Source: Auanema rhodensis
Taxonomy: Eukaryota > Animalia > Nematoda
NCBI GenBank assembly: GCA_964057225.1
Contig: OZ059897.1
Coordinates: 10,602,001 to 10,666,000, forward strand
DNA: 64,000 nt
Direction: 5' to 3'
Positions within the stretch are counted from its first letter, which is position 1, and each line of letters begins with the position of its first letter. The translations under genes were made by a program, and so were the position numbers. Under the pieces are notes generated by a model, which saw only the letters and a program-made list of their open reading frames with translations, ran no database searches and had not been told where the DNA came from. Of this stretch, positions 1-64,000 are shown in pieces.

Positions 1-326
1 GTAATATAGTGGTTAGTACTCTACGTTGTGGCCGTGGCGACACAGATTCGATTCCTGTCTTGGACATTTTTTGTTTTGAAATTAAAATGCTACAAAATTA
101 TTGCTTGCTTGTCATGTTAGATTTCTTTAATTTGAATACTTATTTAAGTTATAACAATTTTCGATTTAATCACGTTCAATCAACTGTATTGTTTTCAAAA
201 ATGAAGACAAAATTCAATTTCTGTTCATTGAATTAGAATTTTCATGTTGTCACACAGAAATTGAAGAATCTTAGTTTAATTCAGTAACAATGAACACACT
301 AACTTTGTTAAGTTGTTGTTATATCG

Positions 327-398
327 GCCCAAGTAATATAGTGGTTAGTACTCCACGTTGTGGCCGTGGCGACACAGATTCGATTCCTGTCTTGGATA
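327..398 (+). pseudogene. tRNA-His(GUG) degenerate allele G10A+G53A+G71A+C72T (class representative; also 5639, 8295, 10951, 13607 ...)
   Basis: Reads GTAATAT, AGATTCG and CTTGGAT: D, T and acceptor stems each mismatched. Confidence 0.75.
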
Positions 399-658
399 TT
401 TTTTGTTTTGAAATTTAAATGCTATAAAATTATTGCTTGCTTGTCATGTTAGATTTCTTTAATTTGAATACTTATTCAAGTTATAACAATTTACGATTTA
501 ATCACGTTCAATTAACTGTATTGTTTTCAAAAATAAAGACAAAATTCAATTTCTGTTCATTGAATTAGAATTATCATGTTGTCACACAGAAATTGAAGAA
601 TCTTAGTTCATTTCAGTAACAATGAACACACTAACTTTGTTAAGTTGTTGTAATATCG

Positions 659-730
659 GCCCAAGTAATATAGTGGTTAGTACTCCACGTTGTGGCCGTG
701 GCGACACAGATTCGATTCCTGTCTTGGGCA
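659..730 (+). pseudogene. tRNA-His(GUG) degenerate allele G10A+G53A only (class representative; also 1323, 8627, 9291, 11283 ...)
   Basis: A at 668 and 710 give A10.C25 and A53.C61 mismatches; B box reads GATTCGATTCC. Confidence 0.65.
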
Positions 731-990
731 TTTTTTGTTTTGAAATTAAAATGCTACAAAATTATTGCTTGCTTGTCATGTTAGATTTCTTTAATTTGAA
801 TACTTATTTAAGTTATAACAATTTTCGATTTAATCACGTTCAATCAACTGTATTGTTTTCAAAAATAAAGACAAAATTCAATTTCTGTTCATTGAATTAG
901 AATTTTCATGTTGTCACACAGAAATTGAAGAATCTTAGTTCAATTCAGTAACAATGAACACACTAACTTTGTTAAGTTGTTGTAATATTG

Positions 991-1062
991 GCCCAAGTAG
1001 TATAGTGGTTAGTACTCCACGTTGTGGCCGTGGCGACACAGGTTCGATTCCTGTCTTGGGCA
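991..1062 (+). tRNA. tRNA-His(GUG), canonical allele (reference copy)
   Basis: Full cloverleaf: acceptor GCCCAAG/CTTGGGC, D stem GTAT/GTAC, anticodon stem CCACG/CGTGG with loop TT-GTG-GC, 4-nt variable loop CGAC, T stem ACAGG/CCTGT with loop TTCGATT, discriminator A73. A box TAGTATAGTGG, B box GGTTCGATTCC, followed by T6. Confidence 0.96.
998..1051 (+). promoter_or_regulatory. Intragenic type-2 Pol III promoter (A box 998-1009, B box 1041-1051), reference copy
   Basis: TAGTATAGTGGT fits the A-box pattern and GGTTCGATTCC fits the B-box consensus GGTTCGANTCC. Confidence 0.88.
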
Positions 1063-1068
1063 TTTTTT
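1063..1068 (+). terminator. RNA Pol III terminator (T6), present in essentially every monomer
   Basis: TTTTTT directly after A73, followed by GTTTT. Interrupted only once that I saw (TATTTT at 52854-52859). Confidence 0.9.
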
Positions 1069-1654
1069 GTTTTGAAATTAAAATGCTATAAAATTATTGC
1101 TTGCTTGTCTTGTTAGATTTCTTTAATTTGAATACTTATTCAAGTTATAACAATTTTCGATTTAATCACGTTCAATCAACTGTATTGTTTTCAAAAATAA
1201 AGACAAAATTCAATTTCTGTTCATTGAATTAGAATTTTCATGTTGTCACACAGAAATTGAAGAATCTTAGTTCAATTCAGTAACAATGAACACACTAACT
1301 TTGTTAAGTTGTTGTAATATCGGCCCAAGTAATATAGTGGTTAGTACTCCACGTTGTGGCCGTGGCGACACAGATTCGATTCCTGTCTTGGGCATTTTTT
1401 GTTTTGAAATTAAAATGCTACAAAATTATTGCTTGCTTGTCATGTTAGATTTCTTTAATTTGAATACTTATTTAAGTTATAACAATTTTCGATTTAATCA
1501 CGTTCAATCAACTGTATTGTTTTCAAAAATAAAGACAAAATTCAATTTCTGTTCATTGAATTAGAATTTTCATGTTGTCACACAGAAATTGAAGAATCTT
1601 AGTTCATTTCAGTAACAATGAACACACTAACTTTGTTAAGTTGTTGTAATATTG

Positions 1655-1726
1655 GCCCAAGTAGTATAGTGGTTAGTACTCCACGTTGTGGCCGTGGCGA
1701 CACAGGTTCGATTCCTGTCTTGGGCA
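1655..1726 (+). tRNA. tRNA-His(GUG), canonical allele
   Basis: Gene body identical to 991-1062. Confidence 0.93.
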
Positions 1727-1986
1727 TTTTTTGTTTTGAAATTAAAATGCTATAAAATTATTGCTTGCTTGTCTTGTTAGATTTCTTTAATTTGAATACT
1801 TATTCAAGTTATAACAATTTTCGATTTAATCACGTTCAATCAACTGTATTGTTTTCAAAAATAAAGACAAAATTCAATTTCTGTTCATTGAATTAGAATT
1901 TTCATGTTGTCACACAGAAATTGAAGAATCTTAGTTTAATTCAGTAACAATGAACACACTAACTTTGTTAAGTTGTTGTAATATCG

Positions 1987-2058
1987 GCCCAAGTAATATA
2001 GTGGTTAGTACTCCACGTTGTGGCCGTGGCGACACAGATTCGATTCCTGTCTTGGACA
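1987..2058 (+). pseudogene. tRNA-His(GUG) degenerate allele G10A+G53A+G71A (class representative; also 2651, 3647, 9955 ...)
   Basis: Acceptor 3' strand CTTGGAC gives a C2.A71 mismatch. Confidence 0.75.
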
Positions 2059-2318
2059 TTTTTTGTTTTGAAATTAAAATGCTATAAACATATTGCTTGC
2101 TTGTCATGTTAGATTTCTTTAATTCAAATACATATTTAAGTTCTAACAATTTTTGATTTAATCACGTTCAATTGACTGTATTGTTTTCAAAAATAAAGAC
2201 AAAATTCAATTTCTGTTCATTGAATTAGAGTTTTCATGTTGTCACACAGAAATTGAAGAATCTTAGTTCATTTCAGTAACAATGAACACAATAACTTTGT
2301 TTAGTTGTTGTAATATCG

Positions 2319-2390
2319 GCCCAAGTAGTATAGTGGTTAGTACTCCACGTTGTGGCCGTGGCGACACAGGTTCGATTCCTGTCTTGGGCA
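2319..2390 (+). tRNA. tRNA-His(GUG), canonical allele
   Basis: Gene body identical to 991-1062. Confidence 0.93.
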
Positions 2391-3978
2391 TTTTTTGTTT
2401 TGAAATTTAAATGATATAAAATTATTGCTTGCTTGTCATGTTAGATTTCTTTAATTTGAATACTTATTCAAGTTATAACAATTTTCGATTTAATCACGTT
2501 CAATCAACTGTATTGTTTTCAAAAATGAAGACAAAATTCAATTTCTGTTCATTGAATTAGAATTTTCATGTTGTCACACAGAAATTGAAGAATCTTAGTT
2601 CAATTCAGTAACAATAAACACACTAACTTTGTTAAGTTGTTGTAATATCGGCCCAAGTAATATAGTGGTTAGTACTCCACGTTGTGGCCGTGGCGACACA
2701 GATTCGATTCCTGTCTTGGACATTTTTTGTTTTGAAATTAAAATGCTACAAAATTATTGCTTGCTTGTCATGTAAGATTTCTTTAATATGAATACTTATT
2801 TAAGTTATAACAATTTTCGATTTAATCACGTTCAATCAACTGTATTGTTTTTAAAAATAAAGACAAAATTCAATTTCTGTTCATTGAATTAGAATTTTCA
2901 TGTTGTCACACAGAAATTGAAGAATCTTAGTTCAATTCAGTAACAATGAACACACTAACTTTGTTAAGTTGTTTTAATATCGGCTCAAGTAATATAGTGG
3001 TTAGTACTCCACGTTGTGGCCGCGGTGACACAGATTCGATTCCTGTCTTGGGCATTTTTTGTTTTGAAATTAAAATGCTATAAAATTAGTGCTTGCTTGT
3101 CTTGTTAGATTTCTTTAATTTGAATACTTATTCAAGTTATAACAATTTTCGATTTAATCACGTTCAATCAACTGTATTGTTTTCAAAAATAAAGACAAAA
3201 TTCAATTTCTGTTCATTGAATTAGAATTTTCATGTTGTCACACAGAAATTGAAGAATCTTAGTTCAATTCAGTAACAATGAACACACTAACTTTGTTAAG
3301 TTGTTTTAATATCGGCTCAAGTAATATAGTGGTTAGTACTCCACGTTGTGGCCGTGGCGACACAGGTTCGATTCCTGTCTTGGGCATTTTTTGTTTTGAA
3401 ATTTAAATGCTATAAAATTATTGCTTGCTTGTCATGTTAGATTTCTTTAATTTGAATACTTATTCAAGTTATAACAATTTTCGATTTAATCACGTTCAAT
3501 CAACTGTATTGTTTTCAAAAATGAAGACAAAATTCAATTTCTGTTCATTGAATTAGAATTTTCATGTTGTCACACAGAAATTGAAGAATCTTAGTTCAAT
3601 TCAGTAACAATAAACACACTAACTTTGTTAAGTTGTTGTAATATCGGCCCAAGTAATATAGTGGTTAGTACTCCACGTTGTGGCCGTGGCGACACAGATT
3701 CGATTCCTGTCTTGGACATTTTTTGTTTTGAAATTAAAATGCTACAAAATTATTGCTTGCTTGTCATGTAAGATTTCTTTAATATGAATACTTATTTAAG
3801 TTATAACAATTTTCGATTTAATCACGTTCAATCAACTGTATTGTTTTCAAAAATAAAGACAAAATTCAATTTCTGTTCATTGAATTAGAATTTTCATGTT
3901 GTCACACAGAAATTGAAGAATCTTAGTTCAATTCAGTAACAATGAACACACTAACTTTGTTAAGTTGTTTTAATATCG

Positions 3979-4050
3979 GCTCAAGTAATATAGTGGTTAG
4001 TACTCCACGTTGTGGCCGCGGTGACACAGATTCGATTCCTGTTTTGGGCA
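3979..4050 (+). pseudogene. tRNA-His(GUG) degenerate allele C3T+G10A+T41C+C44T+G53A+C66T (class representative; also 6635, 12943, 16595 ...)
   Basis: Reads GCTCAAG ... CCGCGGTGAC ... CCTGTTTTGGGC. Confidence 0.8.
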
Positions 4051-4310
4051 TTTTTTGTTTTGAAATTTAAATGCTATAAAATTATTGCTTGCTTGTCATG
4101 TTAGATTTCTTTAATTTGAATACTTATTCAAGTTATAACAATTTTCGATTTAATCACGTTCAATCAACTGTATTGTTTTCAAAAATAAAGACAAAATTCA
4201 ATTTCTGTTCATTGAATTAGAATTTTCATGTTGTCACACAGAAATTGAAGAATCTTAGTTCAATTCAGTAACAATGAACACACTAACTTTGTTAAGTTGT
4301 TGTAATATCG

Positions 4311-4382
4311 GCCCAAGTAATATAGTGGTTAGTACTCTACGTTGTGGCCGTGGCGACACAGATTCGATTCCTGTCTTGGACA
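4311..4382 (+). pseudogene. tRNA-His(GUG) degenerate allele G10A+C28T+G53A+G71A (class representative; also 5307, 6967, 7963, 13275 ...)
   Basis: Reads CTCTACG, AGATTCG, CTTGGAC. Confidence 0.78.
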
Positions 4383-7300
4383 TTTTTTGTTTTGAAATTA
4401 AAATGCTACAAAATTATTGCTTGCTTGTCATGTTTGATTTCTTTAATTTGAATACTTATTTAAGTTATAACAATTTTCGATTTAATCACGTTGAATCAAC
4501 TGTATTGTTTTCAAAAATAAAGACAAAATTCAATTTCTGTTCATTGAATTAGAATTTTCATGTTGTCACACAGAAATTGAAGAATCTTAGTTCAATTCAG
4601 TAACAATAAACACACTAACTTTGTTAAGTTGTTGTAATATCGGCCCAAGTAATATAGTGGTTAGTACTCCACGTTGTGGCCGTGGCGACACAGATTCGAT
4701 TCCTGTCTTGGACATTTTTTGTTTTGAAATTAAAATGCTACAAAATTATTGCTTGCTTGTCATGTAAGATTTCTTTAATATGAATACTTATTTAAGTTAT
4801 AACAATTTTCGATTTAATCACGTTCAATCAACTGTATTGTTTTCAAAAATAAAGACAAAATTCAATTTCTGTTCATTGAATTAGAATTTTCATGTTGTCA
4901 CACAGAAATTGAAGAATCTTAGTTCAATTCAGTAACAATGAACACACTAACTTTGTTAAGTTGTTTTAATATCGGCTCAAGTAATATAGTGGTTAGTACT
5001 CCACGTTGTGGCCGTGGTGACACAGATTCGATTCCTGTTTTGGGCATTTTTTGTTTTGAAATTTAAATGCTATAAAATTATTGCTTGCTTGTCATGTTAG
5101 ATTTCTTTAATTTGAATACTTATTCAAGTTATAACAATTTTCGATTTAATCACGTTCAATCAACTGTATTGTTTTCAAAAATAAAGACAAAATTCAATTT
5201 CTGTTCATTGAATTAGAATTTTCATGTTGTCACACAGAAATTGAAGAATCTTAGTTCAATTCAGTAACAATGAACACACTAACTTTGTTAAGTTGTTGTA
5301 ATATCGGCCCAAGTAATATAGTGGTTAGTACTCTACGTTGTGGCCGTGGCGACACAGATTCGATTCCTGTCTTGGACATTTTTTGTTTTGAAATTAAAAT
5401 GCTACAAAATTATTGCTTGCTTGTCATGTTAGATTTCTTTAATTTGAATACTTATTTAAGTTATAACAATTTTCGATTTAATCACGTTCAATCAACTGTA
5501 TTGTTTTCAAAAATGAAGACAAAATTCAATTTCTGTTCATTGAATTAGAATTTTCATGTTGTCACACAGAAATTGAAGAATCTTAGTTTAATTCAGTAAC
5601 AATGAACACACTAACTTTGTTAAGTTGTTGTTATATCGGCCCAAGTAATATAGTGGTTAGTACTCCACGTTGTGGCCGTGGCGACACAGATTCGATTCCT
5701 GTCTTGGATATTTTTTGTTTTGAAATTTAAATGCTATAAAATTATTGCTTGTTTGTCTTGTTAGATTTCTTTAATTTGAATACTTATTCAAGTTATAACA
5801 ATTTTCAATTTAATCACGTTCAATCAACTGTATTGTTTTCAAAAATAAAGACAAAATTCAATTTCTGTTCATTGAATTAGAATTTTCATGTTGTCACACA
5901 GAAATTGAAGAATCTTAGTTCAATTCAGTAACAATGAACACACTAACTTTGTTAAGTTGTTTTAATATCGGCTCAAGTAATATAGTGGTTAGTACTCCAC
6001 GTTGTGGCCGTGGCGACACAGGTTCGATTCCTGTCTTGGGCATTTTTTGTTTTGAAATTTAAATGCTATAAAATTATTGCTTGCTTGTCATGTTAGATTT
6101 CTTTAATTTGAATACTTATTCAAGTTATAACAATTTTCGATTTAATCACGTTCAATCAACTGTATTGTTTTCAAAAATGAAGACAAAATTCAATTTCTGT
6201 TCATTGAATTAGAATTTTCATGTTGTCACACAGAAATTGAAGAATCTTAGTTCAATTCAGTAACAATAAACACACTAACTTTGTTAAGTTGTTGTAATAT
6301 CGGCCCAAGTAATATAGTGGTTAGTACTCCACGTTGTGGCCGTGGCGACACAGATTCGATTCCTGTCTTGGACATTTTTTGTTTTGAAATTAAAATGCTA
6401 CAAAATTATTGCTTGCTTGTCATGTAAGATTTCTTTAATATGAATACTTATTTAAGTTATAACAATTTTCGATTTAATCACGTTCAATCAACTGTATTGT
6501 TTTCAAAAATAAAGACAAAATTCAATTTCTGTTCATTGAATTAGAATTTTCATGTTGTCACACAGAAATTGAAGAATCTTAGTTCAATTCAGTAACAATG
6601 AACACACTAACTTTGTTAAGTTGTTTTAATATCGGCTCAAGTAATATAGTGGTTAGTACTCCACGTTGTGGCCGCGGTGACACAGATTCGATTCCTGTTT
6701 TGGGCATTTTTTGTTTTGAAATTTAAATGCTATAAAATTATTGCTTGCTTGTCATGTTAGATTTCTTTAATTTGAATACTTATTCAAGTTATAACAATTT
6801 TCGATTTAATCACGTTCAATCAACTGTATTGTTTTCAAAAATAAAGACAAAATTCAATTTCTGTTCATTGAATTAGAATTTTCATGTTGTCACACAGAAA
6901 TTGAAGAATCTTAGTTCAATTCAGTAACAATGAACACACTAACTTTGTTAAGTTGTTGTAATATCGGCCCAAGTAATATAGTGGTTAGTACTCTACGTTG
7001 TGGCCGTGGCGACACAGATTCGATTCCTGTCTTGGACATTTTTTGTTTTGAAATTAAAATGCTACAAAATTATTGCTTGCTTGTCATGTTTGATTTCTTT
7101 AATTTGAATACTTATTTAAGTTATAACAATTTTCGATTTAATCACGTTGAATCAACTGTATTGTTTTCAAAAATAAAGACAAAATTCAATTTCTGTTCAT
7201 TGAATTAGAATTTTCATGTTGTCACACAGAAATTGAAGAATCTTAGTTCAATTCAGTAACAATAAACACACTAACTTTGTTAAGTTGTTGTAATATCGGC

Positions 7301-8958
7301 CCAAGTAATATAGTGGTTAGTACTCCACGTTGTGGCCGTGGCGACACAGATTCGATTCCTGTCTTGGACATTTTTTGTTTTGAAATTAAAATGCTACAAA
7401 ATTATTGCTTGCTTGTCATGTAAGATTTCTTTAATATGAATACTTATTTAAGTTATAACAATTTTCGATTTAATCACGTTCAATCAACTGTATTGTTTTC
7501 AAAAATAAAGACAAAATTCAATTTCTGTTCATTGAATTAGAATTTTCATGTTGTCACACAGAAATTGAAGAATCTTAGTTCAATTCAGTAACAATGAACA
7601 CACTAACTTTGTTAAGTTGTTTTAATATCGGCTCAAGTAATATAGTGGTTAGTACTCCACGTTGTGGCCGTGGTGACACAGATTCGATTCCTGTTTTGGG
7701 CATTTTTTGTTTTGAAATTTAAATGCTATAAAATTATTGCTTGCTTGTCATGTTAGATTTCTTTAATTTGAATACTTATTCAAGTTATAACAATTTTCGA
7801 TTTAATCACGTTCAATCAACTGTATTGTTTTCAAAAATAAAGACAAAATTCAATTTCTGTTCATTGAATTAGAATTTTCATGTTGTCACACAGAAATTGA
7901 AGAATCTTAGTTCAATTCAGTAACAATGAACACACTAACTTTGTTAAGTTGTTGTAATATCGGCCCAAGTAATATAGTGGTTAGTACTCTACGTTGTGGC
8001 CGTGGCGACACAGATTCGATTCCTGTCTTGGACATTTTTTGTTTTGAAATTAAAATGCTACAAAATTATTGCTTGCTTGTCATGTTAGATTTCTTTAATT
8101 TGAATACTTATTTAAGTTATAACAATTTTCGATTTAATCACGTTCAATCAACTGTATTGTTTTCAAAAATGAAGACAAAATTCAATTTCTGTTCATTGAA
8201 TTAGAATTTTCATGTTGTCACACAGAAATTGAAGAATCTTAGTTTAATTCAGTAACAATGAACACACTAACTTTGTTAAGTTGTTGTTATATCGGCCCAA
8301 GTAATATAGTGGTTAGTACTCCACGTTGTGGCCGTGGCGACACAGATTCGATTCCTGTCTTGGATATTTTTTGTTTTGAAATTTAAATGCTATAAAATTA
8401 TTGCTTGTTTGTCATGTTAGATTTCTTTAATTTGAATACTTATTTAAGTTATAACAATTTACGATTTAATCACGTTCAATTAACTGTATTGTTTTCAAAA
8501 ATAAAGACAAAATTCAATTTCTGTTCATTGAATTAGAATTATCATGTTGTCACACAGAAATTGAAGAATCTTAGTTCATTTCAGTAACAATGAACACACT
8601 AACTTTGTTAAGTTGTTGTAATATCGGCCCAAGTAATATAGTGGTTAGTACTCCACGTTGTGGCCGTGGCGACACAGATTCGATTCCTGTCTTGGGCATT
8701 TTTTGTTTTGAAATTAAAATGCTACAAAATTATTGCTTGCTTGTCATGTTAGATTTCTTTAATTTGAATACTTATTTAAGTTATAACAATTTTCGATTTA
8801 ATCACGTTCAATCAACTGTATTGTTTTCAAAAATAAAGACAAAATTCAATTTCTGTTCATTGAATTAGAATTTTCATGTTGTCACACAGAAATTGAAGAA
8901 TCTTAGTTCAATTCAGTAACAATGAACACACTAACTTTGTTAAGTTGTTGTAATATTG

Positions 8959-9030
8959 GCCCAAGTAGTATAGTGGTTAGTACTCCACGTTGTGGCCGTG
9001 GCGACACAGGTTCGATTCCTGTCTTGGGCA
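8959..9030 (+). tRNA. tRNA-His(GUG), canonical allele
   Basis: Gene body identical to 991-1062. Confidence 0.93.
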
Positions 9031-9622
9031 TTTTTTGTTTTGAAATTAAAATGCTATAAAATTATTGCTTGCTTGTCTTGTTAGATTTCTTTAATTTGAA
9101 TACTTATTCAAGTTATAACAATTTTCGATTTAATCACGTTCAATCAACTGTATTGTTTTCAAAAATAAAGACAAAATTCAATTTCTGTTCATTGAATTAG
9201 AATTTTCATGTTGTCACACAGAAATTGAAGAATCTTAGTTCAATTCAGTAACAATGAACACACTAACTTTGTTAAGTTGTTGTAATATCGGCCCAAGTAA
9301 TATAGTGGTTAGTACTCCACGTTGTGGCCGTGGCGACACAGATTCGATTCCTGTCTTGGGCATTTTTTGTTTTGAAATTAAAATGCTACAAAATTATTGC
9401 TTGCTTGTCATGTTAGATTTCTTTAATTTGAATACTTATTTAAGTTATAACAATTTTCGATTTAATCACGTTCAATCAACTGTATTGTTTTCAAAAATAA
9501 AGACAAAATTCAATTTCTGTTCATTGAATTAGAATTTTCATGTTGTCACACAGAAATTGAAGAATCTTAGTTCATTTCAGTAACAATGAACACACTAACT
9601 TTGTTAAGTTGTTGTAATATTG

Positions 9623-9694
9623 GCCCAAGTAGTATAGTGGTTAGTACTCCACGTTGTGGCCGTGGCGACACAGGTTCGATTCCTGTCTTGGGCA
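9623..9694 (+). tRNA. tRNA-His(GUG), canonical allele
   Basis: Gene body identical to 991-1062. Confidence 0.93.
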
Positions 9695-10286
9695 TTTTTT
9701 GTTTTGAAATTAAAATGCTATAAAATTATTGCTTGCTTGTCTTGTTAGATTTCTTTAATTTGAATACTTATTCAAGTTATAACAATTTTCGATTTAATCA
9801 CGTTCAATCAACTGTATTGTTTTCAAAAATAAAGACAAAATTCAATTTCTGTTCATTGAATTAGAATTTTCATGTTGTCACACAGAAATTGAAGAATCTT
9901 AGTTTAATTCAGTAACAATGAACACACTAACTTTGTTAAGTTGTTGTAATATCGGCCCAAGTAATATAGTGGTTAGTACTCCACGTTGTGGCCGTGGCGA
10001 CACAGATTCGATTCCTGTCTTGGACATTTTTTGTTTTGAAATTAAAATGCTATAAACATATTGCTTGCTTGTCATGTTAGATTTCTTTAATTCAAATACA
10101 TATTTAAGTTCTAACAATTTTTGATTTAATCACGTTCAATTGACTGTATTGTTTTCAAAAATAAAGACAAAATTCAATTTCTGTTCATTGAATTAGAATT
10201 TTCATGTTGTCACACAGAAATTGAAGAATCTTAGTTCATTTCAGTAACAATGAACACAATAACTTTGTTTAGTTGTTGTAATATCG

Positions 10287-10358
10287 GCCCAAGTAGTATA
10301 GTGGTTAGTACTCCACGTTGTGGCCGTGGCGACACAGGTTCGATTCCTGTCTTGGGCA
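10287..10358 (+). tRNA. tRNA-His(GUG), canonical allele
   Basis: Gene body identical to 991-1062. Confidence 0.93.
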
Positions 10359-11614
10359 TTTTTTGTTTTGAAATTTAAATGCTATAAAATTATTGCTTGC
10401 TTGTCATGTTAGATTTCTTTAATTTGAATACTTATTCAAGTTATAACAATTTTCGATTTAATCACGTTCAATCAACTGTATTGTTTTCAAAAATAAAGAC
10501 AAAATTCAATTTCTGTTCATTGAATTAGAATTTTCATGTTGTCACACAGAAATTGAAGAATCTTAGTTCAATTCAGTAACAATAAACACACTAACTTTGT
10601 TAAGTTGTTGTAATATCGGCCCAAGTAATATAGTGGTTAGTACTCCACGTTGTGGCCGTGGCGACACAGATTCGATTCCTGTCTTGGACATTTTTTGTTT
10701 TGAAATTAAAATGCTACAAAATTATTGCTTGCTTGTCATGTTAGATTTCTTTAATATGAATACTTATTTAAGTTATAACAATTTTCGATTTAATCACGTT
10801 CAATCAACTGTATTGTTTTCAAAAATGAAGACAAAATTCAATTTCTGTTCATTGAATTAGAATTATCATGTTGTCACACAGAAATTGAAGAATCTTAGTT
10901 TAATTCAGTAACAATGAACACACTAACTTTGTTAAGTTGTTGTTATATCGGCCCAAGTAATATAGTGGTTAGTACTCCACGTTGTGGCCGTGGCGACACA
11001 GATTCGATTCCTGTCTTGGATATTTTTTGTTTTGAAATTTAAATGCTATAAAATTATTGCTTGCTTGTCTTGTTAGATTTCTTTAATTTGAATACTTATT
11101 TAAGTTATAACAATTTTCGATTTAATCACGTTCAATCAACTGTATTGTTTTCAAAAATAAAGACAAAATTCAATTTCTGTTCATTGAATTAGAATTTTCA
11201 TGTTGTCACACAGAAATTGAAGAATCTTAGTTCAATTCAGTAACAATGAACACACTAACTTTGTTAAGTTGTTGTAATATCGGCCCAAGTAATATAGTGG
11301 TTAGTACTCCACGTTGTGGCCGTGGCGACACAGATTCGATTCCTGTCTTGGGCATTTTTTGTTTTGAAATTAAAATGCTACAAAATTATTGCTTGCTTGT
11401 CATGTTAGATTTCTTTAATTTGAATACTTATTTAAGTTATAACAATTTTCGATTTAATCACGTTCAATCAACTGTATTGTTTTCAAAAATAAAGACAAAA
11501 TTCAATTTCTGTTCATTGAATTAGAATTTTCATGTTGTCACACAGAAATTGAAGAATCTTAGTTCATTTCAGTAACAATGAACACACTAACTTTGTTAAG
11601 TTGTTGTAATATTG

Positions 11615-11686
11615 GCCCAAGTAGTATAGTGGTTAGTACTCCACGTTGTGGCCGTGGCGACACAGGTTCGATTCCTGTCTTGGGCA
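11615..11686 (+). tRNA. tRNA-His(GUG), canonical allele
   Basis: Gene body identical to 991-1062. Confidence 0.93.
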
Positions 11687-12278
11687 TTTTTTGTTTTGAA
11701 ATTAAAATGCTATAAAATTATTGCTTGCTTGTCTTGTTAGATTTCTTTAATTTGAATACTTATTCAAGTTATAACAATTTTCGATTTAATCACGTTCAAT
11801 CAACTGTATTGTTTTCAAAAATAAAGACAAAATTCAAGTTCTGTTCATTGAATTAGAATTTTCATGTTGTCACACAGAAATTGAAGAATCTTAGTTTAAT
11901 TCAGTAACAATGAACACACTAACTTTGTTAAGTTGTTGTAATATCGGCCCAAGTAATATAGAGGTTAGTACTCCACGTTGTGGCCGTGGCGACACAGATT
12001 CGATTCCTGTCTTGGACATTTTTTGTTTTGAAATTAAAATGCTATAAACATATTGCTTGCTTGTCATGTTAGATTTCTTTAATTCAAATACATATTTAAG
12101 TTCTAACAATTTTTGATTTAATCACGTTCAATTGACTGTATTGTTTTCAAAAATAAAGACAAAATTCAATTTCTGTTCATTGAATTAGAATTTTCATGTT
12201 GTCACACAGAAATTGAAGAATCTTAGTTCATTTCAGTAACAATGAACACAATAACTTTGTTTAGTTGTTGTAATATCG

Positions 12279-12350
12279 GCCCAAGTAGTATAGTGGTTAG
12301 TACTCCACGTTGTGGCCGTGGCGACACAGGTTCGATTCCTGTCTTGGGCA
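12279..12350 (+). tRNA. tRNA-His(GUG), canonical allele
   Basis: Gene body identical to 991-1062. Confidence 0.93.
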
Positions 12351-13938
12351 TTTTTTGTTTTGAAATTTAAATGCTATAAAATTATTGCTTGCTTGTCATG
12401 TTAGATTTCTTTAATTTGAATACTTATTCAAGTTATAACAATTTTCGATTTAATCACGTTCAATCAACTGTATTGTTTTCAAAAATAAAGACAAAATTCA
12501 ATTTCTGTTCATTGAATTAGAATTTTCATGTTGTCACACAGAAATTGAAGAATCTTAGTTCAATTCAGTAACAATAAACACACTAACTTTGTTAAGTTGT
12601 TGTAATATCGGCCCAAGTAATATAGTGGTTAGTACTCCACGTTGTGGCCGTGGCGACACAGATTCGATTCCTGTCTTGGACATTTTTTGTTTTGAAATTA
12701 AAATGCTACAAAATTATTGCTTGCTTGTCATGTAAGATTTCTTTAATATGAATACTTATTTAAGTTATAACAATTTTCGATTTAATCACGTTCAATCAAC
12801 TGTATTGTTTTCAAAAATAAAGACAAAATTCAATTTCTGTTCATTGAATTAGAATTTTCATGTTGTCACACAGAAATTGAAGAATCTTAGTTCAATTCAG
12901 TAACAATGAACACACTAACTTTGTTAAGTTGTTTTAATATCGGCTCAAGTAATATAGTGGTTAGTACTCCACGTTGTGGCCGCGGTGACACAGATTCGAT
13001 TCCTGTTTTGGGCATTTTTTGTTTTGAAATTTAAATGCTATAAAATTATTGCTTGCTTGTCATGTTGGATTTCTTTAATTTGAATACTTATTCAAGTTAT
13101 AACAATTTTCGATTTAATCACGTTCAATCAACTGTATTGTTTTCAAAAATAAAGACAAAATTCAATTTCTGTTCATTGAATTAGAATTTTCATGTTGTCA
13201 CACAGAAATTGAAGAATCTTAGTTCAATTCAGTAACAATGAACACACTAACTTTGTTAAGTTGTTGTAATATCGGCCCAAGTAATATAGTGGTTAGTACT
13301 CTACGTTGTGGCCGTGGCGACACAGATTCGATTCCTGTCTTGGACATTTTTTGTTTTGAAATTAAAATGCTACAAAATTATTGCTTGCTTGTCATGTTTG
13401 ATTTCTTTATTTTGAATACTTATTTAAGTTATAATAATTTTCGATTTAATCACGTTCAATCAACTGTATTGTTTTCAAAAATGAAGACAAAATTCATTTT
13501 CTGTTCATTGAATTAGAATTTTCATGTTGTCACACAGAAATTGAAGAATCTTAGTTTAATTCAGTAACAATGAACACACTAACTTTGTTAAGTTGTTGTA
13601 ATATCGGCCCAAGTAATATAGTGGTTAGTACTCCACGTTGTGGCCGTGGCGACACAGATTCGATTCCTGTCTTGGATATTTTTTGTTTTGAAATTTAAAT
13701 GCTATAAAATTATTGCTTGCTTGTCATGTTAGATTTCTTTAATTTGAATACTTATTTAAGTTATAACAATTTTCGATTTAATCACGTTCAATCAACTGTA
13801 TTGTTTTCAAAAATGAAGACAAAATTCAATTTCTGTTCATTGAATTAGAATTATCATGTTGTCACACAGAAATTGAAGAATCTTAGTTCATTTCAGTAAC
13901 AATGAACACAATAACTTTGTTTAGTTGTTGTAATATCG

Positions 13939-14010
13939 GCCCAAGTAGTATAGTGGTTAGTACTCCACGTTGTGGCCGTGGCGACACAGGTTCGATTCCT
14001 GTCTTGGGCA
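13939..14010 (+). tRNA. tRNA-His(GUG), canonical allele
   Basis: Gene body identical to 991-1062. Confidence 0.93.
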
Positions 14011-14270
14011 TTTTTTGTTTTGAAATTTAAATGCTATAAAATTATTGCTTGCTTGTCATGTTAGATTTCTTTAATTTGAATACTTATTCAAGTTATAACA
14101 ATTTACGATTTAATCACGTTCAATTAACTGTATTGTTTTCAAAAATAAAGACAAAATTCAATTTCTGTTCATTGAATTAGAATTATCATGTTGTCACACA
14201 GAAATTGAAGAATCTTAGTTCATTTCAGTAACAATGAACACACTAACTTTGTTAAGTTGTTGTAATATCG

Positions 14271-14342
14271 GCCCAAGTAATATAGTGGTTAGTACTCCAC
14301 GTTGTGGCCGTGGCGACACAGATTCGATTCCTGTTTTGGGCA
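14271..14342 (+). pseudogene. tRNA-His(GUG) degenerate allele G10A+G53A+C66T (class representative; also 17923, 19915, 21907, 50458 ... 63749)
   Basis: CCTGTTTTGGGC creates an internal T4 at 14334-14337. Confidence 0.72.
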
Positions 14343-15930
14343 TTTTTTGTTTTGAAATTTAAATGCTATAAAATTATTGCTTGCTTGTCATGTTAGATTT
14401 CTTTAATTTGAATACTTATTCAAGTAATAACAATTTTCGATTTAATCACGTTCAATCAACTGTATTGTTTTCAAAAATAAAGACAAAATTCAATTTCTGT
14501 TCATTGAATTAGAATTTTCATGTTGTCACACAGAAATTGAAGAATCTTAGTTCAATTCAGTAACAATGAACACACTAACTTTGTTAAGTTGTTGTAATAT
14601 CGGCCCAAGTAATATAGTGGTTAGTACTCCACGTTGTGGCCGTGGCGACACAGATTCGATTCCTGTCTTGGACATTTTTTGTTTTGAAATTAAAATGCTA
14701 CAAAATTATTGCTTGCTTGTCATGTAAGATTTCTTTAATATGAATACTTATTTAAGTTATAACAATTTTCGATTTAATCACGTTCAATCAACTGTATTGT
14801 TTTCAAAAATAAAGACAAAATTCAATTTCTGTTCATTGAATTAGAATTTTCATGTTGTCACACAGAAATTGAAGAATCTTAGTTCAATTCAGTAACAATG
14901 AACACACTAACTTTGTTAAGTTGTTTTAATATCGGCTCAAGTAATATAGTGGTTAGTACTCCACGTTGTGGCCGTGGTGACACAGATTCGATTCCTGTTT
15001 TGGGCATTTTTTGTTTTGAAATTTAAATGCTATAAAATTATTGCTTGCTTGTCATGTTAGATTTCTTTAATTTGAATACTTATTCAAGTTATAACAATTT
15101 TCGATTTAATCACGTTCAATCAACTGTATTGTTTTCAAAAATAAAGACAAAATTCAATTTCTGTTCATTGAATTAGAATTTTCATGTTGTCACACAGAAA
15201 TTGAAGAATCTTAGTTCAATTCAGTAACAATGAACACACTAACTTTGTTAAGTTGTTGTAATATCGGCCCAAGTAATATAGTGGTTAGTACTCTACGTTG
15301 TGGCCGTGGCGACACAGATTCGATTCCTGTCTTGGACATTTTTTGTTTTGAAATTAAAATGCTACAAAATTATTGCTTGCTTGTCATGTTAGATTTCTTT
15401 AATTTGAATACTTATTTAAGTTATAACAATTTTCGATTTAATCACGTTCAATCAACTGTATTGTTTTCAAAAATGAAGACAAAATTCAATTTCTGTTCAT
15501 TGAATTAGAATTATCATGTTGTCACACAGAAATTGAAGAATCTTAGTTCATTTCAGTAACAATGAACACAATAAGTTTGTTTAGTTGTTGTAATATCGGC
15601 CCAAGTAGTATAGTGGTTAGTACTCCACGTTGTGGCCGTGGCGACACAGATTCGATTCCTGTCTTGGGCATTTTTTGTTTTGAAATTAAAATGCTACAAA
15701 ATTATTGCTTGCTTGTCATGTTAGATTTCTTTAATTTGAATACTTATTTAAGTTATAACAATTTTCGATTTAATCACGTTCAATCAACTGTATTGTTTTC
15801 AAAAATAAAGACAAAATTCAATTTCTGTTCATTGAATTAGAATTTTCATGTTGTCACACAGAAATTGAAGAATCTTAGTTCATTTCAGTAACAATGAACA
15901 CACTAACTTTGTTAAGTTGTTGTAATATTG

Positions 15931-16002
15931 GCCCAAGTAGTATAGTGGTTAGTACTCCACGTTGTGGCCGTGGCGACACAGGTTCGATTCCTGTCTTGGG
16001 CA
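15931..16002 (+). tRNA. tRNA-His(GUG), canonical allele
   Basis: Gene body identical to 991-1062. Confidence 0.93.
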
Positions 16003-17590
16003 TTTTTTGTTTTGAAATTAAAATGCTATAAAATTATTGCTTGCTTGTCTTGTTAGATTTCTTTAATTTGAATACTTATTCAAGTTATAACAATTTTCGA
16101 TTTAATCACGTTCAATCAACTGTATTGTTTTCAAAAATAAAGACAAAATTCAAGTTCTGTTCATTGAATTAGAATTTTCATGTTGTCACACAGAAATTGA
16201 AGAATCTTAGTTTAATTCAGTAACAATGAACACACTAACTTTGTTAAGTTGTTGTAATATCGGCCCAAGTAATATAGTGGTTAGTACTCCACGTTGTGGC
16301 CGTGGCGACACAGATTCGATTCCTGTCTTGGACATTTTTTGTTTTGAAATTAAAATGCTATAAACATATTGCTTGCTTGTCATGTTAGATTTCTTTAATT
16401 CAAATACATATTTAAGTTCTAACAATTTTTGATTTAATCACGTTCAATTGACTGTATTGTTTTCAAAAATAAAGACAAAATTCAAGTTCTGTTCATTGAA
16501 TTAGAATTTTCATGTTGTCACACAGAAATTGAAGAATCTTAGTTTAATTCAGTAACAATGAACACACTAACTTTGTTAAGTTGTTTTAATATCGGCTCAA
16601 GTAATATAGTGGTTAGTACTCCACGTTGTGGCCGCGGTGACACAGATTCGATTCCTGTTTTGGGCATTTTTTGTTTTGAAATTTAAATGCTATAAAATTA
16701 TTGCTTGCTTGTCATGTTGGATTTCTTTAATTTGAATACTTATTCAAGTTATAACAATTTTCGATTTAATCACGTTCAATCAACTGTATTGTTTTCAAAA
16801 ATAAAGACAAAATTCAATTTCTGTTCATTGAATTAGAATTTTCATGTTGTCACACAGAAATTGAAGAATCTTAGTTCAATTCAGTAACAATGAACACACT
16901 AACTTTGTTAAGTTGTTGTAATATCGGCCCAAGTAATATAGTGGTTAGTACTCTACGTTGTGGCCGTGGCGACACAGATTCGATTCCTGTCTTGGACATT
17001 TTTTGTTTTGAAATTAAAATGCTACAAAATTATTGCTTGCTTGTCATGTTTGATTTCTTTATTTTGAATACTTATTTAAGTTATAATAATTTTCGATTTA
17101 ATCACGTTCAATCAACTGTATTGTTTTCAAAAATGAAGACAAAATTCATTTTCTGTTCATTGAATTAGAATTTTCATGTTGTCACACAGAAATTGAAGAA
17201 TCTTAGTTTAATTCAGTAACAATGAACACACTAACTTTGTTAAGTTGTTGTAATATCGGCCCAAGTAATATAGTGGTTAGTACTCCACGTTGTGGCCGTG
17301 GCGACACAGATTCGATTCCTGTCTTGGATATTTTTTGTTTTGAAATTTAAATGCTATAAAATTATTGCTTGCTTGTCATGTTAGATTTCTTTAATTTGAA
17401 TACTTATTTAAGTTATAACAATTTTCGATTTAATCACGTTCAATCAACTGTATTGTTTTCAAAAATGAAGACAAAATTCAATTTCTGTTCATTGAATTAG
17501 AATTATCATGTTGTCACACAGAAATTGAAGAATCTTAGTTCATTTCAGTAACAATGAACACAATAACTTTGTTTAGTTGTTGTAATATCG

Positions 17591-17662
17591 GCCCAAGTAG
17601 TATAGTGGTTAGTACTCCACGTTGTGGCCGTGGCGACACAGGTTCGATTCCTGTCTTGGGCA
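17591..17662 (+). tRNA. tRNA-His(GUG), canonical allele
   Basis: Gene body identical to 991-1062. Confidence 0.93.
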
Positions 17663-19582
17663 TTTTTTGTTTTGAAATTTAAATGCTATAAAATTATTGC
17701 TTGCTTGTCATGTTAGATTTCTTTAATTTGAATACTTATTCAAGTTATAACAATTTACGATTTAATCACGTTCAATTAACTGTATTGTTTTCAAAAATAA
17801 AGACAAAATTCAATTTCTGTTCATTGAATTAGAATTATCATGTTGTCACACAGAAATTGAAGAATCTTAGTTCATTTCAGTAACAATGAACACACTAACT
17901 TTGTTAAGTTGTTGTAATATCGGCCCAAGTAATATAGTGGTTAGTACTCCACGTTGTGGCCGTGGCGACACAGATTCGATTCCTGTTTTGGGCATTTTTT
18001 GTTTTGAAATTTAAATGCTATAAAATTATTGCTTGCTTGTCATGTTAGATTTCTTTAATTTGAATACTTATTCAAGTTATAACAATTTTCGATTTAATCA
18101 CGTTGAATCAACTGTATTGTTTTCAAAAATAAAGACAAAATTCAATTTCTGTTCATTGAATTAGAATTTTCATGTTGTCACACAGAAATTGAAGAATCTT
18201 AGTTCAATTCAGTAACAATAAACACACTAACTTTGTTAAGTTGTTGTAATATCGGCCCAAGTAATATAGTGGTTAGTACTCCACGTTGTGGCCGTGGCGA
18301 CACAGATTCGATTCCTGTCTTGGACATTTTTTGTTTTGAAATTAAAATGCTACAAAATTATTGCTTGCTTGTCATGTAAGATTTCTTTAATATGAATACT
18401 TATTTAAGTTATAACAATTTTCGATTTAATCACGTTCAATCAACTGTATTGTTTTCAAAAATAAAGACAAAATTCAATTTCTGTTCATTGAATTAGAATT
18501 TTCATGTTGTCACACAGAAATTGAAGAATCTTAGTTCAATTCAGTAACAATGAACACACTAACTTTGTTAAGTTGTTTTAATATCGGCTCAAGTAATATA
18601 GTGGTTAGTACTCCACGTTGTGGCCGCGGTGACACAGATTCGATTCCTGTTTTGGGCATTTTTTGTTTTGAAATTTAAATGCTATAAAATTATTGCTTGC
18701 TTGTCATGTTGGATTTCTTTAATTTGAATACTTATTCAAGTTATAACAATTTTCGATTTAATCACGTTCAATCAACTGTATTGTTTTCAAAAATAAAGAC
18801 AAAATTCAATTTCTGTTCATTGAATTAGAATTTTCATGTTGTCACACAGAAATTGAAGAATCTTAGTTCAATTCAGTAACAATGAACACACTAACTTTGT
18901 TAAGTTGTTGTAATATCGGCCCAAGTAATATAGTGGTTAGTACTCTACGTTGTGGCCGTGGCGACACAGATTCGATTCCTGTCTTGGACATTTTTTGTTT
19001 TGAAATTAAAATGCTACAAAATTATTGCTTGCTTGTCATGTTTGATTTCTTTATTTTGAATACTTATTTAAGTTATAATAATTTTCGATTTAATCACGTT
19101 CAATCAACTGTATTGTTTTCAAAAATGAAGACAAAATTCATTTTCTGTTCATTGAATTAGAATTTTCATGTTGTCACACAGAAATTGAAGAATCTTAGTT
19201 TAATTCAGTAACAATGAACACACTAACTTTGTTAAGTTGTTGTAATATCGGCCCAAGTAATATAGTGGTTAGTACTCCACGTTGTGGCCGTGGCGACACA
19301 GATTCGATTCCTGTCTTGGATATTTTTTGTTTTGAAATTTAAATGCTATAAAATTATTGCTTGCTTGTCATGTTAGATTTCTTTAATTTGAATACTTATT
19401 TAAGTTATAACAATTTTCGATTTAATCACGTTCAATCAACTGTATTGTTTTCAAAAATGAAGACAAAATTCAATTTCTGTTCATTGAATTAGAATTATCA
19501 TGTTGTCACACAGAAATTGAAGAATCTTAGTTCATTTCAGTAACAATGAACACAATAACTTTGTTTAGTTGTTGTAATATCG

Positions 19583-19654
19583 GCCCAAGTAGTATAGTGG
19601 TTAGTACTCCACGTTGTGGCCGTGGCGACACAGGTTCGATTCCTGTCTTGGGCA
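19583..19654 (+). tRNA. tRNA-His(GUG), canonical allele
   Basis: Gene body identical to 991-1062. Confidence 0.93.
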
Positions 19655-21574
19655 TTTTTTGTTTTGAAATTTAAATGCTATAAAATTATTGCTTGCTTGT
19701 CATGTTAGATTTCTTTAATTTGAATACTTATTCAAGTTATAACAATTTACGATTTAATCACGTTCAATTAACTGTATTGTTTTCAAAAATAAAGACAAAA
19801 TTCAATTTCTGTTCATTGAATTAGAATTATCATGTTGTCACACAGAAATTGAAGAATCTTAGTTCATTTCAGTAACAATGAACACACTAACTTTGTTAAG
19901 TTGTTGTAATATCGGCCCAAGTAATATAGTGGTTAGTACTCCACGTTGTGGCCGTGGCGACACAGATTCGATTCCTGTTTTGGGCATTTTTTGTTTTGAA
20001 ATTTAAATGCTATAAAATTATTGCTTGCTTGTCATGTTAGATTTCTTTAATTTGAATACTTATTCAAGTTATAACAATTTTCGATTTAATCACGTTGAAT
20101 CAACTGTATTGTTTTCAAAAATAAAGACAAAATTCAATTTCTGTTCATTGAATTAGAATTTTCATGTTGTCACACAGAAATTGAAGAATCTTAGTTCAAT
20201 TCAGTAACAATAAACACACTAACTTTGTTAAGTTGTTGTAATATCGGCCCAAGTAATATAGTGGTTAGTACTCCACGTTGTGGCCGTGGCGACACAGATT
20301 CGATTCCTGTCTTGGACATTTTTTGTTTTGAAATTAAAATGCTACAAAATTATTGCTTGCTTGTCATGTAAGATTTCTTTAATATGAATACTTATTTAAG
20401 TTATAACAATTTTCGATTTAATCACGTTCAATCAACTGTATTGTTTTCAAAAATAAAGACAAAATTCAATTTCTGTTCATTGAATTAGAATTTTCATGTT
20501 GTCACACAGAAATTGAAGAATCTTAGTTCAATTCAGTAACAATGAACACACTAACTTTGTTAAGTTGTTTTAATATCGGCTCAAGTAATATAGTGGTTAG
20601 TACTCCACGTTGTGGCCGCGGTGACACAGATTCGATTCCTGTTTTGGGCATTTTTTGTTTTGAAATTTAAATGCTATAAAATTATTGCTTGCTTGTCATG
20701 TTGGATTTCTTTAATTTGAATACTTATTCAAGTTATAACAATTTTCGATTTAATCACGTTCAATCAACTGTATTGTTTTCAAAAATAAAGACAAAATTCA
20801 ATTTCTGTTCATTGAATTAGAATTTTCATGTTGTCACACAGAAATTGAAGAATCTTAGTTCAATTCAGTAACAATGAACACACTAACTTTGTTAAGTTGT
20901 TGTAATATCGGCCCAAGTAATATAGTGGTTAGTACTCTACGTTGTGGCCGTGGCGACACAGATTCGATTCCTGTCTTGGACATTTTTTGTTTTGAAATTA
21001 AAATGCTACAAAATTATTGCTTGCTTGTCATGTTTGATTTCTTTATTTTGAATACTTATTTAAGTTATAATAATTTTCGATTTAATCACGTTCAATCAAC
21101 TGTATTGTTTTCAAAAATGAAGACAAAATTCATTTTCTGTTCATTGAATTAGAATTTTCATGTTGTCACACAGAAATTGAAGAATCTTAGTTTAATTCAG
21201 TAACAATGAACACACTAACTTTGTTAAGTTGTTGTAATATCGGCCCAAGTAATATAGTGGTTAGTACTCCACGTTGTGGCCGTGGCGACACAGATTCGAT
21301 TCCTGTCTTGGATATTTTTTGTTTTGAAATTTAAATGCTATAAAATTATTGCTTGCTTGTCATGTTAGATTTCTTTAATTTGAATACTTATTTAAGTTAT
21401 AACAATTTTCGATTTAATCACGTTCAATCAACTGTATTGTTTTCAAAAATGAAGACAAAATTCAATTTCTGTTCATTGAATTAGAATTATCATGTTGTCA
21501 CACAGAAATTGAAGAATCTTAGTTCATTTCAGTAACAATGAACACAATAACTTTGTTTAGTTGTTGTAATATCG

Positions 21575-21646
21575 GCCCAAGTAGTATAGTGGTTAGTACT
21601 CCACGTTGTGGCCGTGGCGACACAGGTTCGATTCCTGTCTTGGGCA
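21575..21646 (+). tRNA. tRNA-His(GUG), canonical allele
   Basis: Gene body identical to 991-1062. Confidence 0.93.
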
Positions 21647-23566
21647 TTTTTTGTTTTGAAATTTAAATGCTATAAAATTATTGCTTGCTTGTCATGTTAG
21701 ATTTCTTTAATTTGAATACTTATTCAAGTTATAACAATTTACGATTTAATCACGTTCAATTAACTGTATTGTTTTCAAAAATAAAGACAAAATTCAATTT
21801 CTGTTCATTGAATTAGAATTATCATGTTGTCACACAGAAATTGAAGAATCTTAGTTCATTTCAGTAACAATGAACACACTAACTTTGTTAAGTTGTTGTA
21901 ATATCGGCCCAAGTAATATAGTGGTTAGTACTCCACGTTGTGGCCGTGGCGACACAGATTCGATTCCTGTTTTGGGCATTTTTTGTTTTGAAATTTAAAT
22001 GCTATAAAATTATTGCTTGCTTGTCATGTTAGATTTCTTTAATTTGAATACTTATTCAAGTTATAACAATTTTCGATTTAATCACGTTGAATCAACTGTA
22101 TTGTTTTCAAAAATAAAGACAAAATTCAATTTCTGTTCATTGAATTAGAATTTTCATGTTGTCACACAGAAATTGAAGAATCTTAGTTCAATTCAGTAAC
22201 AATAAACACACTAACTTTGTTAAGTTGTTGTAATATCGGCCCAAGTAATATAGTGGTTAGTACTCCACGTTGTGGCCGTGGCGACACAGATTCGATTCCT
22301 GTCTTGGACATTTTTTGTTTTGAAATTAAAATGCTACAAAATTATTGCTTGCTTGTCATGTAAGATTTCTTTAATATGAATACTTATTTAAGTTATAACA
22401 ATTTTCGATTTAATCACGTTCAATCAACTGTATTGTTTTCAAAAATAAAGACAAAATTCAATTTCTGTTCATTGAATTAGAATTTTCATGTTGTCACACA
22501 GAAATTGAAGAATCTTAGTTCAATTCAGTAACAATAAACACACTAACTTTGTTAAGTTGTTGTAATATCGGCCCAAGTAATATAGTGGTTAGTACTCCAC
22601 GTTGTGGCCGTGGCGACACAGATTCGATTCCTGTCTTGGACATTTTTTGTTTTGAAATTAAAATGCTACAAAATTATTGCTTGCTTGTCATGTTAGATTT
22701 CTTTAATTTGAATACTTATTTAAGTTATAACAATTTTCGATTTAATCACGTTCAATCAACTGTATTGTTTTCAAAAATGAAGACAAAATTCAATTTCTGT
22801 TCATTGAATTAGAATTTTCATGTTGTCACACAGAAATTGAAGAATCTTAGTTTAATTCAGTAACAATGAACACACTAACTTTGTTAAGTTGTTGTTATAT
22901 CGGCCCAAGTAATATAGTGGTTAGTACTCCACGTTGTGGCCGTGGCGACACAGATTCGATTCCTGTCTTGGATATTTTTTGTTTTGAAATTTAAATGCTA
23001 TAAAATTATTGCTTGTTTGTCATGTTAGATTTCTTTAATTTGAATACTTATTTAAGTTATAACAATTTACGATTTAATCACGTTCAATTAACTGTATTGT
23101 TTTCAAAAATAAAGACAAAATTCAATTTCTGTTCATTGAATTAGAATTATCATGTTGTCACACAGAAATTGAAGAATCTTAGTTCATTTCAGTAACAATG
23201 AACACACTAACTTTGTTAAGTTGTTGTAATATCGGCCCAAGTAATATAGTGGTTAGTACTCCACGTTGTGGCCGTGGCGACACAGATTCGATTCCTGTCT
23301 TGGGCATTTTTTGTTTTGAAATTAAAATGCTACAAAATTATTGCTTGCTTGTCATGTTAGATTTCTTTAATTTGAATACTTATTTAAGTTATAACAATTT
23401 TCGATTTAATCACGTTCAATCAACTGTATTGTTTTCAAAAATAAAGACAAAATTCAATTTCTGTTCATTGAATTAGAATTTTCATGTTGTCACACAGAAA
23501 TTGAAGAATCTTAGTTCAATTCAGTAACAATGAACACACTAACTTTGTTAAGTTGTTGTAATATTG

Positions 23567-23638
23567 GCCCAAGTAGTATAGTGGTTAGTACTCCACGTTG
23601 TGGCCGTGGCGACACAGGTTCGATTCCTGTCTTGGGCA
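23567..23638 (+). tRNA. tRNA-His(GUG), canonical allele
   Basis: Gene body identical to 991-1062. Confidence 0.93.
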
Positions 23639-24230
23639 TTTTTTGTTTTGAAATTAAAATGCTATAAAATTATTGCTTGCTTGTCTTGTTAGATTTCTTT
23701 AATTTGAATACTTATTCAAGTTATAACAATTTTCGATTTAATCACGTTCAATCAACTGTATTGTTTTCAAAAATAAAGACAAAATTCAATTTCTGTTCAT
23801 TGAATTAGAATTTTCATGTTGTCACACAGAAATTGAAGAATCTTAGTTCAATTCAGTAACAATGAACACACTAACTTTGTTAAGTTGTTGTAATATCGGC
23901 CCAAGTAATATAGTGGTTAGTACTCCACGTTGTGGCCGTGGCGACACAGATTCGATTCCTGTCTTGGGCATTTTTTGTTTTGAAATTAAAATGCTACAAA
24001 ATTATTGCTTGCTTGTCATGTTAGATTTCTTTAATTTGAATACTTATTTAAGTTATAACAATTTTCGATTTAATCACGTTCAATCAACTGTATTGTTTTC
24101 AAAAATAAAGACAAAATTCAATTTCTGTTCATTGAATTAGAATTTTCATGTTGTCACACAGAAATTGAAGAATCTTAGTTCATTTCAGTAACAATGAACA
24201 CACTAACTTTGTTAAGTTGTTGTAATATTG

Positions 24231-24302
24231 GCCCAAGTAGTATAGTGGTTAGTACTCCACGTTGTGGCCGTGGCGACACAGGTTCGATTCCTGTCTTGGG
24301 CA
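24231..24302 (+). tRNA. tRNA-His(GUG), canonical allele
   Basis: Gene body identical to 991-1062. Confidence 0.93.
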
Positions 24303-24894
24303 TTTTTTGTTTTGAAATTAAAATGCTATAAAATTATTGCTTGCTTGTCTTGTTAGATTTCTTTAATTTGAATACTTATTCAAGTTATAACAATTTTCGA
24401 TTTAATCACGTTCAATCAACTGTATTGTTTTCAAAAATAAAGACAAAATTCAATTTCTGTTCATTGAATTAGAATTTTCATGTTGTCACACAGAAATTGA
24501 AGAATCTTAGTTTAATTCAGTAACAATGAACACACTAACTTTGTTAAGTTGTTGTAATATCGGCCCAAGTAATATAGTGGTTAGTACTCCACGTTGTGGC
24601 CGTGGCGACACAGATTCGATTCCTGTCTTGGACATTTTTTGTTTTGAAATTAAAATGCTATAAACATATTGCTTGCTTGTCATGTTAGATTTCTTTAATT
24701 CAAATACATATTAAAGTTCTAACAATTTTTGATTTAATCACGTTCAATTGACTGTATTGTTTTCAAAAATAAAGACAAAATTCAATTTCTGTTCATTGAA
24801 TTAGAATTTTCATGTTGTCACACAGAAATTGAAGAATCTTAGTTCATTTCAGTAACAATGAACACAATAACTTTGTTTAGTTGTTGTAATATCG

Positions 24895-24966
24895 GCCCAA
24901 GTAGTATAGTGGTTAGTACTCCACGTTGTGGCCGTGGCGACACAGGTTCGATTCCTGTCTTGGGCA
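24895..24966 (+). tRNA. tRNA-His(GUG), canonical allele
   Basis: Gene body identical to 991-1062. Confidence 0.93.
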
Positions 24967-26222
24967 TTTTTTGTTTTGAAATTTAAATGCTATAAATTTA
25001 TTGCTTGCTTGTCATGTTAGATTTCTTTAATTTGAATACTTATTCAAGTTATAACAATTTTCGATTTAATCACGTTCAATCAACTGTATTGTTTTCAAAA
25101 ATAAAGACAAAATTCAATTTCTGTTCATTGAATTAGAATTTTCATGTTGTCACACAGAAATTGAAGAATCTTAGTTCAATTCAGTAACAATAAACACACT
25201 AACTTTGTTAAGTTGTTGTAATATCGGCCCAAGTAATATAGTGGTTAGTACTCCACGTTGTGGCCGTGGCGACACAGATTCGATTCCTGTCTTGGACATT
25301 TTTTGTTTTGAAATTAAAATGCTACAAAATTATTGCTTGCTTGTCATGTTAGATTTCTTTAATATGAATACTTATTTAAGTTATAACAATTTTCGATTTA
25401 ATCACGTTCAATCAACTGTATTGTTTTCAAAAATGAAGACAAAATTCAATTTCTGTTCATTGAATTAGAATTATCATGTTGTCACACAGAAATTGAAGAA
25501 TCTTAGTTTAATTCAGTAACAATGAACACACTAACTTTGTTAAGTTGTTGTTATATCGGCCCAAGTAATATAGTGGTTAGTACTCCACGTTGTGGCCGTG
25601 GCGACACAGATTCGATTCCTGTCTTGGATATTTTTTGTTTTGAAATTTAAATGCTATAAAATTATTGCTTGCTTGTCTTGTTAGATTTCTTTAATTTGAA
25701 TACTTATTTAAGTTATAACAATTTTCGATTTAATCACGTTCAATCAACTGTATTGTTTTCAAAAATAAAGACAAAATTCAATTTCTGTTCATTGAATTAG
25801 AATTTTCATGTTGTCACACAGAAATTGAAGAATCTTAGTTCAATTCAGTAACAATGAACACACTAACTTTGTTAAGTTGTTGTAATATCGGCCCAAGTAA
25901 TATAGTGGTTAGTACTCCACGTTGTGGCCGTGGCGACACAGATTCGATTCCTGTCTTGGGCATTTTTTGTTTTGAAATTAAAATGCTACAAAATTATTGC
26001 TTGCTTGTCATGTTAGATTTCTTTAATTTGAATACTTATTTAAGTTATAACAATTTTCGATTTAATCACGTTCAATCAACTGTATTGTTTTCAAAAATAA
26101 AGACAAAATTCAATTTCTGTTCATTGAATTAGAATTTTCATGTTGTCACACAGAAATTGAAGAATCTTAGTTCATTTCAGTAACAATGAACACACTAACT
26201 TTGTTAAGTTGTTGTAATATTG

Positions 26223-26294
26223 GCCCAAGTAGTATAGTGGTTAGTACTCCACGTTGTGGCCGTGGCGACACAGGTTCGATTCCTGTCTTGGGCA
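26223..26294 (+). tRNA. tRNA-His(GUG), canonical allele
   Basis: Gene body identical to 991-1062. Confidence 0.93.
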
Positions 26295-26886
26295 TTTTTT
26301 GTTTTGAAATTAAAATGCTATAAAATTATTGCTTGCTTGTCTTGTTAGATTTCTTTAATTTGAATACTTATTCAAGTTATAACAATTTTCGATTTAATCA
26401 CGTTCAATCAACTGTATTGTTTTCAAAAATAAAGACAAAATTCAAGTTCTGTTCATTGAATTAGAATTTTCATGTTGTCACACAGAAATTGAAGAATCTT
26501 AGTTTAATTCAGTAACAATGAACACACTAACTTTGTTAAGTTGTTGTAATATCGGCCCAAGTAATATAGTGGTTAGTACTCCACGTTGTGGCCGTGGCGA
26601 CACAGATTCGATTCCTGTCTTGGACATTTTTTGTTTTGAAATTAAAATGCTATAAACATATTGCTTGCTTGTCATGTTAGATTTCTTTAATTCAAATACA
26701 TATTTAAGTTCTAACAATTTTTGATTTAATCACGTTCAATTGACTGTATTGTTTTCAAAAATAAAGACAAAATTCAATTTCTGTTCATTGAATTAGAATT
26801 TTCATGTTGTCACACAGAAATTGAAGAATCTTAGTTCATTTCAGTAACAATGAACACAATAACTTTGTTTAGTTGTTGTAATATCG

Positions 26887-26958
26887 GCCCAAGTAGTATA
26901 GTGGTTAGTACTCCACGTTGTGGCCGTGGCGACACAGGTTCGATTCCTGTCTTGGGCA
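26887..26958 (+). tRNA. tRNA-His(GUG), canonical allele
   Basis: Gene body identical to 991-1062. Confidence 0.93.
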
Positions 26959-28546
26959 TTTTTTGTTTTGAAATTTAAATGCTATAAAATTATTGCTTGC
27001 TTGTCATGTTAGATTTCTTTAATTTGAATACTTATTCAAGTTATAACAATTTTCGATTTAATCACGTTCAATCAACTGTATTGTTTTCAAAAATAAAGAC
27101 AAAATTCAATTTCTGTTCATTGAATTAGAATTTTCATGTTGTCACACAGAAATTGAAGAATCTTAGTTCAATTCAGTAACAATAAACACACTAACTTTGT
27201 TAAGTTGTTGTAATATCGGCCCAAGTAATATAGTGGTTAGTACTCCACGTTGTGGCCGTGGCGACACAGATTCGATTCCTGTCTTGGACATTTTTTGTTT
27301 TGAAATTAAAATGCTACAAAATTATTGCTTGCTTGTCATGTAAGATTTCTTTAATATGAATACTTATTTAAGTTATAACAATTTTCGATTTAATCACGTT
27401 CAATCAACTGTATTGTTTTCAAAAATAAAGACAAAATTCAATTTCTGTTCATTGAATTAGAATTTTCATGTTGTCACACAGAAATTGAAGAATCTTAGTT
27501 CAATTCAGTAACAATGAACACACTAACTTTGTTAAGTTGTTTTAATATCGGCTCAAGTAATATAGTGGTTAGTACTCCACGTTGTGGCCGCGGTGACACA
27601 GATTCGATTCCTGTTTTGGGCATTTTTTGTTTTGAAATTTAAATGCTATAAAATTATTGCTTGCTTGTCATGTTGGATTTCTTTAATTTGAATACTTATT
27701 CAAGTTATAACAATTTTCGATTTAATCACGTTCAATCAACTGTATTGTTTTCAAAAATAAAGACAAAATTCAATTTCTGTTCATTGAATTAGAATTTTCA
27801 TGTTGTCACACAGAAATTGAAGAATCTTAGTTCAATTCAGTAACAATGAACACACTAACTTTGTTAAGTTGTTGTAATATCGGCTCAAGTAATATAGTGG
27901 TTAGTACTCCACGTTGTGGCCGCGGTGACACAGATTCGATTCCTGTTTTGGGCATTTTTTGTTTTGAAATTTAAATGCTATAAAATTATTGCTTGCTTGT
28001 CATGTTTGATTTCTTTATTTTGAATACTTATTTAAGTTATAATAATTTTCGATTTAATCACGTTCAATCAACTGTATTGTTTTCAAAAATGAAGACAAAA
28101 TTCATTTTCTGTTCATTGAATTAGAATTTTCATGTTGTCACACAGAAATTGAAGAATCTTAGTTTAATTCAGTAACAATGAACACACTAACTTTGTTAAG
28201 TTGTTGTAATATCGGCCCAAGTAATATAGTGGTTAGTACTCCACGTTGTGGCCGTGGCGACACAGATTCGATTCCTGTCTTGGATATTTTTTGTTTTGAA
28301 ATTTAAATGCTATAAAATTATTGCTTGCTTGTCATGTTAGATTTCTTTAATTTGAATACTTATTTAAGTTATAACAATTTTCGATTTAATCACGTTCAAT
28401 CAACTGTATTGTTTTCAAAAATGAAGACAAAATTCAATTTCTGTTCATTGAATTAGAATTATCATGTTGTCACACAGAAATTGAAGAATCTTAGTTCATT
28501 TCAGTAACAATGAACACAATAACTTTGTTTAGTTGTTGTAATATCG

Positions 28547-28618
28547 GCCCAAGTAGTATAGTGGTTAGTACTCCACGTTGTGGCCGTGGCGACACAGGTT
28601 CGATTCCTGTCTTGGGCA
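28547..28618 (+). tRNA. tRNA-His(GUG), canonical allele
   Basis: Gene body identical to 991-1062. Confidence 0.93.
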
Positions 28619-30538
28619 TTTTTTGTTTTGAAATTTAAATGCTATAAAATTATTGCTTGCTTGTCATGTTAGATTTCTTTAATTTGAATACTTATTCAAG
28701 TTATAACAATTTACGATTTAATCACGTTCAATTAACTGTATTGTTTTCAAAAATAAAGACAAAATTCAATTTCTGTTCATTGAATTAGAATTATCATGTT
28801 GTCACACAGAAATTGAAGAATCTTAGTTCATTTCAGTAACAATGAACACACTAACTTTGTTAAGTTGTTGTAATATCGGCCCAAGTAATATAGTGGTTAG
28901 TACTCCACGTTGTGGCCGTGGCGACACAGATTCGATTCCTGTTTTGGGCATTTTTTGTTTTGAAATTTAAATGCTATAAAATTATTGCTTGCTTGTCATG
29001 TTAGATTTCTTTAATTTGAATACTTATTCAAGTAATAACAATTTTCGATTTAATCACGTTCAATCAACTGTATTGTTTTCAAAAATAAAGACAAAATTCA
29101 ATTTCTGTTCATTGAATTAGAATTTTCATGTTGTCACACAGAAATTGAAGAATCTTAGTTCAATTCAGTAACAATAAACACACTAACTTTGTTAAGTTGT
29201 TGTAATATCGGCCCAAGTAATATAGTGGTTAGTACTCCACGTTGTGGCCGTGGCGACACAGATTCGATTCCTGTCTTGGACATTTTTTGTTTTGAAATTA
29301 AAATGCTACAAAATTATTGCTTGCTTGTCATGTAAGATTTCTTTAATATGAATACTTATTTAAGTTATAACAATTTTCGATTTAATCACGTTCAATCAAC
29401 TGTATTGTTTTCAAAAATAAAGACAAAATTCAATTTCTGTTCATTGAATTAGAATTTTCATGTTGTCACACAGAAATTGAAGAATCTTAGTTCAATTCAG
29501 TAACAATGAACACACTAACTTTGTTAAGTTGTTTTAATATCGGCTCAAGTAATATAGTGGTTAGTACTCCACGTTGTGGCCGTGGTGACACAGATTCGAT
29601 TCCTGTTTTGGGCATTTTTTGTTTTGAAATTTAAATGCTATAAAATTATTGCTTGCTTGTCATGTTAGATTTCTTTAATTTGAATACTTATTCAAGTTAT
29701 AACAATTTTCGATTTAATCACGTTCAATCAACTGTATTGTTTTCAAAAATAAAGACAAAATTCAATTTCTGTTCATTGAATTAGAATTTTCATGTTGTCA
29801 CACAGAAATTGAAGAATCTTAGTTCAATTCAGTAACAATGAACACACTAACTTTGTTAAGTTGTTGTAATATCGGCCCAAGTAATATAGTGGTTAGTACT
29901 CTACGTTGTGGCCGTGGCGACACAGATTCGATTCCTGTCTTGGACATTTTTTGTTTTGAAATTAAAATGCTACAAAATTATTGCTTGCTTGTCATGTTAG
30001 ATTTCTTTAATTTGAATACTTATTTAAGTTATAACAATTTTCGATTTAATCACGTTCAATCAACTGTATTGTTTTCAAAAATGAAGACAAAATTCAATTT
30101 CTGTTCATTGAATTAGAATTATCATGTTGTCACACAGAAATTGAAGAATCTTAGTTCATTTCAGTAACAATGAACACAATAAGTTTGTTTAGTTGTTGTA
30201 ATATCGGCCCAAGTAGTATAGTGGTTAGTACTCCACGTTGTGGCCGTGGCGACACAGATTCGATTCCTGTCTTGGGCATTTTTTGTTTTGAAATTAAAAT
30301 GCTACAAAATTATTGCTTGCTTGTCATGTTAGATTTCTTTAATTTGAATACTTATTTAAGTTATAACAATTTTCGATTTAATCACGTTCAATCAACTGTA
30401 TTGTTTTCAAAAATAAAGACAAAATTCAATTTCTGTTCATTGAATTAGAATTTTCATGTTGTCACACAGAAATTGAAGAATCTTAGTTCATTTCAGTAAC
30501 AATGAACACACTAACTTTGTTAAGTTGTTGTAATATTG

Positions 30539-30610
30539 GCCCAAGTAGTATAGTGGTTAGTACTCCACGTTGTGGCCGTGGCGACACAGGTTCGATTCCT
30601 GTCTTGGGCA
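30539..30610 (+). tRNA. tRNA-His(GUG), canonical allele
   Basis: Gene body identical to 991-1062. Confidence 0.93.
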
Positions 30611-31202
30611 TTTTTTGTTTTGAAATTAAAATGCTATAAAATTATTGCTTGCTTGTCTTGTTAGATTTCTTTAATTTGAATACTTATTCAAGTTATAACA
30701 ATTTTCGATTTAATCACGTTCAATCAACTGTATTGTTTTCAAAAATAAAGACAAAATTCAAGTTCTGTTCATTGAATTAGAATTTTCATGTTGTCACACA
30801 GAAATTGAAGAATCTTAGTTTAATTCAGTAACAATGAACACACTAACTTTGTTAAGTTGTTGTAATATCGGCCCAAGTAATATAGTGGTTAGTACTCCAC
30901 GTTGTGGCCGTGGCGACACAGATTCGATTCCTGTCTTGGACATTTTTTGTTTTGAAATTAAAATGCTATAAACATATTGCTTGCTTGTCATGTTAGATTT
31001 CTTTAATTCAAATACATATTTAAGTTCTAACAATTTTTGATTTAATCACGTTCAATTGACTGTATTGTTTTCAAAAATAAAGACAAAATTCAATTTCTGT
31101 TCATTGAATTAGAATTTTCATGTTGTCACACAGAAATTGAAGAATCTTAGTTCATTTCAGTAACAATGAACACAATAACTTTGTTTAGTTGTTGTAATAT
31201 CG

Positions 31203-31274
31203 GCCCAAGTAGTATAGTGGTTAGTACTCCACGTTGTGGCCGTGGCGACACAGGTTCGATTCCTGTCTTGGGCA
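31203..31274 (+). tRNA. tRNA-His(GUG), canonical allele
   Basis: Gene body identical to 991-1062. Confidence 0.93.
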
Positions 31275-32862
31275 TTTTTTGTTTTGAAATTTAAATGCTA
31301 TAAAATTATTGCTTGCTTGTCATGTTAGATTTCTTTAATTTGAATACTTATTCAAGTTATAACAATTTTCGATTTAATCACGTTCAATCAACTGTATTGT
31401 TTTCAAAAATAAAGACAAAATTCAATTTCTGTTCATTGAATTAGAATTTTCATGTTGTCACACAGAAATTGAAGAATCTTAGTTCAATTCAGTAACAATA
31501 AACACACTAACTTTGTTAAGTTGTTGTAATATCGGCCCAAGTAATATAGTGGTTAGTACTCCACGTTGTGGCCGTGGCGACACAGATTCGATTCCTGTCT
31601 TGGACATTTTTTGTTTTGAAATTAAAATGCTACAAAATTATTGCTTGCTTGTCATGTAAGATTTCTTTAATATGAATACTTATTTAAGTTATAACAATTT
31701 TCGATTTAATCACGTTCAATCAACTGTATTGTTTTCAAAAATAAAGACAAAATTCAATTTCTGTTCATTGAATTAGAATTTTCATGTTGTCACACAGAAA
31801 TTGAAGAATCTTAGTTCAATTCAGTAACAATGAACACACTAACTTTGTTAAGTTGTTTTAATATCGGCTCAAGTAATATAGTGGTTAGTACTCCACGTTG
31901 TGGCCGCGGTGACACAGATTCGATTCCTGTTTTGGGCATTTTTTGTTTTGAAATTTAAATGCTATAAAATTATTGCTTGCTTGTCATGTTGGATTTCTTT
32001 AATTTGAATACTTATTCAAGTTATAACAATTTTCGATTTAATCACGTTCAATCAACTGTATTGTTTTCAAAAATAAAGACAAAATTCAATTTCTGTTCAT
32101 TGAATTAGAATTTTCATGTTGTCACACAGAAATTGAAGAATCTTAGTTCAATTCAGTAACAATGAACACACTAACTTTGTTAAGTTGTTGTAATATCGGC
32201 CCAAGTAATATAGTGGTTAGTACTCTACGTTGTGGCCGTGGCGACACAGATTCGATTCCTGTCTTGGACATTTTTTGTTTTGAAATTAAAATGCTACAAA
32301 ATTATTGCTTGCTTGTCATGTTTGATTTCTTTATTTTGAATACTTATTTAAGTTATAATAATTTTCGATTTAATCACGTTCAATCAACTGTATTGTTTTC
32401 AAAAATGAAGACAAAATTCATTTTCTGTTCATTGAATTAGAATTTTCATGTTGTCACACAGAAATTGAAGAATCTTAGTTTAATTCAGTAACAATGAACA
32501 CACTAACTTTGTTAAGTTGTTGTAATATCGGCCCAAGTAATATAGTGGTTAGTACTCCACGTTGTGGCCGTGGCGACACAGATTCGATTCCTGTCTTGGA
32601 TATTTTTTGTTTTGAAATTTAAATGCTATAAAATTATTGCTTGCTTGTCATGTTAGATTTCTTTAATTTGAATACTTATTTAAGTTATAACAATTTTCGA
32701 TTTAATCACGTTCAATCAACTGTATTGTTTTCAAAAATGAAGACAAAATTCAATTTCTGTTCATTGAATTAGAATTATCATGTTGTCACACAGAAATTGA
32801 AGAATCTTAGTTCATTTCAGTAACAATGAACACAATAACTTTGTTTAGTTGTTGTAATATCG

Positions 32863-32934
32863 GCCCAAGTAGTATAGTGGTTAGTACTCCACGTTGTGGC
32901 CGTGGCGACACAGGTTCGATTCCTGTCTTGGGCA
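32863..32934 (+). tRNA. tRNA-His(GUG), canonical allele
   Basis: Gene body identical to 991-1062. Confidence 0.93.
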
Positions 32935-33858
32935 TTTTTTGTTTTGAAATTTAAATGCTATAAAATTATTGCTTGCTTGTCATGTTAGATTTCTTTAATT
33001 TGAATACTTATTCAAGTTATAACAATTTACGATTTAATCACGTTCAATTAACTGTATTGTTTTCAAAAATAAAGACAAAATTCAATTTCTGTTCATTGAA
33101 TTAGAATTTTCATGTTGTCACACAGAAATTGAAGAATCTTAGTTCATTTCAGTAACAATGAACACACTAACTTTGTTAAGTTGTTGTAATATCGGCCCAA
33201 GTAATATAGTGGTTAGTACTCCACGTTGTGGCCGCGGTGACACAGATTCGATTCCTGTTTTGGGCATTTTTTGTTTTGAAATTTAAATGCTATAAAATTA
33301 TTGCTTGCTTGTCATGTTGGATTTCTTTAATTTGAATACTTATTTAAGTTATAATAATTTTCGATTTAATCACGTTCAATCAACTGTATTGTTTTCAAAA
33401 ATGAAGACAAAATTCATTTTCTGTTCATTGAATTAGAATTTTCATGTTGTCACACAGAAATTGAAGAATCTTAGTTTAATTCAGTAACAATGAACACACT
33501 AACTTTGTTAAGTTGTTGTAATATCGGCCCAAGTAATATAGTGGTTAGTACTCCACGTTGTGGCCGTGGCGACACAGATTCGATTCCTGTCTTGGATATT
33601 TTTTGTTTTGAAATTTAAATGCTATAAAATTATTGCTTGCTTGTCATGTTAGATTTCTTTAATTTGAATACTTATTTAAGTTATAACAATTTTCGATTTA
33701 ATCACGTTCAATCAACTGTATTGTTTTCAAAAATGAAGACAAAATTCAATTTCTGTTCATTGAATTAGAATTATCATGTTGTCACACAGAAATTGAAGAA
33801 TCTTAGTTCATTTCAGTAACAATGAACACAATAACTTTGTTTAGTTGTTGTAATATCG

Positions 33859-33930
33859 GCCCAAGTAGTATAGTGGTTAGTACTCCACGTTGTGGCCGTG
33901 GCGACACAGGTTCGATTCCTGTCTTGGGCA
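33859..33930 (+). tRNA. tRNA-His(GUG), canonical allele
   Basis: Gene body identical to 991-1062. Confidence 0.93.
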
Positions 33931-36514
33931 TTTTTTGTTTTGAAATTTAAATGCTATAAAATTATTGCTTGCTTGTCATGTTAGATTTCTTTAATTTGAA
34001 TACTTATTCAAGTTATAACAATTTACGATTTAATCACGTTCAATTAACTGTATTGTTTTCAAAAATAAAGACAAAATTCAATTTCTGTTCATTGAATTAG
34101 AATTATCATGTTGTCACACAGAAATTGAAGAATCTTAGTTCATTTCAGTAAGAATGAACACACTAACTTTGTTAAGTTGTTGTAATATCGGCCCAAGTAA
34201 TATAGTGGTTAGTACTCCACGTTGTGGCCGTGGCGACACAGATTCGATTCCTGTTTTGGGCATTTTTTGTTTTGAAATTTAAATGCTATAAAATTATTGC
34301 TTGCTTGTCATGTTAGATTTCTTTAATTTGAATACTTATTCAAGTTATAACAATTTTCGATTTAATCACGTTCAATCAACTGTATTGTTTTCAAAAATAA
34401 AGACAAAATTCAATTTCTGTTCATTGAATTAGAATTTTCATGTTGTCACACAGAAATTGAAGAATCTTAGTTCAATTCAGTAACAATGAACACACTAACT
34501 TTGTTAAGTTGTTTTAATATCGGCTCAAGTAATATAGTGGTTAGTACTCCACGTTGTGGCCGTGGTGACACAGATTCGATTCCTGTTTTGGGCATTTTTT
34601 GTTTTGAAATTTAAATGCTATAAAATTATTGCTTGCTTGTCATGTTAGATTTCTTTAATTTGAATACTTATTCAAGTTATAACAATTTTCGATTTAATCA
34701 CGTTCAATCAACTGTATTGTTTTCAAAAATAAAGACAAAATTCAATTTCTGTTCATTGAATTAGAATTTTCATGTTGTCACACAGAAATTGAAGAATCTT
34801 AGTTCAATTCAGTAACAATGAACACACTAACTTTGTTAAGTTGTTGTAATATCGGCCCAAGTAATATAGTGGTTAGTACTCCACGTTGTGGCCGTGGCGA
34901 CACAGGTTCGATTCCTGTCTTGGGCATTTTTTGTTTTGAAATTTAAATGCTATAAAATTATTGCTTGCTTGTCATGTTAGATTTCTTTAATTTGAATACT
35001 TATTCAAGTTATAACAATTTACGATTTAATCACGTTCAATTAACTGTATTGTTTTCAAAAATAAAGACAAAATTCAATTTCTGTTCATTGAATTAGAATT
35101 ATCATGTTGTCACACAGAAATTGAAGAATCTTAGTTCAATTCAGTAACAATAAACACACTAACTTTGTTAAGTTGTTGTTATATCGGCCCAAGTAATATA
35201 GTGGTTAGTACTCCACGTTGTGGCCGTGGCGACACAGATTCGATTCCTGTCTTGGACATTTTTTGTTTTGAAATTAAAATGCTACAAAATTATTGCTTGC
35301 TTGTCATGTAAGATTTCTTTAATATGAATACTTATTTAAGTTATAACAATTTTCGATTTAATCACGTTCAATCAACTGTATTGTTTTCAAAAATAAAGAC
35401 AAAATTCAATTTCTGTTCATTGAATTAGAATTTTCATGTTGTCACACAGAAATTGAAGAATCTTAGTTCAATTCAGTAACAATGAACACACTAACTTTGT
35501 TAAGTTGTTTTAATATCGGCTCAAGTAATATAGTGGTTAGTACTCCACGTTGTGGCCGTGGTGACACAGATTCGATTCCTGTTTTGGGCATTTTTTGTTT
35601 TGAAATTTAAATGCTATAAAATTATTGCTTGCTTGTCATGTTAGATTTCTTTAATTTGAATACTTATTCAAGTTATAACAATTTTCGATTTAATCACGTT
35701 CAATCAACTGTATTGTTTTCAAAAATAAAGACAAAATTCAATTTCTGTTCATTGAATTAGAATTTTCATGTTGTCACACAGAAATTGAAGAATCTTAGTT
35801 CAATTCAGTAACAATGAACACACTAACTTTGTTAAGTTGTTGTAATATCGGCCCAAGTAATATAGTGGTTAGTACTCTACGTTGTGGCCGTGGCGACACA
35901 GATTCGATTCCTGTCTCGGACATTTTTTGTTTTGAAATTAAAATGCTACAAAATTATTGCTTGCTTGTCATGTTAGATTTCTTTAATTTGAATACTTATT
36001 TAAGTTATAACAATTTTCGATTTAATCACGTTCAATCAACTGTATTGTTTTCAAAAATGAAGACAAAATTCAATTTCTGTTCATTGAATTAGAATTTTCA
36101 TGTTGTCACACAGAAATTGAAGAATCTTAGTTTAATTCAGTAACAATGAACACACTAACTTTGTTAAGTTGTTGTTATATCGGCCCAAGTAATATAGTGG
36201 TTAGTACTCCACGTTGTGGCCGTGGCGACACAGATTCGATTCCTGTCTTGGATATTTTTTGTTTTGAAATTTAAATGCTATAAAATTATTGCTTGCTTGT
36301 CATGTTAGATTCCTTTAATTTGAATACTTATTTAAGTTATAACAATTTTCGATTTAATCACGTTCAATCAACTGTATTGTTTTCAAAAATGAAGACAAAA
36401 TTCAATTTCTGTTCATTGAATTAGAATTATCATGTTGTCACACAGAAATTGAAGAATCTTAGTTCATTTCAGTAACAATGAACACAATAAGTTTGTTTAG
36501 TTGTTGTAATATCG

Positions 36515-36586
36515 GCCCAAGTAGTATAGTGGTTAGTACTCCACGTTGTGGCCGTGGCGACACAGGTTCGATTCCTGTCTTGGGCA
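36515..36586 (+). tRNA. tRNA-His(GUG), canonical allele
   Basis: Gene body identical to 991-1062. Confidence 0.93.
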
Positions 36587-38838
36587 TTTTTTGTTTTGAA
36601 ATTTAAATGCTATAAAATTATTGCTTGCTTGTCATGTTAGATTTCTTTAATTTGAATACTTATTCAAGTTATAACAATTTACGATTTAATCACGTTCAAT
36701 TAACTGTATTGTTTTCAAAAATAAAGACAAAATTCAATTTCTGTTCATTGAATTAGAATTATCATGTTGTCACACAGAAATTGAAGAATCTTAGTTCATT
36801 TCAGTAACAATGAACACACTAACTTTGTTAAGTTGTTGTAATATCGGCCCAAGTAATATAGTGGTTAGTACTCCACGTTGTGGCCGTGGCGACACAGATT
36901 CGATTCCTGTTTTGGGCATTTTTTGTTTTGAAATTTAAATGCTATAAAATTATTGCTTGCTTGTCATGTTAGATTTCTTTAATTTGAATACTTATTCAAG
37001 TTATAACAATTTTCGATTTAATCACGTTCAATCAACTGTATTGTTTTCAAAAATAAAGACAAAATTCAATTTCTGTTCATTGAATTAGAATTTTCATGTT
37101 GTCACACAGAAATTGAAGAATCTTAGTTCAATTCAGTAACAATAAACACACTAACTTTGTTAAGTTGTTGTAATATCGGCCCAAGTAATATAGTGGTTAG
37201 TACTCCACGTTGTGGCCGTGGCGACACAGATTCGATTCCTGTCTTGGACATTTTTTGTTTTGAAATTAAAATGCTACAAAATTATTGCTTGCTTGTCATG
37301 TTAGATTTCTTTAATTTGAATACTTATTTAAGTTATAACAATTTTCGATTTAATCACGTTCAATCAACTGTATTGTTTTCAAAAATGAAGACAAAATTCA
37401 ATTTCTGTTCATTGAATTAGAATTTTCATGTTGTCACACAGAAATTGAAGAATCTTAGTTTAATTCAGTAACAATGAACACACTAACTTTGTTAAGTTGT
37501 TGTAATATCGGCCCAAGTAATATAGTGGTTAGTACTCCACGTTGTGGCCGTGGCGACACAGATTCGATTCCTGTCTTGGACATTTTTTGTTTTGAAATTA
37601 AAATGCTATAAACATATTGCTTGCTTGTCATGTTAGATTTCTTTAATTCAAATACATATTTAAGTTCTAACAATTTTTGATTTAATCACGTTCAATTAAC
37701 TGTATTGTTTTCAAAAATAAAGACAAAATTCAATTTCTGTTCATTGAATTAGAATTATCATGTTGTCACACAGAAATTGAAGAATCTTAGTTCAATTCAG
37801 TAACAATGAACACACTAACTTTGTTAAGTTGTTGTAATATCGGCCCAAGTAATATAGTGGTTAGTACTCCACGTTGTGGCCGTGGTGACACAGATTCGAT
37901 TCCTGTTTTGGGCATTTTTTGTTTTGAAATTTAAATGCTATAAAATTATTGCTTGCTTGTCATGTTAGATTTCTTTAATTTGAATACTTATTCAAGTTAT
38001 AACAATTTTCGATTTAATCACGTTCAATCAACTGTATTGTTTTCAAAAATAAAGACAAAATTCAATTTCTGTTCATTGAATTAGAATTTTCATGTTGTCA
38101 CACAGAAATTGAAGAATCTTAGTTCAATTCAGTAACAATGAACACACTAACTTTGTTAAGTTGTTGTAATATCGGCCCAAGTAATATAGTGGTTAGTACT
38201 CTACGTTGTGGCCGTGGCGACACAGATTCGATTCCTGTCTTGGACATTTTTTGTTTTGAAATTAAAATGCTACAAAATTATTGCTTGCTTGTCATGTTAG
38301 ATTTCTTTAATTTGAATACTTATTTAAGTTATAACAATTTTCGATTTAATCACGTTCAATCAACTGTATTGTTTTCAAAAATGAAGACAAAATTCAATTT
38401 CTGTTCATTGAATTAGAATTTTCATGTTGTCACACAGAAATTGAAGAATCTTAGTTTAATTCAGTAACAATGAACACACTAACTTTGTTAAGTTGTTGTT
38501 ATATCGGCCCAAGTAATATAGTGGTTAGTACTCCACGTTGTGGCCGTGGCGACACAGATTCGATTCCTGTCTTGGATATTTTTTGTTTTGAAATTTAAAT
38601 GCTATAAAATTATTGCTTGCTTGTCATGTTAGATTTCTTTAATTTGAATACTTATTTAAGTTATAACAATTTTCGATTTAATCACGTTCAATCAACTGTA
38701 TTGTTTTCAAAAATGAAGACAAAATTCAATTTCTGTTCATTGAATTAGAATTATCATGTTGTCACACAGAAATTGAAGAATCTTAGTTCATTTCAGTAAC
38801 AATGAACACAATAAGTTTGTTTAGTTGTTGTAATATCG

Positions 38839-38910
38839 GCCCAAGTAGTATAGTGGTTAGTACTCCACGTTGTGGCCGTGGCGACACAGGTTCGATTCCT
38901 GTCTTGGGCA
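38839..38910 (+). tRNA. tRNA-His(GUG), canonical allele
   Basis: Gene body identical to 991-1062. Confidence 0.93.
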
Positions 38911-40498
38911 TTTTTTGTTTTGAAATTTAAATGCTATAAAATTATTGCTTGCTTGTCATGTTAGATTTCTTTAATTTGAATACTTATTCAAGTTATAACA
39001 ATTTACGATTTAATCACGTTCAATTAACTGTATTGTTTTCAAAAATAAAGACAAAATTCAATTTCTGTTCATTGAATTAGAATTATCATGTTGTCACACA
39101 GAAATTGAAGAATCTTAGTTCATTTCAGTAACAATGAACACACTAACTTTGTTAAGTTGTTGTAATATCGGCCCAAGTAATATAGTGGTTAGTACTCCAC
39201 GTTGTGGCCGTGGCGACACAGATTCGATTCCTGTTTTGGGCATTTTTTGTTTTGAAATTTAAATGCTATAAAATTATTGCTTGCTTGTCATGTTAGATTT
39301 CTTTAATTTGAATACTTATTCAAGTTATAACAATTTTCGATTTAATCACGTTCAATCAACTGTATTGTTTTCAAAAATAAAGACAAAATTCAATTTCTGT
39401 TCATTGAATTAGAATTATCATGTTGTCACACAGAAATTGAAGAATCTTAGTTCATTTCAGTAACAATGAACACACTAACTTTGTTAAGTTGTTGTAATAT
39501 CGGCCCAAGTAATATAGTGGTTAGTACTCCACGTTGTGGCCGTGGCGACACAGATTCGATTCCTGTTTTGGGCATTTTTTGTTTTGAAATTTAAATGCTA
39601 TAAAATTATTGCTTGCTTGTCATGTTAGATTTCTTTAATTTGAATACTTATTCAAGTTATAACAATTTTCGATTTAATCACGTTCAATCAACTGTATTGT
39701 TTTCAAAAATAAAGACAAAATTCAATTTCTGTTCATTGAATTAGAATTTTCATGTTGTCACACAGAAATTGAAGAATCTTAGTTCAATTCAGTAACAATA
39801 AACACACTAACTTTGTTAAGTTGTTGTAATATCGGCCCAAGTAATATAGTGGTTAGTACTCCACGTTGTGGCCGTGGCGACACAGATTCGATTCCTGTCT
39901 TGGACATTTTTTGTTTTGAAATTAAAATGCTACAAAATTATTGCTTGCTTGTCATGTTAGATTTCTTTAATTTGAATACTTATTTAAGTTATAACAATTT
40001 TCGATTTAATCACGTTCAATCAACTGTATTGTTTTCAAAAATGAAGACAAAATTCAATTTCTGTTCATTGAATTAGAATTTTCATGTTGTCACACAGAAA
40101 TTGAAGAATCTTAGTTTAATTCAGTAACAATGAACACACTAACTTTGTTAAGTTGTTGTAATATCGGCCCAAGTAATATAGTGGTTAGTACTCCACGTTG
40201 TGGCCGTGGCGACACAGATTCGATTCCTGTCTTGGACATTTTTTGTTTTGAAATTAAAATGCTATAAACATATTGCTTGCTTGTCATGTTAGATTTCTTT
40301 AATTCAAATACATATTTAAGTTCTAACAATTTTTGATTTAATCACGTTCAATTAACTGTATTGTTTTCAAAAATAAAGACAAAATTCAATTTCTGTTCAT
40401 TGAATTAGAATTATCATGTTGTCACACAGAAATTGAAGAATCTTAGTTCATTTCAGTAACAATGAACACAATAACTTTGTTTAGTTGTTGTAATATCG

Positions 40499-40570
40499 GC
40501 CCAAGTAGTATAGTGGTTAGTACTCCACGTTGTGCCCGTGGCGACACAGGTTCGATTCCTGTCTTGGGCA
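40499..40570 (+). tRNA. tRNA-His(GUG) variant, G37C in the anticodon loop
   Basis: Stems and A/B boxes canonical; loop reads TTGTGCC (C at 40535). Confidence 0.65.
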
Positions 40571-41494
40571 TTTTTTGTTTTGAAATTTAAATGCTATAAA
40601 ATTATTGCTTGCTTGTCATGTTAGATTTCTTTAATTTGAATACTTATTCAAGTTATAACAATTTTCGATTTAATCACGTTCAATTAACTGTATTGTTTTC
40701 AAAAATAAAGACAAAATTCAATTTCTGTTCATTGAATTAGAATTATCATGTTGTCACACAGAAATTGAAGAATCTTAGTTCATTTCAGTAACAATGAACA
40801 CACTAACTTTGTTAAGTTGTTGTAATATCGGCCCAAGTAATATAGTGGTTAGTACTCCACGTTGTGGCCGTGGCGACACAGGTTCGATTCCTGTCTTGGG
40901 CATTTTTTGTTTTGAAATTAAAATGCTATAAAATTATTGCTTGCTTGTCTTGTTAGATTTCTTTAATTTGAATACTTATTCAAGTTATAACAATTTTCGA
41001 TTTAATCACGTTCAATCAACTGTATTGTTTTCAAAAATAAAGACAAAATTCAATTTCTGTTCATTGAATTAGAATTTTCATGTTGTCACACAGAAATTGA
41101 AGAATCTTAGTTCAATTCAGTAACAATGAACACACTAACTTTGTTAAGTTGTTGTAATATCGGCCCAATTAATATAGTGGTTAGTACTCCACGTTGTGGC
41201 CGTGGCGACACAGATTCGATTCCTGTTTTGGGCATTTTTTGTTTTGAAATTTAAATGCTATAAATTTATTGCTTGCTTGTCATGTTAGATTTCTTTAATT
41301 TGAATACTTATTCAAGTTATAACAATTTTCGATTTAATCACGTTCAATCAACTGTATTGTTTTCAAAAATAAAGACAAAATTCAATTTCTGTTCATTGAA
41401 TTAGAATTTTCATGTTGTCACACAGAAATTGAAGAATCTTAGTTCATTTCAGTAACAATGAACACACTAGCTTTGTTAAGTTGTTGTAATATTG

Positions 41495-41566
41495 GCCCAA
41501 GTAGTATAGTGGTTAGTACTCCACGTTGTGGCCGTGGCGACACAGGTTCGATTCCTGTCTTGGGCA
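41495..41566 (+). tRNA. tRNA-His(GUG), canonical allele
   Basis: Gene body identical to 991-1062. Confidence 0.93.
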
Positions 41567-42822
41567 TTTTTTGTTTTGAAATTAAAATGCTATAAAATTA
41601 TTGCTTGCTTGTCTTGTTAGATTTCTTTAATTTGAATACTTATTCAAGTTATAACAATTTTCGATTTAATCACGTTCAATCAACTGTATTGTTTTCAAAA
41701 ATAAAGACAAAATTCAATTTCTGTTCATTGAATTAGAATTTTCATGTTGTCACACAGAAATTGAAGAATCTTAGTTCAATTCAGTAACAATGAACACACT
41801 AACTTTGTTAAGTTGTTGTAATATCGGCCCAAGTAATATAGTGGTTAGTACTCCACGTTGTGGCCGTGGCGACACAGATTCGATTCCTGTCTTGGGCATT
41901 TTTTGTTTTGAAATTAAAATGCTACAAAATTATTGCTTGCTTGTCATGTTAGATTTCTTTAATTTGAATACTTATTTAAGTTATAACAATTTTCGATTTA
42001 TTCACGTTCAATCAACTGTATTGTTTTCAAAAATAAAGACAAAATTCAATTTCTGTTCATTGAATTAGAATTTTCATGTTGTCACACAGAAATTGAAGAA
42101 TCTTAGTTCAATTCAGTAACAATGAACACACTAACTTTGTTAAGTTGTTGTAATATTGGCCCAAGTAGTATAGTGGTTAGTACTCCACGTTGTGGCCGTG
42201 GCGACACAGGTTCGATTCCTGTCTTGGACATTTTTTGTTTTGAAATTAAAACGCTATAAACATATTGCTTGCTTGTCATGTTAGATTTCTTTAATTCAAA
42301 TACATATTTAAGTTCTAACAATTTTTGATTTAATCACGTTCAATTGACTGTGTTGTTTTCAAAAATAAAGACAAAATTCAATTTCTGTTCATTGAATTAG
42401 AATTTTCATGTTGTCACACAGAAATTGAAGAATCTTAGTTCAATTCAGTAACAATGAACACACTAACTTTGTTAAGTTGTTGTAATATCGGCCCAAGTAA
42501 TAAAGTGGTTAGTACTCCACGTTGTGGCCGTGGCGACACAGATTCGATTCCTGTCTTGGGCATTTTTTGTTTTGAAATTAAAATGCTACAAAATTATTGC
42601 TTGCTTGTCATGTTAGATTTCTTTAATTTGAATACTTATTTAAGTTATAACAATTTTCGATTTATTCACGTTCAATCAACTGTATTGTTTTCAAAAATAA
42701 AGACAAAATTCAATTTCTGTTCATTGAATTAGAATTTTCATGTTGTCACACAGAAATTGAAGAATCTTAGTTCAATTCAGTAACAATGAACACACTAACT
42801 TTGTTAAGTTGTTGTAATATTG

Positions 42823-42894
42823 GCCCAAGTAGTATAGTGGTTAGTACTCCACGTTGTGGCCGTGGCGACACAGGTTCGATTCCTGTCTTGGGCA
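42823..42894 (+). tRNA. tRNA-His(GUG), canonical allele
   Basis: Gene body identical to 991-1062. Confidence 0.93.
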
Positions 42895-43486
42895 TTTTTT
42901 GTTTTGAAATTAAAATGCTATAAAATTATTGCTTGCTTGTCTTGTTAGATTTCTTTAATTTGAATACTTATTCAAGTTATAACAATTTTCGATTTAATCA
43001 CGTTCAATCAACTGTATTGTTTTCAAAAATAAAGACAAAATTCAATTTCTGTTCATTGAATTAGAATTTTCATGTTGTCACACAGAAATTGAAGAATCTT
43101 AGTTCAATTCAGTAACAATGAACACACTAACTTTGTTAAGTTGTTGTAATATCGGCCCAAGTAATATAGTGGTTAGTACTCCACGTTGTGGCCGTGGCGA
43201 CACAGATTCGATTCCTGTCTTGGGCATTTTTTGTTTTGAAATTAAAATGCTACAAAATTATTGCTTGCTTGTCATGTTAGATTTCTTTAATTTGAATACT
43301 TATTTAAGTTATAACAATTTTCGATTCAATCACGTTCAATCAACTGTATTGTTTTCAAAAATAAAGACAAAATTCAATTTCTGTTCATTGAATTAGAATT
43401 TTCATGTTGTCACACAGAAATTGAAGAATCTTAGTTCATTTCAGTAACAATGAACACACTAACTTTGTTAAGTTGTTGTAATATTA

Positions 43487-43558
43487 GCCCAAGTAGTATA
43501 GTGGTTAGTACTCCACGTTGTGGCCGTGGCGACACAGGTTCGATTCCTGTCTTGGGCA
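43487..43558 (+). tRNA. tRNA-His(GUG), canonical body with A instead of G at -1
   Basis: Gene body identical to 991-1062; leader reads ATATTA-GCCCAAG. Confidence 0.88.
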
Positions 43559-44814
43559 TTTTTTGTTTTGAAATTAAAATGCTATAAAATTATTGCTTGC
43601 TTGTCTTGTTAGATTTCTTTAATTTGAACACTTATTCAAGTTATAACAATTTTCGATTTAATCACGTTCAATCAACTGTATTGTTTTCAAAAATAAAGAC
43701 AAAATTCAATTTCTGTTCATTGAATTAGAATTTTCATGTTGTCACACAGAAATTGAAGAATCTTAGTTTAATTCAGTAACAATGAACACACTAACTTTGT
43801 TAAGTTGTTGTAATATCGGCCCAAGTAATATAGTGGTTAGTACTCCACGTTGTGGCCGTGGCGACACAGATTCGATTCCTGTCTTGGACATTTTTTGTTT
43901 TGAAATTAAAACGCTATAAACATATTGCTTGCTTGTCATGTTAGATTTCTTTAATTCAAATACATATTTAAGTTCTAACAATTTTTGATTTAATCACGTT
44001 CAATTGACTGTGTTGTTTTCAAAAATAAAGACAAAATTCAATTTCTGTTCATTGAATTAGAATTTTCATGTTGTCACACAGAAATTGAAGAATCTTAGTT
44101 CAATTCAGTAACAATGAACACACTAACTTTGTTAAGTTGTTGTAATATCGGCCCAAGTAATATAGTGGTTAGTACTCTACGTTGTGGCCGTGGCGACACA
44201 GATTCGATTCCTGTCTTGGACATTTTTTGTTTTGAAATTAAAATGCTACAAAATTATTGCTTGCTTGTCATGTTAGATTTCTTTAATTTGAATACTCATT
44301 TAAGTTATAACAATTTTCGATTTAATCACGTTCAATCAACTGTATTGTTTTCAAAAATGAAGACAAAATTCAATTTCTGTTCATTGAATTAGAATTTTCA
44401 TGTTGTCACACAGAAATTGAAGAATCTTAGTTTAATTCAGTAACAATGAACACACTAACTTTGTTAAGTTGTTGTTATATCGGCCCAAGTAATATAGTGG
44501 TTAGTACTCCACGTTGTGGCCGTGGCGACACAGATTCGATTCCTGTCTTGGATATTTTTTGTTTTGAAATTTAAATGCTATAAAATTATTGCTTGCTTGT
44601 CATGTTAGATTTCTTTAATTTGAATACTTATTCAAGTTATAACAATTTTCGATTTAATCACGTTCAATCAACTGTATTGTTTTCAAAAATGAAGACAAAA
44701 TTCAATTTCTGTTCATTGAATTAGAATTATCATGTTGTCACACAGAAATTGAAGAATCTTAGTTCATTTCAGTAACAATGAACACAATAACTTTGTTTAG
44801 TTGTTGTAATATCG

Positions 44815-44886
44815 GCCCAAGTAGTATAGTGGTTAGTACTCCACGTTGTGGCCGTGGCGACACAGGTTCGATTCCTGTCTTGGGCA
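44815..44886 (+). tRNA. tRNA-His(GUG), canonical allele
   Basis: Gene body identical to 991-1062. Confidence 0.93.
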
Positions 44887-46142
44887 TTTTTTGTTTTGAA
44901 ATTTAAATGCTATGAAATTATTGCTTGCTTGTCATGTTAGATTTCTTTAATTTGAATACTTATTCAAGTTATAACAATTTACGATTTAATCACGTTCAAT
45001 TAACTGTATTGTTTTCAAAAATAAAGACAAAATTCAATTTCTGTTCATTGAATTAGAATTATCATGTTGTCACACAGAAATTGAAGAATCTTAGTTCATT
45101 TCAGTAACAATGAACACACTAACTTTGTTAAGTTGTTGTAATATCGGCCCAAGTAATATAGTGGTTAGTACTCCACGTTGTGGCCGTGGCGACACAGATT
45201 CGATTCCTGTTTTGGGCATTTTTTGTTTTGAAATTTAAATGCTATAAAATTATTGCTTGCTTGTCATGTTAGATTTCTTTAATTTGAATACTTATTCAAG
45301 TTATAACAATTTACGATTTAATCACGTTCAATTAACTGTATTGTTTTCAAAAATAAAGACAAAATTCAATTTCTGTTCATTGAATTAGAATTATCATGTT
45401 GTCACACAGAAATTGAAGAATCTTAGTTCATTTCAGTAACAATGAACACAATAACTTTGTTTAGTTGTTGTAATATCGGCCCAAGTAGTATAGTGGTTAG
45501 TACTCCACATTGTGGCCGTGGCGACACAGATTCGATTCCTGTCTTGGACATTTTTTGTTTTGAAATTAAAATGCTACAAAATTATTGCTTGCTTGTCATG
45601 TTAGATTTCTTTAATTTGAATACTTATTTAAGTTATAACAATTTTCGATTTAATCACGTTCATTCAACTGTATTGTTTTCAAAAATGAAGACAAAATTCA
45701 ATTTCTGTTCATTGAATTAGAATTTTCATGTTGTCACACAGAAATTGAAGAATCTTAGTTTAATTCAGTAACAATGAACACACTAACTTTGTTAAGTTGT
45801 TGTAATATCGGCCCAAGTAATATAGTGGTTAGTACTCCACGTTGTGGCTGTGGCGACACAGATTCGATTCCTGTCTTGGACATTTTTTGTTTTGAAATTA
45901 AAATGCTATAAACATATTGCTTGCTTGTCATGTTAGATTTCTTTAATTCAAATACATATTTAAGTTCTAACAATTTTTGATTTAATCACGTTCAATTAAC
46001 TGTATTGTTTTCAAAAATAAAGACAAAATTCAATTTCTGTTCATTGAATTAGAATTATCATGTTGTCACACAGAAATTGAAGAATCTTAGTTCATTTCAG
46101 TAACAATGAACACAATAACTTTGTTTAGTTGTTGTAATATCG

Positions 46143-46214
46143 GCCCAAGTAGTATAGTGGTTAGTACTCCACGTTGTGGCCGTGGCGACACAGGTTCGAT
46201 TCCTGTCTTGGGCA
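46143..46214 (+). tRNA. tRNA-His(GUG), canonical allele
   Basis: Gene body identical to 991-1062. Confidence 0.93.
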
Positions 46215-46806
46215 TTTTTTGTTTTGAAATTTAAATGCTATAAAATTATTGCTTGCTTGTCATGTTAGATTTCTTTAATTTGAATACTTATTCAAGTTAT
46301 AACAATTTTCGATTTAATCACGTTCAATTAACTGTATTGTTTTCAAAAATAAAGACAAAATTCAATTTCTGTTCATTGAATTAGAATTATCATGTTGTCA
46401 CACAGAAATTGAAGAATCTTAGTTCATTTCAGTAACAATGAACACACTAACTTTGTTAAGTTGTTGTAATATCGGCCCAAGTAATATAGTGGTTAGTACT
46501 CCACGTTGTGGCCGTGGCGACACAGATTCGATTCCTGTTTTGAGCATTTTTTGTTTTGAAATTTAAATGCTATAAAATTATTGCTTGCTTGTCATGTTAG
46601 ATTTCTTTAATTTGAATACTTATTCAAGTTATAACAATTTTCGATTTAATCACGTTCAATCAACTGTATTGTTTTCAAAAATAAAGACAAAATTCAATTT
46701 CTGTTCATTGAATTAGAATTTTCATGTTGTCACACAGAAATTGAAGAATCTTAGTTCATTTCAGTAACAATGAACACACTAACTTTGTTAAGTTGTTGTA
46801 ATATCG

Positions 46807-46878
46807 GCCCAAGTAGTATAGTGGTTAGTACTCCACGTTGTGGCCGTGGCGACACAGGTTCGATTCCTGTCTTGGGCA
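46807..46878 (+). tRNA. tRNA-His(GUG), canonical allele
   Basis: Gene body identical to 991-1062. Confidence 0.93.
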
Positions 46879-48798
46879 TTTTTTGTTTTGAAATTAAAAT
46901 GCTATGAAATTATTGCTTGCTTGTCATGTTTGATTTCTTTAATTTGAATACTTATTTAAGTTATAACAATTTTCGATTTAATCACGTTCAATCAACTGTA
47001 TTGTTTTCAAAAATGAAGACAAAATTCAATTTCTGTTCATTGAATTAGAATTTTCATGTTGTCACACAGAAATTGAAGAATCTTAGTTTAATTCAGTAAC
47101 AATGAACACACTAACTTTGTTAAGTTGTTGTAATATCGGCCCAAGTAATATAGTGGTTAGTACTCTACGTTGTGGCCGTGGCGACACAGATTCGATTCCT
47201 GTCTTGGACATTTTTTGTTTTGAAATTAAAATGCTATAAACATATTGCTTGCTTGTCATGTTAGATTTCTTTAATTCAAATACATATTTAAGTTCTAACA
47301 ATTTTTGATTTAATCACGTTCAATTGACTGTATTGTTTTCAAAAATAAAGACAAAATTCAATTTCTGTTCATTGAATTAGAATTTTCATGTTGTCACACA
47401 GAAATTGAAGAATCTTAGTTCATTTCAGTAACAATGAACACACTAACTTTGTTAAGTTGTTGTAATATCGGCCCAAGTAATATAGTGGTTAGTACTCCAC
47501 GTTGTGGACGTGGCGACACAGATTCGATTCCTGTTTTGGGCATTTTTTGTTTTGAAATTTAAATGCTATAAAATTATTGCTTGCTTGTCATGTTAGATTT
47601 CTTTAATTTGAATACTTATTCAAGTTATAACAATTTTCGATTTAATCACGTTCAATCAACTGTATTGTTTTCAAAAATAAAGACAAAATTCAATTTCTGT
47701 TCATTGAATTAGAATTTTCATGTTGTCACACAGAAATTGAAGAATCTTAGTTCAATTCAGTAACAATAAACACACTAACTTTGTTAAGTTGTTGTAATAT
47801 CGGCCCAAGTAATATAGTGGTTAGTACTCCACGTTGTGGCCGTGGCGACACAGATTCGATTCCTGTCTTGGACATTTTTTGTTTTGAAATTAAAATGCTA
47901 CAAAATTATTGCTTGCTTGTCATGTAAGATTTCTTTAATATGAATACTTATTTAAGTTATAACAATTTTCGATTTAATCACGTTCAATCAACTGTATTGT
48001 TTTCAAAAATAAAGACAAAATTCAATTTCTGTTCATTCTATTAGAATTTTCATGTTGTCACACAGAAATTGAAGAATCTTAGTTCAATTCAGTAACAATG
48101 AACACACTAACTTTGTTAAGTTGTTGTAATATCGGCCCAAGTAATATAGTGGTTAGTACTCCACGTTGTGGCCGTGGCGACACAGATTCGATTCCTGTTT
48201 TGGGCATTTTTTGTTTTGAAATTTAAATGCTATAAAATTATTGCTTGCTTGTCATGTTAGATTTCTTTAATTCGAATACTTATTCAAGTTATAACAATTT
48301 TCGATTTAATCACGTTCAATCAACTGTATTGTTTTCAAAAATAAAGACAAAATTCAATTTCTGTTCATTGAATTAGAATTTTCATGTTGTCACACAGAAA
48401 TTGAAGAATCTTAGTTTAATTCAGTAACAATGAACACACTAACTTTGTTAAGTTGTTGTTATATCGGCCCAAGTAATATAGTGGTTAGTACTCCACGTTG
48501 TGGCCGTGGCGACACAGATTCGATTCCTGTCTTGGATATTTTTTGTTTTGAAATTTAAATGCTATAAAATTATTGCTTGCTTGTCATGTTAGATTTCTTT
48601 AATTTGAATACTTATTTAAGTTATAACAATTTTCGATTTAATCACGTTCAATCAACTGTATTGTTTTCAAAAATGAAGACAAAATTCAATTTCTGTTCAT
48701 TGAATTAGAATTATCATGTTGTCACACAGAAATTGAAGAATCTTAGTTCATTTCAGTAACAATGAACACAATAACTTTGTTTAGTTGTTGTAATATCG

Positions 48799-48870
48799 GC
48801 CCAAGTAGTATAGTGGTTAGTACTCCACGTTGTGGCCGTGGCGACACAGGTTCGATTCCTGTCTTGGGCA
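48799..48870 (+). tRNA. tRNA-His(GUG), canonical allele
   Basis: Gene body identical to 991-1062. Confidence 0.93.
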
Positions 48871-51121
48871 TTTTTTGTTTTGAAATTTAAATGCTATAAA
48901 ATTATTGCTTGCTTGTCATGTTAGATTTCTTTAATTTGAATACTTATTCAAGTTATAACAATTTACGATTTAATCACGTTCAATTAACTGTATTGTTTTC
49001 AAAAATAAAGACAAAATTCAATTTCTGTTCATTGAATTAGAATTATCATGTTGTCACACAGAAATTGAAGAATCTTAGTTCATTTCAGTAACAATGAACA
49101 CACTAACTTTGTTAAGTTGTTGTAATATCGGCCCAAGTAATATAGTGGTTAGTACTCCACGTTGTGGCCGTGGCGACACAGATTCGATTCCTGTTTTGGG
49201 CATTTTTTGTTTTGAAATTTAAATGCTATAAAATTATTGCTTGCTTGTCATGTTAGATTTCTTTAATTTGAATACTTATTCAAGTTATAACAATTTTCGA
49301 TTTAATCACGTTCAATCAACTGTATTGTTTTCAAAAATAAAGACAAAATTCAATTTCTGTTCATTGAATTAGATTTTCATGTTGTCACACAGAAATTGAA
49401 GAATCTTAGTTCAATTCAGTAACAATAAACACACTAACTTTGTTAAGTTGTTGTAATATCGGCCCAAGTAATATAGTGGTTAGTACTGCACGTTGTGGCC
49501 GTGGCGACACAGATTCGATTCCTGTCTTGGACATTTTTTGTTTTGAAATTAAAATGCTACAAAATTATTGCTTGCTTGTCATGTTAGATTTCTTTAATAT
49601 GAATACTTATTTAAGTTATAACAATTTTCGATTTAATCACGTTCAATCAACTGTATTGTTTTCAAAAATAAAGACAAAATTCAATTTCTGTTCATTGAAT
49701 TAGAATTTTCATGTTGTCACACAGAAATTGAAGAATCTTAGTTCAATTCAGTAACAATGAACACACTAACTTTGTTAAGTTGTTGTAATATCGGCCCAAG
49801 TAATATAGTGGTTAGTACTCCACATTGTGGCCGTGGCGACACAGATTCGATTCCTGTCTTGGACATTTTTTGTTTTGAAATTAAAATGCTACAAAATTAT
49901 TGCTTGCTTGTCATGTTAGATTTCTTTAATTTGAATACTTATTTAAGTTATAACAATTTTCGATTTAATCACGTTCAATCAACTGTATTGTTTTCAAAAA
50001 TGAAGACAAAATTCAATTTCTGTTCATTGAATTAGAATTTTCATGTTGTCACACAGAAATTGAAGAATCTTAGTTTAATTCAGTAACAATGAACACACTA
50101 ACTTTGTTAAGTTGTTGTAATATCGGCCCAAGTAATATAGTGGTTAGTACTCCACGTTGTGGCCGTGGCGACACAGATTCGATTCCTGTCTTGGACATTT
50201 TTTGTTTTGAAATTAAAATGCTATAAACATATTGCTTGCTTGTCATGTTAGATTTCTTTAATTCAAATACATATTTAAGTTCTAACAATTTTTGATTCAA
50301 TCACGTTCAATTAACTGTATTGTTTTCAAAAATAAAGACAAAATTCAATTTCTGTTCATTGAATTAGAATTATCATGTTGTCACACAGAAATTGAAGAAT
50401 CTTAGTTCATTTCAGTAACAATGAACACACTAACTTTGTTAAGTTGTTGTAATATCGGCCCAAGTAATATAGTGGTTAGTACTCCACGTTGTGGCCGTGG
50501 CGACACAGATTCGATTCCTGTTTTGGGCATTTTTTGTTTTGAAATTTAAATGCTATAAAATTATTGCTTGCTTGTCATGTTAGATTTCTTTAATTTGAAT
50601 ACTTATTCAAGTTATAACAATTTTCGATTTAATCACGTTCAATTAACTGTATTGTTTTCAAAAATAAAGACAAAATTCAATTTCTGTTCATTGAATTAGA
50701 ATTATCATGTTGTCACACAGAAATTGAAGAATCTTAGTTCATTTCAGTAACAATGAACACACTAACTTTGTTAAGTTGTTGTAATATCGGCCCAAGTAAT
50801 ATAGTGGTTAGTACTCCACGTTGTGGCCGTGGCGACACAGATTCGATTCCTGTTTTGGGCATTTTTTGTTTTGAAATTTAAATGCTATAAAATTATTGCT
50901 TGCTTGTCATGTTAGATTTCTTTAATTTGAATACTTGTTCAAGTTATAACAATTTTCGATTTAATCACGTTCAATCAACTGTATTGTTTTCAAAAATAAA
51001 GACAAAATTCAATTTCTGTTCATTGAATTAGAATTTTCATGTTGTCACACAGAAATTGAAGAATCTTAGTTCATTTCAGTAACAATGAACACACTAACTT
51101 TGTTAAGTTGTTGTAATATCG

Positions 51122-51193
51122 GCCCAAGTAGTATAGTGGTTAGTACTCCACGTTGTGGCCGTGGCGACACAGGTTCGATTCCTGTCTTGGGCA
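51122..51193 (+). tRNA. tRNA-His(GUG), canonical allele
   Basis: Gene body identical to 991-1062. Confidence 0.93.
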
Positions 51194-51785
51194 TTTTTTG
51201 TTTTGAAATTAAAATGCTATAAAATTATTGCTTGCTTGTCATGTTAGATTTCTTTAATTTGAATACTTATTCAAGTTATAACAATTTTCGATTTAATCAC
51301 GTTCAATTAACTGTATTGTTTTCAAAAATAAAGACAAAATTCAATTTCTGTTCATTGAATTAGAATTATCATGTTGTCACACAGAAATTGAAGAATCTTA
51401 GTTCATTTCAGTAACAATGAACACACTAACTTTGTTAAGTTGTTGTAATATCGGCCCAAGTAATATAGTGGTTAGTACTCCACGTTGTGGCCGTGGCGAC
51501 ACAGATTCGATTCCTGTTTTAGGCATTTTTTGTTTTGAAATTTAAATGCTATAAAATTATTGCTTGCTTGTCATGTTAGATTTCTTTAATTTGAATACTT
51601 ATTCAAGTTATAACAATTTTCGATTTAATCACGTTCAATCAACTGTATTGTTTTCAAAAATAAAGACAAAATTCAATTTCTGTTCATTGAATTAGAATTT
51701 TCATGTTGTCACACAGAAATTGAAGAATCTTAGTTCATTTCAGTAACAATGAACACACTAACTTTGTTAAGTTGTTGTAATATCG

Positions 51786-51857
51786 GCCCAAGTAGTATAG
51801 TGGTTAGTACTCCACGTTGTGGCCGTGGCGACACAGGTTCGATTCCTGTCTTGGGCA
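51786..51857 (+). tRNA. tRNA-His(GUG), canonical allele
   Basis: Gene body identical to 991-1062. Confidence 0.93.
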
Positions 51858-53445
51858 TTTTTTGTTTTGAAATTAAAATGCTATGAAATTATTGCTTGCT
51901 TGTCTTGTTAGATTTCTTTAATTTGAATACTTATTCAAGTTATAACAATTTTCGATTTAATCACGTTCAATCAACTGTATTGTTTTCAAAAATAAAGACA
52001 AAATTCAATTTCTGTTCATTGAATTAGAATTTTCATGTTGTCACACAGAAATTGAAGAATCTTAGTTCAATTCAGTAACAATAAACACACTAACTTTGTT
52101 AAGTTGTTGTAATATCGGCCCAAGTAATATAGTGGTTAGTACTCCACATTGTGGCCGTGGCGACACAGATTCGATTCCTGTTTTGGGCATTTTTTGTTTT
52201 GAAATTTAAATGCTATAAAATTATTGCTTGCTTGTCATGTTAGATTTCTTTAATTTGAATACTTATTCAAGTTATAACAATTTTCGATTTAATCACGTTC
52301 AATCAACTGTATTGTTCTCAAAAATAAAGACAAAATTCAATTTCTGTTCATTGAATTAGAATTTTCATGTTGTCACACAGAAATTGAAGAATCTTTGTTC
52401 AATTCAGTAACAATGAACACACTAACTTTGTTAAGTTGTTGTAATATCGGCCCAAGTAATATAGTGGTTAGTACTCCACGTTGTGGCCGTGGCGACACAG
52501 ATTCGATTCCTGTCTTGGACATTTTTTGTTTTGAAATTAAAATGCTATAAACATATTGCTTGCTTGTCATGTTAGATTTCTTTAATTCAAATACATATTT
52601 AAGTTCTAACAATTTTTGATTCAATCACGTTCAATTAACTGTATTGTTTTCAAAAATAAAGACAAAATTCAATTTCTGTTCATTGAATTAGAATTATCAT
52701 GTTGTCACACAGAAATTGAAGAATCTTAGTTCATTTCAGTAACAATGAACACACTAACTTTGTTAAGTTGTTGTAATATCGGCCCAAGTAATATAGTGGT
52801 TAGTACTCCACGTTGTGGCCGTGGCGACACAGATTCGATTCCTGTTTTGGGCATATTTTGTTTTGAAATTTAAATGCTATAAAATTATTGCTTGCTTGTC
52901 ATGTTAGATTTCTTTAATTTGAATACTTATTCAAGTTATAACAATTTTCGATTTAATCACGTTCAATTAACTGTATTGTTTTCAAAAATAAAGACAAAAT
53001 TCAATTTCTGTTCATTGAATTAGAATTATCATGTTGTCACACAGAAATTGAAGAATCTTAGTTCATTTCAGTAACAATGAACACACTAACTTTGTTAAGT
53101 TGTTGTAATATCGGCCCAAGTAATATAGTGGTTAGTACTCCACGTTGTGGCCGTGGCGACACAGATTCGATTCCTGTTTTGGGCATTTTTTGTTTTGAAA
53201 TTTAAATGCTATAAAATTATTGCTTGCTTGTCATGTTAGATTTCTTTAATTTGAATACTTGTTCAAGTTATAACAATTTTCGATTTAATCACGTTCAATC
53301 AACTGTATTGTTTTCAAAAATAAAGACAAAATTCAATTTCTGTTCATTGAATTAGAATTTTCATGTTGTCACACAGAAATTGAAGAATCTTAGTTCATTT
53401 CAGTAACAATGAACACACTAACTTTGTTAAGTTGTTGTAATATCG

Positions 53446-53517
53446 GCCCAAGTAGTATAGTGGTTAGTACTCCACGTTGTGGCCGTGGCGACACAGGTTC
53501 GATTCCTGTCTTGGGCA
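53446..53517 (+). tRNA. tRNA-His(GUG), canonical allele
   Basis: Gene body identical to 991-1062. Confidence 0.93.
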
Positions 53518-55105
53518 TTTTTTGTTTTGAAATTAAAATGCTATAAAATTATTGCTTGCTTGTCATGTTAGATTTCTTTAATTTGAATACTTATTCAAGT
53601 TATAACAATTTTCGATTTAATCACGTTCAATTAACTGTATTGTTTTCAAAAATAAAGACAAAATTCAATTTCTGTTCATTGAATTAGAATTATCATGTTG
53701 TCACACAGAAATTGAAGAATCTTAGTTCATTTCAGTAACAATGAACACACTAACTTTGTTAAGTTGTTGTAATATCGGCCCAAGTAATATAGTGGTTAGT
53801 ACTCCACATTGTGGCCGTGGCGACACAGATTCGATTCCTGTTTTGGGCATTTTTTGTTTTGAAATTTAAATGCTATAAAATTATTGCTTGCTTGTCATGT
53901 TAGATTTCTTTAATTTGAATACTTATTCAAGTTATAACAATTTTCGATTTAATCACGTTCAATCAACTGTATTGTTCTCAAAAATAAAGACAAAATTCAA
54001 TTTCTGTTCATTGAATTAGAATTTTCATGTTGTCACACAGAAATTGAAGAATCTTTGTTCAATTCAGTAACAATGAACACACTAACTTTGTTAAGTTGTT
54101 GTAATATCGGCCCAAGTAATATAGTGGTTAGTACTCCACGTTGTGGCCGTGGCGACACAGATTCGATTCCTGTCTTGGACATTTTTTGTTTTGAAATTAA
54201 AATGCTATAAACATATTGCTTGCTTGTCATGTTAGATTTCTTTAATTCAAATACATATTTAAGTTCTAACAATTTTTGATTCAATCACGTTCAATTAACT
54301 GTATTGTTTTCAAAAATAAAGACAAAATTCAATTTCTGTTCATTGAATTAGAATTATCATGTTGTCACACAGAAATTGAAGAATCTTAGTTCATTTCAGT
54401 AACAATGAACACACTAACTTTGTTAAGTTGTTGTAATATCGGCCCAAGTAATATAGTGGTTAGTACTCCACGTTGTGGCCGTGGCGACACAGATTCGATT
54501 CCTGTTTTGGGCATTTTTTGTTTTGAAATTTAAATGCTATAAAATTATTGCTTGCTTGTCATGTTAGATTTCTTTAATTTGAATACTTATTCAAGTTATA
54601 ACAATTTTCGATTTAATCACGTTCAATTAACTGTATTGTTTTCAAAAATAAAGACAAAATTCAATTTCTGTTCATTGAATTAGAATTATCATGTTGTCAC
54701 ACAGAAATTGAAGAATCTTAGTTCATTTCAGTAACAATGAACACACTAACTTTGTTAAGTTGTTGTAATATCGGCCCAAGTAATATAGTGGTTAGTACTC
54801 CACGTTGTGGCCGTGGCGACACAGATTCGATTCCTGTTTTGGGCATTTTTTGTTTTGAAATTTAAATGCTATAAAATTATTGCTTGCTTGTCATGTTAGA
54901 TTTCTTTAATTTGAATACTTGTTCAAGTTATAACAATTTTCGATTTAATCACGTTCAATCAACTGTATTGTTTTCAAAAATAAAGACAAAATTCAATTTC
55001 TGTTCATTGAATTAGAATTTTCATGTTGTCACACAGAAATTGAAGAATCTTAGTTCATTTCAGTAACAATGAACACACTAACTTTGTTAAGTTGTTGTAA
55101 TATCG

Positions 55106-55177
55106 GCCCAAGTAGTATAGTGGTTAGTACTCCACGTTGTGGCCGTGGCGACACAGGTTCGATTCCTGTCTTGGGCA
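55106..55177 (+). tRNA. tRNA-His(GUG), canonical allele
   Basis: Gene body identical to 991-1062. Confidence 0.93.
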
Positions 55178-55769
55178 TTTTTTGTTTTGAAATTAAAATG
55201 CTATAAAATTATTGCTTGCTTGTCATGTTAGATTTCTTTAATTTGAATACTTATTCAAGTTATAACAATTTTCGATTTAATCACGTTCAATTAACTGTAT
55301 TGTTTTCAAAAATAAAGACAAAATTCAATTTCTGTTCATTGAATTAGAATTATCATGTTGTCACACAGAAATTGAAGAATCTTAGTTCATTTCAGTAACA
55401 ATGAACACACTAACTTTGTTAAGTTGTTGTAATATCGGCCCAAGTAATATAGTGGTTAGTACTCCACGTTGTGGCCGTGGCGACACAGATTCGATTCCTG
55501 TTTTGGGCATTTTTTGTTTTGAAATTTAAATGCTATAAAATTATTGCTTGCTTGTCATGTTAGATTTCTTTAATTTGAATACTTATTCAAGTTATAACAA
55601 TTTTCGATTTAATCACGTTCAATCAACTGTATTGTTTTCAAAAATAAAGACAAAATTCAATTTCTGTTCATTGAATTAGAATTTTCATGTTGTCACACAG
55701 AAATTGAAGAATCTTAGTTCATTTCAGTAACAATGAACACACTAACTTTGTTAAGTTGTTGTAATATCG

Positions 55770-55841
55770 GCCCAAGTAGTATAGTGGTTAGTACTCCACG
55801 TTGTGGCCGTGGCGACACAGGTTCGATTCCTGTCTTGGGCA
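55770..55841 (+). tRNA. tRNA-His(GUG), canonical allele
   Basis: Gene body identical to 991-1062. Confidence 0.93.
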
Positions 55842-56433
55842 TTTTTTGTTTTGAAATTAAAATGCTATGAAATTATTGCTTGCTTGTCTTGTTAGATTTC
55901 TTTAATTTGAATACTTATTCAAGTTATAACAATTTTCGATTTAATCACGTTCAATCAACTGTATTGTTTTCAAAAATAAAGACAAAATTCAATTTCTGTT
56001 CATTGAATTAGAATTTTCATGTTGTCACACAGAAATTGAAGAATCTTAGTTCAATTCAGTAACAATAAACACACTAACTTTGTTAAGTTGTTGTAATATC
56101 GGCCCAAGTAATATAGTGGTTAGTACTCCACATTGTGGCCGTGGCGACACAGATTCGATTCCTGTTTTGGGCATTTTTTGTTTTGAAATTTAAATGCTAT
56201 AAAATTATTGCTTGCTTGTCATGTTAGATTTCTTTAATTTGAATACTTATTCAAGTTATAACAATTTTCGATTTAATCACGTTCAATCAACTGTATTGTT
56301 CTCAAAAATAAAGACAAAATTCAATTTCTGTTCATTGAATTAGAATTTTCATGTTGTCACACAGAAATTGAAGAATCTTTGTTCAATTCAGTAACAATGA
56401 ACACACTAACTTTGTTAAGTTGTTGTAATATCG

Positions 56434-56511
56434 GCCCAAGTAATATAATGGTTAGTACTCCACGTTGTGGCCGTGGCCGTGGCGACACAGATTCGATTCC
56501 TGTCTTGGACA
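56434..56511 (+). pseudogene. Degenerate tRNA-His with a 6-bp tandem duplication (CCGTGG) after G37
   Basis: TTGTGG-CCGTGG-CCGTGG-CGAC; also A10, A15, A53, A71. Confidence 0.82.
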
Positions 56512-57767
56512 TTTTTTGTTTTGAAATTAAAATGCTACAAAATTATTGCTTGCTTGTCATGTTAGATTTCTTTAATTTGAATACTTATTCAAGTTATAAC
56601 AATTTTTGATTTAATCACGTTCAATCAACTGTATTGTTTTCAAAAATATAGACAAAATTCAATTTCTGTTCATTGAATTAGAATTTTCATGTTGTCACAC
56701 AGAAATTGAAGAATCTTAGTTCAATTCAGTAACAATGAACACACTAACTTTGTTAAGTTGTTGTAATATCGGCCCAAGTAATATAGTGGTTAGTACTCCA
56801 CGTTGTGGCCGTGGCGACACAGATTCGATTCCTGTTTTGGGCATTTTTTGTTTTGAAATTTAAATGCTATAAAATTATTGCTTGCTTGTCATGTTAGATT
56901 TCTTTAATTCGAATACTTATTCAAGTTATAACAATTTTCGATTTAATCACGTTCAATCAACTGTATTGTTTTCAAAAATAAAGACAAAATTCAGTTTCTG
57001 TTCATTGAATTAGAATTTTCATGTTGTCACACAGAAATTGAAGAATCTTAGTTCAATTCAGTAACAATGAACACACTAACTTTGTTAAGTTGTTGTAATA
57101 TCGGCTCAAGTAATATAGTGGTTAGTACTCCACGTTGTGGCCGTGGCGACACAGGTTCGATTCCTGTCTTGGACATTTTTTGTTTTGAAATTAAAATGCT
57201 ACAAAATTATTGCTTGTTTGTCATGTTAGATTTCTTTAATTTGAATACTTATTTAAGTTAGAACAATTTTCGATTTAATCACGTTCAATCAACTGTATTG
57301 TTTTCAAAAATAAAGACAAAATTCAATTTCTGTTCATTGAATTAGAATTTTCATGTTGTCACACAGAAATTGAAGAATCTTAGTTCATTTCAGTAACAAT
57401 GAACACACTAACTTTGTTAAGTTGTTGTAATATCGGCCCAAGTAGTATAGTGGTCAGTACTCCACGTTGTGGCCGTGGCGACACAGGTTCCATTCCTGTC
57501 TTGGGCATTTTTTGTTTTGAAATTTAAATGCTATGAAATTATTGCTTGCTTGTCATGTTAGATTTGTTTAATTTAAATACTTATTTAAGTTCCAACAATT
57601 TTTGATTAAATCACGTTCAATTAACTGTATTGTTTTCAAAAATAAAGACAAAATTCAATTTCTGTTCATTGAATTAGAATTTTCATGTTGTCACACAGGA
57701 AATGAAGAATCTTAGTTCATTTCAGTAACAATGAACACAATAACTTTGTTTAGTTGTTGTAATACCG

Positions 57768-57839
57768 GCCCAAGTAGTATAGTGGTTAGTACTCCACGTT
57801 GTGGCCGTGGCGACACAGGTTCGATTCCTGTCTTGGGCA
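57768..57839 (+). tRNA. tRNA-His(GUG), canonical allele
   Basis: Gene body identical to 991-1062; divergent spacer. Confidence 0.93.
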
Positions 57840-58098
57840 TTTTTTGTTTTGAAATTTAAATGCTATAAACATAATGCTTGCTTGTCATGTTAGATTTGTT
57901 TAATTCAAATACTTATTTAAGTTCTAACAATTTTTGATTTATTCACGTTCAATTAACAGTATTGTTTTCAAAAATAAAGACATCTTTCAATTTTTGGTCA
58001 TTGATTAGAATTTTCATGTTGTCACACAGAAATTGAAGAATCTTAGTTCATTTCAGTAACAATGAACACACTAACTTTGTTAAGTTGTTGTAATATCG

Positions 58099-58170
58099 GC
58101 CCAAGTAGTATAGTGGTTAGTACTCCACGTTGTGGCCGTGGCGATACAGGTTCGATTCCTGTCTTGGGCA
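58099..58170 (+). tRNA. tRNA-His(GUG), near-canonical (variable loop CGAT)
   Basis: Single C>T at the last variable-loop base; stems and boxes intact. Confidence 0.8.
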
Positions 58171-59095
58171 TTTTTTGTTTTGAAATTTAAATGCTATAAA
58201 ATTATTGCTTGCTTGTCATGTTAGATTTGTTTAATTCAAATACTTATTTAAGTTCTAACAATTTTTGATTTAATCACGTTCAATTAATTGTATTGTTTTC
58301 AAAAATAAAGACATCTTTCAATTTCTGGTCATTGAATTAGAATTTTCATGTTGTCACCCAGGAATTGAAGATTCTTAGTTCAATTCAGTAACAATGAACA
58401 CACTAACTTTGTTAAGTTGTTGTGATATCGGCCCAAGTAATATAGTGGTTAGTACTCCACGTTGTGGCCGTGGCGACACAGATTCGATTCCTGTCTTGGG
58501 CATTTTTTGTTTTGAAATTAAAATGCTACAAAATTATTGCTTGCTTGTCATGTTAGATTTGTTTAATTCAAATACTTATTTAAGTTCGAACAATTATCGA
58601 TTTAATCACGTTCAATTAACTGTATTGTTTTCAAAAATAAAGACATCTTTCAATTTCTGGTCATTGAATTAGAATTTTCATGTTGTCACACAGAAAATGG
58701 AAAAATCTTAGTTCAATTCAGTAACAACGAACACACTAACTTTGTTAAGTTGTTGTAATATCGGCCCAAGTAATATAGTGGTTAGTACTCCACGTTGTGG
58801 CCGTGGCGACACAGATTCGATTCCTGTTTTGGGCATTTTTTGTTTTGAAATTTAAATGCTATAAACATATTGCTTGCTTGTCATGTTAGATTTGTTGAAT
58901 TCAAATACTTATTTAAGTTCTATCAATTTTCGATTTAATCACGTTCAATCAACTGTATTGTTTTCAAAAATAAAGACATCTTTCAATTTCTGGTCATTGA
59001 ATTAGAATTTTCATGTTGTCACACAGAAATTGAAGAATCTTAGTTCATTTCAGTAACAATGAACACACTAACTTTGTTAAGTTGTTGTAATATCG

Positions 59096-59167
59096 GCCCA
59101 AGTAGTATAGTGGTTAGTACTCCACGTTGTGGCCGTGGCGACACAGGTTCGATTCCTGTCTTGGGCA
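59096..59167 (+). tRNA. tRNA-His(GUG), canonical allele
   Basis: Gene body identical to 991-1062. Confidence 0.93.
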
Positions 59168-59427
59168 TTTTTTGTTTTGAAATTAAAATGCTATAAAATT
59201 ATTGCTTGCTTGTCTTGTTAGATTTGTTTAATTCAAATACTTATTTAAGTTCTAACAATTTTCGATTTAATCACGTTCAATCAACTGTATTGTTTTCAAA
59301 AATAAAGACATCTTTCAATTTCTGGTCATTGAATTAGAATTTTCATGTTGTCACACAGAAATTGAAGAATCTTAGTTCATTTCAGTAACAATGAACACAC
59401 TAACTTTGTTAAGTTGTTGTAATATCG

Positions 59428-59499
59428 GCCCAAGTAGTATAGTGGTTAGTACTCTACGTTGTGGCCGTGGCGACACAGGTTCGATTCCTGTCTTGGGCA
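59428..59499 (+). tRNA. tRNA-His(GUG), near-canonical (U28:G42 wobble)
   Basis: Anticodon stem CTACG/CGTGG; G10 and G53 intact. Confidence 0.82.
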
Positions 59500-60090
59500 T
59501 TTTTTGTTTTGAAATTTAAATGCTATAAACATATTGCTTGCTTGTCATGTTAGATTTCTTCAATTTGAATACTTATTCAAGTTATAACAATTTTTGATTT
59601 AATCACGTTCAATTAACTGTATTGTTTTCAAAAATAAAGACATCTTTCAATTTCTGGTCATTGAATTAGAATTTTCATGTTGTCACACAGAAATTGAAGA
59701 ATCTTAGTTCATTTCAGTAACAATGAACACACTAACTTTGTTAAGTTGTTGTAATATCGGCCCAAGTAGTATAGTGGTTAGTACTCCACGTTGTGGCCGT
59801 GGCGACACAGATTCGATTCCTGTCTTGGGCATTTTTTGTTTTGAAATTAAAGTGCTATAAACATATTGCTTGCTTGTCATTTTAGATTTGTTTAATTCAA
59901 ATACTTATTTAAGTTCTATCAATTTTCGATTTAATCACGTTCAATCAACTGTATTGTTTTCAAAAATAAAGACATCTTTCAATTTTTGGTCATTGATTAG
60001 AATTTTCATGTTGTCACACAGAAATTGAAGAATCTTAGTTCATTTCAGTAACAATGAACACACTAACTTTGTTAAGTTGTTGTAATATCG

Positions 60091-60162
60091 GCCCAAGTAG
60101 TATAGTGGTTAGTACTCCACGTTGTGGCCGTGGCGACACAGGTTCGATTCCTGTCTTGGGCA
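60091..60162 (+). tRNA. tRNA-His(GUG), canonical allele
   Basis: Gene body identical to 991-1062. Confidence 0.93.
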
Positions 60163-60422
60163 TTTTTTGTTTTGAAATTTAAATGCTATAAACATATTGC
60201 TTGCTTGTCATGTTAGATTTGTTTAATTCAAATACTTATTTAAGTTCTATCAATTTTCGATTTAATCACGTTCAATCAACTGTATTGTTTTCAAAAATAA
60301 AGACATCTTTCAATTTCTGGTCATTGAATTAGAATTTTCATGTTGTCACACAGAAATTGAAGAATCTTAGTTCATTTCAGTAACAATGAACACACTAACT
60401 TTGTTAAGTTGTTGTAATATCG

Positions 60423-60494
60423 GCCCAAGTAGTATAGTGGTTAGTACTCCACGTTGTGGCCGTGGCGACACAGGTTCGATTCCTGTCTTGGGCA
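60423..60494 (+). tRNA. tRNA-His(GUG), canonical allele
   Basis: Gene body identical to 991-1062. Confidence 0.93.
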
Positions 60495-60754
60495 TTTTTT
60501 GTTTTGAAATTAAAATGCTATAAAATTATTGCTTGCTTGTCTTGTTAGATTTGTTTAATTCAAATACTTATTTAAGTTCTAACAATTTTCGATTTGATCA
60601 CGTTCAATCAACTGTATTGTTTTCAAAAATAAAGACATCTTTCAATTTCTGGTCATTGAATTAGAATTTTCATGTTGTCACACAGAAATTGAAGAATCTT
60701 AGTTCATTTCAGTAACAATGAACACACTAACTTTGTTAAGTTGTTGTAATATCG

Positions 60755-60826
60755 GCCCAAGTAGTATAGTGGTTAGTACTCTACGTTGTGGCCGTGGCGA
60801 CACAGGTTCGATTCCTGTCTTGGGCA
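60755..60826 (+). tRNA. tRNA-His(GUG), near-canonical (U28:G42 wobble)
   Basis: Anticodon stem CTACG/CGTGG; G10 and G53 intact. Confidence 0.82.
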
Positions 60827-61086
60827 TTTTTTGTTTTGAAATTTAAATGCTATAAACATATTGCTTGCTTGTCATGTTAGATTTCTTCAATTTGAATACT
60901 TATTCAAGTTATAACAATTTTTGATTTAATCACGTTCAATTAACTGTATTGTTTTCAAAAATAAAGACATCTTTCAATTTCTGGTCATTGAATTAGAATT
61001 TTCATGTTGTCACACAGAAATTGAAGAATCTTAGTTCATTTCAGTAACAATGAACACACTAACTTTGTTAAGTTGTTGTAATATCG

Positions 61087-61158
61087 GCCCAAGTAGTATA
61101 GTGGTTAGTACTCCACGTTGTGGCCGTGGCGACACAGGTTCGATTCCTGTCTTGGGCA
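61087..61158 (+). tRNA. tRNA-His(GUG), canonical allele
   Basis: Gene body identical to 991-1062. Confidence 0.93.
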
Positions 61159-61418
61159 TTTTTTGTTTTGAAATTTAAATGCTATAAACATATTGCTTGC
61201 TTGTCATGTTAGATTTGTTTAATTCAAATACTTATTTAAGTTCTATCAATTTTCGATTTAATCACGTTCAATCAACTGTATTGTTTTCAAAAATAAAGAC
61301 ATCTTTCAATTTCTGGTCATTGAATTAGAATTTTCATGTTGTCACACAGAAATTGAAGAATCTTAGTTCATTTCAGTAACAATGAACACACTAACTTTGT
61401 TAAGTTGTTGTAATATCG

Positions 61419-61490
61419 GCCCAAGTAGTATAGTGGTTAGTACTCCACGTTGTGGCCGTGGCGACACAGGTTCGATTCCTGTCTTGGGCA
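61419..61490 (+). tRNA. tRNA-His(GUG), canonical allele
   Basis: Gene body identical to 991-1062. Confidence 0.93.
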
Positions 61491-61750
61491 TTTTTTGTTT
61501 TGAAATTAAAATGCTATAAAATTATTGCTTGCTTGTCTTGTTAGATTTGTTTAATTCAAATACTTATTTAAGTTCTAACAATTTTCGATTTAATCACGTT
61601 CAATCAACTGTATTGTTTTCAAAAATAAAGACATCTTTCAATTTCTGGTCATTGAATTAGAATTTTCATGTTGTCACACAGAAATTGAAGAATCTTAGTT
61701 CATTTCAGTAACAATGAACACACTAACTTTGTTAAGTTGTTGTAATATCG

Positions 61751-61822
61751 GCCCAAGTAGTATAGTGGTTAGTACTCTACGTTGTGGCCGTGGCGACACA
61801 GGTTCGATTCCTGTCTTGGGCA
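61751..61822 (+). tRNA. tRNA-His(GUG), near-canonical (U28:G42 wobble)
   Basis: Anticodon stem CTACG/CGTGG; G10 and G53 intact. Confidence 0.82.
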
Positions 61823-62082
61823 TTTTTTGTTTTGAAATTTAAATGCTATAAACATATTGCTTGCTTGTCATGTTAGATTTCTTCAATTTGAATACTTATT
61901 CAAGTTATAACAATTTTTGATTTAATCACGTTCAATTAACTGTATTGTTTTCAAAAATAAAGACATCTTTCAATTTCTGGTCATTGAATTAGAATTTTCA
62001 TGTTGTCACACAGAAATTGAAGAATCTTAGTTCATTTCAGTAACAATGAACACACTAACTTTGTTAAGTTGTTGTAATATCG

Positions 62083-62154
62083 GCCCAAGTAGTATAGTGG
62101 TTAGTACTCCACGTTGTGGCCGTGGCGACACAGGTTCGATTCCTGTCTTGGGCA
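62083..62154 (+). tRNA. tRNA-His(GUG), canonical allele
   Basis: Gene body identical to 991-1062. Confidence 0.93.
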
Positions 62155-62746
62155 TTTTTTGTTTTGAAATTAAAATGCTATAAAATTATTGCTTGCTTGT
62201 CATGTTAGATTTCTTTAATTTGAATACTTATTCAAGTTATAACAATTTTCGATTTAATCACGTTCAATTAACTGTATTGTTTTCAAAAATAAAGACAAAA
62301 TTCAATTTCTGTTCATTGAATTAGAATTATCATGTTGTCACACAGAAATTGAAGAATCTTAGTTCATTTCAGTAACAATGAACACACTAACTTTGTTAAG
62401 TTGTTGTAATATCGGCCCAAGTAATATAGTGGTTAGTACTCCACGTTGTGGCCGTGGCGACACAGATTCGATTCCTGTTTTGGGCATTTTTTGTTTTGAA
62501 ATTTAAATGCTATAAAATTATTGCTTGCTTGTCATGTTAGATTTCTTTAATTTGAATACTTATTCAAGTTATAACAATTTTCGATTTAATCACGTTCAAT
62601 CAACTGTATTGTTTTCAAAAATAAAGACAAAATTCAATTTCTGTTCATTGAATTAGAATTTTCATGTTGTCACACAGAAATTGAAGAATCTTAGTTCATT
62701 TCAGTAACAATGAACACACTAACTTTGTTAAGTTGTTGTAATATCG

Positions 62747-62818
62747 GCCCAAGTAGTATAGTGGTTAGTACTCCACGTTGTGGCCGTGGCGACACAGGTT
62801 CGATTCCTGTCTTGGGCA
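62747..62818 (+). tRNA. tRNA-His(GUG), canonical allele
   Basis: Gene body identical to 991-1062. Confidence 0.93.
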
Positions 62819-63410
62819 TTTTTTGTTTTGAAATTAAAATGCTATGAAATTATTGCTTGCTTGTCTTGTTAGATTTCTTTAATTTGAATACTTATTCAAG
62901 TTATAACAATTTTCGATTTAATCACGTTCAATCAACTGTATTGTTTTCAAAAATAAAGACAAAATTCAATTTCTATTCATTGAATTAGAATTTTCATGTT
63001 GTCACACAGAAATTGAAGAATCTTAGTTCAATTCAGTAACAATAAACACACTAACTTTGTTAAGTTGTTGTAATATCGGCCCAAGTAATATAGTGGTTAG
63101 TACTCCACATTGTGGCCGTGGCGACACAGATTCGATTCCTGTTTTGGGCATTTTTTGTTTTGAAATTTAAATGCTATAAAATTATTGCTTGCTTGTCATG
63201 TTAGATTTCTTTAATTTGAATACTTATTCAAGTTATAACAATTTTCGATTTAATCACGTTCAATCAACTGTATTGTTCTCAAAAATAAAGACAAAATTCA
63301 ATTTCTGTTCATTGAATTAGAATTTTCATGTTGTCACACAGAAATTGAAGAATCTTTGTTCAATTCAGTAACAATGAACACACTAACTTTGTTAAGTTGT
63401 TGTAATATCG

Positions 63411-63488
63411 GCCCAAGTAATATAGTGGTTAGTACTCCACGTTGTGGCCGTGGCCGTGGCGACACAGATTCGATTCCTGTCTTGGACA
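63411..63488 (+). pseudogene. Degenerate tRNA-His with a 6-bp tandem duplication (second copy)
   Basis: Same insertion at 63448-63453; also A10, A53, A71. Confidence 0.82.
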
Positions 63489-64000
63489 TTTTTTGTTTTG
63501 AAATTAAAATGCTACAAAATTATTGCTTGCTTGTCATGTTAGATTTCTTTAATTTGAATACTTATTCAAGTTATAACAATTTTTGATTTAATCACGTTCA
63601 ATCAACTGTATTGTTTTCAAAAATATAGACAAAATTCAATTTCTGTTCATTGAATTAGAATTTTCATGTTGTCACACAGAAATTGAAGAATCTTAGTTCA
63701 ATTCAGTAACAATGAACACACTAACTTTGTTAAGTTGTTGTAATATCGGCCCAAGTAATATAGTGGTTAGTACTCCACGTTGTGGCCGTGGCGACACAGA
63801 TTCGATTCCTGTTTTGGGCATTTTTTGTTTTGAAATTTAAATGCTATAAAATTATTGCTTGCTTGTCATGTTAGATTTCTTTAATTCGAATACTTATTCA
63901 AGTTATAACAATTTTCGATTTAATCACGTTCAATCAACTGTATTGTTTTCAAAAATAAAGACAAAATTCAGTTTCTGTTCATTGAATTAGAATTTTCATG

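Follow-up and report, generated by a model that had tools for sequence, protein, structure and literature searches.

We report that a single tRNA-His gene of the nematode Auanema rhodense has probably been amplified into a neutrally evolving satellite, located in a central block of contig C5 that is likely to be kept by the germline only. The stretch of DNA analysed here, referred to as the window, comprises 64,000 bp (G000:C5:10602001-10666000). Tandem Repeats Finder (TRF) described positions 1-64000 of the window as one array with a period of 332 bp, 192.7 copies, 96% matches and 0% indels, while ARAGORN predicted 191 tRNA-His(GTG) genes, every one of them on the plus strand and with GTG at position 34. 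Both programs thereby corroborate the initial annotation, which had claimed more than 190 tandem 332-bp tRNA-His units in 64 kb, the number of complete units being 192. The spacing from unit to unit is 332 bp in 186 of the 192 intervals of the window, 331 bp in three, 338 bp in two and 333 bp in one, and with its head-to-tail unit of fixed length and its high copy number the tRNA-His array qualifies as satellite DNA. No short internal repeat was detected by TRF in the 332-bp unit within the window.

Table 1 Coordinates of representative features within the window.
Feature	Position	Strand	Remarks
332-bp tRNA-His satellite slice, without interruption	1..64000	+	192 complete units and a cut unit at either end
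Plain G10A + G53A double-lesion allele, otherwise unchanged (11 copies)	659..730	+	Example
Canonical tRNA-His(GUG) gene (45 copies in the window)	991..1062	+	Example; full cloverleaf, A73
AT-rich 260-bp spacer	1063..1322	+	Example; starts with a T6 run (Pol III terminator) directly 3' of A73
Commonest degraded allele, G10A, G53A, G71A (32 copies)	1987..2058	+	Example
Segmental duplication, copy 1, lag of 44 monomers (14.6 kb)	7963..16262	+	Copy 2 starts at 22571
Local higher-order repeat built from a 6-monomer (1,992-bp) block (about 2.8 copies)	16595..22238	+	11 successive monomers with 99.4% identity or more at lag 6
Unit whose anticodon arm carries a 6-bp duplication (GGCCGT)	56434..56511	+	Sole unit missed by ARAGORN; 338-bp spacing
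Second unit with the identical 6-bp duplication (GGCCGT)	63411..63488	+	78-nt tRNA by ARAGORN

Gene, spacer and alleles of the array

The units are assigned to tRNA-His(GUG) by the covariance model and by the anticodon GUG at positions 34-36, and all 97 hits within positions 1-32000 lie above the Rfam gathering score of 29 bits (67.3 bits for the canonical gene, 43-61 bits for the mutants). Downstream of the genes, the window units carry the run of at least four Ts that constitutes a Pol III terminator; a T6 run directly 3' of A73 was present in 182 of 183 window units. The spacer listed in Table 1 ends with ATATCG, so that the -1 base of the following gene is a G, and the same ATATCG closes the spacer in 168 of 183 units. 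No tRNA relic or other Rfam family was found within the spacer.

Slicing the 72-nt genes out of the 192 complete units of the window yielded 34 sequence variants, with exactly the 45 canonical copies that had been counted before. Both box A (T8-G19) and box B (GGTTCGATTCC) are intact in the canonical gene, which reaches 67.3 bits with the Rfam tRNA model and folds into a cloverleaf of -23.6 kcal/mol without a broken pair. The canonical sequence recurs unchanged in single dispersed copies on C4 and C5 as well as in a 157-bp mini-array, and it thus corresponds to the dispersed, presumably working tRNA-His gene; two further single copies (C5:15629305 and one on C6) contain a 39-nt core of the canonical gene. 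The plain G10A + G53A allele reaches 53.4 bits (Rfam) and shows A10-C25 and A53-C61 mismatches with a cloverleaf of -18.6 kcal/mol, and the G10A/G53A/G71A allele drops to 47.4 bits (Rfam) and -14.9 kcal/mol with three broken pairs, including a C2-A71 mismatch in the acceptor stem. Overall, the G10A/G53A lesions cost 14-24 bits in the tRNA model and break two to three cloverleaf pairs, with the worse variants scoring 43-50 bits (Rfam tRNA) compared to 67.3 bits for the canonical gene.

The lesions at positions 10 and 53 are linked: both sites were typed in 190 window units, of which 129 were AA, a count that includes units with further changes, 52 were GG, five AG and four GA. Only 52 of the 190 typed units retain the invariant pairs G10-C25 and G53-C61 together with the consensus box A (T8-G19) and box B (GGTTCGANTCC), and the box B of the 129 units with A10 and A53 reads GATTCGA. 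Due to their A-C mismatches and altered box B, the A10/A53 copies are to be filed as pseudogenes, and their transcription by Pol III would presumably be impaired. Besides the canonical copies, a further seven typed units have G at both position 10 and position 53 but differ elsewhere by one or two changes, which comes near the roughly five near-canonical copies estimated earlier.

At a larger scale, neighbouring monomers of the window are never 99.4% or more identical, and identical monomers return in local patches at lags of 3, 5, 6, 7, 8, 11-13, 21-24 and 44, the lag-44 duplication appearing as diagonal runs of 16 and 8 near-identical monomers. A regular higher-order repeat as in alpha satellite was not observed, as no lag dominates and no period extends over the window, the best local case being a 6-mer with about 2.8 copies. 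What higher-order structure exists is a mosaic of duplications that each comprise several monomers. Consequently, the alpha-satellite-like organization put forward in the initial annotation holds for the local multi-monomer repeats (6-mer, lag 44) but not for a single window-wide period, and its claim that defective copies were amplified alongside intact ones agrees with the shared multi-monomer blocks.

Extent of the array and its chromosomal setting

Genome-wide core matches revealed 2,063 tRNA-His-like units, about 2,045 of which reside in one array on C5 that spans 10.17 to ~11.1 Mb, corresponding to ~0.9 Mb including transposon insertions, and of which the window covers less than one tenth. 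Outside C5, tRNA-His copies were found only as singles on C4 and C6. The array is broken up by transposons and one inverted block; transposon insertions account for 39% of its first 190 kb, and its left flank is a Tc1/mariner cluster. Exact canonical copies number 681 in the genome, with ~665 of them in the array (~33% of its units), and ~1,380 of the 2,063 units differ from the working sequence. The array size announced in the initial annotation (more than 190 units, 64 kb) is therefore correct for the window and understated for the array, and "about a quarter intact" applies to the window (24%), but not to the whole array (~33%) or to its first 200 kb (38%). In line with the earlier assessment, such a copy number is far above decoding need. 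As at least 16 canonical tRNA-His genes are located outside the array, in gene-rich arms, histidine decoding is independent of it.

A germline assembly of the same A. rhodense genome (180.9 Mb) was described in a preprint, which lists 19,554 tRNA loci and reports that a repeat-rich block in the centre of every autosome is eliminated, that retained regions typically have less than 10% repeats per 10 kb, and that 5S rRNA, several tRNA loci and U2 form some of the germline-restricted tandem repeats, with FISH probes aimed at repeats other than the tRNA-His array and a low long-read coverage of germline-only DNA (about 29x, compared to 236x) (10.64898/2026.08.27.747507). Considering these 19,554 loci and the arrays of several tRNA loci, the tRNA-His array is not the special case for which it had been taken, and the situation that the initial annotation had named as refuting its view, arrays of this kind for many other isotypes, largely applies. 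It is located near the middle of the 23.1-Mb contig C5, where random AT-rich motif hits are about 3-fold depleted between 9.92 and 12.65 Mb, and both the 200 kb retrieved and the window are made up of the array and inserted transposons, as in a repeat-rich (>90%) central autosome region. Judging from this position, the array is probably part of the germline-restricted central block and discarded from body cells. Among the structural options listed in the initial annotation, "eliminated DNA" would thus fit the central position rich in repeats and transposons, while roles as centromere, boundary or subtelomere found no support.

A different placement would make the array an oversized and partly decayed portion of the ordinary tRNA gene complement, located in DNA that somatic cells keep. 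The SFE core TAGGCTNAGCCTA was recovered at the arm borders of other contigs and gave only degenerate matches on C5 (11524799 and 12982710), so that the two internal break sites (SFE palindromes) of C5 were not located by the SFE-core search. This outcome leaves room for the retained placement, and a good break-site-like core (CAGGCTTAGCCTA) at C5:11524799, to the right of the array, would be compatible with an array in a retained arm. However, a 0.9-Mb block composed essentially of satellite and transposons is at odds with the low repeat content typical of retained regions and with the elimination of autosome centres (10.64898/2026.08.27.747507), and the region between 9.92 and 12.65 Mb is poor in complex-sequence hits. 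We therefore regard somatic retention as unlikely.

Selection, drift and possible function

Within the window, nucleotide diversity (π) amounted to 0.0375 in the gene and 0.0322 in the spacer, and the values were nearly the same once sites were split by class (GC sites: 0.046 in the gene vs 0.043 in the spacer; AT sites: 0.0286 vs 0.0287). Singletons in the gene were not depleted (13 of 42 vs 9.1 expected), and 21 of 43 distinct variants were G>A or C>T changes. Hence, neither the comparison of gene and spacer diversity nor the singletons gave a sign of purifying selection on the gene part in the window. Because the gene changes at the rate of the spacer, the array in the window appears to evolve as neutral satellite DNA, which is consistent with "simply drifting", one of the options considered in the initial annotation. 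The left 200 kb of the array behave differently, with a gene diversity about 2-3.6 times below that of the spacer, and the gene may have been constrained or homogenised there in the past. Block-wise amplification with no selection acting on the unit sequence accordingly describes the window, but the left 200 kb only in part.

Our proposal for the origin of the satellite starts from one cytosolic tRNA-His(GUG) gene; this gene, its Pol III terminator and 260 bp of AT-rich flanking DNA would have been amplified jointly to ~2,045 units. Growth and reshuffling would have proceeded via unequal exchange or multi-monomer block duplication, in which dead genes were copied just as intact ones were, and linked G10A and G53A lesions, which affect the internal promoter and invariant pairs, would have spread from a single early monomer to most of the window. 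The gene part in the window would since have gained mainly GC-to-AT changes at a spacer-like rate. If the array indeed belongs to the central block that is kept by the germline alone and lost from somatic cells at the ~12-cell stage, weak selection in this eliminated DNA would let repeats and transposons pile up.

The ~665 canonical array copies may well be transcribed in the germline, and their sequence gives no indication that they are maintained for that purpose. Among the public runs, no RNA run was found to contain the stretch. A supply function would assume that intact copies boost tRNA-His in oogenesis and early cleavage, that elimination removes the array from the soma, and that defective copies are passengers. 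While box A and box B are intact in the 681 exact canonical copies, non-canonical units make up two thirds of the total, and the lower diversity of the gene relative to the spacer in the left 200 kb is countered by the window, in which both drift alike. The T6 terminator is kept in 99% of window units, yet T-runs in AT-rich DNA should survive even when no selection acts on them. Arrays of 5S, U2 and several tRNA loci in eliminated DNA (10.64898/2026.08.27.747507) would be in keeping with such a supply, although histidine has no obvious special demand. Taken together, we consider this explanation quite doubtful.

Still less probable is that the array serves its chromosome structurally, as a central repeat specific to it. 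Such a repeat might act in homolog recognition or resemble a pairing centre, with a dedicated protein (TFIIIC or a zinc-finger protein would be candidates) binding to it, and a role of this kind was proposed for repeats unique to each autosome centre in the discussion of the preprint (10.64898/2026.08.27.747507). The unit length is almost invariant, but no conserved sub-motif was found in the 332-bp unit, over which diversity is evenly spread, and the TFIIIC-binding box B is damaged in 68% of window units. In this assembly the 332-bp repeat occurs on a single chromosome-scale contig, close to the middle of it; however, unequal exchange alone gives such confinement, and the array is heavily split by transposons and an inversion. 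For the broader idea of a functional germline-only element, either a deletable "oocyte-type" tRNA battery or a homolog-recognition repeat that is switched off in the soma by DNA elimination instead of chromatin, we likewise see a small chance. That a shorter array was inflated or another structure mis-assembled is hardly credible, for even though long near-identical arrays are hard to assemble, array 31-mers and contigs (many at least 99% identical) occur in public runs of three separate studies, the monomers differ by ~3.3% with position-specific patterns resolvable by HiFi reads, and long reads map uniquely across repeat blocks (10.64898/2026.08.27.747507).

Comparison with known systems and significance

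The germline-restricted non-coding RNA arrays of A. rhodense, which include tRNA arrays, were reported from the same genome (10.64898/2026.08.27.747507); the main text of the preprint does not give the isotype, unit, size or decay state of the tRNA arrays. The tRNA arrays of Entamoeba are similarly long and head-to-tail, occupy a sizeable share of the genome and were proposed to have a structural role, but they comprise almost all tRNA genes, with up to five genes per unit and microsatellite-like STR spacers (PMC2652664). The A. rhodense array, in contrast, has one gene per unit, a plain AT-rich spacer, dispersed working copies and, in the window, mostly damaged array copies. An Entamoeba-type array was rejected for the tRNA-His satellite, as dispersed canonical copies exist and TRF found the unit to be free of internal short repeats. 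The Pro and Ser-Tyr-Tyr clusters on chromosome 1 of Arabidopsis also consist of redundant tandem tRNA genes in repeat-rich chromatin, and they add little to the tRNA pool in most tissues, where dispersed copies do the work; they differ in having tens of units and an epigenetic silencing that can be reversed (PMC7544208, PMC12308677). The A. rhodense array has ~2,000 units, many of them mutationally dead, and its removal from the soma would be physical.

The oocyte-type 5S rRNA arrays of Xenopus, with thousands of tandem Pol III units, germline-only use and a pseudogene in each repeat unit, provide the model for the germline-supply alternative. These 5S genes are conserved, have been shown to be expressed in oocytes and are silenced in the soma by chromatin, whereas the tRNA-His array shows no constraint in the window. 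In the 5S-rDNA-derived satellites of fish, a small Pol III gene and its spacer turned into a satellite and then degenerated, and in known cases of gene-derived satellites the gene part is usually unrecognisable or truncated. In the A. rhodense array, by comparison, one in three copies still matches the working gene exactly.

The array thus illustrates what becomes of a housekeeping Pol III gene when it ends up in a satellite-forming region, which is probably absent from the soma, with about one third of ~2,000 copies still perfect and the remainder carrying promoter- and structure-breaking lesions that were amplified block-wise. If it is germline-restricted, comparison with tRNA arrays in retained DNA would offer a natural test of weak selection on eliminated DNA, a zone of weak selection according to the idea developed in the preprint (10.64898/2026.08.27.747507). 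Furthermore, the A. rhodense tRNA count (19,554 loci, 215 pseudogenes) is inflated by such units, so that inferences on codon usage or tRNA supply from gene counts would be wrong. Only 215 tRNA loci were classed as pseudogenes in the preprint (10.64898/2026.08.27.747507), compared to the ~1,380 of 2,063 tRNA-His units found to deviate here.

Repeat structure of the window

Tandem Repeats Finder reported a single array spanning the whole window (1-64000) with a period of 332 bp, 192.7 copies, 96% matches and no indels, while a conserved 12-mer anchor located 193 units, spaced by 332 bp in 186 of 192 intervals. ARAGORN called 191 tRNA-His(GTG) genes, all on the plus strand, and slicing of the 192 complete 72-nt genes yielded 34 sequence variants, the commonest of which, referred to here as canonical, is present in 45 copies. 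The uninterrupted tRNA-His array with 45 canonical copies described in the initial annotation was thus borne out. Each unit runs from the tRNA-His gene through a T6 run immediately after A73 into a 260-bp AT-rich spacer. An Rfam search of window positions 1-32000 returned no families other than tRNA; no remnant of another tRNA was detected in the spacer, and the 166-bp halves of the unit showed no relationship to each other, with alignment scores in both cases no better than those of shuffled sequences.

Neighbouring monomers in the window never reach 99.4% identity, and identical or near-identical monomers return in short patches at lags of 3, 5, 6, 7, 8, 11-13 and 21-24 monomers. Of the alpha-satellite-like higher-order structure that had also been proposed, the local multi-monomer repeats were recovered (see table), while the scattered lags and short patches do not amount to a regular alpha-satellite-type organization. 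We conclude that this patchwork is the footprint of recurrent multi-monomer duplication or unequal exchange, through which intact and defective genes came to be amplified next to one another.

In 169 of 183 window units the gene is directly preceded by G (position -1), the spacer ending in ATATCG or ATACCG (last spacer base at e.g. 326, 658 and 990). The G-1 of tRNA-His is genome-encoded in bacteria and is normally added post-transcriptionally in eukaryotes; the encoded G of the array genes may be a coincidence. The first gene at the left edge of the array carries C, not G, at this position.

Intact and damaged gene copies

Judged by its sequence, the canonical variant would be the working tRNA-His gene of the organism, as it is identical to dispersed copies, scores highly against the Rfam tRNA model (67.3 bits) and is predicted to fold into an unbroken cloverleaf (-23.6 kcal/mol, 0 broken pairs). 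The identical copies comprise single genes on contigs C4 and C5 and an array of 157-bp period (C5:9083689-9086219), and a 39-nt canonical core is common to two more single genes (C5:15629305 and C6:7439519).

Two changes relative to this sequence, G10A and G53A, occur together in 129 of the 190 window units typed at both sites, with recombinants in 9 units only (AG 5, GA 4). They turn the near-universal G10-C25 and G53-C61 pairs into A-C mismatches and fall in box A and box B, respectively, of the internal Pol III promoter, so that general knowledge of tRNA and Pol III suggests functional damage. The plain double mutant scores 53.4 bits with a predicted fold of -18.6 kcal/mol, and its commoner derivatives add G71A (giving a C2-A71 mismatch), C72T, C66T, C28T and others, the further-mutated sequences reaching 43-50 bits and -10.6 to -16.5 kcal/mol. 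Two window units additionally carry a 6-bp duplication in the anticodon arm. Every unit is still accepted by a permissive tRNA finder, which probably explains why the published annotation contains few pseudogenes.

Extent of the array and tRNA-His genes outside it

Pattern search of the genome assembly (180,911,798 bp, 112 contigs) detected 2,063 tRNA-His-like cores (1,933 plus, 130 minus) and 681 exact canonical genes. Other than five single genes and the 157-bp mini-array, all cores lie on contig C5 in an array of ~2,045 units, corresponding to ~0.68 Mb of repeat within a span of ~0.9 Mb (C5:10.17 to ~11.1 Mb), of which the left 200 kb were read as sequence and the right two thirds were counted by pattern search. 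The canonical share is ~33% of units overall, rising to 38% within the first 200 kb but falling to 24% in the window. The window, which occupies C5:10602001-10666000, thus represents a comparatively decayed part of the array and is free of transposons.

The array starts abruptly at C5:10172419 beside transposon terminal repeats, and at C5:10172419-10180900 (L011:419-8900) 332-bp units alternate with 208-bp units lacking 124 bp of spacer. Two of the Tc1/mariner-type transposase genes in the left flank form a 2.2-kb tandem duplicate. Inside the array, an inverted block of 127 units (C5:10189837-10231487, L012-L016) is flanked on its two sides by 7.1 and 5.7 kb of inserted non-array sequence, and transposon insertions make up 39% of the first 190 kb. 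An insertion of 8.3 kb (C5:10307680-10316028, L024-L025) adjoins a tRNA-His gene, ~2-11 bp from its 5' end on the upstream side, whereas the remaining ~7 insertions in the first 190 kb occupy various spacer positions.

Outside the array, at least 16 canonical tRNA-His genes were found in gene-rich arms, namely the five single genes and 11 exact copies in the ~17 slots of the mini-array, which sits 1.1 Mb left of the large array in a seemingly gene-rich arm. The mini-array is a candidate source locus of the satellite and is likely to be the main somatic tRNA-His supply. As at least 16 genes outside the array appear to be a normal complement for a single isoacceptor, histidine decoding is explained without the array, and the soma would not miss it.

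Coordinates of multi-monomer repeats, flanking transposase genes and TAGGCTNAGCCTA sites
Feature	Location	Strand	Basis or context
6-monomer block, ~2.8 copies	window 16595-22238		monomer identity by lag
8-monomer block, ~1.9 copies	window		monomer identity by lag
Duplication at a lag of 44 monomers	window 7963-16262, other copy from 22571		monomer identity by lag
Tc1/mariner-type transposase genes (HTH_Tnp_Tc3_2 + DDE_3)	L010:3257-4285, 5482-6493, 7690-8701	-	directly left of array
TAGGCTNAGCCTA sites	C1:5565624 + 5566284; C1:18003661 + 18004335		
TAGGCTNAGCCTA sites	C3:4998856 + 4999352; C3:8877553		
TAGGCTNAGCCTA sites	C4:6191303 + 6191727		
TAGGCTNAGCCTA sites	C6:3832633 + 3832731; C6:12660531		
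TAGGCTNAGCCTA sites	C7:7183091; C7:13636130		

Probable germline restriction

A preprint on the germline genome and programmed DNA elimination of Auanema rhodense reports that elimination removes both termini plus a central block of repeats from each autosome, that retained regions typically contain < 10% repeats, and that germline-restricted tandem repeats include arrays of 5S rRNA, 'several tRNA loci' and U2, the FISH probes used there targeting repeats other than the 332-bp tRNA-His unit (10.64898/2026.08.27.747507). The tRNA-His array forms a 0.9-Mb block of satellite and transposons at 10.17-11.1 Mb of the 23.1-Mb contig C5, and matches to arbitrary AT-rich motifs, taken as a rough indicator of complex sequence, are depleted about three-fold at C5 9.92-12.65 Mb relative to the flanking arms.

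As the break motif of O. tipulae is centred on GGC/GCC, we searched for the core TAGGCTNAGCCTA, a palindromic, telomere-repeat-like GGC/GCC dyad, which is found, exact or with a single mismatch, at the apparent gene-arm borders of other contigs, often paired at distances of 100-700 bp. These sites (see table) presumably represent elimination break sites already published, together with their back-ups. On contig C5 the core has degenerate matches only, at 11524799 (right of the array) and 12982710. Weighing these degenerate matches against the mid-contig position of the block, the depletion of AT-rich motifs around it and the published elimination pattern, we consider it likely that the tRNA-His array is germline-restricted and correspondingly unlikely that it is located in retained DNA.

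Two AT-rich palindromes located close to the position given in the preprint as 'chromosome 5, 16,502,174' were rejected as a break motif, showing no enrichment over a reversed-pattern control; contig C5 is not necessarily the preprint's chromosome 5. Positions 9.916 and 12.650 Mb of C5 were likewise discarded as break loci, being chance matches in complex DNA that contained no Pfam domain.

Selection on the gene and origin of the array

Within the window, nucleotide diversity is 0.0375 in the gene versus 0.0322 in the spacer (0.046 versus 0.043 at GC sites and 0.0286 versus 0.0287 at AT sites), and singletons, which represent the most recent mutations, show no deficit in the gene (13 of 42 observed versus 9.1 expected, p = 0.19). 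The tRNA-His gene is thus not under selection in this stretch. G>A or C>T changes account for 21 of 43 distinct gene variants in the window; a GC-to-AT mutation bias is usual, and a decaying GC-rich island is expected to show it. Over the first 200 kb of the array, however, spacer diversity exceeds that of the gene by a factor of 2 to 3.6, so that an older constraint or homogenisation may have acted on the gene.

The explanation we regard as probable is that of a satellite which would have derived from a tRNA-His gene, grows and shrinks by unequal exchange where selection is weak, decays neutrally and probably never reaches somatic cells. The hundreds of intact copies and intact terminators would also suit a tRNA supply confined to the germline, by analogy with oocyte-type 5S genes, but no constraint is seen in the window and dead copies are in the majority, which makes such a role quite improbable. 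A chromosome-specific structural or pairing repeat, as speculated for central repeats in general (10.64898/2026.08.27.747507), would account for the confinement to one chromosome; however, with no conserved sub-motif and with box B mutated in most window units, it appears very doubtful.

Relation to known arrays and to public data

Tandem tRNA gene arrays are known in Entamoeba (PMC2652664) and Arabidopsis (PMC7544208, PMC12308677), those of Auanema rhodense have been given in outline (10.64898/2026.08.27.747507), and searching the literature for such arrays in germline-restricted DNA yielded nothing beyond that preprint. New here are the genome-wide size of the array and its confinement to a single chromosome, the linked lesion of promoter and structure that spread in blocks, the finding that gene and spacer drift equally, and the normal dispersed tRNA-His gene set outside the array. 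A further new result is a mismatch in annotation: ~1,380 of the 2,063 tRNA-His units differ from the working sequence, most with promoter- and stem-breaking changes, whereas 215 of 19,554 tRNA loci were classed as pseudogenes genome-wide (10.64898/2026.08.27.747507), and the functional tRNA gene count is therefore overstated in the published annotation.

That the array is an assembly artefact is hardly credible. Between 24 and 59% of the window's sampled 31-mers were present in public runs from three studies under three organism labels, and most matching run contigs were ≥ 99% identical to the window; the 23 runs were searched as Logan contigs, which report presence only and say nothing on depth, copy number, strand or expression, summed word depths being uninterpretable. 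For window positions 327-2982, the same satellite was found in runs X6 and X7, filed under two other organism labels, again with most contigs ≥ 99% identical. These runs stem either from this species, filed under a different name or strain, or from very closely related ones whose satellite has hardly changed.
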